64,000 nt of DNA, taken from Mustelus asterias. Its lineage: Eukaryota. The stretch lies in NCBI RefSeq assembly GCF_964213995.1, contig NC_135804.1, positions 58,900,001 through 58,964,000 of the forward strand, read 5' to 3'. Below the pieces are notes generated by a model. It was not told where the DNA came from. It ran no database searches and worked only from the letters and a program-made list of their open reading frames with translations. This document shows, in pieces, positions 1 to 64,000 of this stretch (within the stretch, counting starts at the first letter, position 1; each line of letters begins with the position of its first letter). The translations under genes and the position numbers were made by a program.

Positions 1-439
1 AGGCTGAGGAGATTGGGTTTGTACTCGTTGGAGTTTAGAAGGATGAGGGGGGATCTTATGGAGACTTATAAGATAATGCGGGGGCTGGATAGGGTGGAGG
101 CGGAGAGATTCTTTCCGCTTAGTAAGGAAGTTAAAACTAGAGGACACAGCCTCAAAATAAAGGGGGGTCGGTTTAAGATAGAGTTGAGGAGGAACTTCTT
201 CTCCCAGAGGGTGGTGAATCTCTGGAATTCTCTGCCCACTGAGGTGGTGGAGGCTACCTCGCTGAATATGTTTAAAGCGCGGATGGATGGATTCCTGATC
301 GGTAAGGGAATTAAGGGTTATAGGGATCAGGCGGGTAAGTGGTACTGATCCACGTCAGATCAGCCATGATCTTATTGAATGGCGGGGCAGGCTCGAGGGG
401 CTAGATGGCCTACTCCTGCTCCTATTTCCTATTTCTTAT
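1..439 (+). mobile_element. CR1/HER1-type LINE 3' end
   Basis: LGLYSLEFRRMRGDL..FFSQRVVNLWNSLP C-terminus plus 3' UTR; near-identical to 47192-47645 in the opposite orientation. Confidence 0.9.
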
Positions 440-480
440 AACAAAATAAAAGTTTGCGGTGAAATAAGAAAGCTTCTTAC

Positions 481-588
481 CAGCTGAAGCTTTTAATTTG
501 AGTCTCGTCAAAATAATTATCAACAGTACAACAGCCAATGCGCCGCCTGCACATCCGAAAATGAGCGTAAATTCGATTCCTGAAATAG
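481..588 (-). CDS. Gene B transmembrane exon
   Basis: AISGIEFTLIFGCAGGALAVVLLIIILTRLKLKASA; an alternative in-frame acceptor lies 9 nt downstream (exon start 579). Confidence 0.9.
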
Positions 589-3500
589 CTACAAGATCAA
601 CAAATGATTGAAATAAGAAACTATAGAACACAGCGAGAATTATACACAGTCTTGGGTCTAGCACGGGAGGGCGCGGTGCAAAGTTGTCTTTCCTGTAATT
701 GTGTCCATTTACTCTGTGTGGGGACCGACACTTTTATTTCTATAGGCAGTAGCTATAGGAGGATTATAACGTGACCCAAACGACAGTAACGCGATTTATG
801 GAGGAAACTAATCTATAAAGGCGCAGGAAGTTTCTCTCTAGACGTGAGGGCTTTTCGGTCAGAGTAAAGGGACTTACATTTGTGCCACGCCAGACAGACG
901 CGCACCGGCTACAAAGAGACGCAAAGTTTTTCATTCTTCAGCACTGACAACGAGAGAATACCTACTGTAGCTCTTTGTAGGTAACAAGAACAGCTTGCAT
1001 TTAACATTCCAAAACGCCCAAACGCAGCGTTATCAAACACAATCAAACCACATAAATAATATTATGACAGCTGGAGGTAGAGTTCAAGGAGCGTCGAAAA
1101 TGAGAGAGTTGGAAAGGCGGGGATACTCAGAGCGGGAGTTGGATTCAGACAGCGGAAGGCACTGTGCGGAGATAACGATTTTATCATACATCCAAATCAA
1201 ATATTCAGGATATAAAAGTGACTACTAAAACTGATCATTTTTGTGTGTACGTTTATTTCACTTGGCAAGAATTTGACGAGGAATAAGCACATCAATCATA
1301 GAACCATAGAAAAGTTGGGGCGGCACGGTAGCACAGTGGTTAGCACTGCTTCTTCACAGCTCCAGGGACCTGGGTTCGATTCCCGGCTTGGGTCACTGTC
1401 TGTGTGGAGTTTGCACATTCTCCTCGTGTCTGCGTGGGTTTCCTCCGGGTGCTCCGGTTTCCTCCCACTGTCCAAAGATGTGCGGGTTAGGTTGATTGGC
1501 CAGGCTAAAATTGCCCCTTAGTGTCCTGAGTTGCGTAGGTTAGAGGGATTAGCGGGTAAATATGTAGGGATTAGGGGGTAGGGCCGGGGTGGGATTGTGG
1601 TCGGTGCAGACTCGATGGGCCAGATGGCCTCTTTCTGCGCTGTAGGGCTTCTATGATTCTAAAATTAAAGCACAGAAGGAGGCCACTCGGCTCATCTTTT
1701 CCATGCCAGCTGCATGGTGCCCTTTCTAATCTCACCTTCCTGCGTCCGGCCCATAGCCCTGTGGCTTACTTAAGGAGTTTAACAACACCAAGTTAATGTC
1801 CAACAGGTTTATTTGGTAGCAAAAGCCACACAAGCTTTCGGAGCTCCAAGCCCCTTCTTCACCTGAAAGCTCCGAAAGCTTGTGTGGCTTTTGCTACCAA
1901 ATAAACCTGTTGGACATTAACCTGGTGTTGTTAAACTTCCTACTGTGTTTACCCCAGTCCAACGCCGGCATCTCCACATCATGCTTACTTAAGGTCCAGA
2001 TCCAGGTACTTTTTTAAAAAAAGTTTAGGGTCTCTGCCTCCACCAACTCAGGCAGCGAATTCCAGACACCCACCGCCCTTTGTGTAAAAAAAGGCATTCC
2101 TCGTGTCTTCTCTACACCTTCTGCCACTTATATTAAATCTATGACCCCTGGTTCTAGAATTCTCCGTCAAGGGAAACGATTTCATCCTGTCCATTCTATC
2201 TCTTCCCCTCATAATTGTGTACACCTCTATCAAGTCACTTCTCAGACTTCTTTGTTCCAAGGAAAATAATCTCAACCTATCCAATCTCTCTTCATAGCTA
2301 CACTTTTCTAGCCCTGGCGATCTCCCGTTTTAGGTCTTTTCAGGAAAATGTTCTCCCTCCTCCAGCTACAAACTATCTTGATCATTTTAATTCGTTCCCA
2401 TTGATGTGACATTGAGATTAAATAAAGTCCACATTAACCCTGTAAATTCGAGTTTGAACAGCTGCCCAGCTACATTAATAATAAATAATACAAATCGGAG
2501 CTTTTACCCCCGCTCGTTTCTGTAAATGTTTCGAATCTTACCTTGCATGACGGTGTAGCTGACACTGGCAGGCACCTGAAGGGAGATATGAGATGCCAGA
2601 CATGTATAAACTGCTCCGTTCTGGAGAGGCTGCGCTTCTTCCAAAGAACTGGAGACCTCAAAAAGACCATCCACTGTCTCGTTTCTCACAGTTTCTATTC
2701 CGGCCAGAATTTCCACACCATCTCTTTGCCAGGAGATTTTTAAATCCTCCGGGTAAAATGCAGCCGTTTTACACTCGAATCTTCGAGAAGTCGCTGAATT
2801 CTCTTCAATCGGAACGATTTTCAGTGGTGTTGGAGGAACTTTTAACAGGGGGAAAAATCATTTTTGAATTGAAAAGAGTAAATTCTCAATTGCCGAACCT
2901 CGATACGCACTTACAGTCATACTGTGATAATAGTTATGGTGCTGTCGCGTTTTTTTAAACTTCGGGCGTGCATTTATTTTATATAATGTTATACGACGCT
3001 CAGCAAAATTGCCGGATGTTTTGCAAGCGGTACACAAAGAGGATCATTCTCCCAGACATGGTAACAACCAGGGAAGAAAATGTCACTGCTCGGAATTAAA
3101 GCCATGATGTGGAGATGCCGGCGTTGGACTGGGGTAAACACAGTAAAAAGTCTCACAACACCAGGTTAAATTCCAACAGGTTTATTTGTCAAATAAACCT
3201 GTTGGACTTTAACCTGGTGTTGTGAGACTTCTTACGGAATTAAAGCAGCAGATCCTGGCGCGGGATTGTGTTTGGCAGCAGTGACCCCGATTCAGATACC
3301 GGTCCGAATGTATCAGAGAGGGAGCACCAACCAGTCGGCATGAACATTGGGTTCTACTCGGGTTTTTCTGTAAGAAGCATTGTTGTACTAAACGTTGTGT
3401 GTTGGCTTGAAAAATGACCCATTTCAAATATTTAATGTTTCCAAACGTATTTTGTTTTATTGATTAATGTTAAGATGCGTGAAATCAAGATACCGCCGAT

Positions 3501-6500
3501 ATCTAAATTGGCTCCAGACAAGATATAGTTATATGTATAGATTAAAACCCGTGAGTTACCATTGATTACACAACATTTCAATGCCCGTGGTTGAGGTTTC
3601 AGATCGTGCAATTTTCACCAAAGCATCTTTCTGGGGGCTGGATGCGAATGTTGGAGTATTTTGCAAGCCAGGATAATTTTTGATAATTATATATCGCTAT
3701 GTAGATCACAACACCCAGGGATTAATTCCAGAGATAAAAACAGGCCCCATGTTGGTAAACTCAGCGGTTTGACTGAGTTTTCATTTCAGATTTCCAGCAA
3801 CGGCAGTATTTTGCTTTTATTTGACTGGTTAGTTTGCCCTTCTGCAATTTTACTCGATCTGCTGAACACATTTTGTCTGGAGAAGATTCCGCTTCGAGCA
3901 GCCCAAAGTTACAATTTTCTGATGTGAACCGCTCTATCTATCTGTCCACTCTATCTCCAATCACCTTTTAACTGGACGTGAAGTCTCGTTTCATCGATTT
4001 ATTTATTAGAATCAATCTCCTTAATATTTTTTATTTACAAGTCTACTTTTCCGACATTGTAGCTCCTTGACACAAATTAATAATTTACAAGTATTATTAA
4101 CTTTCAAAATTATGTTAGTCTTTATTCCCAGCCAAACCTCAGAATTCCTCCATTCTTTCCCCATGGACCTGCTTTAGGTACAATACAAAATGCGACAGAA
4201 TTCCCGCTGGGGAGAAAGAAGCGCATGGGGACTGTACACAGAAGTAATGAATTACACATAGACGTTTATAGAAATGTTCGGTGGTATCCATTCTCCACTT
4301 TACCAGTTGTGAGTGCATCATAGAAAGTCCAGTTGGCGTACCCCAAAGGTTCAAACCAGAGCATCGGGCACCTTAACTGTCCTGTAAAGTCCAGGACCCG
4401 GGGTGGAATCCAGCATTGAGGGAAAGATCAAAACCCTCCTTCTCAGAGGATTGTAGCATTCCATTGTGGAAAGATCTTGGAATTTCAAACAAGTTACTAA
4501 TGGACACAACTACAACATATAAACTGTTATCCTAGGAACAGGGGCCCATTCAGCCCGACTCCCTTTGCTCTGCCAACCTTGGTGATAGTGATTAACACTG
4601 CTGCCTCACAACGCTAGGGACCCGGGTTCAATTCCTGGCTTGGGTGACTCTGTGCGGAGTTTGCACATTCTCCCTGTGGGTTTCTTCCGGCTGCTCCAGT
4701 TTCCTCCCAAACTCCAAAGATGTGCTGATTAGATGGATTGGCCATGCTAAATTGCCCCTTAACGTTCGGTGATTTAGCAGGGTAAATACGTAGGGTTAGG
4801 GGGATAGGGCCTGGGCGCGATTGTTGTCGGTGCAGGTTCGATGGGCCAAATGGCTTCCTTCTGTACTGTAGGTATTCTATGATTCTGCCTGATCTCTAAG
4901 TCAACTCCATTTGTCCGACTTAATTCATACTTAGCAAAAATCTAGCCGTCGCAAATTTAAGGCAATGACGTAAAGAAAGTGTTACATCAGCAATTTTGGG
5001 CAGTGGGCGGAAAAGGGATCTGATTTTGGAAATACTCGTTGCTATACTCGGGGAATTTTCACCTGAGTTTATCATGAAGGCACTTAGAGTGAGGGTTCAG
5101 AAAAGGTTTGTTGGAGATTTACCAGGGTCAAGGGTTGTAGATTATGTGCAGAGACTGAAGAAACCACGGTTGTTCTCTTTAGACCTGATAGCTTTAAGAG
5201 GAGGCTGGATAGCGATTTTGAAAGTTCTGACAAATTTGATAAAGTCAGTGAGCAGAAAGTGTTCTCAGTGACACAAGAGTCAGCAACCAGAAGGTGTTTG
5301 GCAAAAGAACGCAAGGATTCTGATCTTTGAGTGGAACGTAATGACAGTCAAGTCCCTGTTATTGTTACCATGTTGTTCAGCTTAAATCGCGAGCAGTGAG
5401 TGTAGGGATCCCGATTGATTTTCGCTTCCTGGTTAAATCAACTAACTCGGCATTTCGAAACGGCCCTGCAACAAACAGAAATGCCTTGAATAACCGGTCT
5501 TACTTTCCTCGAAATCTTCTTTTTGCAATCACCTTTGCGGGGGAATATTCCTTCCTTTTTGATTTAAGTTAAATGATCTTTGAAGTTTTGTAAAAGATTT
5601 GACCTGGGAGGTGTTAAAATTGCTTACATTGTTCAATTGTGGCACCATTGTGGCGAGAAGGAACCAGACCCTAACATCCCATTACAACATCAATGCAAAA
5701 CACTGCACAGGCTTGAAATTTGAAATACAAACCGAAAATACCGAGAATGTTCAGAGTTCGGGCAAGATCTGTGTAGAGAAACTGAGTTAACGTTTCAGAT
5801 CATTTCATCATCGACATGAAAGGTTAACTTTGTTTCCCTCCACAGAGAGAACAGATATGTTGAGGTTTTTCCAAATTTTTCTCTTTATATTTCGTGTATT
5901 TCCATTGCTTAATTTCAAAATGAAAATATCCACTGTGCATCGAGGGAGGTCAGTGGAGGACAATCCAGTGTTCTGTTAAAATAATTCGCTATAACCAGCT
6001 TTTCCTCCAGTGATAAAAAAATCAAATTGCATATATGGCGCTGAGCTGAAATCCTCCCGTTTACAATAACACCTACCGTACACAGTAAGCTGGGTGCCAG
6101 TTCCAGTTTCATTAGATTTTTCTGGATATTTTACTTTACAATAATACACTCCGGAATCTGCGAAAGTCACATTCAGGAATTCAAGCGAACTTCTTCCCTT
6201 GTTCGCATCAAATCGCTTTCTGCTGTCTGGTTGGAGAAAGGATTGCTCTCCGCGTCTCCACCAACGAACATCGGGCGCATCTTGAAATATGGGAAATGTG
6301 CAGAACATGGAAGCATTCGCGCCTCTGCTCACCTTCAAGTATTTAGGGATCTGAACCACTTCGTTCCAAGTTACTCCGGCGGCTGTCAGGAAAGTAACAA
6401 AGGCGGTGAGGTAACAGATAAAGAAAAATAACTGAGAGAAGTAAATTATACAAACAAGCAATCGAATTAGAGAAGCACAGTATCCAATTTTACAGTGGGT

Positions 6501-6625
6501 AACAGCTCCAGAGTCTTTTAAATTAGGATCTGCTATTGTGAAATCGGCAGCATCTAATAACGAAATGTACCTGGCCAAAACACGCCCAGGAGAGCCATGT
6601 AGTGAACTGTAACTTGTATCGACAT
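481..6625 (-). CDS. Gene B: paralogous leader-V(J)-C1-TM IgSF receptor, 3' exons beyond the left window edge
   Basis: join of 6571-6625, 6077-6382, 2542-2838, 481-588; open frame, GT-AG introns; leader, V and C1 exon sizes identical to gene A (55, 306, 297). Confidence 0.88.
1318..1660 (+). mobile_element. HE1-type V-SINE
   Basis: tRNA-like head with A/B boxes (GGTTCGATTCC), V-domain core, LINE-derived tail. Confidence 0.9.
1776..1982. mobile_element. Palindromic mini-Penelope insertion
   Basis: Inverted pLTR arms; flanking duplication GCTTACTTAAGG (1764-1775, 1983-1994). Confidence 0.8.
2542..2838 (-). CDS. Gene B C1-set exon
   Basis: VPPTPLK..FECKTAAFYPEDLKISW..YTCLASH..; AAG| acceptor and G|GTAAGA donor. 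Confidence 0.93.
3103..3234. mobile_element. Palindromic mini-Penelope insertion
   Basis: Inverted arms; duplication CGGAATTAAAGC (3091-3102, 3235-3246). Confidence 0.8.
4190..4482 (-). pseudogene. Fossil extra C1 exon in gene B V-C1 intron
   Basis: IPRS..DLSLNAGFHP..TLQDS*..FYKRLCVIH; homologous to 59520-59832. Confidence 0.5.
4580..4885 (+). mobile_element. HE1-type V-SINE
   Basis: Diverged copy of 1318-1660. Confidence 0.8.
6077..6382 (-). CDS. Gene B V-set exon with J-like G strand
   Basis: ASMFC..VRWW..ADSGVYYC..ETGTGTQLTV; CAG| acceptor, G|GTAGGT donor. Confidence 0.93.
6571..6625 (-). CDS. Gene B leader exon MSIQVTVHYMALLGVFWP
   Basis: Homologous to gene A leader, CAG|GTACAT donor. 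Confidence 0.85.
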
Positions 6626-6776
6626 GTTGCATTTCGTTAGCTACTTGCTGCAAATGAGAATGATATCTACGATGGTTTGCCTAAGTAATAGATTTCATGG
6701 TTAAATATACGAAACGTGTGACCATGACATGAGAGATCACATGACTGAAACAGCGTATTGTGTTCGTTTACATTTC

Positions 6777-6821
6777 TGTGTGTGTGTGTGTGTGTTATAT
6801 GTGGGGGGGGGGGGGGGGGGG
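6777..6821. repeat. (TG)n plus poly-G tract upstream of the gene B ATG exon
   Basis: Direct reading; the homologous position in gene A has only a short TG run. Confidence 0.9.
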
Positions 6822-7171
6822 AGGGTGGTGGTCGCGGTAGAAGCTGACCTCCTAACTGCCGCCGAAAGGCTATCACTTGAAGACCAATTTTCTGCAGCCA
6901 CTTTCGGAACACTTCGTTCCCGATTTTCTTTTTAACACCAGACTTTGATTCTTCACTTAATCCTGAAAATAACGATGTCGGCTGCAGGCGGCCTTCCAGC
7001 GCTTCATCTGAGATATCTTATTTTCCTGTAGGAGCATAAAGTCTGCAAATATTTACCCTGAGTACTTTGAACTGAGTGCGATCGGGACCTCAAGCAACCT
7101 CCAGCCACCTGACTTGTAGCAGAATCACTGGAATAACTATTCAGATTAACAATCTCCCTATATTAGTTGCA

Positions 7172-7258
7172 CTCCACTCACCTGGTGAAGGAGCAGCGCT
7201 CCGAAAGCTCGTGATGCCAAATAAACCTGTTGGACTTTAACCTGGTGTTGTGAGACTT
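7172..7258 (+). mobile_element. Single pLTR arm with variant hammerhead (CTGGTGA..GAAA)
   Basis: Same pLTR end sequence as the other copies. Confidence 0.7.
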
Positions 7259-8819
7259 ATATTAATTCCAAACTTGTTGAGGCCAAGTTTAAGCTCACAG
7301 CGCCAGACACGAAACTTTAGCCCTTTTTCTACATGTTTCCATTTTACAGTCCAGCAGATCGGATGCGCAACAAGTAATTGTCGTGGGAATAACAATAGCA
7401 AAATACCACGGATACTAGAAACCTGGAAAAATAAACCCAGAAAGCGCTGTAAACAACTCAGCAGGCCTCGCAGTATCTGCAGAGCGATCAACCCAGTTAA
7501 AATTTCGAGTCGAATATAACTTTATTCGGAAGGAAGGAATTTTTGCGGTGTGTTGGGTGATTTCCGCAGATGGAATTGCCAGGAGAAGAAAACTAAAACG
7601 ACCCTCGTCAAGCTGGTTGCAAAAGGAAAGGACATCTCAATAAAAGTAAGGCCGATTATTGGCGACATTCAGTTTGTGATGGGTTGCAGTTTTCAAATCC
7701 GCTCTTTTGTCGAGTTAGTTGATCTGAATCAGGGGAGAAAATCAACCAGGAATCCTACTCCTCGCTGCCGCCCATTGGAGCGGCAGCTTTGGTAAGAACA
7801 GGATGAGACTAGACTGTAACTAACTTCCATCTGTATACCCGAAACCTCGGCTTCTTTTGCCAATCACCTTAAATCTGTCTTCTGCTTCCCGATGTTTGTG
7901 TTACTGGGAACACTTCTTACTTACTTTATCAAAATTGTTCATAACTTTAAGGTCGCTATGCAGCCTCGTTTTAACCTTCTGGACTCTAAGGAGAACAACC
8001 ATAGCTTCTCCGGTCTCTCCACCTAATCCCAGTCCCCAACTTTGGCAAATCTCCAACAAATCTGCGCCCTCTCTAAATCCCCGACATCCTTCAGATTGAA
8101 CAGATTAGTCCAACTCAGGCTGAACTGGTGGTTTATGAAGGTTTAGAATAGCTTCCTTACTGCATTCTGTGTCTCTGCTAAAGAAGTCCCGTATTTTCTA
8201 TGTTCTCAACAGCTTCCTCATTTGTTCCGAAACCTTCAAATATCGCATATTCACCCCGAGATCTTTACTTTCATCGAAATCTCCTTTCTCTCTGCAATCA
8301 GTAAAATGCGATTATCTCAGTTTCTCCTCATAGTTCTATATTTACGGAGGGTAGCAAAGGTGGCAGATCTTTAGTAAATATAAATGTAAGTGAGCTGACA
8401 TCTCAGCTAATTAGAGGGGGGTTAGCCATACAATTACTTCTGTTATTTGGTAACAGTGAATGCAAATTCAATCTTGTCGTGAGGCATATGATAGCGAAAT
8501 GGAATAGATAGTTTTCTATTTACTCCGGCCTGTTCTGAAGGAGGGAACTTGTGGCAGCATCTTGATTAGTGAAGAATAATTGTCCGCCTCAACTCTCCTC
8601 CCTTACTGAATCCAATATTTGCCCAACGCTTCGCCCCTATAGAGGAACCTGTTATCCCGTGGGGATTTACAAGGAACACCTAAAATAAAAAAAGAATCAT
8701 GATGGCCAACATTGGAACAGATCCAGAACGCCGACCCCCAGGAATGTCACAGTTGTTTGTGATCTTTCTCGAGACTGCTCCTGAAATTTTCAAAGGGAAA
8801 TGCCTCTAATAACTAACCC

Positions 8820-9105
8820 ACTGCTGTCTCACAGCGCCAGGAACCCAGGTTCGATTTCAGCCTTGGGTGACTGTGTGGAGTTTGCACGTTCTCCCTCTGC
8901 GTGGGTTTCCTCCAGGTGCTCCAGTTTCCTCTCACAGTTCAAAGTTTAGGTGGACTGGCCCTTAGTGCCCCAAGTGTGTAATTTAGGGGGATTGTGTGGG
9001 GTTACAGAGATGGGAGGGGGGGGGGGTGTTTGATAAACTGCTCTGTCGGCGATTCGGTGCCGACTCGATGGGCAACATGGCCTTCTTCCGGACTGTAGGG
9101 ATTCT
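8820..9105 (+). mobile_element. HE1-type V-SINE
   Basis: Diverged copy of 1318-1660. Confidence 0.75.
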
Positions 9106-9859
9106 AAAAATGCTGCATGACATTTTCCATTAGAAGCGCTTGCAGTGGTGAGTAAACCATAAGAATATGTCACAGACCAATACTTTCTCATTGAACAGAA
9201 GATCAAGATTCATGAAAACAAAATTGATGAATGTTGGAAACATGAAATTAAATATCAAATGTTCGAAATGGAATAAAGAGGTCCCGGCTTCTGTAGAAAA
9301 AGTCAGAAGGCACAGAGAGGCTGATGTACTTTTGAAGATTCAATCATATGGCCTTGTCCATGTAATGTGAAATGACATTGGAACAAGAGTCGCGCTCTTT
9401 AGCTCTGTGAGAAGGGCAGTGAGTGGGAGAATCGGAGGAGGGAAGCGGTGAACGGGAGGGGGTGAGAGGGAAGCAGCTAATGGGAAGGTCAGGACAGCGA
9501 AACGGCGAGCGGGAAGTTTGGGAGAGGGAAGTGGCGAGTGGGAGTTTCAGCAAGTGGGAAGTTTAAGAGAGGTGGTGAGCAGATGGGTCGGGAAAGGCGA
9601 CAAGGGGAAGAGATGAGAGTGGTGGTGAGCGGAAGCTTCGAGAAAGCAGCAAGCATGAGAAAAGTTAACGGGGTCATTAAATTATGTGGAGTTAACAAGT
9701 TAGTTGGAGTATTTTTGTGCCAACTAGGTTTAAGGCAGCGCATAGAATCTTTCAATCAGCTGTGTATAACGATACCGAGTCTATTAGAGATGGCATTTGG
9801 ATTTAATTGATGATGGTAAACATGCGTGTCAACCGTAGCTCATTGGTAGTACTTCGATT

Positions 9860-10105
9860 ACTGGCTTGGGTCACTGTCTGTGTGGAGTTTGCACGTTCTC
9901 CTTGTGTCTGCGTGGGTTTCCTCCGGTGCTCCCATTTCCTCCCACAGTCCAAAGATGTTCAGGTTAGGTGCATGGGCCATGCTAAATTCTCCCTCAGTGT
10001 ACTCAAACAGGCGCCGGAGTGTGGCGACTAGGGGATTTTCACAGTAACTTGATTGCAGTGTTAATGTCAGCCTACTTGTGACACTAATAAATAAACTTTA
10101 ACTTT
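9860..10105 (+). mobile_element. V-SINE variant with a different 3' tail
   Basis: V core followed by an alternative tail ending AATAAATAAACTTTAACTTT. Confidence 0.7.
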
Positions 10106-11311
10106 AGCACTTTCTCCATGTGCCAAAGGTGATGGGCTCTATTCCCACTCCAATAAGGTCAACACAAATTCTAGCAGCACTGATGAAGAATTGCGTGACA
10201 GATGATGCTCTATTTTGGAAGAGACATTAGAACAAGACTCCCTCATTCACCAGCGGTGAATGTAAATAATCCCAACAGACAATTGGAGGAAGAGCAGATG
10301 AGTTCTCCTTCCATACAATATTTATCACTTGTCGCTTAAAAGTAAATGGCCGGAATTTTTCGGCCCTTGCTCCTGCAAGCAAGGGCGGAAAATTTGGCGC
10401 TCAGTCAAATGCCATTAACTGCAAGAGGACCAGAGAATCCCGCTGGCATGAACGGCCGGAAAATATCTCGTATTTATCTGTGTTGTTTGGGGGACTCTGC
10501 ACAAATTGTTGTCTATTTCCAAAAACAGTGACTGCATTTTGAAATGTACATCATTAGTTAAAACGCTCTGGGAAGTTTGTATAGCTTGTATACAAGGCTT
10601 GTATAGACTTGCTTTCTTTTCTGGAATGCCAGTCGCACCCGCGGATTCCCTGGTCCGCTGCAGCAAACGAAGATTTGGCTCAGTGCCAAATTCTCCGTCC
10701 TACCTTCCGCAGGGCGAGAACAGCCGGAAAATTATGATCATGCAGCCTCCGTATGTGATGCATATTTTTCCAATGGTCTTGATGTGCAAAACAAACTCCA
10801 CCAACTTAACTGGAGTTGTCATAAGTAAACGGTTGGACATTTTGCTGCACTGTGAAGGATTAGATCAGATGTATCTATACTGCTAAAAAGGGATATGTTG
10901 TTGAAGCTTTTTCTCTTGTACTGTTCAGGTAAAAGGCAAGAATGTCATATTTCAAACCAACAGAAAAAGTTAGGCCACAGGAGAAAAGAGGAGCTGATTG
11001 CTTGACAGGTCAACTCTGATTGGCCGAAATATTGCCATGAAGAAAGCAACTGGGAACTATAGGTGCTGCATGCGTCCAGGCAATTCAGAAAGATGCAGAG
11101 CATGGTCGTTTTGTTTGCAGAGAACCGGCCCCTGAATTTGAATGGAGGTTATATGTAGCATGTGTAAAACAGCCATGTCACTAATTTGACTAATTACTTT
11201 ATTTGGTTGTTAGTATACTATAACACAGCCACAATTGTTCAACAAGTGCTGCTAAGTCACAAAATCACATCTCACAGTAGATGTTTGGTTTAGATTTTGC
11301 AAACGTGGCCT

Positions 11312-12262
11312 GTAGACCATAAAGGCCATAGGATATAGGAGCAAAATTAGGCCATTCAGTCCATCAAGTCTGCTCTGCCATTTGATCATGGCTGATATGT
11401 TTCTCAACCCCATTCTCCCGCCTTTTCCACCAACCTTTGATCCCATTAGCAATCAAGAACGTATCTATCTCTGTCTTAAATAAACTCAATGAGCTGGCCT
11501 CCACAGCTTTCTGTGGCAATTGATTCCACAGATTCGCCATGCTCTGACTGATGAAATTCCTCCTCATCTAGGTTCTAAAGGGTTGTCCCTTTATTCTGAG
11601 GCTGTGCCTTCGGATCCTACTCTTTCCTACTAATGGAAACATCTTCTTCACTTCCATCCTATCCAGGCCTTTCAGTATTCTATAAGTTTCAATGAGATCC
11701 CCCTTCATCCTTCCAAACTTCATTGAGTACAGACCCAGAGTACACAAATGCTCCTCATACATCAAGCGTTTCATTCCCGGGATCATCCTCATGAACCTCT
11801 TCTGGTCCATCTCCAAGGTCAACACATCCTTCCTTAGATACAGGGCCCAAAATTGCTCACGATATTCCAAATGTGGCCTGACCAGAGCCTTATAAAGCCT
11901 CAGCAGTGCATCCCTGCTTTTGTATTCCAGTCCTCTTGAAATGAATGCTAAAATTGCATTTGCCTTCCTAATTATCAACTCAACCTGCAAGTTAACCTCA
12001 TGAGAATCCTGAACTAGGATTCCCAAGTCCCTTTGCGCTTCTGATTCCTGAATGCTTTCCCCATTTAGAAAATAGTCTATGCCTCTATTCTTTCTACCAA
12101 AGTGCATAACCTCACACTTTCCCACATTGTATTCCGTTTGCCATTTCTTTGTCTACTCTCCGAACCTGTCCAGGTCTTTCTGCAGCCTCTCTGTCTCCTC
12201 AATACTACCTGTATCTCCACCTACATTTGTATCATCTGCAAACTTTGCCGCAATGTTATTAT
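11312..12262 (-). mobile_element. CR1-type LINE 3' fragment
   Basis: ORF 11568-12125 KCEVMHFG..RPHLEY. Confidence 0.85.
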
Positions 12263-13064
12263 CCATTACAGCTGAAAATAAAGCAGGCTGCACGCAAAGC
12301 TATTTCTGGAATGTTCTCAGAAAAACAGCGACATTTCTCTAAAATTAACGATATTTTAACATTGATGCTGATTTCAAGATTTTTGGTTTGCCTTTCAGTT
12401 TTCAGAATCAGCACGCCGGGGATCGCAGAACATATTTACAAATGTTTTGTTGAGAGATGTGAGGTTTCAAATTAATGTCTTAAATTATTCTTCATCTCAA
12501 CTTTGAACGAGTAACACAGGCATTGTGCAACTTGCAGGTCCTAAAATGGGCGCAGCGTCTAACCACAAGTGTTTCCATTATACCATGAGCAGAATCGCTG
12601 TGCAGTTCTTGCAATTTCCCATTAGCTCTAGCTACCAGTCCACGTTGTGGTATATAATTAGCTGAAGAAATCAGCTATAAGAAGAGACATTGTATATAGA
12701 CAAGTTGCAAAGGTTCTCACTTGAGCAACAGCAATCGCGCATTACAACACAAATCTAAAATTGATGCCTTTGTAGTCATCATCAGAATTGAACAGATTAT
12801 AAACAGGAAGAACTTACAAAGGATAACAAATGGAAATAGGAGTTAAACTCACACATAAAGACCACCCACACAGTCACACACATAGAACAAGTGGTATTTG
12901 TAATGTACCTTCGACGTAGTAAATTATCACAAGACCATTATCAAACACGTTTTAATACTGAGCAACGTTGGTGACTGGCAGACTTTAAAGGAAGACAGAG
13001 AGAAGCAGAGTTGTTTTGGGGATGGAATTCCTGACCTTAGGCCCTTTGCAGCTGGTATGACTGC

Positions 13065-13803
13065 CAATTTTGATTTTGATTTGATTTATTGTTGTCACAT
13101 GTATTAACATACAGTGAAAAGTATTGTTTCTTGCACGCTATGCAGACAAAGCATACCGTTCATAGAAAAGGAAAGGACAGAGTGCAGAATGTAGTGTTAC
13201 AGTCATAGCTAGGGTGTAGAGAAAGATCAACTTAATGCAAGGTAAGTCCATTCAAAAGTCTGAAAGCAGCAGGGAAGAAGCTGTTCTTGAGTCATGTTGG
13301 TAAGTGACCTCAGACTTTTGTATTTTCTTCCCAATGGAAGAAGGTGGAAAAGAGAATGTCTGGGGTGTGTGTGGTCCTTAATTATGCTGGTTGCTTTGCC
13401 GAGGCAGCGGGAAGTGTAGACAGAGTCAATGGATGGTTTGCGTGATGGATTGGGCTACATTCATGACCTTTTGTACTTTTGTGTGGTCTTGGGCAGAGCA
13501 GGAGCCATACCAAGCTGTGATACAACAGAAAGAATGTTTTCTATGGTGCATCTGTAAAAGTTGGTGAGAGTCGTAGCTGACATGCCAAATTTCCTTAGTC
13601 TTCTGAGAAAGTCGAGGTGTTGGTGGGCTTTCTTAACCATAGTGTCGGCATGGGGGGACCAGGACAGGTTGATAGTGATCTGGACACCTAAAAACTTGAA
13701 GCTCTCGACCCTTTCTACTTCGTCCCCATTGATGTAGACAGGGGCATGTTCTTCTTTACGCTTCCTGAAGTCGATAACAATCTCCTTCATTTTGTTGACA
13801 TTG
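13065..13803 (-). mobile_element. Rex1/Babar-type LINE 3' fragment
   Basis: NKMKEIVIDFRK..VESFKFLGV..LRRLRKFG..FYRCTIENIL; (ATCAA)n-like tail. Confidence 0.8.
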
Positions 13804-16545
13804 TCTGCCAATGGCAGTGATGAAAATTGGAGATGGAGCGGAGGCCACAACTGAAGTAGACTCAAGCTCCTGGAGGTTTTTGAAAACTAGGATGGGAATT
13901 TTAAACTAAAGGTGCTGTAGGACCAGAAGGCAATGTTGACCAGCCAGTATGGAGTGATGAATTAACAGGACGTGGGATGGGTTATACACATGTACACAAA
14001 TTCATATAAGCACACGCAGTACACATTCACATATAAGCACATGATGTGCAGAAACACAGGTACATAGACATTCACACACACTCATGAATAGTCATTTTGT
14101 ACTACAAAACTTTAGTATTGCTGATGATATAAGTTGAGATGTAATATTCTTTTGAATCTGTCCTGGTGAGTTAAAGACAAAAAGCTTGAACAGCATATTT
14201 CTTTTTTCAGCAATGCTCATGAATGGAAAGACTTGTAATTTTGGAGCAACTTTCATGATTTCAGGATGCCCCAAAACATTTTTCAGCCAATGAAGTGTAG
14301 TCACTGCTATAATTTTTTATTCATTTACAGCGTGTTTGCATCATTGGCCAGATCAGCATTTATTGCCCATTCCTAGTTGTCCTTCAGAAGATGGTGGTGA
14401 GCTGCCTTCTTGAACTGCGACAGTCACTGAGGTGTAGGTACACCACAGTGCTGTTAGGAAGGGAATTCCATGATTTTGACCCAGCGACAGTGGAACAGCG
14501 ATATATTTTGAAATCAGAATGGTGTATGACTAGGAATACATATGCAAGCTCATGTACACACAGGTACACCAATATACATTTACACACACATATATAAACA
14601 TGTACATATATGTAAACATACACCCATATGTAGGCATACACGCAGACACACAGGCAGGGAAAATGTGAAACACTTAAATGGAAAACAAGGGATCAATCTC
14701 CTTCCTTACTCAAACAGCATGTTTCTATTTTCACATTCCTCTATTATACACATTTTATCGACAATATTTTGCTTGTTCAGGTTTCCATCCCACCTCAGCG
14801 ACCTTGGACAAGTTCACAAATGAAATTCTCTGTGCTGACGACCACACAACCTCTTCATTGCAAAGACTGTCTTCTATTACCCCTGTAACGCTATCTGTCG
14901 TCGTCTCAATCCTCCGAGCAGAAACAGTTAGCCATGCCGAGTTAAATTCCATTCTGGAAATACAAATCTGGAGAGATATGAAATGCACTGTCCACCCACT
15001 TGCACCACTATACACAGTGACAATTACACCAATGTATTCCTGGCTGACTTCTTCCACCCTGCTGACTTCCAATTTGCATAAACTTTAGCTTATTCATAAC
15101 TCTGCTGCCAATATAATTTCTTGCACCAAGTCTTGTTCAACCTTTATTCTTATTCTGGCTGACCTACAATTGTTTCCCAAACCCTAGTGCTTCAAATGTA
15201 AAATTCTCATATTTAGTTAGATGTAGTCTTGACCTTGGTCTTCCCCACCTCAGGAACTCACCCAGCCAATCACCCCCCCCCATTATTCATTCCCTATCTG
15301 CGGAACATAATGCATTACCTAACCTTTTACCTTCACTGCCCAGACTTTATTCTCTCTCTAAACCTGTTTCCTGCACTTCTTCTGTTCCACTAACATTGTC
15401 TTTATTTTCCAGGACATAGAAATCCTACAGTGCAAAAGGAGACTATTCAGTCCATCAAGTCTGCACGAACTCTTCGACAGAGCATCTCACTTAGGCCCTA
15501 TCCCCATTATCCCATGTTTTTACCCTGCTATTCCCGCTAACCCACACATCCTGGGACTCTGAGGGGCAATTTAACATGGCCAATCCACCTAACCTGTTAG
15601 AGCCACATCTTCGATCAAACTTAGTCACAGAGGTTCATAGCATGGAAACAAGCCCTTCGGGCTAACTTGTCCATGCCACGCAGTTTTTACCACTAAGCTA
15701 GTCCCAATTGCCCGCATTTGGCCCATATCTCTCTTACCTATGTCACGCATGTAACTGTCTAAATGCTTTTTAAAAGACAAAATTGTATCTGCCTCTACCA
15801 TTACTTCTAGCAGCTCATTCCAGATGCTCACCACCCTCTGAGTGAAAAGATTTCCCCTCTGGACCCTTTTGTATCTCTCCCCTCTCACCTTAAACCTATG
15901 CCCTCTAGCTTTAGCTTCCCCTACATTTTGGAAAATATGTTGACTATCTACCTTATCTATGCCCCTCATTATTTTATAGACCTCTGTAAGATCACCCCTG
16001 AGCCCCCTGCGCTCTCGGGGTAAAAAGTCCCAGTCTATCCAACCTCTCCTTATAACTCAAACCATCAAGTCCCGGTAGCATCCTAGTAAATCTTTTCTGC
16101 ACTCTTTCTAGTTTAATAATATCCTTTCTATAATAGGGTGACCAGAACTCTACACAGTATTCCAAGTGTGGCCTTACTAATGCCTTGTACAACTTCAACG
16201 AGATGTCGCAACTCCTGTATTTAATGTTCTGACCAATGAAACCAAGCATGCCGAATGCCTACATCACTACCCTGTCCACCTGTGACTCCACTTTCTAGGA
16301 GCTATGAACCTGTACTCCTAAATCTCTTTGTTCCATAACTTTCCCCAATGCCCTACCATTAACTGAGTAGGTCATGCCCCGATTTGATCTACCAAAATGC
16401 ATCAGCTCACATTTATCTAAATTAAGCTCCATCCTGCCATACATCGGCCCACTGGTGTAACTGATCAAGATCCTGTTGCAATCCTAGATAACCTTCTTCA
16501 CTGTCCTCTATGCCACCACTCCTAGTGTCATCTGCAAACTTACTT

Positions 16546-16978
16546 GGGCCTGTACTCGTTGGAATTTAGAAGGCTGAGGGAGATCTTATAGAGACATGTA
16601 AGATAATAAAGGGGCTAGACAGGGTAGAGGCAGAGAGATTCTTTCCACTTAGAAAGGAAACAAGAACTAGAGGACACAGCCTCAAAATAAGGGGGAGTCA
16701 GTTTAGAACAGAGTTGAGGAGGAACTTCTTCTCTCAGAGGGTAGTGAATCTTTGGAATTCTCTGCCCATTGAAGCAGTGGAGGCTACCTCATTAAATATG
16801 TTTAAGTCACAGGTAGATAGATTTCTGATCAATAAGGGAATTAAGGGTTATGGGGAGCGGGCGGGTAAGTGGAACTAAACCACTATCAGATCAGCCATGA
16901 TCTTATTGAATGGCGGGGCAGGCTCGAGGGGCTAGATGGCCTACTCCTGTTCCTATTTCTTATGTTCTTATGTTCTTA
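16546..16978 (+). mobile_element. Nested CR1/HER1-type 3' fragment
   Basis: Similar to 1-439; ends in (TTCTTATG)n. Confidence 0.85.
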
Positions 16979-17844
16979 TCCATGCCTCTTAAATTCTCAT
17001 CTAAATCATTAATATTAACGATACAGTGGACCCAGCACTGATCCCTGAGGCACACCACTGATCACAGGCCTCCAGTTTGAAAAACAACCCTCTACAGCCA
17101 TCCTCTGTCTTCTGTCATCAAGCTAATTTTGTATCCAATTGGCTACCTTACCCTGGATCCCATAAGACTTAACCTTATGCAACAACCTACCATGAGGTAC
17201 CTTGCCAAAGTCCATGTAGGCAACATCAACTGCACTGTCCTCATCTACCTTCTTGGTTATCCCTTCAAAAAACTCAATCAAATTCACGAGACACGATTTT
17301 CCACTCACAAAGCCATGCTTGCTGTCTCTAATTAGCCGTTGCCTCTCGAAATGCCTGTAGATCCTATCCCTCAGAATACCTTTTAACAGCTTACCCATTA
17401 CAGTTGTTCGGCCAACCGGTCTATGGCTCCCAGGCTTTTCCCTGCAACTCTTGTTAAACAAAGGCACAACATTTGCCACCTCCAATCTTCAGGCACCTCA
17501 CTCGTGGCTGTCGATGATTCAAATATCTCTGCTAGGGACCTTCAACTTCCTCCCTAACCTCCTCCCTGGGGTACATTTCATCAAGTCCCGGGGATTTATC
17601 TACCTTGATGTGCTTTAAGACTTCCAGCACCTCTTTCTCTGTAATATGTATACTCCTCAGGCCATCACTATTTATTTCCCCAAGTTTTGTAAAATCCATG
17701 CCTTTCTCAACAGTAAATACCGATGAGAAATATTAATTTAGGATCTCACCCATCTCTTGTGGATCCACACATAGATGATCTTTTTGATCCTTAAGAGGTC
17801 CTACTCTCTCCTTAGTTAGTCTTTTGCCCTTTGTGTACTTATTT

Positions 17845-18880
17845 AGAACCATAGAACCATAGAAAATTACAGCTCAGAAACAGGCCTTTTGGCCCTTCTT
17901 GTCTGTGCCGAACCATTTTATGCCTACTCCCACTGACCTGCACTTGGACCATATCCCTCCACACCCCTCTCATCCATGAACCCGTCCAAGTTTTTCTTAA
18001 ATGTTAAAAGTGACCCCGCATTTACCGCTTTATCCGGCAGCTCATTCCACACTCCCACCACTCTCTGCGTGAAGAAGCCCCCCCTAATATTCCCTTTAAA
18101 CTTTTCTCCTTTCACCCTTAACCCATGCCCTCTGGTTTTTATCTCCCCTAGCCTCAGCGGAAAAAGCCTGCTTGCATTCACTCTATCTATACCCATCAAA
18201 ATCTTATACACCTCTATCAAATCTCCCCTCAATCTTCTACGCTCCAGGGAATAAAGTCCCAACCTATTCAATCTCTCTCTGTAACTCAGCTTCTCAAGTA
18301 CCGGCAACATCCTTGTGAACCTTCTCTGCACTCTTTCAATCTTATTTACATCCTTCCTGTAACTAGGTGACCAAAACTGTACACAATACTCCAAACTCGG
18401 CGTCACCAATGCCTTATATAACCTTACCATAACACTCCAACTTTTATACTAAATACTCCGATTTATAAAGGCCAATGTACCAAAGGCACTCTTTACGAAC
18501 CTATCCACCTGTGACGTAACTTTTAGGGAATTCTGTACCTGTATTCCCAGATCCCTCTGTTCAACTGCACTCTTCAGAGTCCTACCATTTACCCTGTACG
18601 TTCTTTTTTGGTTTCTCCTTCCAAAGTGCAATATCTCACACTTGTCTGTGTTAAATTCCATTTGCCATTTTTCAGCCCATTTTTCTAGTTGGTCCAAATT
18701 CCTCTGCAAGCTTTGAAAACCTTCCTCACTGTCCACTACACCTCCAATCTTTGTATCATCAACAAACTTGCTGATCCAATTTACCACATTATCATCCAGA
18801 TCATTGATATAGATGACAAACAACAATGGACCCAACACCGATCCCTGCGGCACACCACTAGTCACAGGCCTCCACTCAGA
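17845..18880 (-). mobile_element. Nested CR1-type LINE 3' part
   Basis: RT ORFs 17924-18430 and 18449-18880; same subfamily as 37040-38204. Confidence 0.85.
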
Positions 18881-19611
18881 ATTTGTAGAAGCTCTTTGGA
18901 TTCTCCTTTGCCTTATCTGCCAAAGCAACCTCATGTCCCCTTTTTGCCCTCTTGATTTCTCTCTTAATTCTACCCCTACACCCTCTATACTCTTCAAGGG
19001 ATCCACTTGATCCCAGCTGCCTATGCATGTCATGTGCCTCCTTCTTCTTGTTGACTAGGGCCTCCATATCACAAGTCACCCAGGGTTCCCTACTTCTACC
19101 AGCCTTGCCCTTCACTCTAAGAGAATGTGCTTACCCTGAACTCTGGTTAACACACTTTTGAAAGCTTCCCACTTACCAGCTATCACTTTGCCTGCCAACA
19201 GACTCCCCCAATCAACTTTTGAAAGCTCCTGTCTAATGTCATGGAAATTGGCCTTGCTCCAATTTAGAATTTTAACTTTTAGGCCAGACCTATTATTCTC
19301 CTTAGCTATCTTAAAACGAATATACTTAGTCCCAAAGTGATCCCTCATTAACACTTCTGTCACCAGCCTTTCCTTATTTCCCAAGAGGAGATCACGTTTT
19401 GCCCCCTCTCTAGCTTTCCTACCTTCTAATACGCCTTTGAATGGGTGCATTTTTCTTTTTGGTTAGGTCTTTTGGAAACTCTTTAGTACACATTTCTAAT
19501 TCAAATGCATACATATAAATATAAGAGGTGTGATTTCCTCTACTTTTCCAGGTCTGGTGGTGTTGTGGTGATGTCACTGCACTCTCTATTGTGATCTTGG
19601 CTAATACTATG

Positions 19612-19925
19612 GGGGTGGCATGGTGGCACAGTGGTTAGCGCTGCTGCCCCACAGCGCCAGGGACCTGGGTTCAATTCCAGCCTTGGATCACTGTCGGTGT
19701 GAAGTTTGCGCATTTCCCTGTGTCTGCGTGGCATTCCTCCGAGTGCTCCGGTTTCCTCCCACACTCCAAAGATGTGTGGGTTAGGTTGATTGGCCATGCT
19801 AAATTGCCCCTTAGTGTCAGGGGACTAGCAGAATAAAGACGTGGGGTTAGGGGGATACGTAGGGTTGTTGTCGGTGCAGGCTCAATGGGCCAAATGGCCT
19901 CCTTCTCCACTCTACGGATTCTATG
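19612..19925 (+). mobile_element. HE1-type V-SINE
   Basis: Full head-core-tail. Confidence 0.85.
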
Positions 19926-20424
19926 ACAAAGTGTTCTGATTGGGAGGTTAACTTATTGTTTCACTTGACAGATGGTGATTTGCCCATTGAGCATTTCCAG
20001 TATGTTCTCTTTTACATTACACACAATTGCACTGAGTCTACAGCACAGATACAGACTATTCGGCCCAATTGATATATGCTGGCATTTATGCACCTCTCCC
20101 TCTCTTCATTTATCCTCACCGACATATTTCCTTCTGCCTCTTCTATGTTTCATGCTTCCCTCTTAAATGTGTCTATACCATTCTCCTGAATGATCCCTAT
20201 ATCTAGTGTGTTCCATATTCTTACCACCTACTATGTATAGAAGCTTCTCATGAATTCTCGATTGGATATATTTATGCCTGTTGTATGTTTCTATCCTCAG
20301 GTTTCGGATTCCCTCACAAGTGGACTCATTTTCTCTGCATCAAACCTATTAACGCCGTTCATAATTTCAATGGCCTCGATCGGGTCTCCCTTCAGCTTCC
20401 ACTTTTTCACTCATTTACAATGAT

Positions 20425-20790
20425 TCGAGCGTTAGCCATTATTCACTTAGTAACACTCACTCCTGCCTGAAAAAGTTGTGCTTTCAAGCCGTACCCCGGG
20501 ACCTGGCCATAGATTGACATTCCAGTGCAGTGCTGAGAGAGTGCTGCATTGTCCGAGGTGCTGTCTCCACGATGCGACGTTAAACCTAGGCCCCATCTGC
20601 CTTCGTGGGTGCCCGTTAAAGATGTCATGCCACTAGTTTGGAGAAGAGCAGAAGAGTTATCCCCAGTATCCTGATCAACTTCATCACTCAATCAACATCA
20701 CCAAAAAATAAGGTTTTGGGGCGTTTGTTGTGCACACGTTTCCTTATCACGGCAATGGCCACACTTCAGAAGTTGCCTGCAAACGGCTAT
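20425..20790 (+). mobile_element. SacSINE1/DeuSINE-like ancient SINE (related pieces near 10105-10330 and 63690-63970)
   Basis: CCAGTGCAGTGCTGAGAGAGTGCTGCATTGTC..GAAGAGCAG..GTTATCCCC core, recognised from memory only. Confidence 0.55.
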
Positions 20791-20999
20791 GGCAAATTCG
20801 GTTAAAAAAATTACGAATCATTCCCAGTCATCGAGATCGTTGGTACTTTACTCGTTAATAACTGAAGAAAAATATCTAGCAGCTCTTTCTAGCGAAATCT
20901 TACATACCTTAACAAAACACTTATTTCCCCCAAGAACAGGGAGCATCCTCCAAATATCTTCAACACTGCTAACCCAGAATGATGTGGAGATCAGAATGA

Positions 21000-21325
21000 T
21001 GTGGAGATGCCGGCGTTGGACTGGGGTAAGCACAGTAAGAAATCTCACAACACCAGGTTAAAATCCAACAGGTTTATTTGGTAGCAAATACCATAAGCAA
21101 TGTGGGTGCTCCCTCCACCCACATTGTCTGTACATTTAAGACCTGGCTGGCTGTAGAGATTTGCATTCTAATCAGTATTCTGTAATGTGATGTCTGTGTC
21201 TGTTTGCACTGTTTGAGAACAGATATCCACTCCATCTGACGAAGGAGCTGTGCTCCGAAATCTTATGGTATTTGCTACCAAATAAACCTATTGGACTTTA
21301 ACCTGGTGTTGTGAGAGTTCTTACT
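21000..21325. mobile_element. Palindromic Penelope pLTR insertion
   Basis: Inverted arms; duplication GAGATCAGAATGA (20987-20999, 21326-21338). Confidence 0.8.
21232..21268 (+). ncRNA. Minimal hammerhead ribozyme motif
   Basis: CCAT-CTGACGA-A-GGAGC-TGT-GCTCC-GAAA-TCTT-ATGG. Confidence 0.6.
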
Positions 21326-21578
21326 GAGATCAGAATGACCAGAGGAGGTCCCTGTTTCCCGCAAATTGTTGCTGGGCTGGAGTAATAATTGTCGGAATTA
21401 TGCACCAGCTATAGCTCCGGAATATCTCATTACTCTCAATGTGTAAATTGTGGTCCAAATGTTCACCTTCAAAGAACATTCATTTTAATCTCCTATCTGT
21501 TAATGTGAATTTGCACGCCTATTGTAAAGGTTTGAATTGCAAAGCGATGTGCGCGCAGATGATAAACGTGTGTCTTGC

Positions 21579-21691
21579 CTTTGGCACTGTCACAGCTTGA
21601 AATACTGCCCAAGGATGACTATCAGCACCATTATTACCAATGGACTCACTCAATACCGAGCGCCACTAGAGGACAACGACATTGGGAGCGC
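21579..21691 (-). pseudogene. Decayed TM exon of the third family member
   Basis: TTTGCAG acceptor, frameshifted VSPLVIMVLIVILGQYFKL*, AG|GCAAGA donor-like end; sits where expected after the pseudo-C1. Confidence 0.55.
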
Positions 21692-21949
21692 CTGCAAACC
21701 AAGAACAGCAGAGATATAAGGCCGTTAATATCATTACATCCAACGAGAATACCAGGAATACACTGGATTAGAACTCATCAGTGTAGTGACCATTTAATAC
21801 AAATACAGATCTTTAAAAAATCAAATTACTGCCAACTGAAACAGTTCACATTCGGACTAATACTTCGTCAATGTAATAAAAGAATACAACAACTTCAAAT
21901 GCTAACATGGTTCTCAAAAAAAGTCACTGGATTATGAAACAGGACAAAC

Positions 21950-22240
21950 GAACAAGAGTTTCCGAAAAAGAAGTGAACATTTGTAATTTACAAATTCGGG
22001 TCTGAACAGAAAGAGGAGCCGCTTCTGCGGGTTAATGCCGCATCTTTTTAAGGTGCATACATTCCGACCGTCCTTCACTACTTAGTAGTATTGACCCCAG
22101 GTCCAATTTTCATGCTGTTCTTATACTCGAGTCACATGTAGATCTCCAGGGTAAAACTAGGCTGTTTTTCCAGGAAAGTCACTGAGGAGGATGGACAGAA
22201 TTTACACTCGATCGAGCCGATCCTCGGATGAATGGGGCGA
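21950..22240 (-). pseudogene. Decayed C1 exon of the third family member
   Basis: KTA*FYPGDLHVT..YKNSMKIGPGVNTTK**RTVGMY aligns with KTAAFYPEDLKISWQRDGVEILAGIETVRNETVDGLF; several stops; boundaries approximate. Confidence 0.7.
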
Positions 22241-23090
22241 ATTTGGGAGGGAAGGAAAATGATTTTGTTTTTAAAATATTGATTACTATTTTATTTCAGT
22301 AGCCTATAATTTAGCACACATGTTTAGGACAGGGCATGTAACATCGTGCTTCATTGGAGCTTTTTAAATTTCTTCGTTTTCAAACACTATTTATCATGGA
22401 ATTAGAAATTATATGGACCCTTGAATAGAGGAAGAGAAGTGACAGACATAAATATGTATAGTAGAATCACTGGGCCGTAGAGCATAGAGCGAGGTAATTC
22501 GGCCCAAATTGCCTGTGTTGGCTCTTTGAAAGAATTATATAATTGGTCTCACCATTGGTCTTTCTCCAAAGCTCTGGATTTCTAAATTTTTAAGTATGTG
22601 TCCTATTCCCAATAATAAAAGTATTATTGCTTCTTCCAGGTAGGGAATTCCGGATCGTAGCATTTTAGCTCGGAAAACATTTTTTCTTCCCCTACGATCT
22701 TGCTCTTTTGACCATTTTCATGAATTTGGTCCTTTGGTTACTGAATCGTAGTTTATCCTGTTACAGAATCTGATAACCATACACTGTAGGAATCCATTTG
22801 CTCAGTGTGCTAGGTTGGTTCTGCAGATGCCATCCAGTTTGTCTAATTGACCTATTTATTCATTTATCTTTAAAAAATATGGATAATCCTGCTACAATAA
22901 CAAGTTGTAAACTTAAATAGATGTATTGTAAATCGGCAATCTTACTCCGAGGCTGGCTGGATGCTGATACTAGATGCAAACCCCTCTGCAGTTGTTTCAT
23001 TCCTGCACTCTTCACTAACTCGTTGATATGTTACCAAGCATCTTTTGTATAGTTGATCCCTGAAACATTCAGAACTTGCAACTCAAGGGG

Positions 23091-23395
23091 CACGAGGATC
23101 TTTGAGCCGGTTCCATTCCCAATTCTCCTTTACGACAGTATACTGACCTTATGGCCAGATTCTTTGAAAATCACAGTGAAGAAGTAGAGGGCTTCTCCGC
23201 ACTTTTTGTTTGGAAGATTTGTCTTTCGCTTCTTCGTTGTCCAAGAGTTTTTCGTTATCCTACTGCCACCAATAGGTCTTTCGTTGACTCCTCTTGAAAG
23301 TGAAGGAAGATGCAGTACCCGGCGATGTTTGTTCGTTTGAGCGCAACTTTAAGTGGAGAGGATTTGGCTAATTGTGAAATCCCCCAACAACCATC
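23091..23395 (-). pseudogene. Decayed V(J) exon of a third family member
   Basis: Across frameshifts: ..LKVALKRTNIAGYCIFLHFQE.. / YWWQ* / TVIFKESGH / IGNGTGSKILV, in the same order as CTFPIFQD, WW, NVTFADSG and the GxG J-motif. Confidence 0.7.
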
Positions 23396-23569
23396 AGAAA
23401 GCCAATATAAATACGAAAATAGACATCTGTGGCAGTGCAATCCCCAGGATCAGAATACATCTGAAGCATTCCGGACAATTCAAGTTGACTGAATGCAAGC
23501 AACAAATGACATCCGATAGTTCGGGTTTTGTGGGTTCTGCAAAGATCAGACGAGAATAGGTAAGAGGTC

Positions 23570-24480
23570 AGTGACATCATGTGTAGAGTGGGGAGTTTTG
23601 CTGATGATTGCACTACGTACAGAATCATTCGCAACTCCTCAGGCACTGAAGCAATACGTGTCCATATGAGACAAGAACAGCAAAACCTTCGGGCTTTGCT
23701 TAATAAGAGGCAAGTGACCACACCTCGTGCAAGGCAATAACCATTTCCAAACCGAGAGAATCAACCCATCATTCCTGAGTTTCAAGGGCTAATATCCTCC
23801 TCCCCCTGCCACCACCACTAAACCAACCCCCAACTCTAACTTTTGTGGGTTGGTGTTGACAAGAATACTAATTGACTCAGCCTTGCAAATACTGTGGTTA
23901 CATGAACAGATGAGAGGCTGGGAATTCTGTGGCAAGTAACTCACCACCTGACACCCCAAATCCTCTGTATTATCTACTAGACACAACTCAATTGTATGAT
24001 GGAGCTTGCCTGGATGAATGTGGTTCCAGAGGCTGGGCACTATCAAGGACAAAGCTGTCCGTTTGCTTAGCACCCCATCCAACACTTCACACATTCGCTT
24101 CTTCTACCATTTGTCCCAAGAGCAAAAACATCTACACAGTGCAATGGGACAACTCACCAAGTCTGCACGAACCGTCACCATCAATTCCAAATCCTATACC
24201 TTGACCACCTGGAGAACAAGGGCAGCAGATGCATGGGAATTCCAGACCTGTACGTTCCTTTCTGAGTGACACAACATCTTGACCTGAAACCATATCACCA
24301 TTCCTTCTCTGCCCCTGGGCTAAACTCCTGGAACTCCCTCCCACCATCACCCCCGGAACACCCTTCAGGTGTTCCTTCATCATATGGACTGCAATGATTT
24401 AAGAAACAGCACACCATCATCTTCTCAAGGGAAATTAGGGATGGATAATTAATGCCTGTTTTGCCATATCCCTTGAACCA
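23570..24480 (+). mobile_element. L2/CR1-group LINE 3' relic (related pieces near 35600-37040, 38215-38900, 52170-53080, 58615-58850)
   Basis: FADD-like start and a shared 3' motif CAGCTCACCACCACCTTCTCAAGGGCAATTAGGGATGG-like. Confidence 0.6.
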
Positions 24481-26289
24481 GTAAAAGATGTGATGCAACC
24501 TGTAGAACATTTCCTGTTTTACTTTCAGATTTCCAGTATCCACATCATATTATAACTCAAAAGTGCTCCCTGAGTGGTTGTTCCTTGTGGAGGAATTGTT
24601 ATTGGAATGGAAAACAGTAAGTTTGAAGGGCAAAAGTGCGTAAAGGGCAAATTGGTTGTAAGGGGCTTATTAAATGGGCAATATGTTTGGAACATCATTT
24701 ATGACCAAGAATGAAAATGCCCTTTCTTCAAAAAACTGTCTGTACTGCAGTTTGTAAGATAACAATCACTCCAGTTGAATCAGCTAAACCTTATTTTCTG
24801 AATGCACAGCTTGCAGGCTTTGCAGTTACAATGGCAGCCTTGGAATGAACGCTTGGGCTTCCAGGCTCTTAGCTAAAGTCAGCAGAATTTATTCCATTTG
24901 TTAAGAACCAGTTGATGGAAATTGCTAGGATATTCCAAATCCCAGAAGGGAAACCTGGAATACTGGGTGCTAACTGTGTTTTTTTGCAATTTACTCTAAC
25001 GTGGGGAAAGGTGTGAAAATCAGAGTAGAATACATTAGCCTTGCTGTAACAATCAAAATAAATGCTTATTAAACAGTAATATACACAACAAGACAACTAA
25101 AACACCAAACACTTAGCTACATTAATAGCCAATCACAATGCCTTTTAACTGATCCACCTTCAAATTTCTCTATTTTCCTAACTTTATGGCTAAACCACTC
25201 CAAATAACATCCCATAACTTTTAAACTGTAAGCAAAATCTAGCAATAGTGACCACATCCGGCACATATATCTCTTGTGAGGTTACTTCTGGCTTAGAATA
25301 GAGACAAACTGGCTGTTGAAAGATGCTTTCTCAGGCACTTCTTGTTGTGGGAATGAACACAACTTCCTGCTGTGTGTGGCTGTGATGTTCGACCAGTTTC
25401 CTGTATAGGATAAACTCTGCCACTGATGTACCACTTTTTCCTTTTGATCTTTTCTTATCTGCATTACCTGTCTTCGAGGTCCCTCTCAATGACACTTCTT
25501 ACATATGCTCACCCTTTAAAAATAAGGTTTGCCATTCACCCTCATCTTCTCTTTTGAACATTTACCATTTTTATTTTAACGCTTGAAATTCTATGCCCCA
25601 TTGTTATCCATTTCCTGTTGGTAAATATCTGTTGACAGTATTACCTGGCTAATCTTCATATCCAAAACCTCAGTTACTTCAGCTCAGTCAACATGTCTTC
25701 CTAACCAATTCCCATTTAAATATAGTTTGCTCCCTTATAATCATGCCCCACCAGAACATATTTTGAATTATTAGATTCCTTAACTTTTATGTTATCACAA
25801 CTCCTTGATACATTGCTGACTACAAGTTTATTTATCCTATGAACTAGCTATGATATAAATGGTTAAACAATAAGCAAGTGAACTATTAAGTCATTAAATT
25901 CTGCAGCCGATGTCTTGAACAATTCTCTTTGTCATCTTCCACCACCTGGTTGTTTTCATACATGGATCAGAGCCAGGTGCAAACATGAGTATTTTTTATA
26001 TATTTTGATCCAACCATTAACGTTTTTAAAAAATCAGATTATTTGTTTTGGCTCTTGTGAAGGGGCATGTCTTCTATTTCTGTTTGAAGGAACTTGTTAC
26101 TTGAAATTATGAAAACTGAAGAGAGAAGTTCTGATTTTGGATACCTCGTTAGACCAACCAACCATTTCATTTTAGAGTAAGCCTTTAAACTAAATAGTGA
26201 AGAAGGATTGTTCAACCGGAAGGAATATTAAAAAATTAAATTGAGTACAAGGCAATAGCGTAGGTAGAGACAGGAGCAATGATAACCAG

Positions 26290-28776
26290 AATAGAAACAT
26301 CAAAATATAGAAACTAGAAGCAGGAGTAGGCCATTTGGCCTTTAGAGCCTTTTCTTCCATTCATAATGATCATGGCTGATCATCAAATTCAATTTACTGA
26401 TCCCCCTTGCCCCCATATCCCTTGATCCCTTTAGCCCCAAGAGCTATATCTAATTTCTTCTTGAAGTCAAAGTTTTGGCCTCAACTACTTTCTGTGGTCG
26501 TGAATTCCACACATTCGCCACTCTCTGGGTAAGAATTTTCTCCTCACCCCGTTCTGAAAGGTTTACTCCTCAAACTATGCCTCCTAGTTCTGGGCTCCCC
26601 CATTATTGTGAACTTTCTTTCTGAATCTACCCTGTCAAAGCCTGTTAGAATTTGATAAGTTTCTAGAAGATATCCTTTCACACTTCTAAACTCCAATGAA
26701 TGTAATCCTAACCAACTTAGTTTCTCCTGATACGTTAGACCTGCCATCCCAGGAATCAGCCCAGGTAAACCTTCGTTGTACTCCCTCTATAACAAGGGCA
26801 TCATTCCTCAGATGGGATACCAGAACTGCACACAATACTCCAGGTGTTGCCTCACCAATGTCTTGTACAATTGCAGTTAAACATCCTTATTCCAATACTC
26901 AATCCTCTCGCTATGAAGGCCAACATGCCATTGCCTTCTTTACGGCCTGCTGTACCTGCACACATACTTTCAGTGACTGATGCATGAGAACATCAAAGTC
27001 TCGAGTATCCACTTCACTCAATTTACACCCATTTGACTATTAATCTGTCTTCCTATTATTGCTACCAAAGTGGATAACCTCACATTTATTCACATTATAC
27101 TGCATCTACCATGCAAATACCCATAAACCCAACCTGTCCAAATCATGCCGAAACATCTCTGCATCCTCCTCACAGCTCACCCTCCCACCCAACTTGGTGT
27201 CATCTGCAAATTTGGAGACAGTACATATAGTTTCCTCTTCCAAATCATTAATATATAATATAAACCCTCAAAATGTGGAAGTGAAAATGTTCAGATTGAA
27301 GTTTCATACTTTGAAAGTTAAATTGTGTGAATGTTAAAGTGTTCAAATTAAAGTTTCATGCTTTCTCTGTACAGTAGTGGAAAATGTTTATCAGCTTACT
27401 GACCTTCAAAGGGAGTCAGTCTCTGCTATTTTTTTAAAGGCCCCATAACATTTTCCTTTTTTGGCCCTCATCACAAGGTGAGCAAGACCAGATTTTTTCC
27501 ATAACAAATACCAAAGGTGAGATATGAGGATATGCTATGCAAATGAATGATTAACAGAAGTCAATGTTTTATCAAATGAGAAAGGGCGAAAAGCCAGGAT
27601 TTAATTGGCAAATATGTATGTCAATGAAAGATGTGAAAAATCTCTTGTCCTGATTTGCCGTGATTGACTATAATTGCTGAGCTGTTTCTTTGTAAACTCA
27701 GAACTGCTCTGGCCATTCCATGTTGGGTGGAGGGAGTTCTCCTTGTGCACAAGTAATTAAAGACCTTGCATTGGGTGCATGTGTCCAGCACTGTTTGTGT
27801 AAAGAGCCGATTGAGTACCTTTAGATTGCTGTTACTCAGAGAACTCTGACAAAAGAACTCTAATAGATCCTTTAAGCATGATTTCCCCTGTGTACATCCA
27901 AGCTGACTTAGTCTGATTATACCACTGCCTTCCAAACGCTGAGTTATTAAATCCTTGATGATGGACTCGAGCAATTTCCCCAGTACTAACGTTTGGCTCA
28001 CTGCTCTATAGTTCACTGTTTTCTCTCTACCTTCCTTTTTGAATAGTGGGCTTACATTAGCTACCCTCCAATCTGTAGGAACCAGTGTAGAGTCCAAAGA
28101 ATTTTGGAAAATATCCACCAATGGATCTACTATTTCCATGGATAATTCCTTAAGCACACTGGGATGAAGATCATCAGGCCCTGGAGATTTATCCACCTTC
28201 AATCCCATCAATTTCTCCAAAGCCATTTCTCTACTATTACTGATTTCCTTCAATTCCTCACTGAAACTTGTTTCTGTCAGAACTTCTGGTACATGTTTCA
28301 TGTTTTCCTTTGTGGAGATTGAAGCAAAGTATGTATTTAATTCCTTGACCACTTCTTTGTTCCCCGTTATGAATTCTCCTGTTTCTGCCTGTAAGGGGCC
28401 TACATTCGTTTTTACCAATCTTTTTCTCTCTGCATATCTGTAGAAACTTTTACAGTCAGTTTTTATGTTCCTCACTTGCTTACTTCCATACTCTATTTTC
28501 CCCTTGTTAATCAATCCCTTGGTCCTCTTTTGCTGAATTTTAAACTGCGCCCCATCGACAGGCCTATTGGTTTCTCTTGCCAATTTGTATGCTTCTTTCT
28601 TGAATCTGATACTATCTCTAATTTCCCTTGTAAGCCATGGTTTGGGCACAGTTCCCTTACCACTCTTGCGCCAGATAGGATTAAACAGCTTCTGGGGTTC
28701 ACCTATTCATTTCTTAAATGCCTGCCATTGCCTATCCACTGTCTTTCCTTTCAGTAATGTTTCCCAGTCCATCATG
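26290..28776 (-). mobile_element. Decayed CR1-type LINE with ~600-bp unidentified insert (27260-27850)
   Basis: ORF 27621-28649 KSPGPDDLHP..WRVANVSPLFKK. Confidence 0.8.
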
Positions 28777-29147
28777 GAATGTGACATGAAGGGACAGAGC
28801 ATACCAATATAACAGTGCACCAGCAAATGGGAGCAGAGTAGGAAACATAGTACAAGGACAAAATTTGATTCAATTGTGGTTTCCAAAGGAGAATCGGACA
28901 ATTATCTGGCGAGAGAAAATATAGGGCTACGGGGAAAAGTGCATGAAGTGGGACTAGGAGAGTTGCCCTTGCCAACAGCTGGCATGGACATGACAGGCAA
29001 AATGCCCTTTTTTGTGCTGTAACCATTTTATTATATGACCCTAAGTGAATTTTATCTGAATGCATGCAAGATTCATTTCAAGGTAGATGAAGTGACGGCA
29101 CAAGTAGAAACAAATTGATATTACATGGTTGTCTTTACAGAAACATA

Positions 29148-30261
29148 GGCTGCGGTTCTCCCATTGCGGCCCGCAACTTTTCTATTGGGTCGCAGTGAGA
29201 GATGCTTGTCATCGTCAATGAACAGGGATTTGCGCATGCTCCAGGAACGCATGCACATCTCCCAGAGCCGGCGAACAGTCGCTGATCAGACCATGCTGGA
29301 AACCGGAGGGAAGGCAGGTAAGTAATTTAAATCTTTTAAAATTATGTTTCAGATATGTTTATTAGTTCATTATCAGGACCTTTCAGGTCCCGATTGAATC
29401 TCCCATCCCGCCAGGAATACTTCATTCCGGGAGGGTTCAGACCAGCTCCCACGTTCGGGGAACTAGCGGGAGACCCTGCCGGAATGAATGGGGGGCAACT
29501 GGGACCCCCCAGAGGGTTGGACAGCAGGGGGTTGGTGCCCCCTGGGCATGGGCACACTGGCAGTGCCAGCATGTGCCCCTGGCACTGCCCAAGGGGCAAA
29601 GTACCCATGCCCAGGGGGCACTTTGGCACTGCCAATTGGGCATTGGGCAGTGCCAAGGGGGAGGGGCCTATTGTGGGCAGGGCCCAGGGGTGATCAGTGG
29701 GGGTAGGTGTCCCGCTGCCACTCTGCAGATAGGATCCGTCTGGGATGGAGGGAGGACAGCGATTGGGGTGGGCTGGGGGGTGGTCTGCTCGGGGGGCCTG
29801 CCTCCAGTGGGGTCTGACCCGGGGAGGGTCAGCGGGGGGGTGGGGTCTGCCAAGGTGAGGGGGCTGAGGGGATCACCACTGTTTGGGAGGGGGGTGGTCT
29901 GTGCATTGGGGCACTCCAGGATGGGGGGGTCAGGGCAGGCTCGGGAATTTTTGTGGGGGCCATGATCGGGCTGTGGGGGGCAGGAGGGGCAGCACTGTGG
30001 GGGTCCTGGGCTGGCCAGCGATCGGGCTGTCCAGCAAATGGGGAGTCTGACAGATCGGGACAACTGCGCATGCGCAGAGTTCCAGAACGGTCAAACTTTG
30101 GCACGAGTAGGCCCCGCCCCCCCGGGTTTTTAATGAGATTCGTGACTGGAACTTCTGCAGTGCACAGAGTGTGGAGATTCGGGTGAGAAGCTGAACTGAC
30201 AAAACAGTCGGGATTTAGAACAGTTTTTCCACCAATTCAGCACTTTTGGGAGAATCGCCCC
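29148..30261. mobile_element. GC-rich non-autonomous TIR element (MITE-like)
   Basis: Imperfect TIR GGGC..GGTTCTCCCA / TGGGAGAATCGCCCC, apparent CAT duplication, interrupts a LINE. Confidence 0.65.
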
Positions 30262-31166
30262 CATAGTTGCAAGTTGACCCAGGCCAGGAACATTCAGGAG
30301 ATTTTATATTGTGACAGAAAAGGAAGATAGGAAAAGGAAGTGGGGTGATGCTACTAATAAACAGTGGGATCAGTACAGTTGTGAGAAATCATTAGTTAAA
30401 TTTTGTGAGAAATCATGTTGTCTCAGAAGATGAAGATATAGAACCAGTCTGGATGGAGCTAAGAAATAGCAATCTGTCACTGGTGTGAATAGATTATAGG
30501 CCTCTTGACAGTAGCTACACTGTAGGACAGAGTATAGATCAACAAATAATTGAGGTTTGCAAGAAAGCTACTGCAATGATCATGGGTGATCTTAATCATC
30601 TTACAGTTTGGGCAAATTTTATTGACAATTGTAGTTTTATGGTCAAGTTCATAAAGTGCATTTGTGATTGTTTCTAAGAACAATACATTGTTGGACCAAT
30701 CAGGGAACACACTATTTTAAAGCTGGTAATATGTGATGAGATGGAATTTATTGATGGCCTCAATGGTAAATATTTTCTAGGAAAGAGTTATCCTAACATG
30801 TAGAATTTCAAATTTGACTTTAGATTCTGAAAATTTGGTCTGAAGCTAAACTTAAATAAAAACAATTATATAGGTATGAAGATGAAGTCACGAGGGAACT
30901 ATTTTAAAAGTTAAGCTGGTGGGCAAGCAAAGCAGACATTTAAGTAGATATTTCATAATTCTCACCAAATATATATATTCCTTTGCGGAATGATGAGTCT
31001 CAGAGAAGTGTAACCATTCCCTGTGCAACAAACGAAGTTAATGGTGGTATTAAATTGAAGTAAAAAGCATACCATTCTGCAAGAATTAGTGGTGGTATTT
31101 GTGAAAATTGTAGAGAACAGCAATGGATAAATTAAAAAGGAGAAATTAAAATATGATGGTAAACGG

Positions 31167-31508
31167 GTACGGTAGCACAGTGGTTAGCACTGCTGCTTCA
31201 CAGCTCCAGGGACCTGGGTTCGATTCCCGGCTTGGGTCACTGTCTGTGTGGAGTTTGCACATTCTCCTCGTGTCTGCGTGGGTTTCCTCTGGGTGCTCTG
31301 GTTTCCTCCCACATTCCAAAGATGTGCGGGTTAGGTTGATTGGCCATGCTTAAATTGCCCCTTAGTGTCCTGAGATGTGTAGGTTAGAGGGATTAGTGGG
31401 TAAAATATGTAGGGATTTGGGGGTAGGGCCTGGGTGGGATTGTGGTCGGTGCAGACTCGATGGGCCAAATGGCCTCTTTCTGTACTGTAGGGTTTCTATG
31501 ATTTCTAT
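31167..31508 (+). mobile_element. HE1-type V-SINE (young)
   Basis: Highly similar to 1318-1660 and 62095-62433. Confidence 0.9.
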
Positions 31509-31555
31509 AAGAATAGGCAGTAAGAGATTCTACATGAAAGGGAAAAGAGTAGCGA

Positions 31556-32059
31556 TGTTGAAGTGGAACTTTCCTGCTTCTTGACTGTGATAGAACGACT
31601 CAACAAAATTTGTTTTGACTAAATAACTTTGCCTTTATTTACGAAAGACTGCATGCAGTTTTGGCTGAAAACTTGAGTTCAGAGAGCAGTTGATACAACT
31701 TGCTAATTCCTCCTCAAGTCCGCAATTACACAAAGAATCAGTTCAGGATTTATACATAATCATTATCAGTTTGCGTGACCAGAGCATATTCAGGAATTTG
31801 ATCAGTAATAGAATCATAAGCAATATCATTAATCATGGAACAACTTGCTGACCTCCTAGAACTCTTTGTCTCATCATTCATACCCTTATCTTGTCTTTTG
31901 GTGTAACGGAGAAGGTCGGCGACTCCATCATCCCTGACCTTATCTTGTTTTATTCACTCATACAGTCTTAAAGTTATGCGGAGTCAGCCTTGCTTATATT
32001 GTACCAAATAGCTGACCAATTTTCCCATCATGCTATTCCTTAGTTCGTACAACTTCACA
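31556..32059 (-). mobile_element. Probable solo LTR
   Basis: TGTTGAAGT...ACTTCACA termini, flanks GCGA/GCTA, minus-strand TATAAA (31749-31754) and AATAAA (31634-31639); cleanly interrupts a LINE. Confidence 0.6.
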
Positions 32060-32171
32060 GCTAAAGTAAATTTTGGTCCCTTACAGGATAACACGGCAGA
32101 AGTAATAATTGGAAACAAGGAAATGGCAGTAACTTTAAACAAGTACCTTGTATCTGTCTTCATAGTAGATG

Positions 32172-32392
32172 TGATGTGGAGATGCCGGCGTTGGACTGGG
32201 GTAAACACAGTAAGAAGTTTAACAACACCAGGTTAAAGTCCAACAGGTTTATTTGGTAGCAAAAGCCACACAAGCTTTCGAGGCTCTGAGCCCCTTCTTC
32301 AGGAAGAAGGGGCTCAGAGCCTCGAAAGCTTGTGTGGCTTTTGCTACCAAATAAACCTGTTGGACTTTAACCTGGTGTTGTTAAACTTCTTA
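32172..32392. mobile_element. Palindromic mini-Penelope insertion (perfect 92-bp arms)
   Basis: 32209-32300 is the exact reverse complement of 32303-32394; duplication CTTCATAGTAGATG (32158-32171, 32393-32406). Confidence 0.85.
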
Positions 32393-32644
32393 CTTCATAG
32401 TAGATGACATGAAAAACCTCCAAAGAATAGATAAAAATCAAGAGGCAGAAAGGAGGGAGAAAATCAATGCAATCATTATCATTAGAGAAAAAGCACGAGG
32501 TAAACTAATGAGAATAAATGTTGCCAAGACTCTATCTCATTGCTTGCATTGCTAGTGTTCTAAATGGAGAACTGTAGTCAATAGCTGAAACATTATTTAG
32601 AACCTTCCAAAATTCATTAGATTCTACAGAGGCCCAAATGGATG

Positions 32645-32955
32645 GGGCAGCACGGTAGCACAGTGGTTAGCATTGCTGCCTCACAGCACCAGGGACCCAG
32701 GTTCAATTCTGGCCTCGGGTGACTCTGTGTGGAGTTAGCGCATTCTCCCTATGTCTGTGTGGGTTTCCTCTGGGTGCCCCGGTTTCTTCCTACAGTCCAA
32801 ATATGGGCCGCTTAGTTTGATCAGCCATGCTAAATTGACCCTTATTGACAGGGTAAATAAATGAGGTTATGGGGATAGGGCATGGGTGAGATTGTTGTAA
32901 GTGCAGGCATAATGGGTTGAAAGGCTTCCTTCTGAACTGTGGGGATTCTATGATA
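32645..32955 (+). mobile_element. HE1-type V-SINE
   Basis: Full head-core-tail. Confidence 0.8.
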
Positions 32956-35800
32956 TTCAAGAAAGGAGGGAGGTGGAGAGCAGAAAAACATGAACCAATT
33001 GGCTGAGCACTTGCCATTGGAATAATGCTGGAATGCATCAATAAAGAAGTAGTAGCAGAGCATTCATAAACTCATGGTACAACCAAGCAGAGACAACATT
33101 ATTTTATAAAAGAAAATAACGTTTGACAAACTTTGAGGTGCAACAAGTAGGTCGGATAAATGGGAACTAATTGATGGAGTGTATTTGGAATTCCAAAAGG
33201 GATTTGATAAGTTGACACATCAAAAATTACTGTACAAGATGAGAGCTCAAAGTCTTGACGTTAATTCATTAACATGGATAGAGGATTGACTAACTAACAG
33301 GAAACAGAAAGTATGAATAAATCAGAAATATTCAGGCTGGAAATGAACTAACTGAATGCCAAAAGGATTGTTGCTGGGGCCTCAAATATTTGCTCTCTGT
33401 ATTAACTAAATGGATGAAAGACAGAATATATTGCCGCTAATTTTGCTGATAACATAAAGATAGATAGGAAAACAATTGTGAAGAGGACATGAAAAGAGTC
33501 TGCAAAATTGTACAGATAGTTCAGATGAGTGGGCTAAAATTTGGAAGATATAATATAATGTGAGAAAATATGAGGCTATCCACTTCGGTGGAAAGAATAG
33601 AAAAACAGGATATTATTTACATGGACAGAAATTACAGAGCACAGAGGGATCTGGGTAATATTATATGTGAATTACAAAGTGTTAATATGCAGTTAGACCA
33701 AGTGCTTAGGAATGCTTGGAATATTGCCCTTTATTGCAAGGGGTGGAGTAATAAGCAGGGGTGTCTACAACTGCAATGACATTGGCGAGATAACACTAGA
33801 AGACACCATATAGTTTTGGCCTCCTTATTTAAGGAGGGATATACTTGCATTGGGCAGGTTGGAGAAGGTACACTAGATTGATTCCAGGGGTGAAAGGTTC
33901 GACTTAGAAAGTTCGAGCCAGTTAAAGTGATTAATTAAAAACATGCAGTCTCGTTTCTTTAGGCATTGAATTAATGATTGTTTAAGTTATATTTTAAATT
34001 GTTTTTGTGTCTAATTTCTATTTCCCTTTCTAATTTGCCAATTCTAATTCTCCATCTTTTTCAGTCCTTCATCTATTTCTCAATCCCTAAATGTCATTGG
34101 TTCACATACACTTTGCCCTGTTATGAACCAAAGCCTCAGAAGCCCTGTTGCCCTTGTTCTGTTTTCAGTTCATATCTATAGCAATATACAAGGCAAAGCT
34201 ATTCAGCCATTACCAATTACCATGTCAATAAAAGTGTGCTTGCACTATGAACAATTATGAGGCCCAACTTGCTGTTGTGAGTTTAATGAGCAATCAATCT
34301 GCAAATGCAACAGTTTCACCAAGGAAAAGGACTGAAACTAGTGATTGATTGGTGCAAAACCTCCATCAAAGAATCCCTATCCCAAGTACATTTTGTTTAA
34401 TGATTTTGTTGCTGGGCCTTGCAATTTATTTCTGGTCAAGAACTTTAATACCAACTCTATAAGGAAGGTGTAACTGACTCTGGGGGTATTCCAGTTCAGG
34501 TCAGGTTTGCTGCTTTGCATACAATGACTAACCTCAAGTCCAAAATGCATTGCAGTTTTAAACAACGTCATCCTTTAATGCATTTGTGTTCAAATGCATG
34601 GTTCACACTTTAATGAAAAATCATATTTATTTAATGTTCTGAGTAATGTTCTCATTTTTCAATGTATCTAGGGCTTCCTAGTTCTTCTTAAAACCTGAGT
34701 TTCAATTTTGTTTATAACTGAACATTATTGACATCTCTGACACAACATTATGTTGGCCATGTAGGTCCAGGTTCCCTGAAAATCTTCAAACTGACATCAA
34801 TCAGCCACAGCCAATAATCAATTCTTAAACAAAATCCATTGGCATTTTATAGCACCTGCCCTGACTTGACTGGTGCCCAGTTAAACTCCACACCATCATA
34901 TAAAGACAAAAAGTGTATTTTCTTTAAATAAGTGTTTCTTCTTGTTCGTGTATAATTGTTTGCTTTTTCTGCTTTATTATGTGAAGAAAAGCACCATTAT
35001 TTTCAAAGGTTTTGATTGAAATTTGTGCATTTCATTGTATTTTGCCCTGTTTATTTTGAGTTCCAAGTTGTTATTGGTTGTAGCTCTAAAAACCTAGTTT
35101 TATGGATAATTAACTGCCGGATTTTGCTGCTTTGATTTGTGTGATGGAAACATGAAACATATCTTTCTCTTGTCTTTGGAACAGGAATTTTCAAGGCCAA
35201 CTCCAGTCTCGTATACTTTTGACATGGTTTACGATCAGCTCTCAACATTGACCCTTGGCTATTTGTTCACATGCTAACTCTTTCCTGCTTACACAAAACA
35301 CGAATGCTTTCTTTGCTTCATACCATGTCATTGAGGCATGCAAATTATCTGGCTGTTGCTTACATACTGCTGGTTTATGGGCCTGTCCAATTTGCTGCCA
35401 TGTCTGCTGAGTTTAATTTAAATTGTGTGGGAGCAATTTTAATCTGCAGAGAATTGAAATGTTCAGAATTAGTGAGTACTACAGTAAATGTCAAATTGTA
35501 GGCAATCATAAGGCTTTAGGCAGATCTTCAATTCCTGTTGATATGTATTCATAAAACCATTCATAAAAAATTGTTAAAGATAAAAAGTAAAAGAAAACTC
35601 ATGTGAGTGCCACTGGCAAGGTGACATGTCTGGTTGCCCTTGAGAACTGCTGCAATCCATGTGGTGTAGTTGCACCCACAGTGCTGTTAGGAAGAGAGCA
35701 CCAAGATTTTAATCCAGCTGAAGTGAGGGATTGGTGATTTAGTTCCAGATCAGGATGCCGCATGTCTTGGAGGGAGACCTGCAGCTGGTAATGTTACCAT

Positions 35801-36674
35801 GGAGGCGACCTTACCAAAAATATTTTTAGTGCCAAATGAGCAAGAAAATGGCAGACTTTCAGATGGGTTTTTTGGGAGAGTTTAAAAATGCAACTTTACA
35901 TCACTTTGTGCAAAGAAAATGCACAATCTGTTTCTTGCCAGTAGGGGAGGGGTCAGGTTCTAGGCTCACTTGAAAGCCATCTGCTTCCACCAGATGGCGC
36001 AATTGTGCATGGACAGATCTCTCGGTTCTGTGGAACAGAGAGAGATCTGTCATGCAACCCCCCCTCCAGATATTGCTGGCCTCCCTAGCCAGTTGGCAAC
36101 ACCCATTGCCCAAATGATGCTGACCAAAACACCACCTCCCCCCCCACTACCCTCCCTGCCCAGCTGATTGCCTCCTGAGACCTTGGTCCTGGTCTGGCTG
36201 AATGCCGTTGCAGAGTGAGCAGCTTCCTCCCCAGCCGCTTTCTCTTGCAGAGTGCACAGCTTCCCCTCCCAGCCAATCCCCATTGCAGAGTGTACAGCTT
36301 CCCTCCCCCACCTCCCCTTCGGCCCTGGCCCCATCATGGCCCTGTTTCTACTCTACGCCCCACCCCCTCAGGCCCCGCCTCCTTGGCATTGACGCCCCCC
36401 CCCGCCCATGACCTCCCAGGGGGCCTCAATAGCTTTTGGTCCTACCAGTGAGGCCATCATGTCAAGTCCTTGTTGATGCTATTTAAAATAGATTTAAATA
36501 TTGAAATTAGCCCATGCCCCTTTCAGGTGCAAGACTGATCATGCTGGGCATCCGGGCCTGGTAAGATCGTGAATGGTGGGAAATCGTGAGTGAACCCAAT
36601 CTTTCATCTCTTGCACAATCTTACCAGCTCATCCTACTCCATGATCAGCATGACGAGAAGGTAAGTTTGTTCCC
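35801..36674. mobile_element. GC-rich MITE-like element
   Basis: CAT|GGAGGCGACCTTACC ... GGTAAGTTTGTTCCC|CAT; interrupts an L2-like relic. Confidence 0.6.
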
Positions 36675-37039
36675 CATGTGTTTGCTGTCCTTACCCTTCT
36701 AGTGATTGAAATTTGTTGAAGGAGTCTTGCTGCATCTGGTATATGGTACACACTGATGACACTGTACATTGGTAGTGGAGAGAATGAAATCTAAGATGGC
36801 GGTGGATAGGGAATTGATGAAGTGTGATGTTTTGTCCTGGATTGTGTGGACCCCTTGAGAGTTGCTGGAGCAACATTCGTCCAGGTTAGTCCATCTCACT
36901 CCTGAGTTGTGATTAGATGATGGCAGGGAAGTTTTGATGAGCCTGAAGGTGAGTTGCTCATTGCAAAATTCCCAGCTTCTATCCTGTTCTTGTAACCACA
37001 GTATTATATGACTCGTCCAATTAAGTTTCTGGTCAATGA

Positions 37040-38204
37040 TAACCATAGAACCATAGAACATTACAGCACAGAAACATGCCTTTTGGTCCTTTTTGCCTGT
37101 GCCGAACCATTTTTTGCCTAGTCCCACTGACCTGCACCTGGACCATTTCCCTCCACATTCCTCTCATCCATGTACCCGTCCAAGATTTTCTTAAATATTA
37201 AAAGTGAGCCCGCATTCACCACCTCATCTGGCAGCTCATTCCAAACTCCCACCGCTCTCTGTGTGAAGAAGCCCCCCCTCATATTCCCTCTAAACTTTTC
37301 CCTCCTCACCCTTAACCCATGTCCTCTAGTTATTTTCTCCCCTAGCCTCAGTGGAAAAAGCCTGCTTGCATTCACTCTATCTATACCCGTCATAATTTTA
37401 TACACCTCTATCAAATCTCCCCTCATTCTTCTACGCTCCAGGGAATAAAGTCCTAACCTATTCAACCTTTCTCTGTAACTCAGTTTCTCAAGTCCCGGCA
37501 ACATCCTTGTAAACCTTCTCTGCACTCTTTCAACCTTATTAATATCCTTCCTGTAATTAGGTGACCAAAACTGCATACAATACTCTAAATTCGGCCTCAC
37601 CAATGTCTTATACAACCTCACCATAACATTCCAACTCCTATACTCAATACTTTGATTTATAAAGGCCAATGTACCAAAAGCACTCGTTTCCACCCTATCT
37701 ACCTGTGACGCCACTTTTAGGGAATTATGTATCTGTATTCCCAGATCCCTCTGTTCTACTGCACTCTTCAGTGTCCTACCATTTACCTTGGCTTGTCTTT
37801 CCAAAGTGCAATTCCTCACACTTGTCTGCATTAAACTCCATCTGCCATTTTTCAGCCCATTTTTCTAGCTAGTCCAAATCCCTCTGCAAGCTTTGAAAAC
37901 CTTCCTCACTGTCCACTACACCTCCAATCTTTGTATCATCAGCAAACTTGCTGATCCAATTTACCACATTATCATCCAGATCATTGATAGAGATGACAAA
38001 CAACAATGGACCCAGCACTGATCCCTGTGGCACACCACTAGTCGCAGGCCTCCACTCAGAGAAGCAATCCTCCACTACCACTCTCTGGCTTCTTCCATTG
38101 AGCCAATGTCTAATCCAATTTACTACCTCTCCATGTATACCTAGCGACTGAACCTTCCTGACTAACCTCCCATGCCGGACCTTGTCAAAGGCCTTACTGA
38201 AGTC
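37040..38204 (-). mobile_element. CR1-type LINE 3' part
   Basis: ORFs 37118-37831 and 37869-38309 with PQGSVLGP and FADD. Confidence 0.88.
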
Positions 38205-39124
38205 CCAGTAACTGATCCCCCAGGTAAGGCCTCTAAATGTCAAGGAGAGGTGGTTTGTTCTCCCTTGTTTGGGATGTTCATTTTCTGTGATATGAATGTT
38301 ACTTGCCACATATCAACGCAAACCTAAATATTTTCCAGGTCTTGCTGCATATGGACACAGACAATGACAATATTTGAGGAGTTGTGAGTAGTATTGAACT
38401 TTGTCCAATCATCACTAAATGTCCCCATTTCTGAATTATGATGGATGGATGGTCATTGATGAAGCATCTGAAGATGTTTGTATCTAATTTCCCTGAGGAA
38501 CTCCAACAATGATGTCCTAGGCTGAGATGATACCTTTGTGATAGATATGACTTTAACCAGTGGAGAATTTTTCCCATGATTTCCATTGACTTCAATTTTG
38601 TAATGGCTCATTGATCCCACAATCAGTCATGTTACCTTGATGCCAGCATCATTCTCATCTCACTTCTTGAGCTCAGCTCTTCTGTCCATGTTTGGACTAA
38701 AGCTGTCATGAAGTCAGGAGATGAGTTGCCCTGGCAGAATCCAAACTGAGTATCAGTTATTGCTATGTTAGTGCCCCTAATAGCACTGTCTATGACACCA
38801 TCCATCATTTATGGATGATTGAAAACAATTTGATGATGTGGTAATTGGCTGCATTGGATTTTTTCAGCCATTTGTGGACAATTCATATGAGGGCAATTTT
38901 CTGCGTAAGTAGACTAAATCTAGCAAGGCTAGTCTGGCCTTTAAAGGTAATGAACCAAGTGCAAATCCAGATATCTGCTCCTATATCTTATGGTGTTACA
39001 GTCTGATGGTCAGATGCTTTTGTGTCTCTAGTTGGTGGAGGGCCCATGGTTCAGCATATATTTATGCCACATAATCTCAAATACATGGAGAATGAGTTGA
39101 ATTCTTTCTTAGTTAGAGACGTAT

Positions 39125-42100
39125 GGGCTAGTATTCTCACAAGAGAAATCTAAGTGTCCAACAGATGGGAGAATGGGAGATTTTCCCAACAGTCTTTTGG
39201 ATGTATTTAGTTTCACGAACCTCTGGCACCCTGTGCTCCACCAAGTGCCTCAGGGCGATTCACGCTAGTAAGTGGGGGTGGGGCCTCATCCTGCCTGAGA
39301 AGCTGGTACCGTAGAACTGAGTGGGCCACTGCACACACATTGATCTGTCAGTGGGGAAATCGGTGCATGTGCTTGGGCCCCACCATCCCTGGCCTCTGTA
39401 TTGTCAGCCTCCTTCTCCCAAATACCGGCCCCTTCTCCTGATCGGCAGCCCTCTTCTCCCAATCACCAGCCCTCTTCTCCTGATCACCGGCCTTCTTCTC
39501 CTAATCACTGGCTTCCCAATACCACCCCCGCCAGCCTACCTGAGCCCCATCCCACCACCACCAACCCCCCCCCACCTAATCGCCAACCTATCTGACTCAT
39601 CACCCTTGGTCAGCTCTAATCCCCCGCCCCCCCATGGGCAGCCCTGAACTGATCCCCCATGGCCAGCCCCGATCTCCCACCCCCATGTGCTGCCTCAATC
39701 ACCTCCTCCCTCCCTTCCTCACTGATCCCATTGCACAGCGAGTCCTCCCCACATCAAAGAACAAAGAACAAAGAACAGTACAGCACAGGAAACAGGCCCT
39801 TCGGCCCTCCAAGCCTGTGCCGCTCCTTGGTCCAACTAGACCAATCGTTTGTATTCCTCCATTCCCAGGCTGCTCATGTGACTATCCAGGTAAGTCTTAA
39901 ACGATGTCAGCGCGCCTGCCTCCACCACCCTACTTGGCAGAGCATTCCAGGCCCCCACCACCCTCTGTGTAAAAAACATCCCTCTAATATCTGAGTTATA
40001 CTTCGCCCCTCTCATCTCGAGCCCGTGACCCCTCGTGAACGTCACTTCTGATCTGGGAAAAAGCTTCCCACCATTCACCCTATCTATCCCCTTCATAATC
40101 TTGTACACCTCTATTAGATCTCTACTCATTCTCCGTCTTTCCAGGGAGGACAACCCCAGTTTACCCAATCTCTCCTCATAGCTAAGACCCTCCATACCAG
40201 GCAACATCCTGGTAAACCTTCGCTGCACTCTCTCTAATGCCTCCACGTCCTTCTGGTAGTGCGGCGACCAGAACTGGATGCAGTACTCCAAATGTGGCCT
40301 AACCAGCGTTCTATACAGCTGCATCATCAGACTCCAGCTTTTATACTCTATACCCGTCCTATAAAGGCAAGCATACCATATGCCTTCTTCACCACCTTCT
40401 CCACCTGTGTTGCCACCTTCAAGGATTTGTGGACTTGCACATCTAGGTCCCTCTGTGTTTCTACACTCCTGATGACTCTGCCATTTATTGTATAACTCCT
40501 CCCTACATTATTTCTTCCAAAATGCATCACTTCGCATTTGTCCGGATTAAACTCCATCTGCCACCTCTCCGCCCAATTTTCCAGCCTATCGATATCCTGC
40601 TGTATCGCCCGACAATGCTCTTCGCTATCCGCAAGTCCAGCCATCTTCGTGTCATCCGCAAACTTGCTGATTACACCAGTTACACCTTCTTCCAAATCAT
40701 TTATATGTATCACAAATAGCAGAGATCCCAGTACAGAGCCCTGCGGAACACCACTGGTCACAGACCTCCAGCCGGAAAAAGACCCTTCGACCACTACCCT
40801 CTGTCTCCTATGGCCAAGCCAGTTCTCCACCCATCTAGCCACTTCTCCTTGTATCCCATGAGCCTTAACCTTCTTAACCAACCTGCCATTTAGGACTTTG
40901 TCAAATGCCTTACTGAAATCCACATAGACGACATCCACGGCCCTTCCTTCATCAACCGTTTTTGTCACTTCCTCAAAAAACTCCACCAAATTTGTAAGGC
41001 ACGACCTCCCTCTTACAAAACCATGCTGTCTGTCACTAATGAGATTGTTCCGTTCTAAATGCACATACATCCTGTCTCTAAGAATCCTCTCCAACAACTT
41101 CCCTACCACGGACGTCAAGCTCACCGGCCTATAATTTCCTGGGTTATCCCTGCTACTCTTCTTAAACAACGGGACCACATTCACTATCCTCCAATCCTCA
41201 GGGACCTCACCCGTGTCCAAAGAAGCGACAAAGATTTCCGTCAGAGGCCCAGCAATTTCATCTCTCGTCTCCCTGAGCAGTCGAGGATAGATGCCATCAG
41301 GCCCTGGGGCTTTGTAAGTTTTAATGTTCCCTAAAAAACCTAACACTTCCTCTCTTGTAATGGAGATTTTCTCTAACGGGTCAACACCTCCCTCCGAGAC
41401 ACTCCCGGTTAACACGCCCCTCTCCTTCGTGAATACCGATGCAAAGTATTCATTTAGGATCTCCCCTATTCCCTTGGGTTCTAAGCATAATTCCCCTCCT
41501 TTGTCCCTGAGAGGTCCGATTTTCTCCCTGACAACTCTTTTGTTCCTAACATATGAATAGAATGCCTTAGGATTCTCCTTAATCCTGCCTGCCAAGAACA
41601 TCTCGTGACCTCTTTTTGCCCTTCTAACTCCCTGTTTGAGTTCTTTCCTACTCTCTCTGTATTCCTCCAGAGCTCCATCTGTTTTCTGTTGCCTGGACTT
41701 AACATACGCCTCCCTTTTCATTTTAATCAGATCCTCAATTTCCCTGGTTATCCACGGCTCTCGAATCCTACCTTTCCTATCTTTCCTTTTTACAGGCACA
41801 TGCCTATCCTGCAGCCTTATCAATAGTTCCTTAAAAGACTCCCACATGCCAGACGCGGACTTACCCTCGAACATCCTCTCCCAATCAACATCCACCAATT
41901 CCTGCCTAATCCGGCTATAGTTAGCCTTCCCCCAATTTAGCACCCTGCCCGTAGGACAGCACTCATCCTTGTCCATTACTATCCTAAAGTTAACAGAGTT
42001 GTGGTCACTATTTGCCACATGTTCCCCTACCGAAACTTTGACGACCTGACCGGGCTCATTTCCCAGAACTAGGTCTAGTATAGCCCCCTCTCTAGTCGGG

Positions 42101-44688
42101 CTATCTACATACTGTTCCAAAGAACCTTCCAGTACGCATTTTACAAATTCTTCCCCGTCCGGATCCCCAGCTCTAAGCACTTTCCAGTCTGTGCCAGGGA
42201 AATTAAAGTCCCCCACTACAACAACCCTATTTTTTCTGCACCTATCCAGAATCTCCTGACATATCCTTTCCTCCACTTCCCGTGGGCTGTTGGGTGGTCT
42301 GTAGTACACCCCCAGCATAGTGACTGCACCCTTCCTGTTTCTGAGTTCCACCCACAGCGACTCAGTACATGACCCCTCTAAGTTGTCTACCCTCTGCACC
42401 ACGGTAATATGCTCCTTAACTAATATCGCTACTCCCCCACCTTTTTTAGCCCCTCCTCTGTCTCGCCTAAAACACTTATACCCCGGAATATTCAGCTGCC
42501 AGTCCTGTCCTTCTTTTAACCAAGTTTCCGTCACCGCAACCACATCCAAATTCCGCATAAGCATTAAGGCCCTAAGTTCATCAGTTTTACCCGTTACGCT
42601 CCTCGCATTGAAGCAGATGCACTCCAGACCTCCAGGCCCACTCAGGTCATCCTCCTCCAGAGTGCTCCTCTTCTTAGCTAGCCTTGCTCTGGCCCCCAGC
42701 TCAACCCCAGCCTCAGTATTTACTGACCTACTGTTTTGTTCCCACCCCCCTGCCACACTAGTTTAAATCCTGCCGAAACACTCTAGCAAAACTCCCAGCC
42801 AGGATATTTGCTCCCTTCCAGTTAAGGTGTAACCCATCCTTTCTGTACAGTTGCCATCCTGACTTGAAGATTTCCCAGTTATCTATGAATTTAAAACCCT
42901 CCCTCTTGCATCAGTCCTTTAGCCACGCGTTCAACTGTAGAATCTCCCTGTTCCGAGCCTCACTTGCACTAGACACCGGGAGCAGTCCAGAGATTGCTAC
43001 CCTGGAGGCCTTACTTTTTAGCCTAGTACCCAACTCCCTGAATTTCTCTTGTATGACCCCCCTGCTCTTCCTACCTACATCATTTTCACCAATGTGTATA
43101 ATCACATCCGTTTGACTACATTCCTTTTTAAATATGCTTCCTACCCTCTCGGAGACATCCAGTACCCCAGCACCAGGGAGGCAGACTATCATCCTGGATT
43201 CTCGTTCACTCCCACAGAACCGCCTGTCCGTGCCTCTAACCATTGTGTCCCCCACAACTATCGCTCTCCTAAACCCTTTCTTTCCCTTCCGGACCCCTGA
43301 GCCTGTCTCCGTGGAGGTGATCTGGTCCTCGTGGCTTACCCCTGGAGGGTCATCCCCCTCCACAGAATCCAAAACAATATACCTATTTTGGAGGGGGACA
43401 ACCACAGGGGATCCCTCCACAGACTGCTCACTCCCTTCCCTTCTCCCATCTTTTGCCCATCCCTTTCTTTAATGGGAGACTGCCACTGGGGTACTTTCTG
43501 GCACATCACCCTTCTGACTATTACCCCTCCTAACTGTGACCCACGTGTTTTCCTTCCGAGACCCTGGTGTCACTACCTGACTATAACTTTTATCTATTAA
43601 TGTCTCATTTTCCCTAACTAAACTGAGTTCATCGAGCCTCAGCTCCAGCTCCCTTACACGATCCTTCAGGAGTTGCAGTTCCACGCATCTGGCACAGATA
43701 TGGACTTCCGGGAGGCAAGTTGTCTCCAGGAACTCCCACATCCCACACCGAATGCAGTATACTGGCCTCCCACTCATACCAGCCATGTCCTTTTTAGTTT
43801 TTGGGAGATAAAACAAAAAAGGGGGTGTAACAGAAGAAAAACAAACAACCTTCCTCGCCTTCGCTGAAGCCCTGTGAGCCAAAGCCCTTCCAGCTCACAC
43901 TCTGCTCCCTGCTCATTCCACTGCCCGATCCAGATGCTGCCCGCTCAAAAGTGTGGCCTGCTTTTAAACCCTCCAAAAAACCTCCCCGGGCTGCTCCTGG
44001 GCCTACTTCCTGTTTTGAAAAAAACCCTCCTTTTTAAATGAGCCCTTTTTAAACCTTCCCCAGGCTGCTCCTGGGCCTACTTCCTGTTTTGAAAAAAACC
44101 TCCGATTTTTAAGCCAAATTTAACTGAAAAATAAATGAATAAAATGCAGACACAATCTCTCTTACCCTCAGCCTGCTCCTGTGGAACAGGACTATCAACA
44201 CTGATAGTCCCCCTCAGTAGGTCCCATCTCTTCATTAGGCCCCGCCCTCCTCTGGCCCCGTGCCCTTGGCACTGCCCGGTGCCTGGTGGGCAGTGCCAGG
44301 GTGTCAGGCTGGTACTTCACAAAGGGCACCCCCCCTGCCCCCAACCTTCCGGGAGGGCTTCAATGACCTCTATCCCCACCAGCGGGGTGATCATGCCTGG
44401 TGCTCATTGATGGAGGCCAGTTGTAATCTGTGCTTGTGGGAACCTCTCCAGGTGTGGGGGAGACACTAACGAGCCCAGAAAATACCGTCCTGGGCTTGGT
44501 AATCATACTGAAATTGGAACTTCAACAACTTCGCGCCAATTTCCAGCAAATGGCTGATTACATTCAAAAATATTGCCTTGGAGACTTATGATCAGCCAGG
44601 CACCAGTCAGAAGTCCACTGTAGGCCTCCCGCTGATGTCTCCCTGCCTGGGCTACTCAAGCAGTGCAGCGGTCTGGGAGAATTGCCCC
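39125..44688. mobile_element. GC-rich MITE-like element split by the full-length LINE
   Basis: GGGCTAGTATTCTC ... GGGAGAATTGCCCC ends; internal similarity to 29148-30261 in reverse orientation. Confidence 0.6.
39757..44180 (-). mobile_element. Near full-length CR1-clade LINE (HER1-like): 5'UTR, ORF1 (Zn-finger, coiled coil, SGNH esterase), ORF2 (APE + RT), (TCTTTGT)n tail
   Basis: ORF1 43786->42758 has CxxC..CxxC, VVGDT, HIGEND, DGLHLN with two in-frame stops; ORF2 42756->39836 has TETW, GDFN, SDH, PQGSVLG, FADD with one frameshift near 40350; tandem ~45-bp repeat in the 5'UTR. Confidence 0.92.
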
Positions 44689-44914
44689 TGTGATGAGTTA
44701 GACATTAGGACTGCTAGAATCATCATGGACGCAGCAATTCAAGGAGAATGTGCACTGTAATCTTCTTGATGACAAATATAGCTTTGCCCACTCAATCCAC
44801 ATACTAAAAAGAATGTCTTGCTCTACACTCAGAGATTTAGAACTCTGACCCTTTTTGATGTTGTATATCTTGTGGTGCTGTTCATCATTTTGCTCGCAGA
44901 ATGCGGTAGAACAT

Positions 44915-46491
44915 AAATCGGGATTCTCCCAGCCCACTGTGCCTGGCCCATCACGAGTCTCCCAGGCCCTTTTCCATGCTGGAAATAGATGTGGGGCTGA
45001 TTAGCATATTGATTTCAATTTCAATATGATTAGCGGGCCCGGGACGGTAGACTCAGGGCACGCCAGAGTCTCCCCCAGTCCTGGGAGAAGTTCCCACCAG
45101 CGGGATTTATAACTGCTCCCCACCAATGGGAAAGTGGTGTGCTCACCCAGCTGGTGGGGATGAAGCCATAGAGGACCCCCCAGAGGTCAAGGGAGGGGAT
45201 GCCCCTTGGGCAGTGCTGGCTTGGCACCCTGGCACTGCCCATTGGGCACCATGCAGTGCCAAGGGGGTGGAGCCAGAGGAGGAGGGACACACTAGGGACG
45301 CGGAACCTACTGGTGGGGTGAGTGGTGGTGGTGGACGGGAACCCGCTGCAGCTCTGCAATGGGATTAATGGGGGAGGGATGAGGCGGCGATCGGGGCTGG
45401 CCATGGGGGAAGGATCGGGGCTGGCCTAGTGGGCCGGACTGGTAGGCTAGCGATCGGTGTGGGGGGCATCGGGAAGGCCTGTGATTGGGAGAGGCCAGTG
45501 CCCATGCACTAATCTCCCCACTGACAGATTGGCGCATACGCAGTGGTCCGCTGAGCACTTTGCTGCCATACTCTCAGGTGGGAATAGGCCCCGCCCCCTA
45601 GTTACCAACATGAATCTCCCTGCGGCACTCTGTGGAGAACAGGGGCTGTGATTTTACCGGTTTGCTGTGCGCACCTGGGACCTTGGCAATGCCCACTGGG
45701 CACCAAGGAGGTGTGGCCCACAGTGAGCGGGACATGAAGAGGCGGGACCTTTGCGGTAGGGCCTGAGTGGGCTGGCCCCATGGTGGGTGGGGACTGCAGG
45801 GCAGGGCATTTGGTGGCAGGACCTGAAGGGGCTGGGGCCTGAACAGCAAAGGGCCTGAAGGGCCATGGGGGCGGGGCCTGAAGGAGATGGGGCCAGTAGG
45901 GTGGGGCCTGGAGGGGTGGGGTCAGACTGGGGGCAGATCGGGGAGAGAGTGGGGTCCTGCTGTGGACTCTGAAGCTATGATGGGGGAGCCCACTGCTGCT
46001 CTGAAGCTGTGATCAGTGGGGGCGGGAAGGAGGGCCGCTGCACAGTCTGCATGCGCTTGGCGGTGGGGGACAGGGGGCCACACTGGCACTCTTTTGTGAT
46101 CGATGCGGGGGGGGGGGAATGGGAGGGCCGCTGCCATTCTGCATGCGACCAGCGGGAGTGGAATCGGTCTAGGCGGCGAGGCGGGGGCTATATTTTAGGG
46201 CAGTGTGGGACGTGTGATTGGCCATGGGCCCCTGTGATTGTGGGGGGGGGGGGGGGGGGTGGCAGGTGGTGCTGTGTTGATGCCTGGCGGTTCTCTGTCG
46301 CCGTCAGGCCTCTGCTTTTGGAATTGCGCATATGCAGATGCAGAGATCTGTGCATGTGCAATAGCTCCCTCTGCTTCCTGATTAGGCTGGTTGGCGAGTT
46401 TAGTGCACCCCACGGCCTGTGGTAGCTAGAAACAGTCTGGCCCATTTTATCATGCACATTGTGCACAACATTGGGAGTAAAAACTCGCCCC
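44915..46491. mobile_element. Cluster of related GC-rich MITE-like elements (probably nested)
   Basis: GGGATTCTCCC start, shared GGCACTGCCC and TGCGCATG blocks, AAAACTCGCCCC end. Confidence 0.5.
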
Positions 46492-47191
46492 AAAAAGGGA
46501 TTTGCAACTCTCCTATTATCACGCTAGCTGGACGGGGTTAGGCTGGAATTTTACCGTCCCGCCCACCACGGGAAGCAGAAACTGAATATATGCAGGGGCG
46601 AGCCATTGGTGTCTGGTAACTCCAGCAACCCAAAAAGAATGCATAAATGGCTGCTTACACCCTCTCTTCCTGTTGCCACCTGCTGCCCCATAACTAGCCT
46701 GCTAAATTCGTAGCAGGGAATTGATGGTTGTAGCCTTCTGGAATTTCAAAATCAATATTTTCCACCATTTATTGTGTATTTCTCACAAATGCATGATAGT
46801 GTTGTGCTTGAACTCTATAGAAAGACCCTCAGTCTATTGGTATTAGTAATCTTACCTTTCTGCAGCTGGTGCCTGAACCTTATTGGACTCAGCCAACTGG
46901 CACATATTACAACAGCACATTGAAAACTGCACAACCCTGAATCACAGGCAGATGGACATCAGCCAGAGTACCTGTGCTATCTCATTGTTCCTGTTGGATC
47001 TCCAAGATTTGTCTCTGTCTGAGCTATGTTTCCTTGGAGCGGCAAGGAATCAATTACTTCTATGTTACAGTGGGCACTGCCTGTACTGTTCTCTCCAGCT
47101 CATTCCATCTCACCTAGTACAGATTTGATACAAACATGTGGGCCGCATATTTCATTTTCCAAGTTGATTTTGAATATCACATTACATTAAA

Positions 47192-48770
47192 TTAAGAACA
47201 TAAGAACATAAGAAATAGGAGCAGGAGTAGGCCATCTAGCCCCTCGAGCCTGCCCCGCCATTCAATAAGATCATGGCTGATCTGACGTGGATCAGTACCA
47301 CTTACCCGCCTGATCCCCATAACCCTTAATTCCCTTACCGATCAGGAATCCATCCATCCGCGCCTTAAACATATTCAGTGAGGTAGCCTCCACCACCTCA
47401 GTGGGCAGAGAATTCCAGAGATTCACCACCCTCTGGGAGAAGAAGTTCCTCCTCAACTCTGTCTTAAACCGACCCCCCTTTATTTTGAGGCTGTGTCCTC
47501 TAGTTTTAACTTCCTTACTAAGTGGAAAGAATCTCTCCGCCTCCACTCTATCCAGACCCCGCATTATCTTATAAGTCTCCATAAGATCCCCCCTCATCCT
47601 TCTAAACTCCAACGAGTACAAACCCAATCTCCTCAGCCTCTCCTCATAATCCAAACCCCTCATCTCCGGTATCAACCTGGTGAACCTTCTCTGCACTCCC
47701 TCCAATGCCAATATATCCTTCCTCATATAAGGGGACCAATACTGCACACAGTATTCCAGCTGCGGCCTCACCAATGCCCTGTACAGGTGCATCAAGACAT
47801 CCGTGCTTTTATATTCTATCCCCCTCGCAATATAGGCCAACATCCCATTTGCCTTCTTGATCACCTGTTGTACCTGCAGACTGGGCTTTTGCGTCTCATG
47901 CACAAGGACCCCCAGGTCCCTTTGCACGGTAGCATGTTTTAATTTGTTTCCATTGAGATAGTAATCCCATTTGTTATTATTTCCTCCAACGTGTATAACC
48001 TCGCATTTCTCAACGTTATACTCCATTTGCCATATCCTCGCCCACTCACTCAGCCTGTCCAAATCTCTCTGCAGATCTTCTCCGTCCTCCACACGATTCA
48101 CTTTTCCACTTATCTTTGTGTCGTCTGCAAACTTCGTTACCCTACACTCCGTCCCCTCCTCCAGATCATCTATATAAATGGTAAACAGTTGCGGCCCGAG
48201 TACCGATCCCTGCGGCACGCCACTAGTTACCTTCCTCCAACCGGAAAAACACCCATTTATTCCGACTCTTTGCTTCCTGTCGGATAGCCAGTCCCCAATC
48301 CACTTTAACACACTACCCCCAACTCCGTGTGCCCTAATCTTCTTCAGCAGCCTTTTATGGGGCACCTTATCAAACACCTTTTGGAAATCCAAAAACACCG
48401 CATCCACCGGTTCTCCTCCATCAACCGCCCGAGTCACATCTTCATAAAAATCCAACATGTTCGTCAAGCACGACTTTCCCCTCATGAATCCATGCTGCGT
48501 CTGATTGATCAAACCATTTCTATCCAGATGCCCTGCTATCTCCTCTTTAATAATGGATTCCAGCATTTTCCCTACTACAGACGTTAAGCTGACCGGCCTA
48601 TAGTTACCCGCCTTTTGTCTCCTTCCTTTTTTAAACAGCGGCGTAACATTAGCCGTTTTCCAATCAACCGGCACTACCCCAGAATGCAACGAGTTTTGAT
48701 AAATAATCACTAACGCATCCACTATTACCTCTGACATTTCTTTCAATACCCTGGGATGCATTCCATCCGT
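47192..48770 (-). mobile_element. Young 5'-truncated CR1/HER1-type LINE with intact RT frame
   Basis: 495-aa uninterrupted ORF with PQGSVLGP and FADD; (TTCTTATG)n tail. Confidence 0.93.
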
Positions 48771-49709
48771 TATTTTCAATGTTATTGAAAATAGTATATT
48801 GGATCAGCCTCTGGTCTATATTTCTATAGCACTTGGGGCGAATGGGAAGAAAGGTTATTGGGAAAAAACTGGATTAGGCTATTGAGTTGGATGATCAGCC
48901 ATGATCGTAATGAATGGCGGAGCAGACTCGAAGGGTCAAATGGCTTCCTCCTGCCCCTATCTTTTATGTTTCTATGTACTCTAGTGATCTTTCCTCTCTA
49001 ACAGTAGAACCTGTGTCCCTGTGCAGATTAGCTTGTCTGTCTCTCTGATGGAAATGGGCTACTTTAAAGAATAATTTTGGAAGCAGCTTCATTCAGTGCA
49101 TTTTATGGAGTTTCGGGCGCAGGGGCTTTCCTCATCCCTCTCTATTCTGTGACCGAAAAGACCGTGATTCAGATAGTATTTACAGCGAATGATTGCTGCC
49201 ACCTCAGGCAGTCACTCGGTGACAATGGACTTTGAAAGGCAACTGTTAAATTTGTTACACAATAGAAATGAATACTCATTTTTCAAAAGTTGAATCGATT
49301 GACACTTCCTTGGAGTTCAAGCGACTCCTCGTGAAATTGTATGATACAAACCATGCACGCGGCATTTTAAGAACGATCACAAGTTGACATTACAAAATGT
49401 CGATGCCAATTAGTTGCTAATATCACAATAAGATCACCCTGCACATTTGAAATCCGGAAGACGGGTAGATTTTCAACTTGTCGACAACCTCAGACTGGTT
49501 TTGGAAATCTTGCCCTGGTCACGGAAAGCAGCCGATATTGGATTGGTTCTATAATAGTCCAACGAGCAATTCTGCCAGTTATGATGTTCTAGATAGTTAG
49601 CCTGGCTGCAATCAATGTAAACAGTAATGGATGCATTTTAAGATTTATAATCGAATAGTCTGATCCTGCACTCATAAATATCTCACACCTGCAAACAGTA
49701 TTTAGATTC

Positions 49710-49847
49710 TCAACTTCTTTCTTTCTTTGTCACGTTCACTTCAGCATACACTGCGCGTTTGTTTTGTTTAAGTTTTGATGGGTCCTTGGAATCAGCAAGC
49801 TGCAAGGCGGCATAAGTCAGCTTGTTATCTCCACCTCTTTGTTTAGT
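49710..49847 (-). CDS. Gene A terminal exon (ITIM LTYAAL; AVYAEV), stop TGA
   Basis: TTTCACAG| TKQRGGDNKLTYAALQLADSKDPSKLKQNKRAVYAEVNVTKKERS*. Confidence 0.85.
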   Translation of the reverse strand, partial: TKQRGGDNKLTYAALQLADSKDPSKLKQNKRAVYAEVNVTKKERS

Positions 49848-52800
49848 CTGTGAAAGTAATATTTAATATCACCGTAAATCCATCATCCAATCATTATTGA
49901 GACAATTGACATTTTAACGAAAGACTTATGGAATTTCCTTTCATTAGTTCCAATTTCAGATTGTAATCGGATTTTGGACTGGCTTCCTTTTCCTTCTCTG
50001 CAGCCCTCCCCCAAATCTTGTTGAAATTCCATTTGAACTTTCGTGTAAAATGAGTTCGTCTGTTAATATAGCTCATTGAAGTAAGCAGATTAATTATTTG
50101 ACTAAAATAAAAAAAGTAATTCCATGCTGCTCTGTTAAGGCTGTTGGGAAAGCTGATATTACACAAGATTGTTTTAAGGCCCAATTGTCTGAACATCGAC
50201 AGCCGCAGTGCCCTGCTTATCCCACGGGGGAAGGCTCGAGGCCACATTTTTCAATCGCCTTACCGCCATTCCCCCTAAGCTCCCGATCTCTGGGGCATGA
50301 GGCAAAAATGACGAACTTGTTTGAAATCAACCGACAGAGCACAGTTGGCAGATTAAGCAAGGAACCTTCCCATTTCCTGCATCTCAGTGTCGTATCACAT
50401 AATATTGATGCCATTACAGTAAATGACCTAAGATCTACCTGGGAATATACGATACTCTCCTCCCCCTGCCTGGGGTTCGCCTTTTTCCTGGTGTCAATTT
50501 TGACTGTGGCATAGGTCAGGCTGTTGGCGGTGCCGTGTTTTGTCTGTAAAATAGATATTTTCCACATGTAGTTGGTGAATTTCTTGTTTCGTAGTTTGGG
50601 ACAAGCATTATTCCAGGCAGACCCGAAAAAGAAACGTGGATAATATTGACTCTGTTTTTGTGTAAAACCGACTACGAGCCCGCAGCCCGATTTGCAACTC
50701 TCCAAATTGCTATTTCCAACCAAGTCAGCAGGAGAAATGCCAATTAATAAGGACTTGTTGAAATCTGTCCCATAAAGATAAAACTTTCCCCAATCCGCTC
50801 AGATTCTGAACAATTAATCAATATTGACTCTGTCATGTATGGTCATATCGTAGAATCCATACAGTGCAGAAGGAGGCCATTCGGCCCATAGAGCCTGCAC
50901 CGACCACAATCCCACCCAGGCTCTATCCCCTTAAATCCACCTAATCCCCGCTAATCCCCTGACATTAAGGGGTAATTCACTTAACTTGCACATCTCTGGA
51001 GTGTAGGAGGAACACAGTAAGAAGTTTAACAACACCAGGTTAAAGTCCAACAGGTTTATTTGGTAGCAAAAGCCACACAAGCTTTCGGAGCTCTAAGCCC
51101 CTTCTTCAGGTGAGTGGGAATTCTGTTCACAAACAGAGCATATAAAGACACAGACTCAATTTGGATGAATAATGGTTGGAATGCGAATCAACTAATCAAT
51201 ATATTCGGGTAAGCGTTCTCCAAGGCAGCCTTCGTGACACACGACAGCGCAGAGTCGCTGAGCAGAAACTGATAGCCAAATTCCGCACACACGAGGACGG
51301 CCTCAACCGGGATATTGGGTTCATGTCACACTATTTGTAACCTCCACAGTTGCGTGGACCTGCAGAGTTTCACTGGCTGTCTTGTCTGGAGACAATACAC
51401 ATCTTTTTAGCCTGTCTTAATGCTCTCTCCACTCACATTGTTTTGTTTCTTAAAGACTTGATTAGTTGTAAGTATTCGCATTCCAACCATTATTCATGTA
51501 AATTGAGTCTGTGTCTTTATATGCTCTGTGTATGAACAGAATTCCCACTCACCTGAAGAAGGGGCTTAGAGCTCCGAAAGCTTGTGTGGCTTTTGCTACC
51601 AAATAAACCTGTTGGACTTTAACCTGGTGTTGTTAAACTTCTTACTGTGTTTACCCCAGTCCAACGCCGGCATCTCCACATCGTGTAGGAGGAAACCAGA
51701 GTACCCAGAGGAAACCCACGCCAACATGGGTAGAATATGAATGTACAAACTCCACATAGACAGTTACCCGAGGCCGTAATTGAACCTGGGTACCTGGCGC
51801 TGTGAGGCAGCGGTGCTAACCACTTAGTTTGAGTATTTTTCGCCTCAATCCCTCAGTCCTACCTGAGAATAGATGGTGTGCTCTTTCTTGTGTCTCGGTT
51901 TGGAGGGTCCTTTTTCTTCTCTCAGGCTCAGACTAGCGTAGGCGACAATGTTCTCACCTGGCCTTTGTCTAACCTGTAAAAATAAGACACAAAATATTGA
52001 AAGCGGCGAGTCTGTCTCTATAGCAAGCTACTGTCAATTCTAATTAATTCTGTCACTGTAAATATGCAGACAGTAAACGATAAACTAGGTTGCAAGTGCA
52101 CTCTCTCCCTTCTCGACTATTGTATCAAATATCGAACCAATCAGGTGGAGAGTATTTGTTTAATCAGTTCAAGGGATGTTGGCTTCGCTGGCTAAGCTGA
52201 CATATGTTGACAGTCGATAATTGCCCTTGGACCGCTCCAGTCGGTGTGGGGTATGTGCGTCCATGGTGTTTTTAGGGAAGTACTTCTAGGATTTTGACCC
52301 AGCGACAGTGAAGGAACTGCGATTATTTTCCAAGCCAGGGTGGTCAGTGGTTTAGAGGGGACCTTCAAGGTGGTGTTCCTATATATCTGGCAGCTTTGAG
52401 ATAAGGCGAGTTGGTGCTGCTGGAGAGAGAGATCAGTCGAAAAGAAAAGCAGTACAGCTTCAGATAGGCATTCCTGGAAGATAAGTGGCAGTGGAGTAAA
52501 CACAAAGATAAAAGCAAAATATTGCAATGCTGGAATCTGAAACAAAATCAGAAAACACTGGAAAATCTCAGTAGGTCTGACAGCATCTGTGGAGAGTGAA
52601 TAGAACGTTGGCTCTATTCTGTTTCCACAGATGCTGTCTGACCTGCTGAGATTTCCAGCATTTTCTGTTTTTGTCTCAGATTCCAGCACCCACAGTATTT
52701 TACTTCTGGCTTTTGGGCCGTATATCTGCTGCTCTTGTCCTTCTAGGTGACAGTGGTCGTGAGTTTGGAAGGTGCTGTCTAAGAAGCCTTAATGAGTTTC

Positions 52801-55800
52801 TGCAATGCATCTTGTAGATGGTATACACTGCTGCCACTGTGTGTCGGTGGTGGAGGAAGTTTTCTTTGTGGGTGGGTTGCCAATCAAACGCCCGCTTTGT
52901 CCTGGATGGTGTCGAGCTTCTTGAGTGTTGTGGAACTGCTCTCATCCAGGCAAGTGGAAAGTATTCCATCACACTCCTCACTTGTGCCTTGTAGATTGTG
53001 GACCTAGTCAGGAAGTGAGATACTCGCTGCTAGATTCTTAGCCTCTGACCTGCTCTTGTAGCTGCAATGTTTATATAAGAATATAATAAACATAAGAACA
53101 TAACAACTCGGAGCAGGAATAGGCAAATTAGCACCTCGAGCCTGCTCTGCCATTCAATACGATCATGGCTGATCTCATTTCAGCCTCATCTGCACCTTCC
53201 TACCCATTCCCCATAACCATTCATCACAGGGAACAAACCATGTGACACACTACTAGTTACAGCTTGCCAACCAGAAAAAGACCCATTGTTCCCACTCTCT
53301 GTTTTCTGTTGGTTAGTGAATCCTCTATCCAAACTAATATATTACCCCTAACCCCATTTTACCATCTGTACTAACCTTTTGTGTGGCATCTTATCAAATG
53401 CATTCTGAAAGTCCAGATATACTATACCTATAGAATCTCCAGTATCCACTTTGCTTGTTACATCTTCGAAGAGTTAGTTAAACATGATTTACCCTTCTTA
53501 AAAACATGCTGACTCTGATGGATTGCGTTTTGATTTACCAAATGTCCCTTTACTACTTCCTTAATAATGGATTCCAGCAATTTTCCAATGACAGGCGTTA
53601 AACTAAGTGGTTTATAGTTTTCTATTGTTTACATTTCTACATTTTTGAACAGAGGTGTTACATTAGTCTTTTCCCAATCTCCTACAATCCCTACATTGTA
53701 GAAGGAGGCCATTTGGTCCATCGATTTTGCACCAAGTCTCTGACAGAGCATCTTATCCAGGCCCACCCCCATTCCTATTCCCGTAACCCCATGCGTTTAC
53801 CATGCTAATCCCCCTAAACTACACATCCTGGGACACCTAGGGACAATTTAACATGGCCTTTCCACCTAATCTACTGGAACTTTTCCAGAATCCAGGGAAC
53901 TTTGGGACTTCTAACCAATGCCTCCACTATCTCTGCTGCCACTCCCTTTAAGATGTACGTCATCATGCCCTGGAGAATTGTCTGCCTTTAAGCCCAATAG
54001 TTCGGTCAGTACTTTTTCTCTAGTGAAGGCGATTATTTTAAATTCCTCCTTTTGAACAATCACCGCATTACCTGTTAATATTGGTATGGCTCTAGCCTCC
54101 TCCACTGTGAAAACCGGGACAAAATATTGATTTAGTGCCCTACCATTTCCGTGTTCCCCATTATTAACTCCTCAGTCTCGTCCTCTAAGGAACCAACGCT
54201 GTCTTTAGCTACTCTCTTCCTTTTTATGTACTTACAGAATCTTTTCCTCTCCGTTTTATATTTGCACTAGATTTGCTGCCATGCAGACATATGGCTCGTC
54301 TAGTTCAGTTTCTGGCTAATGTTCTAAATATGGAACCCAGAGCTCTTGATAAATTTACGTGCATTTAAAATTGTCACTATTTGGAACACCGCTAATAATT
54401 ATATAATTAATAATACACATTTTTAATTTCCCAATTACCTCCAACCGCTCCCCCCGCCCCCCGCCCCCCATCGGAGCAACCATTGTCTTCTTATTGCAAC
54501 CTATTGGAAGACTTGACTGCAATGCCTGAGTTTGTCTTCCTTTCACTTCCAGAAACGTCCATCCCAAGGTGGAAATCAACAGCCCGGACCCTGGCAAACG
54601 CTCACTCCCAGCGTCACTTCTCTCCCTCCGCCTCCCCTACCTCGACTTCCATGCGCCACTGTGCAATCTGGAGAGGTTTCAGGCCAATTAAGGTACCAGT
54701 AGCAGTGTTCCAGCCTGGCTTAGCCAACACACCAGAACCTGAGATCTTCCTGGTCTGTCTACATTAAGCACCTGGACATCTGGAAATTTCCTTATTTTGA
54801 AATAAATTTAAGTTTCTAAGGGGGAATCAACAGTATATAATTGTTGTCAAGGTAAATAGTTACCTGGTTCTTAAAATAAAGGAATAGAGTGTAGAAAGAA
54901 GCAATACTTTCAAACTAGCCAGGCCTCAACTGGAAATCGTGTCCCACTCCGGGACCTTCAATTTGGGAAGGATGTCAAGGTTTGGAGAGGAGATTTATTG
55001 GAATGTTACCAGGGCTGAGGGACTTCAGTGATGTGCGGGAAACTAGAGAATCTATCATTGTTCTCCTTACAGCAGGGAAAGAATTCTCAGAGGTTTATTC
55101 CGATCAAACGAGGCAAAACTGTTACTCTCGGTGGTTTGCTCGCTAACCAGGGGATTCGGATTTTGATAATTGGGAAAGATAAGGATTTTTCCGCAGCTTG
55201 CTGTTGTAATCTACAATGCCCTGACTGAGTGGCGGAAGCATATCGAATAGAAACTTTCAGAAAGGGGATTGGAGAAATGTTTTTAAAAATGTCGTTTGTA
55301 GGTAAAGCGTAAGGGAGTGGAACTCGCTGGGCACTTATTTCAAAGAGGCGGCACAGCTACTTTCTTTCCATACTATAAAATTCTATGGTTATTTTAAAAC
55401 TAATTGGTATCTTCCTGGCTGAATATAGAATTTCCTTCTCACCGCCACCCTCCATTCACCCCCACCCCCTCACGCCACCTTTTTGCAATATAAAATAAGG
55501 CATTGCCACCCTACCCGTTCTTCTCTCTGAGCTGCTTCCACGGAATTTCTATTATCGTCTAAAAGAGAAAAAAGACGTGAGCAACTGGATCAGTGCACAA
55601 GCGAAACCAGTATCGTGCTTTTGATGCTAAACAAATTTGTATACAGTAAGGAAACCTGAATGCTGAAGTTGTTCAGCAGCATTAACCGCAGTATACTGTG
55701 CATTACCTTCTCATTACCCACAGTGACCCGCAGCACACAAGGTCTACTCAAGTCTTTGTACAATGGCGCGAAGGATTTGATAGGGAATCGATAACCCTTT

Positions 55801-58800
55801 AACAATTTCAAGTTTTCAAAATCCGCTTTACGTTGCCATTTTCAAGTCTCAATCACATAACACTCGTGTGATATCAACTTCGTTCTTTAACGATTTTGCA
55901 AAGGGCTCTTTATCCCTCTACAATGAATCTATGTATTTTAACAGTGTAACCGCGCATGAGAAAATAAAAATATGCAGCGAAATGTTAAAGGTACTTACCA
56001 GCTGATGCCTTTAATTTGAGCCTCGTCAAAATAATTATCAACAGTAAAATCGCCAATGCCCCGCCTGCACATCCGAAAATGAGCGGAAGTTTGACACCAC
56101 TATCTACAAGAACAAATGATTGAAATAAGAAACTGCGCGACTCAGCGAGATTCATACACAGGTGCAAATGTGTCTCTGAGAATAATCGCTCCTACTGTCA
56201 GTGGATCTCGACCGCTTTCACTTGTGAATTGTAGCTGAACAAAGATCACAACGTTTATCAAATCGCATAAACTGCACGTTAGTAATGCAATTTATGGAGG
56301 AAACACGTTTCATTCCATAACGGCGCAGTAAGCTTCTCATTGGCCTGAAGGGTTATTTGGTAAGAGTGAGGGAATGTACATTTCTTTCACCTTGACGCGC
56401 TGCACCAGACTGATGCGCAACGTCACAAAAAGTGACAAAGGCTTTCATTCTTCAGCGCGGACAACCATCCCCAGCCTTACCAGAGAACCTTGTTTTTGGG
56501 AGATAGCAAAAGCAATTTCCATACAAATCAGGAGCAGGTGTAGGCCATTCTGACCTGCGACCCAGCTCCTCTATTTGGCTGATCCATTGTGGCCTCAACT
56601 CTACTTTCCTCTTTATCTCCTGTAACTTTTAACTCCCTTGTCAATCAAAAATCTATCTAACTCAACCTTAAAAATATTCAATGACCTTGCAACACAACTT
56701 TCTGGGGAAGAGAATGCCAGAGACCAACCACGTCTTGAAAGAGAGAAAAAACTCGCCCCGTTTTAAATGGGAGGCCTCTTACTGTTAAAGAGTGTCCCTA
56801 ACATTAGCTCCCACATTTTCTCAGCAACCATCCTGTCAGGTCTCCTCAGGATCTATGTTCCAGAAAGATCACCCCCATTCTTCTAAACTCCAGTAGATAC
56901 AGGCCCAACCTGCCCCATCTTCCCTCATAAGATAACATCTTTGTTCCAGGAATCAGTGCAATGAAACTGCTTCTGAAGAAATTACATCCTTTCTTAAGTA
57001 AGAAGACAAAACTCCAGATGTGTACTCCAGATGAAACTTGCATTTATATAGCGTCTTCAACGAAGTAAAACCTCGAAAGATATTTCACGGAGCATTATCA
57101 AACAAAACTGAATACCGACTCACATCAAATGAGAGTGGAAGAGGTGGCGTTGGGGTTCAAGAACAGTCTTAAAGAAGCCGGAGCCGGAGAGGAGGGAGGT
57201 TTCCGAGAGTCGGGTGTTGACTGCTGAGAACACATTATTTTATTTTATATTTTAAATCCCAAGCAGGAGGCCATCTGGCCCATCGTGTTTGCACCGACAA
57301 CAATGCCATCCAGGTCCCATCCCCGTAGTCGCACATATTTACCCTGCTAATCCCCTTGACACTTAGGATCAATTTAACATGGCCAATCAAACTAACCCGC
57401 ACATCTTTTTGGGAGAAAACCGGAGCACCCGGAGGAAACCAAAGCAGACACTGGGAGAATGCTCAAACTCCACACAGTCACCGAAGGCTGGAATTGAACG
57501 TGGATTCTGGCGCTTTGAGGCAGCAGTGCTAACCACTGTGCCACCGTGATGATAACAATGACCCTCCCATGTATTGAATTGAAATGCTATAATTGCATGA
57601 TATAAAATTTAATCTTTAAGAACCGATCTATTTATCTATTTCATTTGGCAAGAATTTGGCGCGGAATGAACTTTCAGTTTTAATCAGTTCGCACATCAAC
57701 CTCCCGACCCAGATCTTTTGAAGGAAATATTCTCCCTCCTCTGGCTGCAAACTACCTTGATTATTTAAATTCATTCCCGTTGATGTGACATTGAGATTGA
57801 ATAAGGTCCACATTCACTCTATAATTTCGAGTTTGAATAGCTGCCCAACTACATGTCCAATAAATAACTACAGGTTGGAGCATTTCCCCCGCTCACTGCT
57901 GTAAATGTTTCAAATCTTACCTTGAATGGCGATATAGCTGACACTGGCGGGCACCTTAAGGGAGATATGAGATGCCAGGCATGTATAAACTATTCGGTTC
58001 GGGGCAGGCTGTGTCTCTTCCAAAGAACTGGAGACCTCAAAAAGACCATCCACTGTCTTGTTTCTCACAGTTTCTATTCCGGCCAGAATTTCCACACCAT
58101 CTCTTCGCCAGGAGATTTGTAAATCCTCTGGGTAAAAGGCGGCCGTTTTACACTCGAATCTCAGAGAAGTCGCTGAAATCCCTTCAACCTGAAGGAGATT
58201 CAGGGGGGTTGGGGGAACTTTAATAGAGAAATATAAGGACAATTAATTGAGCACATTCTAATTCGTCTACCTCCATTATGTTGTTACATTCCTAACGTGA
58301 GAATCGTCCGTGCTATCGTTTTTTAAAAAATGAACTCATATCTGCATTTATTTTAAAAATCTTTTCGCCGCGCACAGCAAATTGTTCGGAAGTATTGCAA
58401 ACTGCGAGGATGAATCGCCCAGACTTGGTGACAATTGATAAAGCACCTGTCACTGTTCTGAATGGAAACACAGCTCCTGGGATGAGATATATAAATGCAC
58501 ATTTTTCTGTAAGAGTCGTGGTCGTAATAAGCATTCTTATTAAAAATCAATTGTCCGAATATTTCATGTATTGTGAAACATATTTTGTTTTAACAATCGA
58601 TATTGAGAACATATGCGTAACTGTAATGTACAAGATGCACTGCAGGAACTCAAGGTTCCTTAGGCAGCACCTTCCAAACCCATAACGACCACCATCTAGG
58701 AGGACAAGAGCCAAGGAGGTTCCCCTCCAAGTCACTCACCATCCTGACTTGGAAGTATATATACACCAGGGACTGCACCGGTTCAAAAAGGCAGCTCACC

Positions 58801-61245
58801 ACCGCCTTCTTAAGGGCAACTAAGGATGGGCAATAAATGCTGGTCTAGTCAATTTTTCATAAATTAATTTTGAAAAAGTATGCCCAATATCTGTAAAGAT
58901 TCCAGACAAGATGTTACTTTATTTATACATAAAAATCCATGCTTTTATTAAACAACATTTCTATGGAGGGTGTTTCCGATCGTGTAGCATCTACAAAAGG
59001 AACTGTTCCCAGAGGGGCGTCCGAGGGCGAAAGCACATTTTTCGTCAGGAAAGGGCTTTATTGTTAATTCTTCATGGGTGTGTAGATCACAACATCCATG
59101 CAGAGTGAAGACAAATAAAAAAATCTTTACTCAGAATGCATGTGTAATCTAATTCCACGGGTTTTGCCCTTCTACAATTTCATTTGGTCTATTGAACACG
59201 CTTTACCTGGAGAATTTCCTCTTATATCAATCCTACATTTAAAATTTACTGCTGTGAACTTGTGTCCGCTAGTTCCATAGTCACTGTTTAACTGGAAGTA
59301 AATTCCCTCATTAGGTTTACATAGATTTGCACATTATAATCAATCTCCTTAATATATTTTATTTAGAAGTCTATTTTGCCGACATTGTAGTAACAGTAAT
59401 TAGTAATTTACACGCATTATTAACTTTCAGAATTATGTTAGTCTTTATTCCCAACAAAGCCTCAGAATTCCTCCATTATTGTCCCAAGGATCTGCTTTAG
59501 GTACATACGAAATGCGACAGAATTCCCGCTGGCCAGAAAGGAGTCAGTGTTCTCTCGGTCTCCTGCCTCAAACTTTCTTCTGTACATGGCGAGTGTGCAT
59601 GGAAATTACAAATACGGGACCTCAGACGTTCATAGAAATGTTCGGTGATATCCACTTTACCGGTTGTGAGTGCATCAGAGAGAGTCCTTTTGGTGCACCC
59701 CAGAGGTTCAAACAAGGGCCATGGCACCTTAACTGTCCTGCAAGGTCTAGGGGTGGAATCCAGCATTGAGGACAAGATCAACATATCCCCTCTCACTAGT
59801 TTGTAGGATCCCGTTATGGAAAGAGTTCGGAATTTCAACCAAATCACTAACGGACACAAGTGCAAATATAAACTGCGGATATAGAAACAGGGGTCCATTC
59901 GGCCCCACTAGCTTACTCTGCCATTCCTTTAAATTATGTCTGATCCATTTGTCCGACTTAGTTCCATTCTCTTGAAACCCACGATTTATTTCCCTTGATA
60001 TGCATCGAAAATTTAGTACAGCTCGATTATTCGATTGCAATTTTGAGCAGGGGCTGACAAGTTAGTTTGTGTATGGAATACTCATGCCTTTAAGTAGGCG
60101 AGTTTTCGCCTGAATGGATACAGGAGGCACCTTATTGGGACGAATAAGATGGTCATTAATGTTGCAGAAACTAATTAATTTCGGCGGTGTTAAAATTGTT
60201 TCAATCAAAGGTCGTAGATCTGAAACCTTGACTCTGTCCACAGATGTTCAATTACTTGTTTTCTGTTTTTATTTCAGGTTCCAAGCATATGAAACATTTT
60301 GCTTTTGTACAAAAATTGTCCCCAGTGTCGCACTTTGGCGTCGTTATTTTGGTGAGAGGGAACCTGACCATCTCATCCCATTGACTAATCGCAAACTGAG
60401 ACTGCAACTGTTATCCCGCTTCACTGTTTTTGGCGCAATAATAATTGCAACTTCACACATGGCACACATTGGGTGAAATGTCACGAAGACGAGAGTGGGT
60501 GAAATTGATCTTGGGCAGTGGCACAAAGCGGGCGAGAGGGAATCGAGGGCCGTTCTACAACAAGGTGACGGGAAAAGAAAATCCCAGCAGTGTAAAACGA
60601 ATCCGTCATTACCAGGTTTTCATCTAGTGATAGAAGTTCAAATTACACAAATCACGGATAGCTGAAAAGTACCCTTTCCCCGGTAGTTTGACACTTACCG
60701 CACACAGTGAGCTGGGAACCACTTCCATCCCCAATCTTGTTCTGTTGATGTTTTACTGAACAGTGATACATTCCGGAGTCTGCAACACTCGCATTCAGAA
60801 CTTCAAATGAACTACTGCTCTTCTTTAGATACATTTTCTTTCTGCTGTCTGGTTCCAGAACAGATTCCTCGCCCCGTTTCCACCAAGAAACTTCAGGAGC
60901 ACCATCAAATATGGGAAATGTGCAGAACATGGAAACATTGTCACCCCTGGCAACCGTCAAGTGTTTAGGGAACTGTTCCACTTTGCTCCAAGTTACTTTA
61001 GCGGCTATAAAAAAAACAGTAAAGAACGGTGATAACTAGAAAGAAAAATAACTTAACAGAGGAAAACAAATTAAGAGACACCAGCAGTCAGATTGGAGAA
61101 GCACAGCATCTATTTTTACAATGCATACAGTTGTAGACGTAAAATACAATTTAAGCTGTTCTAAAACGGCGAAGTAACAACTCAGGCTACCTGGCCAAAC
61201 CAGACTCAGAAGAGCCATGTACTGAACTGTAACTCTCATCGACAT
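49710..61245 (-). CDS. Gene A: inhibitory IgSF receptor, leader-V(J)-C1-TM-cytoplasmic multi-ITIM (SIRP/NKp30-like architecture), 8 coding exons, 386 aa
   Basis: join of 61191-61245, 60699-61004, 57921-58217, 55999-56103, 55515-55558, 51863-51973, 50439-50543, 49710-49847. All introns GT-AG, phases 1,1,1,1,0,0,0 compatible, 1161 nt open from ATG to TGA. Confidence 0.88.
50439..50543 (-). CDS. Gene A cytoplasmic exon 7 (ITIM LTYATV; IVYSQ)
   Basis: TTTTACAG| TKHGTANSLTYATVKIDTRKKANPRQGEESIVYSQ |GTAGAT; 105 nt, phase 0-0. Confidence 0.85.
51073..51117 (-). ncRNA. Minimal hammerhead ribozyme motif, sense to gene A pre-mRNA
   Basis: Exact reverse complement of 51545-51589. Confidence 0.7.
51545..51589 (+). 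ncRNA. Minimal hammerhead ribozyme motif (Penelope type)
   Basis: CAC-CTGAAGA-A-GGGGCT-TAG-AGCTCC-GAAA-GCTT-GTG: core boxes, stem II, palindromic AAGCTT stem III. Confidence 0.7.
51863..51973 (-). CDS. Gene A cytoplasmic exon 6 (ITIM VAYASL; TIYSQ)
   Basis: TTTTACAG| VRQRPGENIVAYASLSLREEKGPSKPRHKKEHTIYSQ |GTAGGA; 111 nt, phase 0-0. Confidence 0.85.
52503..52710. repeat. Older palindromic repeat of a second Penelope-like family (also ~5690-5895)
   Basis: TGCTGGAATCTGAAACAAAA.. / ..TTTTGTCTCAGATTCCAGCA inverted arms. Confidence 0.6.
53085..54275 (-). mobile_element. Decayed CR1-type LINE fragments with nested SINE tail
   Basis: 3' tail at 53085; KADNSPGHDDVH fragment. Confidence 0.7.
55515..55558 (-). 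CDS. Gene A short cytoplasmic exon DDNRNSVEAAQREER
   Basis: Strong polypyrimidine TTTTAG acceptor, CGG|GTAGGG donor; 44 nt converts phase 1 to phase 0 as the next exons require. Confidence 0.75.
55999..56103 (-). CDS. Gene A transmembrane exon (no charged residue)
   Basis: DSGVKLPLIFGCAGGALAILLLIIILTRLKLKASA, basic stop-transfer residues, TGTAG| acceptor and G|GTAAGT donor. Confidence 0.9.
56525..57030 (-). mobile_element. Decayed CR1-type LINE 3' end
   Basis: LSYEGRWGRLGLYLLEFRRM. Confidence 0.7.
57262..57547 (-). mobile_element. HE1-type V-SINE
   Basis: Reverse-orientation copy. Confidence 0.8.
57921..58217 (-). CDS. Gene A C1-set Ig exon
   Basis: FECKTAAFYP..ISW..DG..DGLFEVSSSL..YTCLASH are C1-set motifs (CxxxxFYP, YxCxxxH); 297 nt, AG/GT flanked. 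Confidence 0.93.
59520..59832 (-). pseudogene. Fossil extra C1 exon in gene A V-C1 intron
   Basis: IPNS..DLVLNAGFHP*TLQDS* and FYERLRSRI match VPPT..ECKTAAFYPEDLQISW and VYTCLASHI; acceptor reads AA instead of AG. Confidence 0.5.
60699..61004 (-). CDS. Gene A V-set Ig exon with germline-joined J-like G strand
   Basis: VSMFC...VSWW...ADSGMYHC...GDGSGSQLTV; poly-T/TAG acceptor, G|GTAAGT donor; 306 nt. Confidence 0.93.
61191..61245 (-). CDS. Gene A leader (signal peptide) exon MSMRVTVQYMALLSLVWP
   Basis: ATG at 61245, hydrophobic stretch, CAG|GTAGCC donor in phase 1; same 55-nt coding length as gene B leader. Confidence 0.85.
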
Positions 61246-62094
61246 GTTGTCAAGTGAGCAAAAAATGATGTGGATACTTCCTGTTCAGGAGGAGATATCC
61301 TGAATGGTTTGGGCAGGAAATTGATTTCTTTGATAAATATATGAAACGGGGAAACCATTACATGGGATATCACATGACCGAAACAGCGTATTAGTTCCGG
61401 TTGTAATTGTGTGTGAGAGTCTGGGAAGTAGGAGGTGCCTTCCTAACTGCCGGCCGAAAGATTTCCATCCGGAGGGCAATGCTGTATCTGCAACTCTCGG
61501 GGCAACGCATTCTTCAACACCCAGGCGCAGGCGCGGGCTGTCCTCCAACACCTTATCTGAGGATTAGCTGACGCCCCTCAGTCCTTATACCATTCCAGTA
61601 AATCTGTGCTGTACTCTGCTGAAGTCCTTGACAACCTTCAGATCTGAACGGAACATTCCAAGCTGAGGCTGAGCTAGCGATTTTTAAAGGTTTAGTACAA
61701 CTTGCTTGCTGTATGCTACATGCCTTGTTTGTCCTATCACTTTCAAAATATTGTCCATGCGCCCCTAGACCACTACTTTCACTGACATCTCCATCATCTT
61801 GGAGATCAATAAAATGTGAGGTATTCTCTCCGTTTCGTTTTTTCATGGGTTGTGAGGATGGCTTGCAAGGCCAGGAGTGTTGCCCATCCCTAATTGTCCT
61901 CTTCAGAAGATTATGGCGAGCCTCAAAGTTCCATCTTTAGCTCGGTTAGGAAAAGTGGCAGGTATTGGTCGGGGGCATAAAAGTAGGTGATCTAACACAA
62001 GAACTAATTAGGGATACAGTGGTGAAAATTATATCACTAAAATGTACTCATAATGCTATGGTGACATTGATTGGTGAAGAATAATGCCCATCTC

Positions 62095-62433
62095 ATAGAA
62101 ATCATAGAAACCCTACAGTACTGAAAGAGGCCATTTGGCCCATCGAGTCTGCACCGACCACAATCCCACCCAGGCCCTACCCCCATATCCCTACATATTT
62201 ACCCACTAATCCCTCTAACCTACACATCCCAGGACACTAAGGGCAATTTTTAGCATGGCCAATCAACCTAACCGGCACATCTTTGGACTGTGGGTGGAAA
62301 CCGGAGCACCCGGAGGAAACCCACGCAGACACGAGGAGAATGTGCAAACTCCACACAGACAGTGACCCAAGCCGGGAATCGAACCCAGGTCCCTGGAGCT
62401 GTGAAGCAGCAATGCTAACCACTGTGCTACCGT
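62095..62433 (-). mobile_element. HE1-type V-SINE (young)
   Basis: Reverse-orientation copy with (TTCTATGAT)n tail. Confidence 0.9.
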
Positions 62434-63059
62434 TCTCAACTGTCCTCCCTTGTTGAATCCTAGCAATTGACTAGTTCTTTATCCCTAAGTACGAACGTCC
62501 TGTTTACGCAGCGACTTACAGTGAATAACTTCCGAAGGAGTTCACGATGGGCATCATTGGAGCATGGGCCAATCTCCTCGCACAGGCGCAAATGAGTGTC
62601 ACAGTTGTTTGTGATGTTTCCCGCCACTGCTACTGAAATTCGTCGGGGAAGAACAAAGCTGCATAACAATTTCCATTAGGAAATTTTCCAGCAGGTTCGT
62701 CAGCAGTAAAAGGGACAATAACAGACTAGAGTTCAATGATTTCCCATGCAATAGTACTTTGGGGCTGATGAGATTAAAATACTAAATGTTGGAAACATAA
62801 AATTAAATATAAAATATTGACCTTATAATGTCTGTAGAAAAATCAGTCACATTACAGTTGGCAGGTCTATTTTGGTGGGTTCATGCTGACTTGATCTTGT
62901 GACGTCGCTCGTGTGATGCTTAATAACATCAGAACAAATTCGGCCATTTAGCTCTTTCAGCATGTTCTGCCATTCAGTGAGATAATAGCTGGTCTGAAAC
63001 CTAACATCTCATACCTGACATCCCGTCATGTGACATTTGCCGACTGCTAACAAATGTTA

Positions 63060-63570
63060 TAAGAGCAAAACGTGCGGGTGCTGACAATCTGAAATAAAGA
63101 CAGGAAAGACTGGAAATGCTCAGCAGGTCAGGAAGCATCTCTGGAGAGAGAATCAGTAACGTTTCATGACTGATCTTTCAACAGAACTGGGAAAACGGTT
63201 ACAATGTAATATGTTTTGAGCAAAGGGAGAGTGGGGGGGATCGCAGGAGAGACTGAAAGACAGGCGAGTTAACCGTGTAGTGCCACAGGGAACCAGAAAA
63301 ATAAACAATGAGACGGAAGATGTGCCTGAAGCTGCTGTCCGAAAACAGGAAACTCCGAAATATGCAAAGAAAAGGAACAAAATGGGAGATCAGTATTTGA
63401 AATTGTTCAATTTAACGTTAAGCCGGGAAGGTCATAAAGTTCCTAATCTATAGATGAGATTCTGTTCCCGCAGCTTACATTAAGTTTTCAATGGACATAT
63501 GCATCAGGCCGCTCACCGACAGGTCAGCGTGTGAGCAAGGTGGAGAATTAAAATGACTTCTATTAGTAGC
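63060..63570 (-). mobile_element. Penelope-like (Neptune-type) 3' relic
   Basis: EQNLIYRLGTL*PSRLNVKLNNF at ~63398-63470, followed by the same terminal repeat as 52503-52710. Confidence 0.65.
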
Positions 63571-64000
63571 TCGGGGGCATGTTTGCAAATATTATTGCAT
63601 TTCCATGAGCTGTGCTTCTTTCAATTACCTAGCCCAAAATAAAATATTTGTTTTATAGTGAAGATGTCAATTAATTCAAAAGTGAATGTTGGGTAACGTT
63701 TGAGTAAAAGCAGCTTTTGCTGTGTTCCTAGGGTAAATGGAGGAAGAGTAGGAAGTTCTTCTCGATTTCATAGCTAATATTTAAACCCCATCCAACATCA
63801 CTGAAATAAACCTGGCGAGTATCAGTATTTTGCGGGACTCTGCTGTGCACAAGCTGTGGATCATTTCCTACAACAGTATCTATACCTCAACAAGTACTTC
63901 ACTGGCTGTAAAACGCTTTGTGAGGTCCCATGGTCAAGAAAGGCGGTATACAAACGTTCTTTTCTTCAAATCTTACATATGTAATGGGTATTTTTCAATA

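Follow-up and report, generated by a model that had tools for sequence, protein, structure and literature searches.

The 64-kb stretch of DNA analysed here (the window) is best interpreted, with a probability of roughly three in four, as part of a tandem array of cartilaginous-fish, non-rearranging immunoglobulin-superfamily receptors in which two genes, A and B, are of the inhibitory type. Each gene is predicted to encode, after the leader, a single V domain that shares its exon with a J-like strand, then one C1-set domain, and finally a transmembrane segment followed by a cytoplasmic tail. As the initial annotation had suggested, the window contains two members that look intact and one pseudogene, and many further members are present among database proteins of cartilaginous fish. 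The evidence for the gene models and for the family is considered below, followed by the relation of the family to known receptors.

Organisation of genes A and B and of the third copy

Gene A is predicted to span positions 61245-49710 of the minus strand in eight exons. The start codon and the split leader are found in exon 1 (61191-61245, 55 nt, ending in phase 1), with the ATG at 61245 and a donor GT at 61190-61189; the leader is 65% identical over 20 aa to that of the Heterodontus protein P0151. Exon 2 (60699-61004, 306 nt) encodes the V domain together with a germline J-like G strand, and is bounded by an AG acceptor and by a GTAAGT donor immediately 3' of the LTV codons. Against Pfam, this exon scored 36.7 bits as V-set and 42.2 bits as I-set, with 133 bits on the family HMM, and the V domain is 73-74% identical to those of P0151, P0168 and P0169. 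Exon 3 (57921-58217, 297 nt), with splice sites present, encodes the C1-set domain (Pfam C1-set 31.8 bits; family HMM 154 bits). Exon 4 (55999-56103, 105 nt) encodes a short stalk, an uncharged transmembrane segment and a basic stop-transfer sequence. No family protein matched this exon (56103-55999) among the exon-by-exon matches listed; on the family HMM it scored 34.8 bits and it was also matched by the transmembrane peptide of gene B.

The cytoplasmic portion of gene A is encoded by the remaining four exons. Exon 5 (55515-55558, 44 nt, with AG/GT borders) is a linker that takes the frame from phase 1 to phase 0 and was located by its match to P0168 of S. canicula (88% over 17 aa). Three tail modules follow. 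The first, in exon 6 (51863-51973, 111 nt), presents an ITIM-type VxYxxL motif and a second tyrosine at the exon end, and matches P0151 at 60.5% over 38 aa. The second, in exon 7 (50439-50543, 105 nt), presents LxYxxV and again a second tyrosine at the exon end; it is the least supported exon of the model, with a weak family HMM score of 14.3 bits (E 0.002). The third, in exon 8 (49710-49847), presents LxYxxL and YAEV before a TGA stop, matches the carboxy terminus of P0151 at 75.5% over 49 aa and scored 47 bits on the family HMM.

In the assembled model, all exon borders are AG/GT, introns 1-4 are in phase 1 and the tail introns are in phase 0. The coding total of 1158 nt gives an open frame of 386 codons, the length originally proposed for the protein. 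With single exons or natural database proteins as the queries, seven of the eight exons were matched, in order, by RefSeq proteins of other sharks. The 380-aa P0151 alone provided collinear matches to six of them, the linker being matched by P0168. No poly-A signal was found within 1.1 kb of the gene A stop.

Gene B is predicted from 6625 to 481 of the minus strand and runs past the window start. Its leader exon (6571-6625, 55 nt) is followed by an exon for the V domain and J-like strand (6077-6382, 306 nt), a C1-set exon (2542-2838, 297 nt) and an uncharged transmembrane exon (481-588, 108 nt), for which a second in-phase acceptor at 581-580 offers an alternative of 99 nt (579-481). The remainder of gene B lies outside, as the initial annotation had noted. 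The V domain scored 48.8 bits as V-set and 40.8 bits as I-set and is 73% identical to the S. canicula protein P0152. The C1 domain scored 37.0 bits as Pfam C1-set and 162 bits on the family HMM, and the transmembrane exon 31 bits on the latter.

The two genes show identities of 83.6% (nt) for the leader exons, 56% (aa) for the V domains, 88.6% (nt) and 80% (aa) for the C1 exons and 89.6% (nt) for the transmembrane exons. The matching exon sizes noted in the initial annotation hold exactly for the leader, V and C1 exons and fail for the transmembrane exon, which differs by at least one codon (105 nt in gene A against 108 or 99 nt in gene B). The decayed third copy noted earlier was recovered on the minus strand at 22006-23383 by tblastn and a three-frame reading, as remnants of V and C1 sequence interrupted by stops and frame shifts. 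Three colinear tblastn matches of P0039 were obtained (23383-23285, 23207-23091 and 22224-22006; E 2.6e-8 and 1.7e-5) with in-frame stops, and the family HMM gave traces only (E about 1 to 8). The introns of the array are rich in LINE and SINE insertions, and one LINE end adjoining the gene B transmembrane exon is 98% identical to another copy.

The domain types and the arrangement of V and J first described for these genes were upheld. In both, the GxG-bearing J-like G strand lies within the V exon and a splice donor follows directly. A scan for recombination signal sequences (RSS; heptamer at least 6/7, nonamer at least 7/9, spacing 12 or 23 ± 1) returned no RSS-like sites within the 64-kb window, with 0.96 expected in shuffles, and no RSS separates V from J. 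The C1 domains of both genes exceed the Pfam C1-set cut-off of 21 bits. The V-set scores are also above their own cut-off, with I-set scores about equal to them. A second C1 exon was sought in the V-C1 introns and not supported: the family HMM found nothing and tblastn gave E values of 2 (gene A) and 0.82 (gene B). The weak C1-like tblastn traces in these introns sit at homologous places of the two genes.

A probable paired receptor family of cartilaginous fish

The named matches to the family were all chondrichthyan (31 of 31 in one search and 42 of 42 profile matches in another), and members were found in both chimaeras and elasmobranchs. The family thus appears to be large and chondrichthyan-wide, judging from the sequences in the databases. 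On the family HMM, the C1 domains of members scored at least 75 bits (126 of the 196 proteins in the set). The best non-family single domain reached 53.9 bits, compared with the 154 and 162 bits of genes A and B. The layout of leader, VJ, C1, transmembrane segment, linker and tail is visible in an alignment of 20 members, and in a maximum-likelihood tree of C1 domains the 27 family rows, including both C1 exons of the window, formed one clade (100/98).

A multigene family in which non-rearranging VJ-C1 receptors combine uncharged transmembrane segments with ITIM-type tails had been foreseen in the initial annotation and does exist; the guess that its members are annotated only as SIRP-like also proved right. 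RefSeq names for the family are automatic and inconsistent, numbering six or more, the commonest type being SIRP-alpha-like ('tyrosine-protein phosphatase non-receptor type substrate 1-like'). No description of the family was found in the papers searched.

The consensus of an ITIM is (S/I/V/L)xYxx(I/V/L). Six tyrosines were counted in the three tail exons of gene A, as previously reported, and three of the six are in a canonical ITIM context; two others lose the hydrophobic residue at +3 once the exons are spliced. The tail consists of three repeated two-tyrosine modules, each with one canonical ITIM. Neither gene A nor gene B has a charged residue in its transmembrane segment, in keeping with the first description. 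With three canonical cytoplasmic motifs and an uncharged transmembrane segment, gene A has the predicted features of an ITIM-bearing inhibitory receptor. From the uncharged transmembrane segments of both genes and the ITIM tail of gene A, the two are classed as putative receptors of the inhibitory type. Other members (P0003, P0169, P0170 and P0022) carry a charged transmembrane segment and a short tail. Since the same ectodomain is found on this second type of anchor, inhibitory and activating members probably act together as a paired system.

Pairing is inferred, as are expression, the binding of a ligand and the recruitment of phosphatases. If these receptors behave like SIRP-alpha and other receptors with ITIMs, the V domain would bind a ligand, and Src-family kinases would phosphorylate the ITIM tyrosines. 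Phosphatases of the SHP-1 or SHP-2 type may then dock on the phosphorylated motifs and damp activation of the leukocyte bearing the receptor. The family may be viewed as a candidate paired-receptor system of shark innate immunity.

Relation to SIRP, UrIg and the antigen receptors

SIRP is the closest characterised family. Genes A and B resemble SIRP-alpha in a V domain that does not rearrange and includes a J-like GxG strand, in a C1-set domain and in an uncharged transmembrane segment, and gene A also in several cytoplasmic ITIM-type tyrosines. The SIRP family, like the shark family, includes charged-transmembrane relatives, an inhibitory form and a charged-transmembrane activating form being described in PMC12975943. 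There are also differences. SIRP is described in PMC2785349 as V-C1-C1, whereas genes A and B have a single C1 exon each. The three tail modules of gene A are unlike SIRP-alpha and the family, unlike SIRP, was seen solely in Chondrichthyes.

The family may comprise cartilaginous-fish orthologues or co-orthologues of SIRP that underwent expansion and now have one C1 domain after losing the other, a tentative reading that falls short of even odds and that, if true, would reduce the family to a lineage-specific expansion of a known one. Several comparisons point in this direction besides the shared inhibitory and activating forms and the automatic RefSeq names. The nearest named ESM Atlas clusters of P0151 are SIRP-alpha-like and SIRP alpha (score 0.96, 205 of 256 shared features). 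SIRP-alpha domain 3 aligns at 43.8 bits, the VPPT domain start included, and the J-like strand of the family aligns with the SIRP-alpha G strand. A ray member, P0005, has two C1 domains; however, the pair are near-identical recent duplicates. In the C1 tree, the SIRP-like domains are sister to the family, yet with a weak support of 64/75, and a clade with teleost IgL C domains was not rejected by the AU test (p-AU 0.316). Among the SIRP references, P0123 was confirmed as a homologue of SIRP d2-d3 and the lungfish P0094 was ambiguous. Separate V and C1 phylogenies had been suggested from the outset; the C1 tree was run with the above result, while the V-domain relations rest on a profile search of the PDB, named SIRP, NCR3, TCR and IgL V domains being absent from the set. 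In that search, the 60 highest-ranking PDB matches of the family V profile included no SIRP V domain, and the profile matches TCR and IgL V domains better. The whole-ectodomain profile gave the best V plus C scores to Ig light chains (69-73 bits), as opposed to 55.4 bits for SIRP-alpha V plus d2.

An origin among the antigen receptors themselves is suggested by some of the same data, namely that the family descends from a germline-joined IgL- or TCR-like minicluster that later gained a transmembrane segment and ITIM tail. Germline joining does occur in shark Ig clusters. This reading, under which the family would be a post-RAG derivative and not a pre-RAG relic, is considered unlikely. Scored on single V domains, the V profile found its best matches in those of TCR and Ig light chains (59 and 44-55 bits), with alignment through the J strand, and the highest V plus C scores belong to light chains. 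Ig light chains and TCR also have the V-J-C1 topology of genes A and B and a phase-1 intron after the J strand; a VJ exon with a phase-1 donor after the J strand, an intron and a C1 exon reproduces the layout of a joined light-chain cluster. The AU test, as noted, permits a clade with teleost IgL C domains. The maximum-likelihood tree, in contrast, sets the family C1 domains apart from IgL, IgH and UrIg. Genes A and B differ from Ig and TCR in having neither RSS nor a separate J segment, and no RSS remnant was found within the window. In true J segments a Phe or Trp precedes the GxG; this residue is missing from the J-like strand. Both genes are membrane-anchored, with an ITIM tail seen in gene A, unlike Ig light chains and TCR chains. 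Because chimaeras and elasmobranchs alike have the family, any germline-joining event would be very old.

Other non-rearranging receptors were also compared. The elasmobranch UrIg and UrIg2 resemble genes A and B in having a non-rearranging, single-exon VJ followed by C1-type domains (PMC12227049). Ranked by summed score, UrIg2 headed the PDB matches of the C1 exon (51.8 bits), but single-domain scores were only 30-50 bits. PMC12227049 describes a secreted UrIg with three C domains and gives nine for nurse-shark UrIg2; the term ITIM does not occur in its main text. UrIg and UrIg2 thus have three or more C1-type domains and genes A and B have one, and the UrIg-like C domains occupy a different part of the C1 tree. 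The number of domains and the place in the tree speak against membership of UrIg/UrIg2, which is rejected. Teleost NITRs and NKp30 (NCR3) are innate receptors with germline-joined, VJ-type V domains, and NITRs exist in both ITIM and charged-transmembrane forms. Neither NITRs nor NKp30 are known to have a C1-set domain adjoining the V domain. In the UrIg2 paper, NCR3 is named solely as an MHC-linked VJ-exon gene (PMC12227049). A low-confidence ESM Atlas model of P0151 (pTM 0.49) resembled B7, butyrophilin and C1-set clusters (TM 0.43-0.52) and was not used as evidence.

In the search for relatives of the gene split by the RAG transposon, attention goes to single-exon VJ domains joined to C1 domains, and UrIg and UrIg2 have been published as candidates (PMC12227049). 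A further proposal is that the shark family is a living descendant of a non-rearranging VJ-C1 membrane receptor ancestral to both SIRPs and the rearranging antigen receptors. The data are compatible with it: members occur in chimaeras as well as elasmobranchs, and the V and C1 domains fall, without a firmly supported position, between SIRP and Ig/TCR. It is nonetheless more doubtful again than a germline-joined origin. If it were true, the family would have retained a V domain closer to those of TCR and IgL than the SIRP V domain is, along with the single C1 domain and inhibitory tail, and the primordial antigen-receptor-like molecule would have served innate leukocytes as a paired receptor that signals through ITIMs. 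The argument for a pre-RAG ancestor has already been made for SIRP-alpha in PMC2785349, where descent from a precursor is described as indistinguishable from descent from an antigen receptor. The two are likewise indistinguishable for the shark family.

Returning to the interpretation of the window as part of an array of inhibitory-type receptors, such a VJ-C1 ectodomain is found on both inhibitory and activating membrane anchors in a large, apparently chondrichthyan-wide family. The family offers material for rooting V and C1 trees, in the form of many independent sequences of both domains from the oldest jawed vertebrates alive today. Since the idea is not new and genes A and B are ordinary members, the value of the window is as a lead and not as a surprise.

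Intactness of genes A and B

The least probable of the readings considered is that genes A and B only look intact and are in fact silent or degenerating members of an array with rapid turnover. Only two sequencing runs, from one study, contain the stretch; they hold 0.81-0.89 of its words, introns included, and because the stretch is mostly intronic both look like DNA. The dN/dS between genes A and B is below 1 (0.39-0.59), yet values of 0.55-0.59 are high and relaxed constraint would also fit. A clear pseudogene is located between the two genes, and the introns are packed with the insertions described above, including the 98%-identical LINE end. Against decay, reading frames are still open and splice sites still match the consensus in the eight exons of gene A and in the four of gene B, and the 88.6% identity of the C1 exons exceeds the 78.6% of the aligned block that includes flanking intron. 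A conserved block containing a TATA-like element is also present 5' of the start codons of both genes.

Gene models and domain composition

The window (64,000 bases, 0 N, G+C 0.44, CpG observed/expected 0.45) carries every feature of the finding on its minus strand. Gene A, the complete one of two intact-looking VJ-C1 receptor genes, was modeled from exon borders read from the DNA: a leader exon (61245–61191, 55 nt), a V exon (61004–60699, 306 nt), a C1 exon (58217–57921, 297 nt), a transmembrane exon (56103–55999, 105 nt) and a linker exon (55558–55515, 44 nt), followed by three tail exons at 51973–51863 (exon 6, 111 nt), 50543–50439 (exon 7, 105 nt) and 49847–49710 (exon 8, with TGA at its end). 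All introns follow the GT...AG rule. Introns 1–4 are in phase 1, as is general in immunoglobulin-superfamily genes, and the tail introns are in phase 0. Together, the exons comprise 1158 coding bases, equal to 386 codons, in agreement with the protein length given in the initial annotation. The linker exon was located solely by its match to P0168, a database protein of Scyliorhinus canicula (88%, 17 residues), and exon 7 scores weakly with the family HMM, a profile of family members applied to the exons of the window. No poly-A signal was identified within 1.1 kb of the gene A stop. Each search was run with either a single exon or a natural database protein as the query.

Gene B has leader (6625–6571), V (6382–6077) and C1 (2838–2542) exons of the same lengths as those of gene A and a transmembrane exon at 588–481 (108 nt; 579–481 if a second in-phase acceptor is used), beyond which it exits the window. 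The 200 bases 5' of both ATGs (61246–61445 in A, 6626–6825 in B) share a conserved block; it includes a TATATTTA element approximately 95 bases before the ATG and may represent the core promoter of the two genes.

The second immunoglobulin exon scores 31.8 (A) and 37.0 bits (B) against the Pfam C1-set model, which has a cut-off of 21. The first scores 36.7 (A) and 48.8 bits (B) against V-set and is nearly level against I-set (42.2 and 40.8 bits). In a PDB profile search, residues 3–101 of this domain align to residues 4–114 of TCR and light-chain V domains; thus, it is about ten residues shorter, and "short V domain" is the most fitting description.

The G strand of the V exon presents a GxGxxLxV pattern with the splice donor directly after it in both genes. 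In profile alignments, this J-like strand pairs with the strand that J segments encode in light chains and with its counterpart in SIRP-alpha. While true J segments have Phe or Trp before the GxG, members of the family have Asp, Thr or Asn. A scan of both strands for recombination signals (heptamer starting CAC with at least 6/7 matches, nonamer with at least 7/9, spacer of 12 or 23 ± 1) returned 0 RSS-like sites in the window, while 50 shuffles gave a mean of 0.96. The gene A V exon ends with a Cys codon (60700–60702) that follows the LTV of its J-like strand and is shared for example by the family proteins P0182, P0089, P0093, P0031 and P0007; Tyr, Phe or His stands at this position in gene B (6078–6080) and most relatives. 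Such an unpaired Cys, placed where V meets C1, could support disulfide-linked dimers.

Membrane anchors and the ITIM-type tail

In both genes, the transmembrane segment is free of charged residues, and a basic stretch comes directly behind it. Each of the three tail exons of gene A encodes two tyrosines, the first of which lies in a VxYxxL, LxYxxV or LxYxxL context that fits the ITIM consensus. In exons 6 and 7, the second tyrosine is three residues before the splice donor. Since the donors (51861–51863 and 50437–50439) follow YSQ codons and the introns begin with GTA, the +3 residue is Thr (YSQT) when spliced and Val (YSQV) on read-through, the latter being an ITIM/ITSM-like context. The final tyrosine of gene A has a YAEV context. 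We infer expression, a ligand and signaling for genes A and B.

Among the collected family members, three types of anchor may be distinguished. The first is an uncharged segment with an ITIM-type tail, usually of two modules; the second has an Arg near its start, Asp-His near its end and a short tail (e.g., P0003, P0169, P0170 and P0022); the third is a PWW-type segment with a Lys/Cys-rich tail (P0069 and relatives). An A-like V domain (74% to gene A) is found in S. canicula with an uncharged anchor in P0168 and a charged anchor in P0169, and a B-like V domain (73% to gene B) of the same species with a charged anchor in P0152. From these sequences, like V domains on uncharged and charged anchors appear to constitute a paired-receptor pattern.

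Two of the database proteins differ at the anchor or tail. P0163, a RefSeq isoform X2 from Heterodontus, lacks exactly the transmembrane exon relative to P0151 (Heterodontus, 380 aa), and remains in frame because the length of this exon is a multiple of three (105 in A; 108 or 99 in B). An isoform of this type would be a soluble form that still contains the tail sequence. The end of P0168 runs past the linker exon into the intron that follows.

Range and relations of the family

An exhaustive HMMER search of 1.84 billion representatives with the gene A C1 exon identified 427 proteins at E ≤ 0.001, many of which have 250–420 residues and match at about 120–220, consistent with a V-C1 layout. 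Automatic names that look-ups and two further searches gave for the family include tyrosine-protein phosphatase non-receptor type substrate 1-like, signal-regulatory protein beta-1-like, natural cytotoxicity triggering receptor 3 ligand 1-like, tapasin-related protein-like, immunoglobulin lambda-1 light chain-like, M1-specific T cell receptor beta chain-like and uncharacterized protein. All matches were from cartilaginous fishes in one search (31/31) and in a profile search at E ≤ 1e-15 (42/42); since both were pre-filtered by shared words, absence from other groups is not proven by these counts. The matched fishes belong to the genera Heterodontus, Scyliorhinus, Heptranchias, Mustelus, Mobula, Narcine, Hypanus, Pristis, Hemitrygon, Leucoraja and Callorhinchus, with Amblyraja, Hemiscyllium and Chiloscyllium added from other look-ups. 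Mustelus asterias is not among the species named in the family matches. The exons of the window are 74–77% identical to S. canicula proteins and 68–73% to those of Heterodontus. With a C1 HMM built from 20 family sequences, a score of at least 75 bits was reached by 126 of 196 collected proteins, and the top single domain of any non-family protein scored 53.9 bits, a gap that sets the family apart.

In the PDB, the C1 exon matched UrIg2 best (51.8 bits summed over three domains), followed by a lambda constant domain, B7-H6 and MHC class II beta. A full-length profile of 20 members, scored per stretch, gave 72.9 and 69.0 bits for light chains (V + C), 55.4 (V + domain 2) and 43.8 bits (domain 3) for SIRP-alpha, and 50.4, 29.7 and 39.9 bits for UrIg2. 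With a V-only profile of eight sequences, many-domain I-set proteins led the PDB matches through summed scores. Among single V domains, the best scores went to a TCR scFv (59 bits) and to those of light chains (44–55 bits); no V domain of SIRP, NCR3 or UrIg2 was present among the best 60 PDB matches. The family V domain looks more like those of antigen receptors.

A careful maximum-likelihood tree of 79 C1 domains (104 columns) united the 27 family rows in a single clade (support 100/98). Its sister is a group of eight SIRP-like domains (64/75), and the two together branch with a set of many-C1 proteins (66/88). Among the SIRP-like rows, P0123 was verified as a homologue of SIRP d2-d3 (SIRP-gamma 131.7, SIRP-alpha 130.4, next match 114 bits), and the lungfish P0094 is ambiguous (SIRP-alpha 80.6, IgA 79.9). 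A clade with teleost light-chain C domains, the one alternative submitted to an AU test, was not rejected (p-AU 0.316, log-likelihood difference 5.5). In the ESM Atlas, P0151 is nearest to SIRP-alpha-like and SIRP alpha clusters (0.96, 205/256 features). By overall make-up and probable function, SIRP is the closest characterised family and at most a candidate orthologue.

Hatherley et al. 2009 (PMC2785349) describe SIRP-alpha as a receptor of V-C1-C1 make-up that stands near the precursors of antigen receptors; genes A and B have one C1 each. According to the same paper, organisms older than adaptive immunity have no known SIRP gene, and an origin from a precursor and an origin from an antigen receptor cannot be told apart. 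UrIg and UrIg2 are described as non-rearranging VJ + C1 genes in PMC12227049, the main text of which has 0 occurrences each of SIRP and ITIM. A 2026 SIRP review (PMC12975943) contains none of the terms fish, shark, evolution, teleost, ortholog or vertebrates. Among the papers listed in literature searches, none was on a SIRP-like or VJ-C1 ITIM family of cartilaginous fishes; these searches covered main texts and a minority of subscription journals, so this is no proof.

History of the copies, introns and repeats

At the amino-acid level, genes A and B share 56% of positions in the V exon, 80% in the C1 exon and 82% in the transmembrane exon, with dS of 0.47, 0.19 and 0.31 and dN/dS of 0.59, 0.55 and 0.39, respectively. 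The difference in dS between V (0.47) and C1 (0.19) shows that the two halves have different histories, through either conversion or exchange of the C1-to-transmembrane part or old V lineages. The V lineages of A and B predate the split from S. canicula. In a quick tree, C1 exons of the same species pair together (SH-aLRT 84 and 92), which fits exchange or conversion of the C1-to-transmembrane part among paralogues, with modest support.

The third copy was searched by tblastn with all collected family proteins below 520 residues. P0039 alone gave three colinear matches (E 2.6e-8 and 1.7e-5), comprising V remnants at 23383–23285 and 23207–23091 and a C1 remnant at 22224–22006, all on the minus strand. 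In-frame stops are present and a three-frame reading revealed frame shifts as well. Since blastn with the gene A exons gave no match here and the family HMM gave traces alone (E 1 and 7.8), this pseudogene is old and belongs to a different branch of the family.

A block of the V-C1 intron (59163–59923 in A, 3833–4575 in B) is 72.5% identical between the genes; within it, tblastn yielded non-significant C1-like traces (E 2 in A, 0.82 in B) and the family HMM nothing. Next to the gene B transmembrane exon is a LINE end (1–439) that is 98% identical to a copy at 47200–47639, suggesting recent activity. LINE-type retrotransposons are also located at 40348–42756 and 47292–48779, with minus-strand ORFs of 802 and 495 aa in which reverse-transcriptase-like motifs were judged by eye. 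A SINE-like repeat of about 330 bases is present in at least 10 copies of 75–95% identity, several of them in introns of A and B, and among others at 1316–1660, 4587–4886, 19612–19926, 31166–31503, 32643–32954, 57262–57548 and 62100–62433.

Follow-up and report, generated by a model that had tools for sequence, protein, structure and literature searches.

Among living groups with adaptive immunity, cartilaginous fish are the oldest; descriptions of their inhibitory receptors are, to our knowledge, few. The SIRP-alpha tail has a tandem layout of ITIM and second tyrosine, and the PRARP tail carries ITIM/ITSM motifs. Described systems that resemble the locus reported here include (i) SIRP-alpha, with a non-rearranging V plus C1 ectodomain, an ITIM tail, paired relatives, and, according to PMC12324903, two C1 domains; (ii) PRARP, UrIg, and NKp30, non-rearranging genes with a joined VJ exon and a C1 domain (PMC10751288, PMC11599192), which are MHC- or antigen-receptor-linked by description; (iii) LILR/PIR, in which long ITIM-tail inhibitory receptors lie next to short-tailed Arg-TM activating relatives (PMC10679719); (iv) PECAM-1, whose tyrosine motifs lie on separate cytoplasmic exons and whose SHP-2 binding is tuned by splicing, the variants without exon 14 not binding SHP-2 (PMC5664058); and (v) SLAM, with the SAP-binding peptide TIYAQV, and PD-1, with TEYATI (PMC8204385, 10.1101/743773, PMC12151841, PMC7337045). 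Shark VJ-C1 genes are treated in PMC10751288, PMC12227049, and PMC11599192, and the accessible text of these papers does not describe the present cluster. A literature search that covered mainly open-access papers gave, among the matches listed, no description of a cartilaginous-fish V-C1 family or of its tail.

The window analyzed here is the 64,000-nt stretch C4:58,900,001-58,964,000 (contig NC_135804.1) of the 3.68-Gb genome of Mustelus asterias. It contains, on the minus strand, an eight-exon gene in leader-VJ-C1-TM-tail order, which we designate gene A. Exons 1–8 join into a single, intact open frame of 384 codons (384 aa). Its features, in window positions, are as follows.

61191..61239, minus strand: exon 1, leader, 49 nt, with ATG and GT donor; resembles the N-termini of P0022 and P0018; without RNA coverage
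60699..61004, minus strand: exon 2, V domain with a J-like G-x-G-x-x-L-x-V end; Pfam V-set E 2.1e-9, also I-set
57921..58217, minus strand: exon 3, C1 domain; Pfam C1-set E 1.4e-7
55999..56103, minus strand: exon 4, TM, hydrophobic core without a charged residue
55515..55558, minus strand: exon 5, 44-nt cytoplasmic linker, phase 1 to phase 0; peptide identical in catshark P0022
51863..51973, minus strand: exon 6, unit 1, 111 nt, phase 0/0; ITIM VAYASL at 51946-51929
51877-51863, minus strand: second tyrosine motif of exon 6, TIYSQ, cut by the donor CAG|GTAGGA
50439..50543, minus strand: exon 7, unit 2, 105 nt, phase 0/0; ITIM LTYATV at 50519-50502
50453-50439, minus strand: second tyrosine motif of exon 7, IVYSQ, cut by the donor CAG|GTAGAT
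49710..49847, minus strand: exon 8, terminal unit 3, 138 nt to the stop; ITIM LTYAAL at 49820-49803
49754-49737, minus strand: second tyrosine motif of exon 8, AVYAEV

An earlier note on this DNA had read the tail as a triplicated phase-0 exon, each unit bearing an ITIM and a second tyrosine. Its coordinates, exon lengths (111, 105, and 138 nt), phase 0, and GT-AG sites are borne out, and each of the six motifs that it quoted (VAYASL, LTYATV, LTYAAL, TIYSQ, IVYSQ, and AVYAEV) is found. Exons 6–8 all begin in phase 0 behind pyrimidine-rich acceptors ending in ACAG, and exons 6 and 7 have GT donors. The tail is expected to be disordered. Intron 6 contains an inverted pair (51011-51199 and 51458-51651; ~190 nt, 95% identical), which could form a long pre-mRNA hairpin between exons 6 and 7 and which belongs to a dispersed repeat with further copies near 1771-1983, 21107-21326, and 32204-32394. 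LINE-type reverse-transcriptase frames, recognized by eye, lie on the minus strand between gene A and its paralogue gene B (40351-42762, 47295-48803, and 27624-28706).

Exons 6–8 are homologous. At the protein level, exons 6 and 7 share 10 of 35 residues (z 5.5), exons 6 and 8 share 14 of 36 (z 10.7), and exons 7 and 8 share 11 of 35 (z 6.6), that is to say 29–39% identity, and in each pair the score was reached by 0 of 10,000 shuffles. The corresponding DNA identities (63/102, 65/106, and 56/102) were reached by 7, 0, and 49 of 5,000 codon shuffles, respectively. With the tyrosine motifs cut out, only exon 6 vs 8 was still significant (0/10,000 shuffles), the other two pairs giving 733 and 1,280 per 10,000 shuffles. 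The shuffle tests on protein and DNA thus confirm the common template that had been proposed for the three exons. The alignment that the earlier note called for, of the exons together with their flanking introns, gave similarity in the exons and none between their 200-nt flanks (6/6 comparisons). The copies are therefore old, and the flanks give no sign of a recent triplication. Introns 6 and 7 share one local match (score 39, 0/200 shuffles), which lies inside a dispersed repeat and was set aside. The "triplication" is one state in a family-wide range of one to four units, probably reached in two steps.

VAYASL, LTYATV, and LTYAAL all fit the ITIM consensus (S/I/V/L)xYxx(I/V/L) given in PMC12151841, and this match upholds the claim of three canonical ITIMs, one per exon. 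In exons 6 and 7, the second tyrosine is located three codons ahead of the donor, so the motif ends at the donor and its pY+3 is the first residue of the next exon, Thr. The spliced TIYSQT and IVYSQT match neither the ITIM consensus nor the ITSM consensus (TxYxxV/I); AVYAEV misses both, solely at pY-2. As all three fail, the spliced gene A protein has no complete ITSM, and its tail counts three canonical ITIMs and one near-canonical distal motif. The previous statement of six tyrosines, more than the four of SIRP-alpha, was thus too strong, since the internal second motifs (YSQ|T) are non-canonical after splicing; judged from their residues, they are likely weak or non-canonical docking sites and not extra ITIMs. 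Overall, the tail consists of three ITIMs on skippable homologous exons, not of six full motifs, and it is not unique to gene A.

Beyond what is directly observed of gene structure, exon homology, the 7-8 splice, unit-number variation, the absence of an intact middle exon from paralogues B–D, and the Arg-TM sisters, we consider it probable that exons 6–8 are old copies of a one-exon module in a likely inhibitory paired VJ-C1 receptor that recruits SHP-1/SHP-2. The module would comprise an ITIM, a basic spacer, and a second tyrosine within one exon, with three old homologous copies forming the tail of a non-rearranging VJ-C1 receptor, the inhibitory member of a paired cluster. SHP-1/SHP-2 would be recruited through the three ITIMs and the distal tyrosine motif; judged from these motifs, the three ITIM exons likely recruit phosphatases and so brake immune cells. 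The tail would have had a two-unit ancestor, the middle exon being added later by unequal crossing-over of unit 1 with the terminal unit.

The second motifs of relatives bear on this reading. Their pY+3 is V/I/L in 8 and Thr in 28 of 40 internal motifs, and V/I/L in 30 of 31 terminal ones, a contrast that is descriptive, the sequences being related. For the 40 vs 31 count, the lungfish protein was excluded, four uncertain model ends were set aside, two units were reclassified as internal, and units with an unaligned second motif were omitted. Internal motifs have T at −2 (32/40) and V/I at −1 (34/40) and resemble the SLAM TIYAQV, and terminal motifs have E at −1 (18/31) and resemble the PD-1 TEYATI (the two peptides as given in the sources cited above). 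Chimaera, rays, and sharks all retain the internal block T-[VI]-Y-[AS]-Q|T-K, a degree of conservation beyond that expected of a dead motif, and this counts against the module reading. Better conservation of junction tyrosines than of internal ITIM tyrosines was considered and rejected; in a hand-picked list, the first tyrosine was lost in 6 units and the second in 7.

The junction motif T-[VI]-Y-[AS]-Q|T might alternatively be a selected SLAM-type switch that serves for SAP/EAT-2-like docking or kinase priming, with read-through of the donor creating a full ITSM. The residue preferences above would agree with this, as would the likeness to the SAP-binding TIYAQV of SLAM (PMC8204385, 10.1101/743773) and the requirement of SAP binding for a hydrophobic pY-1, with use of extra contacts, as stated in PMC12151841 and PMC7337045. 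Read-through of the exon 6 donor gives TIYSQV, an ITSM, which in genes A and D runs on for four codons before a stop; read-through of the exon 7 donor gives IVYSQV, an ITIM. However, the Val is automatic because any phase-0 intron opens with a Val codon, and it was rejected as proof of a hidden ITSM; the early stop is missing in paralogues B and C; the sole AATAAA of intron 6 sits in a repeat ~800 nt downstream; no read-through RNA was seen in the sparse, repeat-dominated mapping of runs X1-X3; and the internal second tyrosine is lost in seven relatives. We therefore regard a switch of this type as improbable. The same low expectation attaches to its broader form, in which the tail would be programmed by splicing (pY+3 Thr if spliced, Val on read-through, absent if skipped) for SLAM-like SAP docking. 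If true, one shark gene would give receptors ranging from purely inhibitory to SAP-switchable, in a layout retained since before the chimaera-shark split, and the significance of the locus would be larger if the junction-spanning YxQ|T were a real splice-controlled adaptor site.

The module reading treats unit number as a property of the genome in the first place. Exons 6 and 7 are frame-symmetric (111 and 105 nt, phase 0/0), as had been pointed out, and the gain, loss, or skipping of an internal unit with phase 0/0 leaves the reading frame unchanged. Unit number would accordingly be fixed chiefly at the genome level, with minor skipping as a possible second influence. The suggestion that ITIM number could be tuned by splicing finds support in this symmetry, which would make skips of exon 6 or 7 in-frame; the one junction seen in gene A is 7-8 inclusion. 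One contig of run X1 (presumed RNA; 179 nt, depth 2.6, 0 mismatches) joins 50439 to 49847 exactly, spanning 50523-50439 and 49847-49754 and leaving out the 591-nt intron. It is the sole direct RNA evidence, whole-gene mapping of X1-X3 being dominated by repeats, and the support of the module reading by one low-depth contig, with none joining exons 5-6 or 6-7 or skipping a unit in this repeat-dominated mapping, counts against it. Runs X2 and X3 gave nothing on exons 7 and 8, and such blanks speak neither for nor against skipping or read-through.

Splicing could instead be the main dial, regulated skipping of exon 6 and/or exon 7 yielding isoforms with one, two, or three ITIMs. Besides the phase 0/0 of both exons, a RefSeq-modelled isoform of a Heterodontus paralogue is consistent with this, isoform X3 (P0177, 321 aa) differing from isoform X1 (P0176, 358 aa) by the lack of exactly one 37-aa unit, and the principle is established in PECAM-1 according to PMC5664058. 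Frame symmetry, however, is expected for any duplicated module exon, and the sole junction seen in gene A RNA is inclusion of exons 7 and 8. By simple count, CAG|GTAAGT is matched at 7 of 9 positions in the donors of exons 6 and 7, as it is in those of exons 2 and 3, so donor weakness does not distinguish them as skipped exons. P0010, without internal units, is not clean evidence and was rejected as a double-skip isoform because its exon 5 differs from that of P0019. Other database isoforms of the family, P0008 without the TM exon, P0128 without C1, and P0007 ending just past the exon-5 donor, hint at a broader splicing variety. We consider splicing as the main dial possible, with the balance of evidence against it.

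The gene A V exon has at least 56 matches in the genome out of 146 scored candidates; all lie on C4, from 54.7 to 70.0 Mb, and mostly in two clusters (58.8-60.0 and 67.7-70.0 Mb). The paralogous features used below are as follows.

481..6377 of the window, minus strand: paralogue gene B; V ~6377-6081, C1 2845-2534, TM ~583-482, tail beyond the window start
C4:58891220-58891123, 58834595-58834498, and 58779853-58779756: decayed middle exons of paralogues B, C, and D (L008, L010, and L012)
C4:59874335-59878466, plus strand: L014, V 95% identical to gene A, Arg-TM, stops a few residues past the TM
C4:59534014-59542702, plus strand: L019, V 92% identical to gene A, Arg-TM, apparently frameshifted just past the TM

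Units 1 and 3 are retained in paralogues B, C, and D, whereas the middle exon is frameshifted and lacks its acceptor and ITIM tyrosine, with a donor region that is still recognizable. The unit count that had been proposed for gene B and other paralogues thus gives two units in B–D, and the database protein P0054, in which unit 1 is spliced straight to the terminal unit, is in line with this loss. One intact unit is present in each of the paralogues at 68.6 and 70.0 Mb, P0081 has one decayed unit ahead of its intact unit, and the terminal exon of one Mustelus asterias paralogue is the end of P0081. An Arg-containing TM exon with no tail-exon match was found in 4 of 4 plus-strand close copies examined (three further close copies lie outside this count), and two of the four, L014 and L019, have V exons 92–95% identical to that of gene A. 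Judged from sequence, these two are likely activating partners. Because copies with a near-identical V carry an Arg-TM, gene A is likely to be the inhibitory partner within a cluster of paired receptors.

The middle exon might also be a near-neutral by-product of tandem-cluster recombination that adds little function. Paralogues B, C, and D have only a decayed form of it, Heterodontus P0018, P0019, and P0012 have a degenerate ITIM in it, its conservation is the lowest among the units (13/35 vs P0018), and exon 7 has no other match in the Mustelus asterias genome (1/1 candidate). On the other side, an intact, tyrosine-bearing copy is in frame in gene A and in two catsharks, and the exon is spliced in. 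On balance, a near-neutral middle exon seems unlikely to us, though less so than the SLAM-type switch.

The module itself is widespread. Gene A homologues are known from sharks, rays, and chimaera, with 62–74% V identity between gene A and the shark homologues. The RefSeq-modelled V-C1 cluster (Scyliorhinus canicula XP_038662960.1, Heterodontus XP_067906043.1, and Callorhinchus XP_007902824.2) has the domain order and tail module of gene A, and the first two of these proteins have its three-unit tail, whereas unit number (1–4) and surviving tyrosines vary by gene; the automatic RefSeq names are SHPS-1-like, NCR3LG1-like, and tapasin-related. Gene A shares with this family ectodomain and tail similarity, the tandem cluster, and the presence of inhibitory and Arg-TM forms. 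Three-unit tails are common to S. canicula (P0022), S. torazame, and Heterodontus (the catsharks being P0022 and P0015). P0022 is identical to gene A at 26/37, 23/35, and 27/36 residues of units 1–3, respectively, and the horn shark (Heterodontus) proteins P0018 and P0019 have the same three-unit tail.

In an HMM census of 47 tails with at least one unit, 12 had one unit, 26 had two, 8 had three, and 1 had four, counts that rest on gene models, are phylogenetically non-independent, and are too low where the HMM misses decayed units. The census dropped 23 ids (isoforms, near-duplicates, and own exons) and included the lungfish protein and fragments. The four-unit tail of Heterodontus P0057 is an exact two-unit block present twice, a recent duplication or a model artefact. 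Two or three units are present in five chimaera genes (P0017, P0037, P0035, P0043, and P0058), which places the origin of multi-unit tails before the chimaera-shark split. The two-unit tail is the commonest state and also occurs in chimaera and rays, and we infer on these grounds that it is ancestral.

The origin of the middle exon is most simply explained by unequal crossing-over of unit 1 with the terminal unit, and we lean toward this account. Of five genes compared, all five have a middle exon whose first 8 residues score closer to unit 3, and three have one whose last 10 are closer to unit 1 (one tie, one against). The exon 7 donor CAG|GTAGAT is also found at unit 1 of a distant paralogue. 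In gene A DNA, the 5′ end of exon 7 scores 12 vs −13 toward the terminal unit and its 3′ end 16 vs −42 toward unit 1, although exons 6 and 8 score 16 at their 5′ ends as well. A class-profile test of a chimeric middle exon was not discriminating, as leave-one-out was right for 2 of 12 unit-1 5′ halves and the 3′ half of exon 8 itself scored closer to unit 1. In the terminal exon, a Val codon (GAA|GTG in A, GAA|GTA in B–D) aligns with the donor position of the internal exons, which suggests that internal units may derive from a terminal-type exon whose Val codon turned into a donor.

If the module reading is correct, gene A shows a large shark paired-receptor family that varies its inhibitory output via one phase-0 exon module. 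A tail module that is gained, lost, and probably skipped would be a clean case of exon-level modular evolution. The principle is already known from PECAM-1, and the same tail is already modelled in databases for other sharks. Compared with PECAM-1, gene A likewise has its tyrosine motifs on separate cytoplasmic exons; the ectodomain is unrelated, and splicing, demonstrated in PECAM-1 (PMC5664058), is inferred in gene A. The pairing of inhibitory and Arg-TM forms resembles LILR/PIR as described in PMC10679719, but these have C2-type domains and no VJ-C1, so the likeness is one of design only.

A family profile of 18 members ranked immunoglobulins and UrIg2 above SIRP-alpha in the PDB, SIRP-alpha being the best non-immunoglobulin match (2wng, E 1.6e-29). 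Gene A has, as in the SIRP family, a joined VJ followed by a C1-set domain; its ectodomain is not V-C1-C1, a single C1 exon lying between V and TM. A further difference from SIRP-alpha lies in the tail, where every unit occupies an exon to itself and the internal units have an incomplete second motif. The lungfish protein P0163 has the tandem layout of ITIM and second tyrosine. NSFL1C and PDYN are neighbors of SIRP, and the NSFL1C family consists of SEP-domain genes. SEP-domain matches were found on C20 and C7 and none on C4 (matches without assignment to NSFL1C); an opioid-precursor search gave zero matches anywhere in the genome and is uninformative for SIRP synteny. By analogy, gene A likely works like SIRP-alpha or an inhibitory LILR, and we call it SIRP-like without assigning it as an orthologue of SIRP, NKp30, or PRARP.

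PRARP, UrIg, and NKp30 share the joined VJ and C1 with gene A, and UrIg2 is the top match for the gene A C1 domain; unlike these genes as they are described, the gene A cluster is not MHC-linked, all class I matches (140/140) being on C8 and all V matches (56/56) on C4. The 140 class I-like exon matches form a very large expansion at C8:21.6-43.4 Mb. Teleost NITR clusters sit on an FTO-bearing chromosome; in Mustelus asterias, FTO is located on the same contig as the V cluster (C4, 42.9 Mb).

Follow-up and report, generated by a model that had tools for sequence, protein, structure and literature searches.

Layout and kinship of the gene

The window, which is the whole 64,000-nucleotide stretch of Mustelus asterias DNA analysed here, carries on its minus strand a gene of eight exons, with all introns GT-AG and an open frame of 386 residues. 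The gene begins with a leader exon of 55 nt (61191..61245, minus strand, like all the exons that follow), which ends in phase 1 and resembles the N-termini of the family proteins P0002 and P0018. There follow a VJ-type Ig V exon with a germline J-like G-x-G motif (60699..61004; Pfam V-set, E 5.2e-09), an Ig C1 exon (57921..58217; Pfam C1-set, E 1.9e-07), a transmembrane exon whose span is without a charged residue and which has homologues in P0009 and P0011 (55999..56103), and a small cytoplasmic exon of 44 nt, running from phase 1 to phase 0, whose peptide is identical in P0003 and P0018 (55515..55558). The best PDB matches of the C1 exon are C1 domains, with UrIg2 at the top, and the V exon drew generic Ig matches only.

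The rest of the tail is encoded by three modules. Exon 6 (51863..51973; 111 nt, phase 0-0) contains the ITIM VAYASL and a distal TIYSQ, exon 7 (50439..50543; 105 nt, phase 0-0) the ITIM LTYATV and a distal IVYSQ, and exon 8, which is the last exon (49710..49847), the ITIM LTYAAL and AVYAEV. In the spliced product VAYASL, LTYATV and LTYAAL fit the ITIM consensus (I/L/V/S)xYxx(L/V), while IVYSQT and AVYAEV are no strict fit to it. Two long open frames elsewhere on the minus strand of the window (40348-42762 and 47292-48803, of 804 and 503 codons) look, by their motifs, like putative pieces of retroelement endonuclease and reverse transcriptase.

With its VJ domain in a single exon and one C1 exon behind it, the gene has the non-rearranging VJ-C1 (PRARP-like) layout. 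There are 56 V-exon matches on the window's contig, in a few clusters, and the gene has an activating-type twin, L033 (G000:C4:59874332-59878469, plus strand), with a V that is 95% identical and an Arg in the membrane span; the downstream DNA examined behind the twin's V (at G000:C4:59874335) held no clear tail module. The two genes show the marks of paired receptors: the partner's ectodomain is almost identical, its membrane span carries a charge, and no clear ITIM module belongs to it. Given this near-identical V copy with its membrane Arg, the gene here would be the inhibitory-type member of a paired receptor family, and it is likely to be an inhibitory shark VJ-C1 receptor. The paralogues that we call B, C and D have activating-type twins as well, and paralogue B has its V, C1 and membrane exons inside the window (6380-6081, 2839-2543 and about 590-486, minus strand), with its tail just outside.

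Donors inside the distal tyrosine motifs

Both internal modules end within their distal tyrosine motif. Exon 6 ends in TAT TCT CAG followed by GTAGGA (donor CAG/GTAGGA; U1 duplex -10.7 kcal/mol), and reading on gives TIYSQVGLRD*, with the five codons VGLRD and a TGA at 51847-51845 (51845..51862, minus strand). Exon 7 ends in TAT TCC CAG followed by GTAGAT (donor CAG/GTAGAT; U1 duplex -8.0), at the start of the last intron (591 nt), and its read-through gives IVYSQV plus 72 residues, a frame of 73 codons that closes with a TAA at 50219-50217 (50217..50438, minus strand). The matching site of exon 8, GAA/GTGAAC, is a poor donor (U1 duplex -2.5). When spliced, the two motifs read TIYSQ/T and IVYSQ/T, with the Thr supplied by the next exon; the ITSM TxYxx(V/I) is matched by the exon 6 read-through TIYSQV and not by the spliced TIYSQT. 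By the definitions in the available part of PMC2832619, TIYSQV is an ITSM and IVYSQV an ITIM. The sequence-only reading had called the spliced distal motifs non-canonical and had given the exon 6 read-through as TIYSQV-GLRD with its stop at 51845-51847, and coordinates, phases and sequences all check; its IVYSQV for exon 7 is likewise confirmed as a motif, but with 73 codons the tail behind it is not short.

Part of this picture comes automatically. A GTN donor always reads as Val when it stands in phase 0, and CAG is the usual exon end. The statement that the donor GTA is itself a Val codon is therefore true but uninformative, since any phase-0 GT donor gives the same result. A stop within 5 codons follows 10% of decoy donor-like sites (n=2124, from 864 kb of genome DNA). 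What is not due to chance is the register of the donors with the +3 codon of the last exon. Exons 6, 7 and 8 are homologous (exon 6 versus exon 8, 38% identity, E 1e-05), and a DNA profile built from 12 last exons of the family matches both exon 6 (E 0.081) and exon 7 (E 5.9e-05), and both matches break off at the GT, where the profile has its columns for the +3 codon. The donor recurs at the +3-codon position in 14 internal-type exons of the genome. Exons 6 and 7 are copies of one module (z 4.0 over the exon and 2.5 over the first intron bases), so that their two donors are not independent cases. The observation is thus real, correctly read and partly automatic.

The receptor family is already in the databases: cartilaginous-fish V-C1 models (SIRP-like, NCR3LG1-like and tapasin-related) have the same domains, tail modules and spliced T-[IV]-Y-x-Q/T junction, as in XP_067906043.1 of Heterodontus, GCB74934.1 of Scyliorhinus and XP_007902901.2 of Callorhinchus. 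We counted junctions in 50 proteins of the family (P0002-P0052; the repeat protein P0040, which does not belong to the family, and the V query were left out), with the junction places taken from protein alignment and not from the source DNA. These proteins come from Callorhinchus, Heptranchias, Heterodontus, Chiloscyllium, Scyliorhinus, Mustelus, Mobula and Hemitrygon. The 51 internal junction motifs have T in 43 cases, I in 5, N in 2, A in 1 and V in 0, where the zero is biased by the use of spliced proteins as queries; in a hand-picked, one-per-gene subset of 25 proteins, T stands at 27 of 33 junctions. None of the 50 models has the read-through form, in a survey of gene models that are predictions and tend to omit retained-intron forms, and whose clusters show few members. 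Thr could become the canonical Ile by a single base change, yet Ile is found in a few lineages and Thr is kept in most. In their spliced form, a few relatives with I in this place (5 of 51) match the ITSM.

The motif T-[IV]-Y-x-[QE]-T-K spans Callorhinchus to Mobula, that is chimaera, sharks and rays, and TIYTET, which is like the spliced motif, occurs at the C-terminus of P0038; in last exons of the shark's own genome, the stretch that matches TIYTET lies inside one exon (VIYTEP, VIYTDT). With the spliced form kept across cartilaginous fish and a similar one existing elsewhere without splicing, it is doubtful that splicing destroys the motif, as had been claimed, and the Thr motif looks like a feature that has been kept. 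The N-SH2 domain of SHP-2 prefers E/Q at pY+2 and I/V/L at pY+3 (Sweeney 2005, as quoted in the available part of PMC12151841). Thr at pY+3 falls outside the ITIM and ITSM consensus and outside this preference, and no known partner accounts for the conservation of T-[IV]-Y at the junction. From chimaera to rays, conservation of T-[IV]-Y-x-[QE]-T points to a binding partner or to a tolerated weak site.

The models P0019 and P0041 carry the tails of paralogues C and D, spliced as TIYSQ/TKQ with exon 6 joined to exon 8. Models that are short of modules also occur (P0006 by two, P0045 by one), as expected because phase 0-0 exons can be skipped.

Several variants of the tail were seen along the way. 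Many last exons (L026, L041, L054, L056; P0036, P0038) have an extra tyrosine motif, Y-x-[ED]-[TAP]-[KR], about 14 residues past the distal one, which departs from the canonical form in the same manner as the motif at the spliced junction. In the Heterodontus models P0037 and P0051 the junction reads AQ-VG-TKQ, which suggests a donor shifted 6 nt downstream, and the module tyrosine has become His. In paralogues B, C and D (L001/L007/L012-L013; G000:C4:58891220, 58834595 and 58779853) exon 7 is dead, by a deletion that took the acceptor and the 5' part and by a frameshift, while its donor remains. In L056 (G000:C4:59239434, minus strand) the internal module reads on to TDYTQV and an immediate stop, the intron is 208 nt long, and the downstream last exon is without the ITIM tyrosine.

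Origin of the tail modules

As the best explanation, in which we have moderate confidence, we propose that the three homologous tail exons go back to a last exon that was duplicated, that the internal donors came from a latent [CG]AG/GT within its Y-x-[QE]-V codons, and that full splicing is the normal state with read-through as a by-product. The pattern at the donors would then probably be a trace of how the tail was built. A last exon with Y-x-[QE]-V codons would hide a latent [CG]AG/GT donor, which could arise readily (as [CG]AG GTN) given the preference of SHP-2 for E/Q at +2 and V/I/L at +3. Upon duplication the copied last exon would become internal, and its donor would fall where the distal tyrosine motif has its +3 codon. 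The donor would have been fixed once, before the split of chimaeras and sharks, and exon 7 would be a later copy common to the horn shark and the catsharks. The normal product would be the fully spliced receptor of 386 residues. Its three ITIMs would be the main sites for recruiting SHP-type phosphatases, next to two T/I-x-Y-x-Q-T motifs of non-canonical form and AVYAEV at the end, with isoform variety arising from the skipping of symmetric exons.

The age of the event is suggested by a module tree of 62 units and 35 columns, which is unrooted and poorly resolved and has two mis-cut rows (the first row of P0023, and P0007). In this unrooted tree the internal and last modules cluster as types, with 4 label changes versus 20.5 when the labels are shuffled; exon 7 groups with the middle modules of Heterodontus (horn shark) and Scyliorhinus (catshark) (98/84); and the chimaera middle modules group with last exons (95/86) and have kept V at pY+3. 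As the internal and last modules are old, clustered types, the first event likely took place before the chimaera-shark split. The chimaera middle modules seem to use a donor two codons later, which would be a second route. In a degenerate pattern search of the genome, 267 matches were obtained, mostly by chance, and one of them was a new family member.

The paralogue L050 (G000:C4:59208480-59214400) bears most directly on this history. Its gene is apparently intact, with V, C1, membrane exon and small exon, and in its tail region (L050:4178-5370; G000:C4:59213178-59214370) the unit at the first module position ends in TTYAQ/GTGCGT, a good donor (G000:C4:59213280; U1 -9.7). Beyond this donor the frame goes on for 20 codons, like the 20-residue C-termini of last exons, and its peptide resembles them with p ~0.01 against decoys, a likeness that was first spotted by eye in one of 9 lineages and stands at p ~0.09 after correction. 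The last-exon DNA profile also runs on for 24 nt beyond the donor (36.8 bits). The unit is tandemly duplicated (702 bp, 97.6%), it scores equally as internal or terminal type (31.4 versus 32.2 bits), and its second donor is followed, at a distance of 197 nt, by the old last exon in frameshifted form, which DNA alignment detected (z 5.1) and tblastn did not. A protein search with the unit and its sequel returned 10 candidates, none of which scored, which is weak evidence. L050 is apparently the intermediate predicted by the idea of a copied last exon, namely a module of last-exon type that has a latent donor and is followed by another acceptor.

The sequence-only reading had already proposed that the internal exons are copies of a terminal exon whose YxxV codon became the donor. 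This is supported, short of proof of the direction, by the homology, the register and the apparent intermediate in L050, and the event appears old and shared instead of having happened twice in this gene.

L050 is also the family's best candidate for a working read-through, and one could extend this to a toggle across the family. In this case the Y-x-[QE]-V codons would spell a 5' splice site by which a module serves either as a last exon, with a canonical ITSM or ITIM, or as an internal exon, with the Thr motif; some members would use both under regulation, and one paralogue or more (L050 among them) would have gone over to read-through and lost its old last exon. We regard such a toggle as a tentative possibility that is on balance improbable.

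The reverse direction is unlikely as well. Here the ancestor would have been a phase 0-0 cassette ending in Y-x-Q, whose last copy lost its donor, gained YxxV for free and later fixed V/I/L. This is consistent with last exons that keep Q/E at pY+2, like exon ends at donors, in 8 of 12 own-genome cases, with the automatic Val of GTN, and with L050 itself, which may be a present-day internal exon turned last. The L050 sequel, however, is homologous to existing last-exon C-termini, which is not expected when an ordinary intron is read through; the SHP-2 preference gives Q/E at pY+2 a reason at the protein level; and the place of the chimaera middle modules among last exons, with V at pY+3, indicates that last-to-internal conversion occurs.

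Read-through in this gene and comparison with known systems

Returning from the copied last exon to the read-through of exons 6 and 7, it had been suggested that intron retention or intronic polyadenylation could switch the tail of this receptor to a short form. Exon 6 or 7 would then be a hybrid internal/last exon, and skipping its donor would yield a short receptor with ITIM and ITSM (311 residues) or the IVYSQV form, changing the choice of SH2 partner. Several observations are in favour: the read-through motifs are canonical (in the terms of PMC2832619, as far as available); the two tyrosines would be 23 apart, near the 25 of PD-1 (Y223 and Y248, from the same part of PMC12151841 as above); the module intron of paralogues is often last and short (108, 140, 140 and 208 nt; 4 of 9 measured); L056 reads through to TDYTQV and a stop; L050 keeps its last-exon-like sequel of 20 codons while its old last exon is lost; and human genes commonly contain hybrid internal-last exons (bioRxiv 10.1101/2021.05.27.446076, in the part available). 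The third read-through residue (pY+5) is hydrophobic in 5-6 of 9 lineages versus 26% of decoys, with p from 0.054 to 0.011 in lineages that are related to each other.

The details of this gene do not support the switch. Its donors are not weak but ordinary, with the U1 duplexes of -10.7 and -8.0 comparing with -7.7 to -11.2 in the other 5 introns, and the Val is forced by the GT and is found at none of the 51 junctions. The TGA of the exon 6 read-through is kept in one of three close upstream paralogues (D) and lost in B and C, where the frame runs for 42 codons and an AATAAA (at about +115) precedes the read-through stop. Among 14 internal-type exons in 9 lineages the read-through frames are 1-73 codons long, not shorter than decoys (p 0.10), and a conserved read-through frame with its stop, by which a hybrid internal-last exon would be recognised, was not found. 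Nor do the read-throughs of exons 6 and 7 resemble last-exon C-termini (p 0.07-0.13 and 0.53-0.61), in a test that gave p<0.05 for 8 of 12 true last exons as positive control and had one mis-cut training row (P0023). For exon 6 there is no near alternative donor in frame that would restore Val before the stop, and for exon 7 there are four in-frame GT, none of them consensus-like.

No conserved poly(A) signal follows the read-through stop when this gene is compared with paralogues B-D, whose AATAAA (about +115) aligns to sequence in this gene that is not AATAAA. The only AATAAA of intron 6 (about 51060), where 0.55 are expected by chance, sits inside an inserted high-copy repeat (50847..51824, on neither strand in particular; depth 1e5-1e6; loose ends at 50847 and 51824) that is absent in B and D. 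Intron 7 has no AATAAA and one ATTAAA, 20 nt before the acceptor. The repeat in intron 6 is nested, with an internal inverted repeat, and was inserted about 40 nt past the donor.

A stop that lies 50-55 nt or more upstream of the last junction marks a transcript for decay. If intron 6 were kept and intron 7 removed, the stop would be about 1400 nt before the last junction, so that retention of intron 6 would likely lead to decay. Retention of intron 7 would likely escape it because this is the last intron, a point in favour of the switch, but it gives a long tail and not a short PD-1-like one.

Three sequencing runs were compared over window positions 49000-56200, with repeats swamping the tables of joints, loose ends and pieces. 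In run X1, a candidate RNA run (its being RNA is a guess) from another organism and with a small share, the bins that cover exons 7 and 8 and the membrane exon have a depth of about 2, in amounts that fit the exon lengths, and the bins of mid-intron 7 and of exon 6 have none; as contigs show presence and not absence, we give these depths no weight. Run X5 (another organism, sequencing kind unrecorded) has at least 6 substitutions in the distal part of the exon 7 read-through, and among those listed 3 are silent and 3 are not, with 4 of 6 at third positions.

Taken together, read-through in this gene is likely a minor by-product at most, with a sequel that resembles ordinary intron, and we judge a regulated switch to be quite unlikely here and somewhat likelier somewhere in the family. 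That ordinary phase-0 introns merely happened to fall three codons past a tyrosine, with V and often Q coming free at any phase-0 donor and with introns that split ITAM YxxL in this phase being a known trait (PMC2832619, part available), is very improbable and largely refuted by the donor, which in the alignment to the homologous last exon falls exactly on the +3 codon and which has the same place in the 14 internal-type exons.

If the latent-donor origin that we prefer is true, it would offer inhibitory receptors an easy way to gain signalling modules, as the codons preferred by SH2 domains already contain a donor and a copied last exon turns internal without new sequence. If a regulated switch were true, checkpoint-like signalling would be tuned in a manner not described before, and the evidence for this gene is not in its favour.

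How do these tails compare with known receptors? We found no paper on the tails or their donors, and the supplementary figures of papers on shark NCR3/VJ-C1 could already show them; the available parts of PMC12227049 and PMC10751288 contain no description of this cluster. With SIRP paired receptors, NKp30/NCR3, PRARP and UrIg the gene shares a non-rearranging VJ-type domain, a C1 domain, and paired inhibitory and activating forms. SIRP ectodomains are V-C1-C1, and NKp30/NCR3 has a single VJ domain with a charged membrane residue. We rejected the SIRP family as an identity on finding one C1 exon between V and membrane exon and no SIRP chain among the listed PDB matches, and NCR3/NKp30 on finding V-C1 with an uncharged span.

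The likeness to PD-1 lies in the tail, which in the exon 6 read-through would have a single ITIM and a single ITSM, spaced much as in PD-1 (PMC12151841, here and below from the part available). PD-1 has one V domain and a stalk, whereas the shark gene has a C1 exon and falls outside the PD-1/CD28 layout, and the PD-1 consensus (T/V)EYATIx(F/Y) is unmatched by the shark read-through beyond TxYxxV (PMC12151841). On these two grounds, the C1 exon and the unmatched consensus, identity with the PD-1 gene was rejected.

Changes of the tail by RNA processing have precedents. The secretory tailpiece of IgM is an example of intronic polyadenylation. Tail-changing splice forms are reported for Ly108 and CEACAM1. 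The shark exons would resemble hybrid internal-last exons (Fiszbein et al., bioRxiv 10.1101/2021.05.27.446076, in part) in having, within an open frame, a donor at which either splicing or read-through may occur, and they differ from them in that no conserved poly(A) signal follows the donor. A parallel for the split motif is the ITAM YxxL of the CEACAM family, which phase-0 introns likewise divide between exons (PMC2832619, as available). There splicing builds the canonical motif, whereas in the shark tail the canonical residue is intronic and splicing supplies Thr, or Ile in a few lineages.
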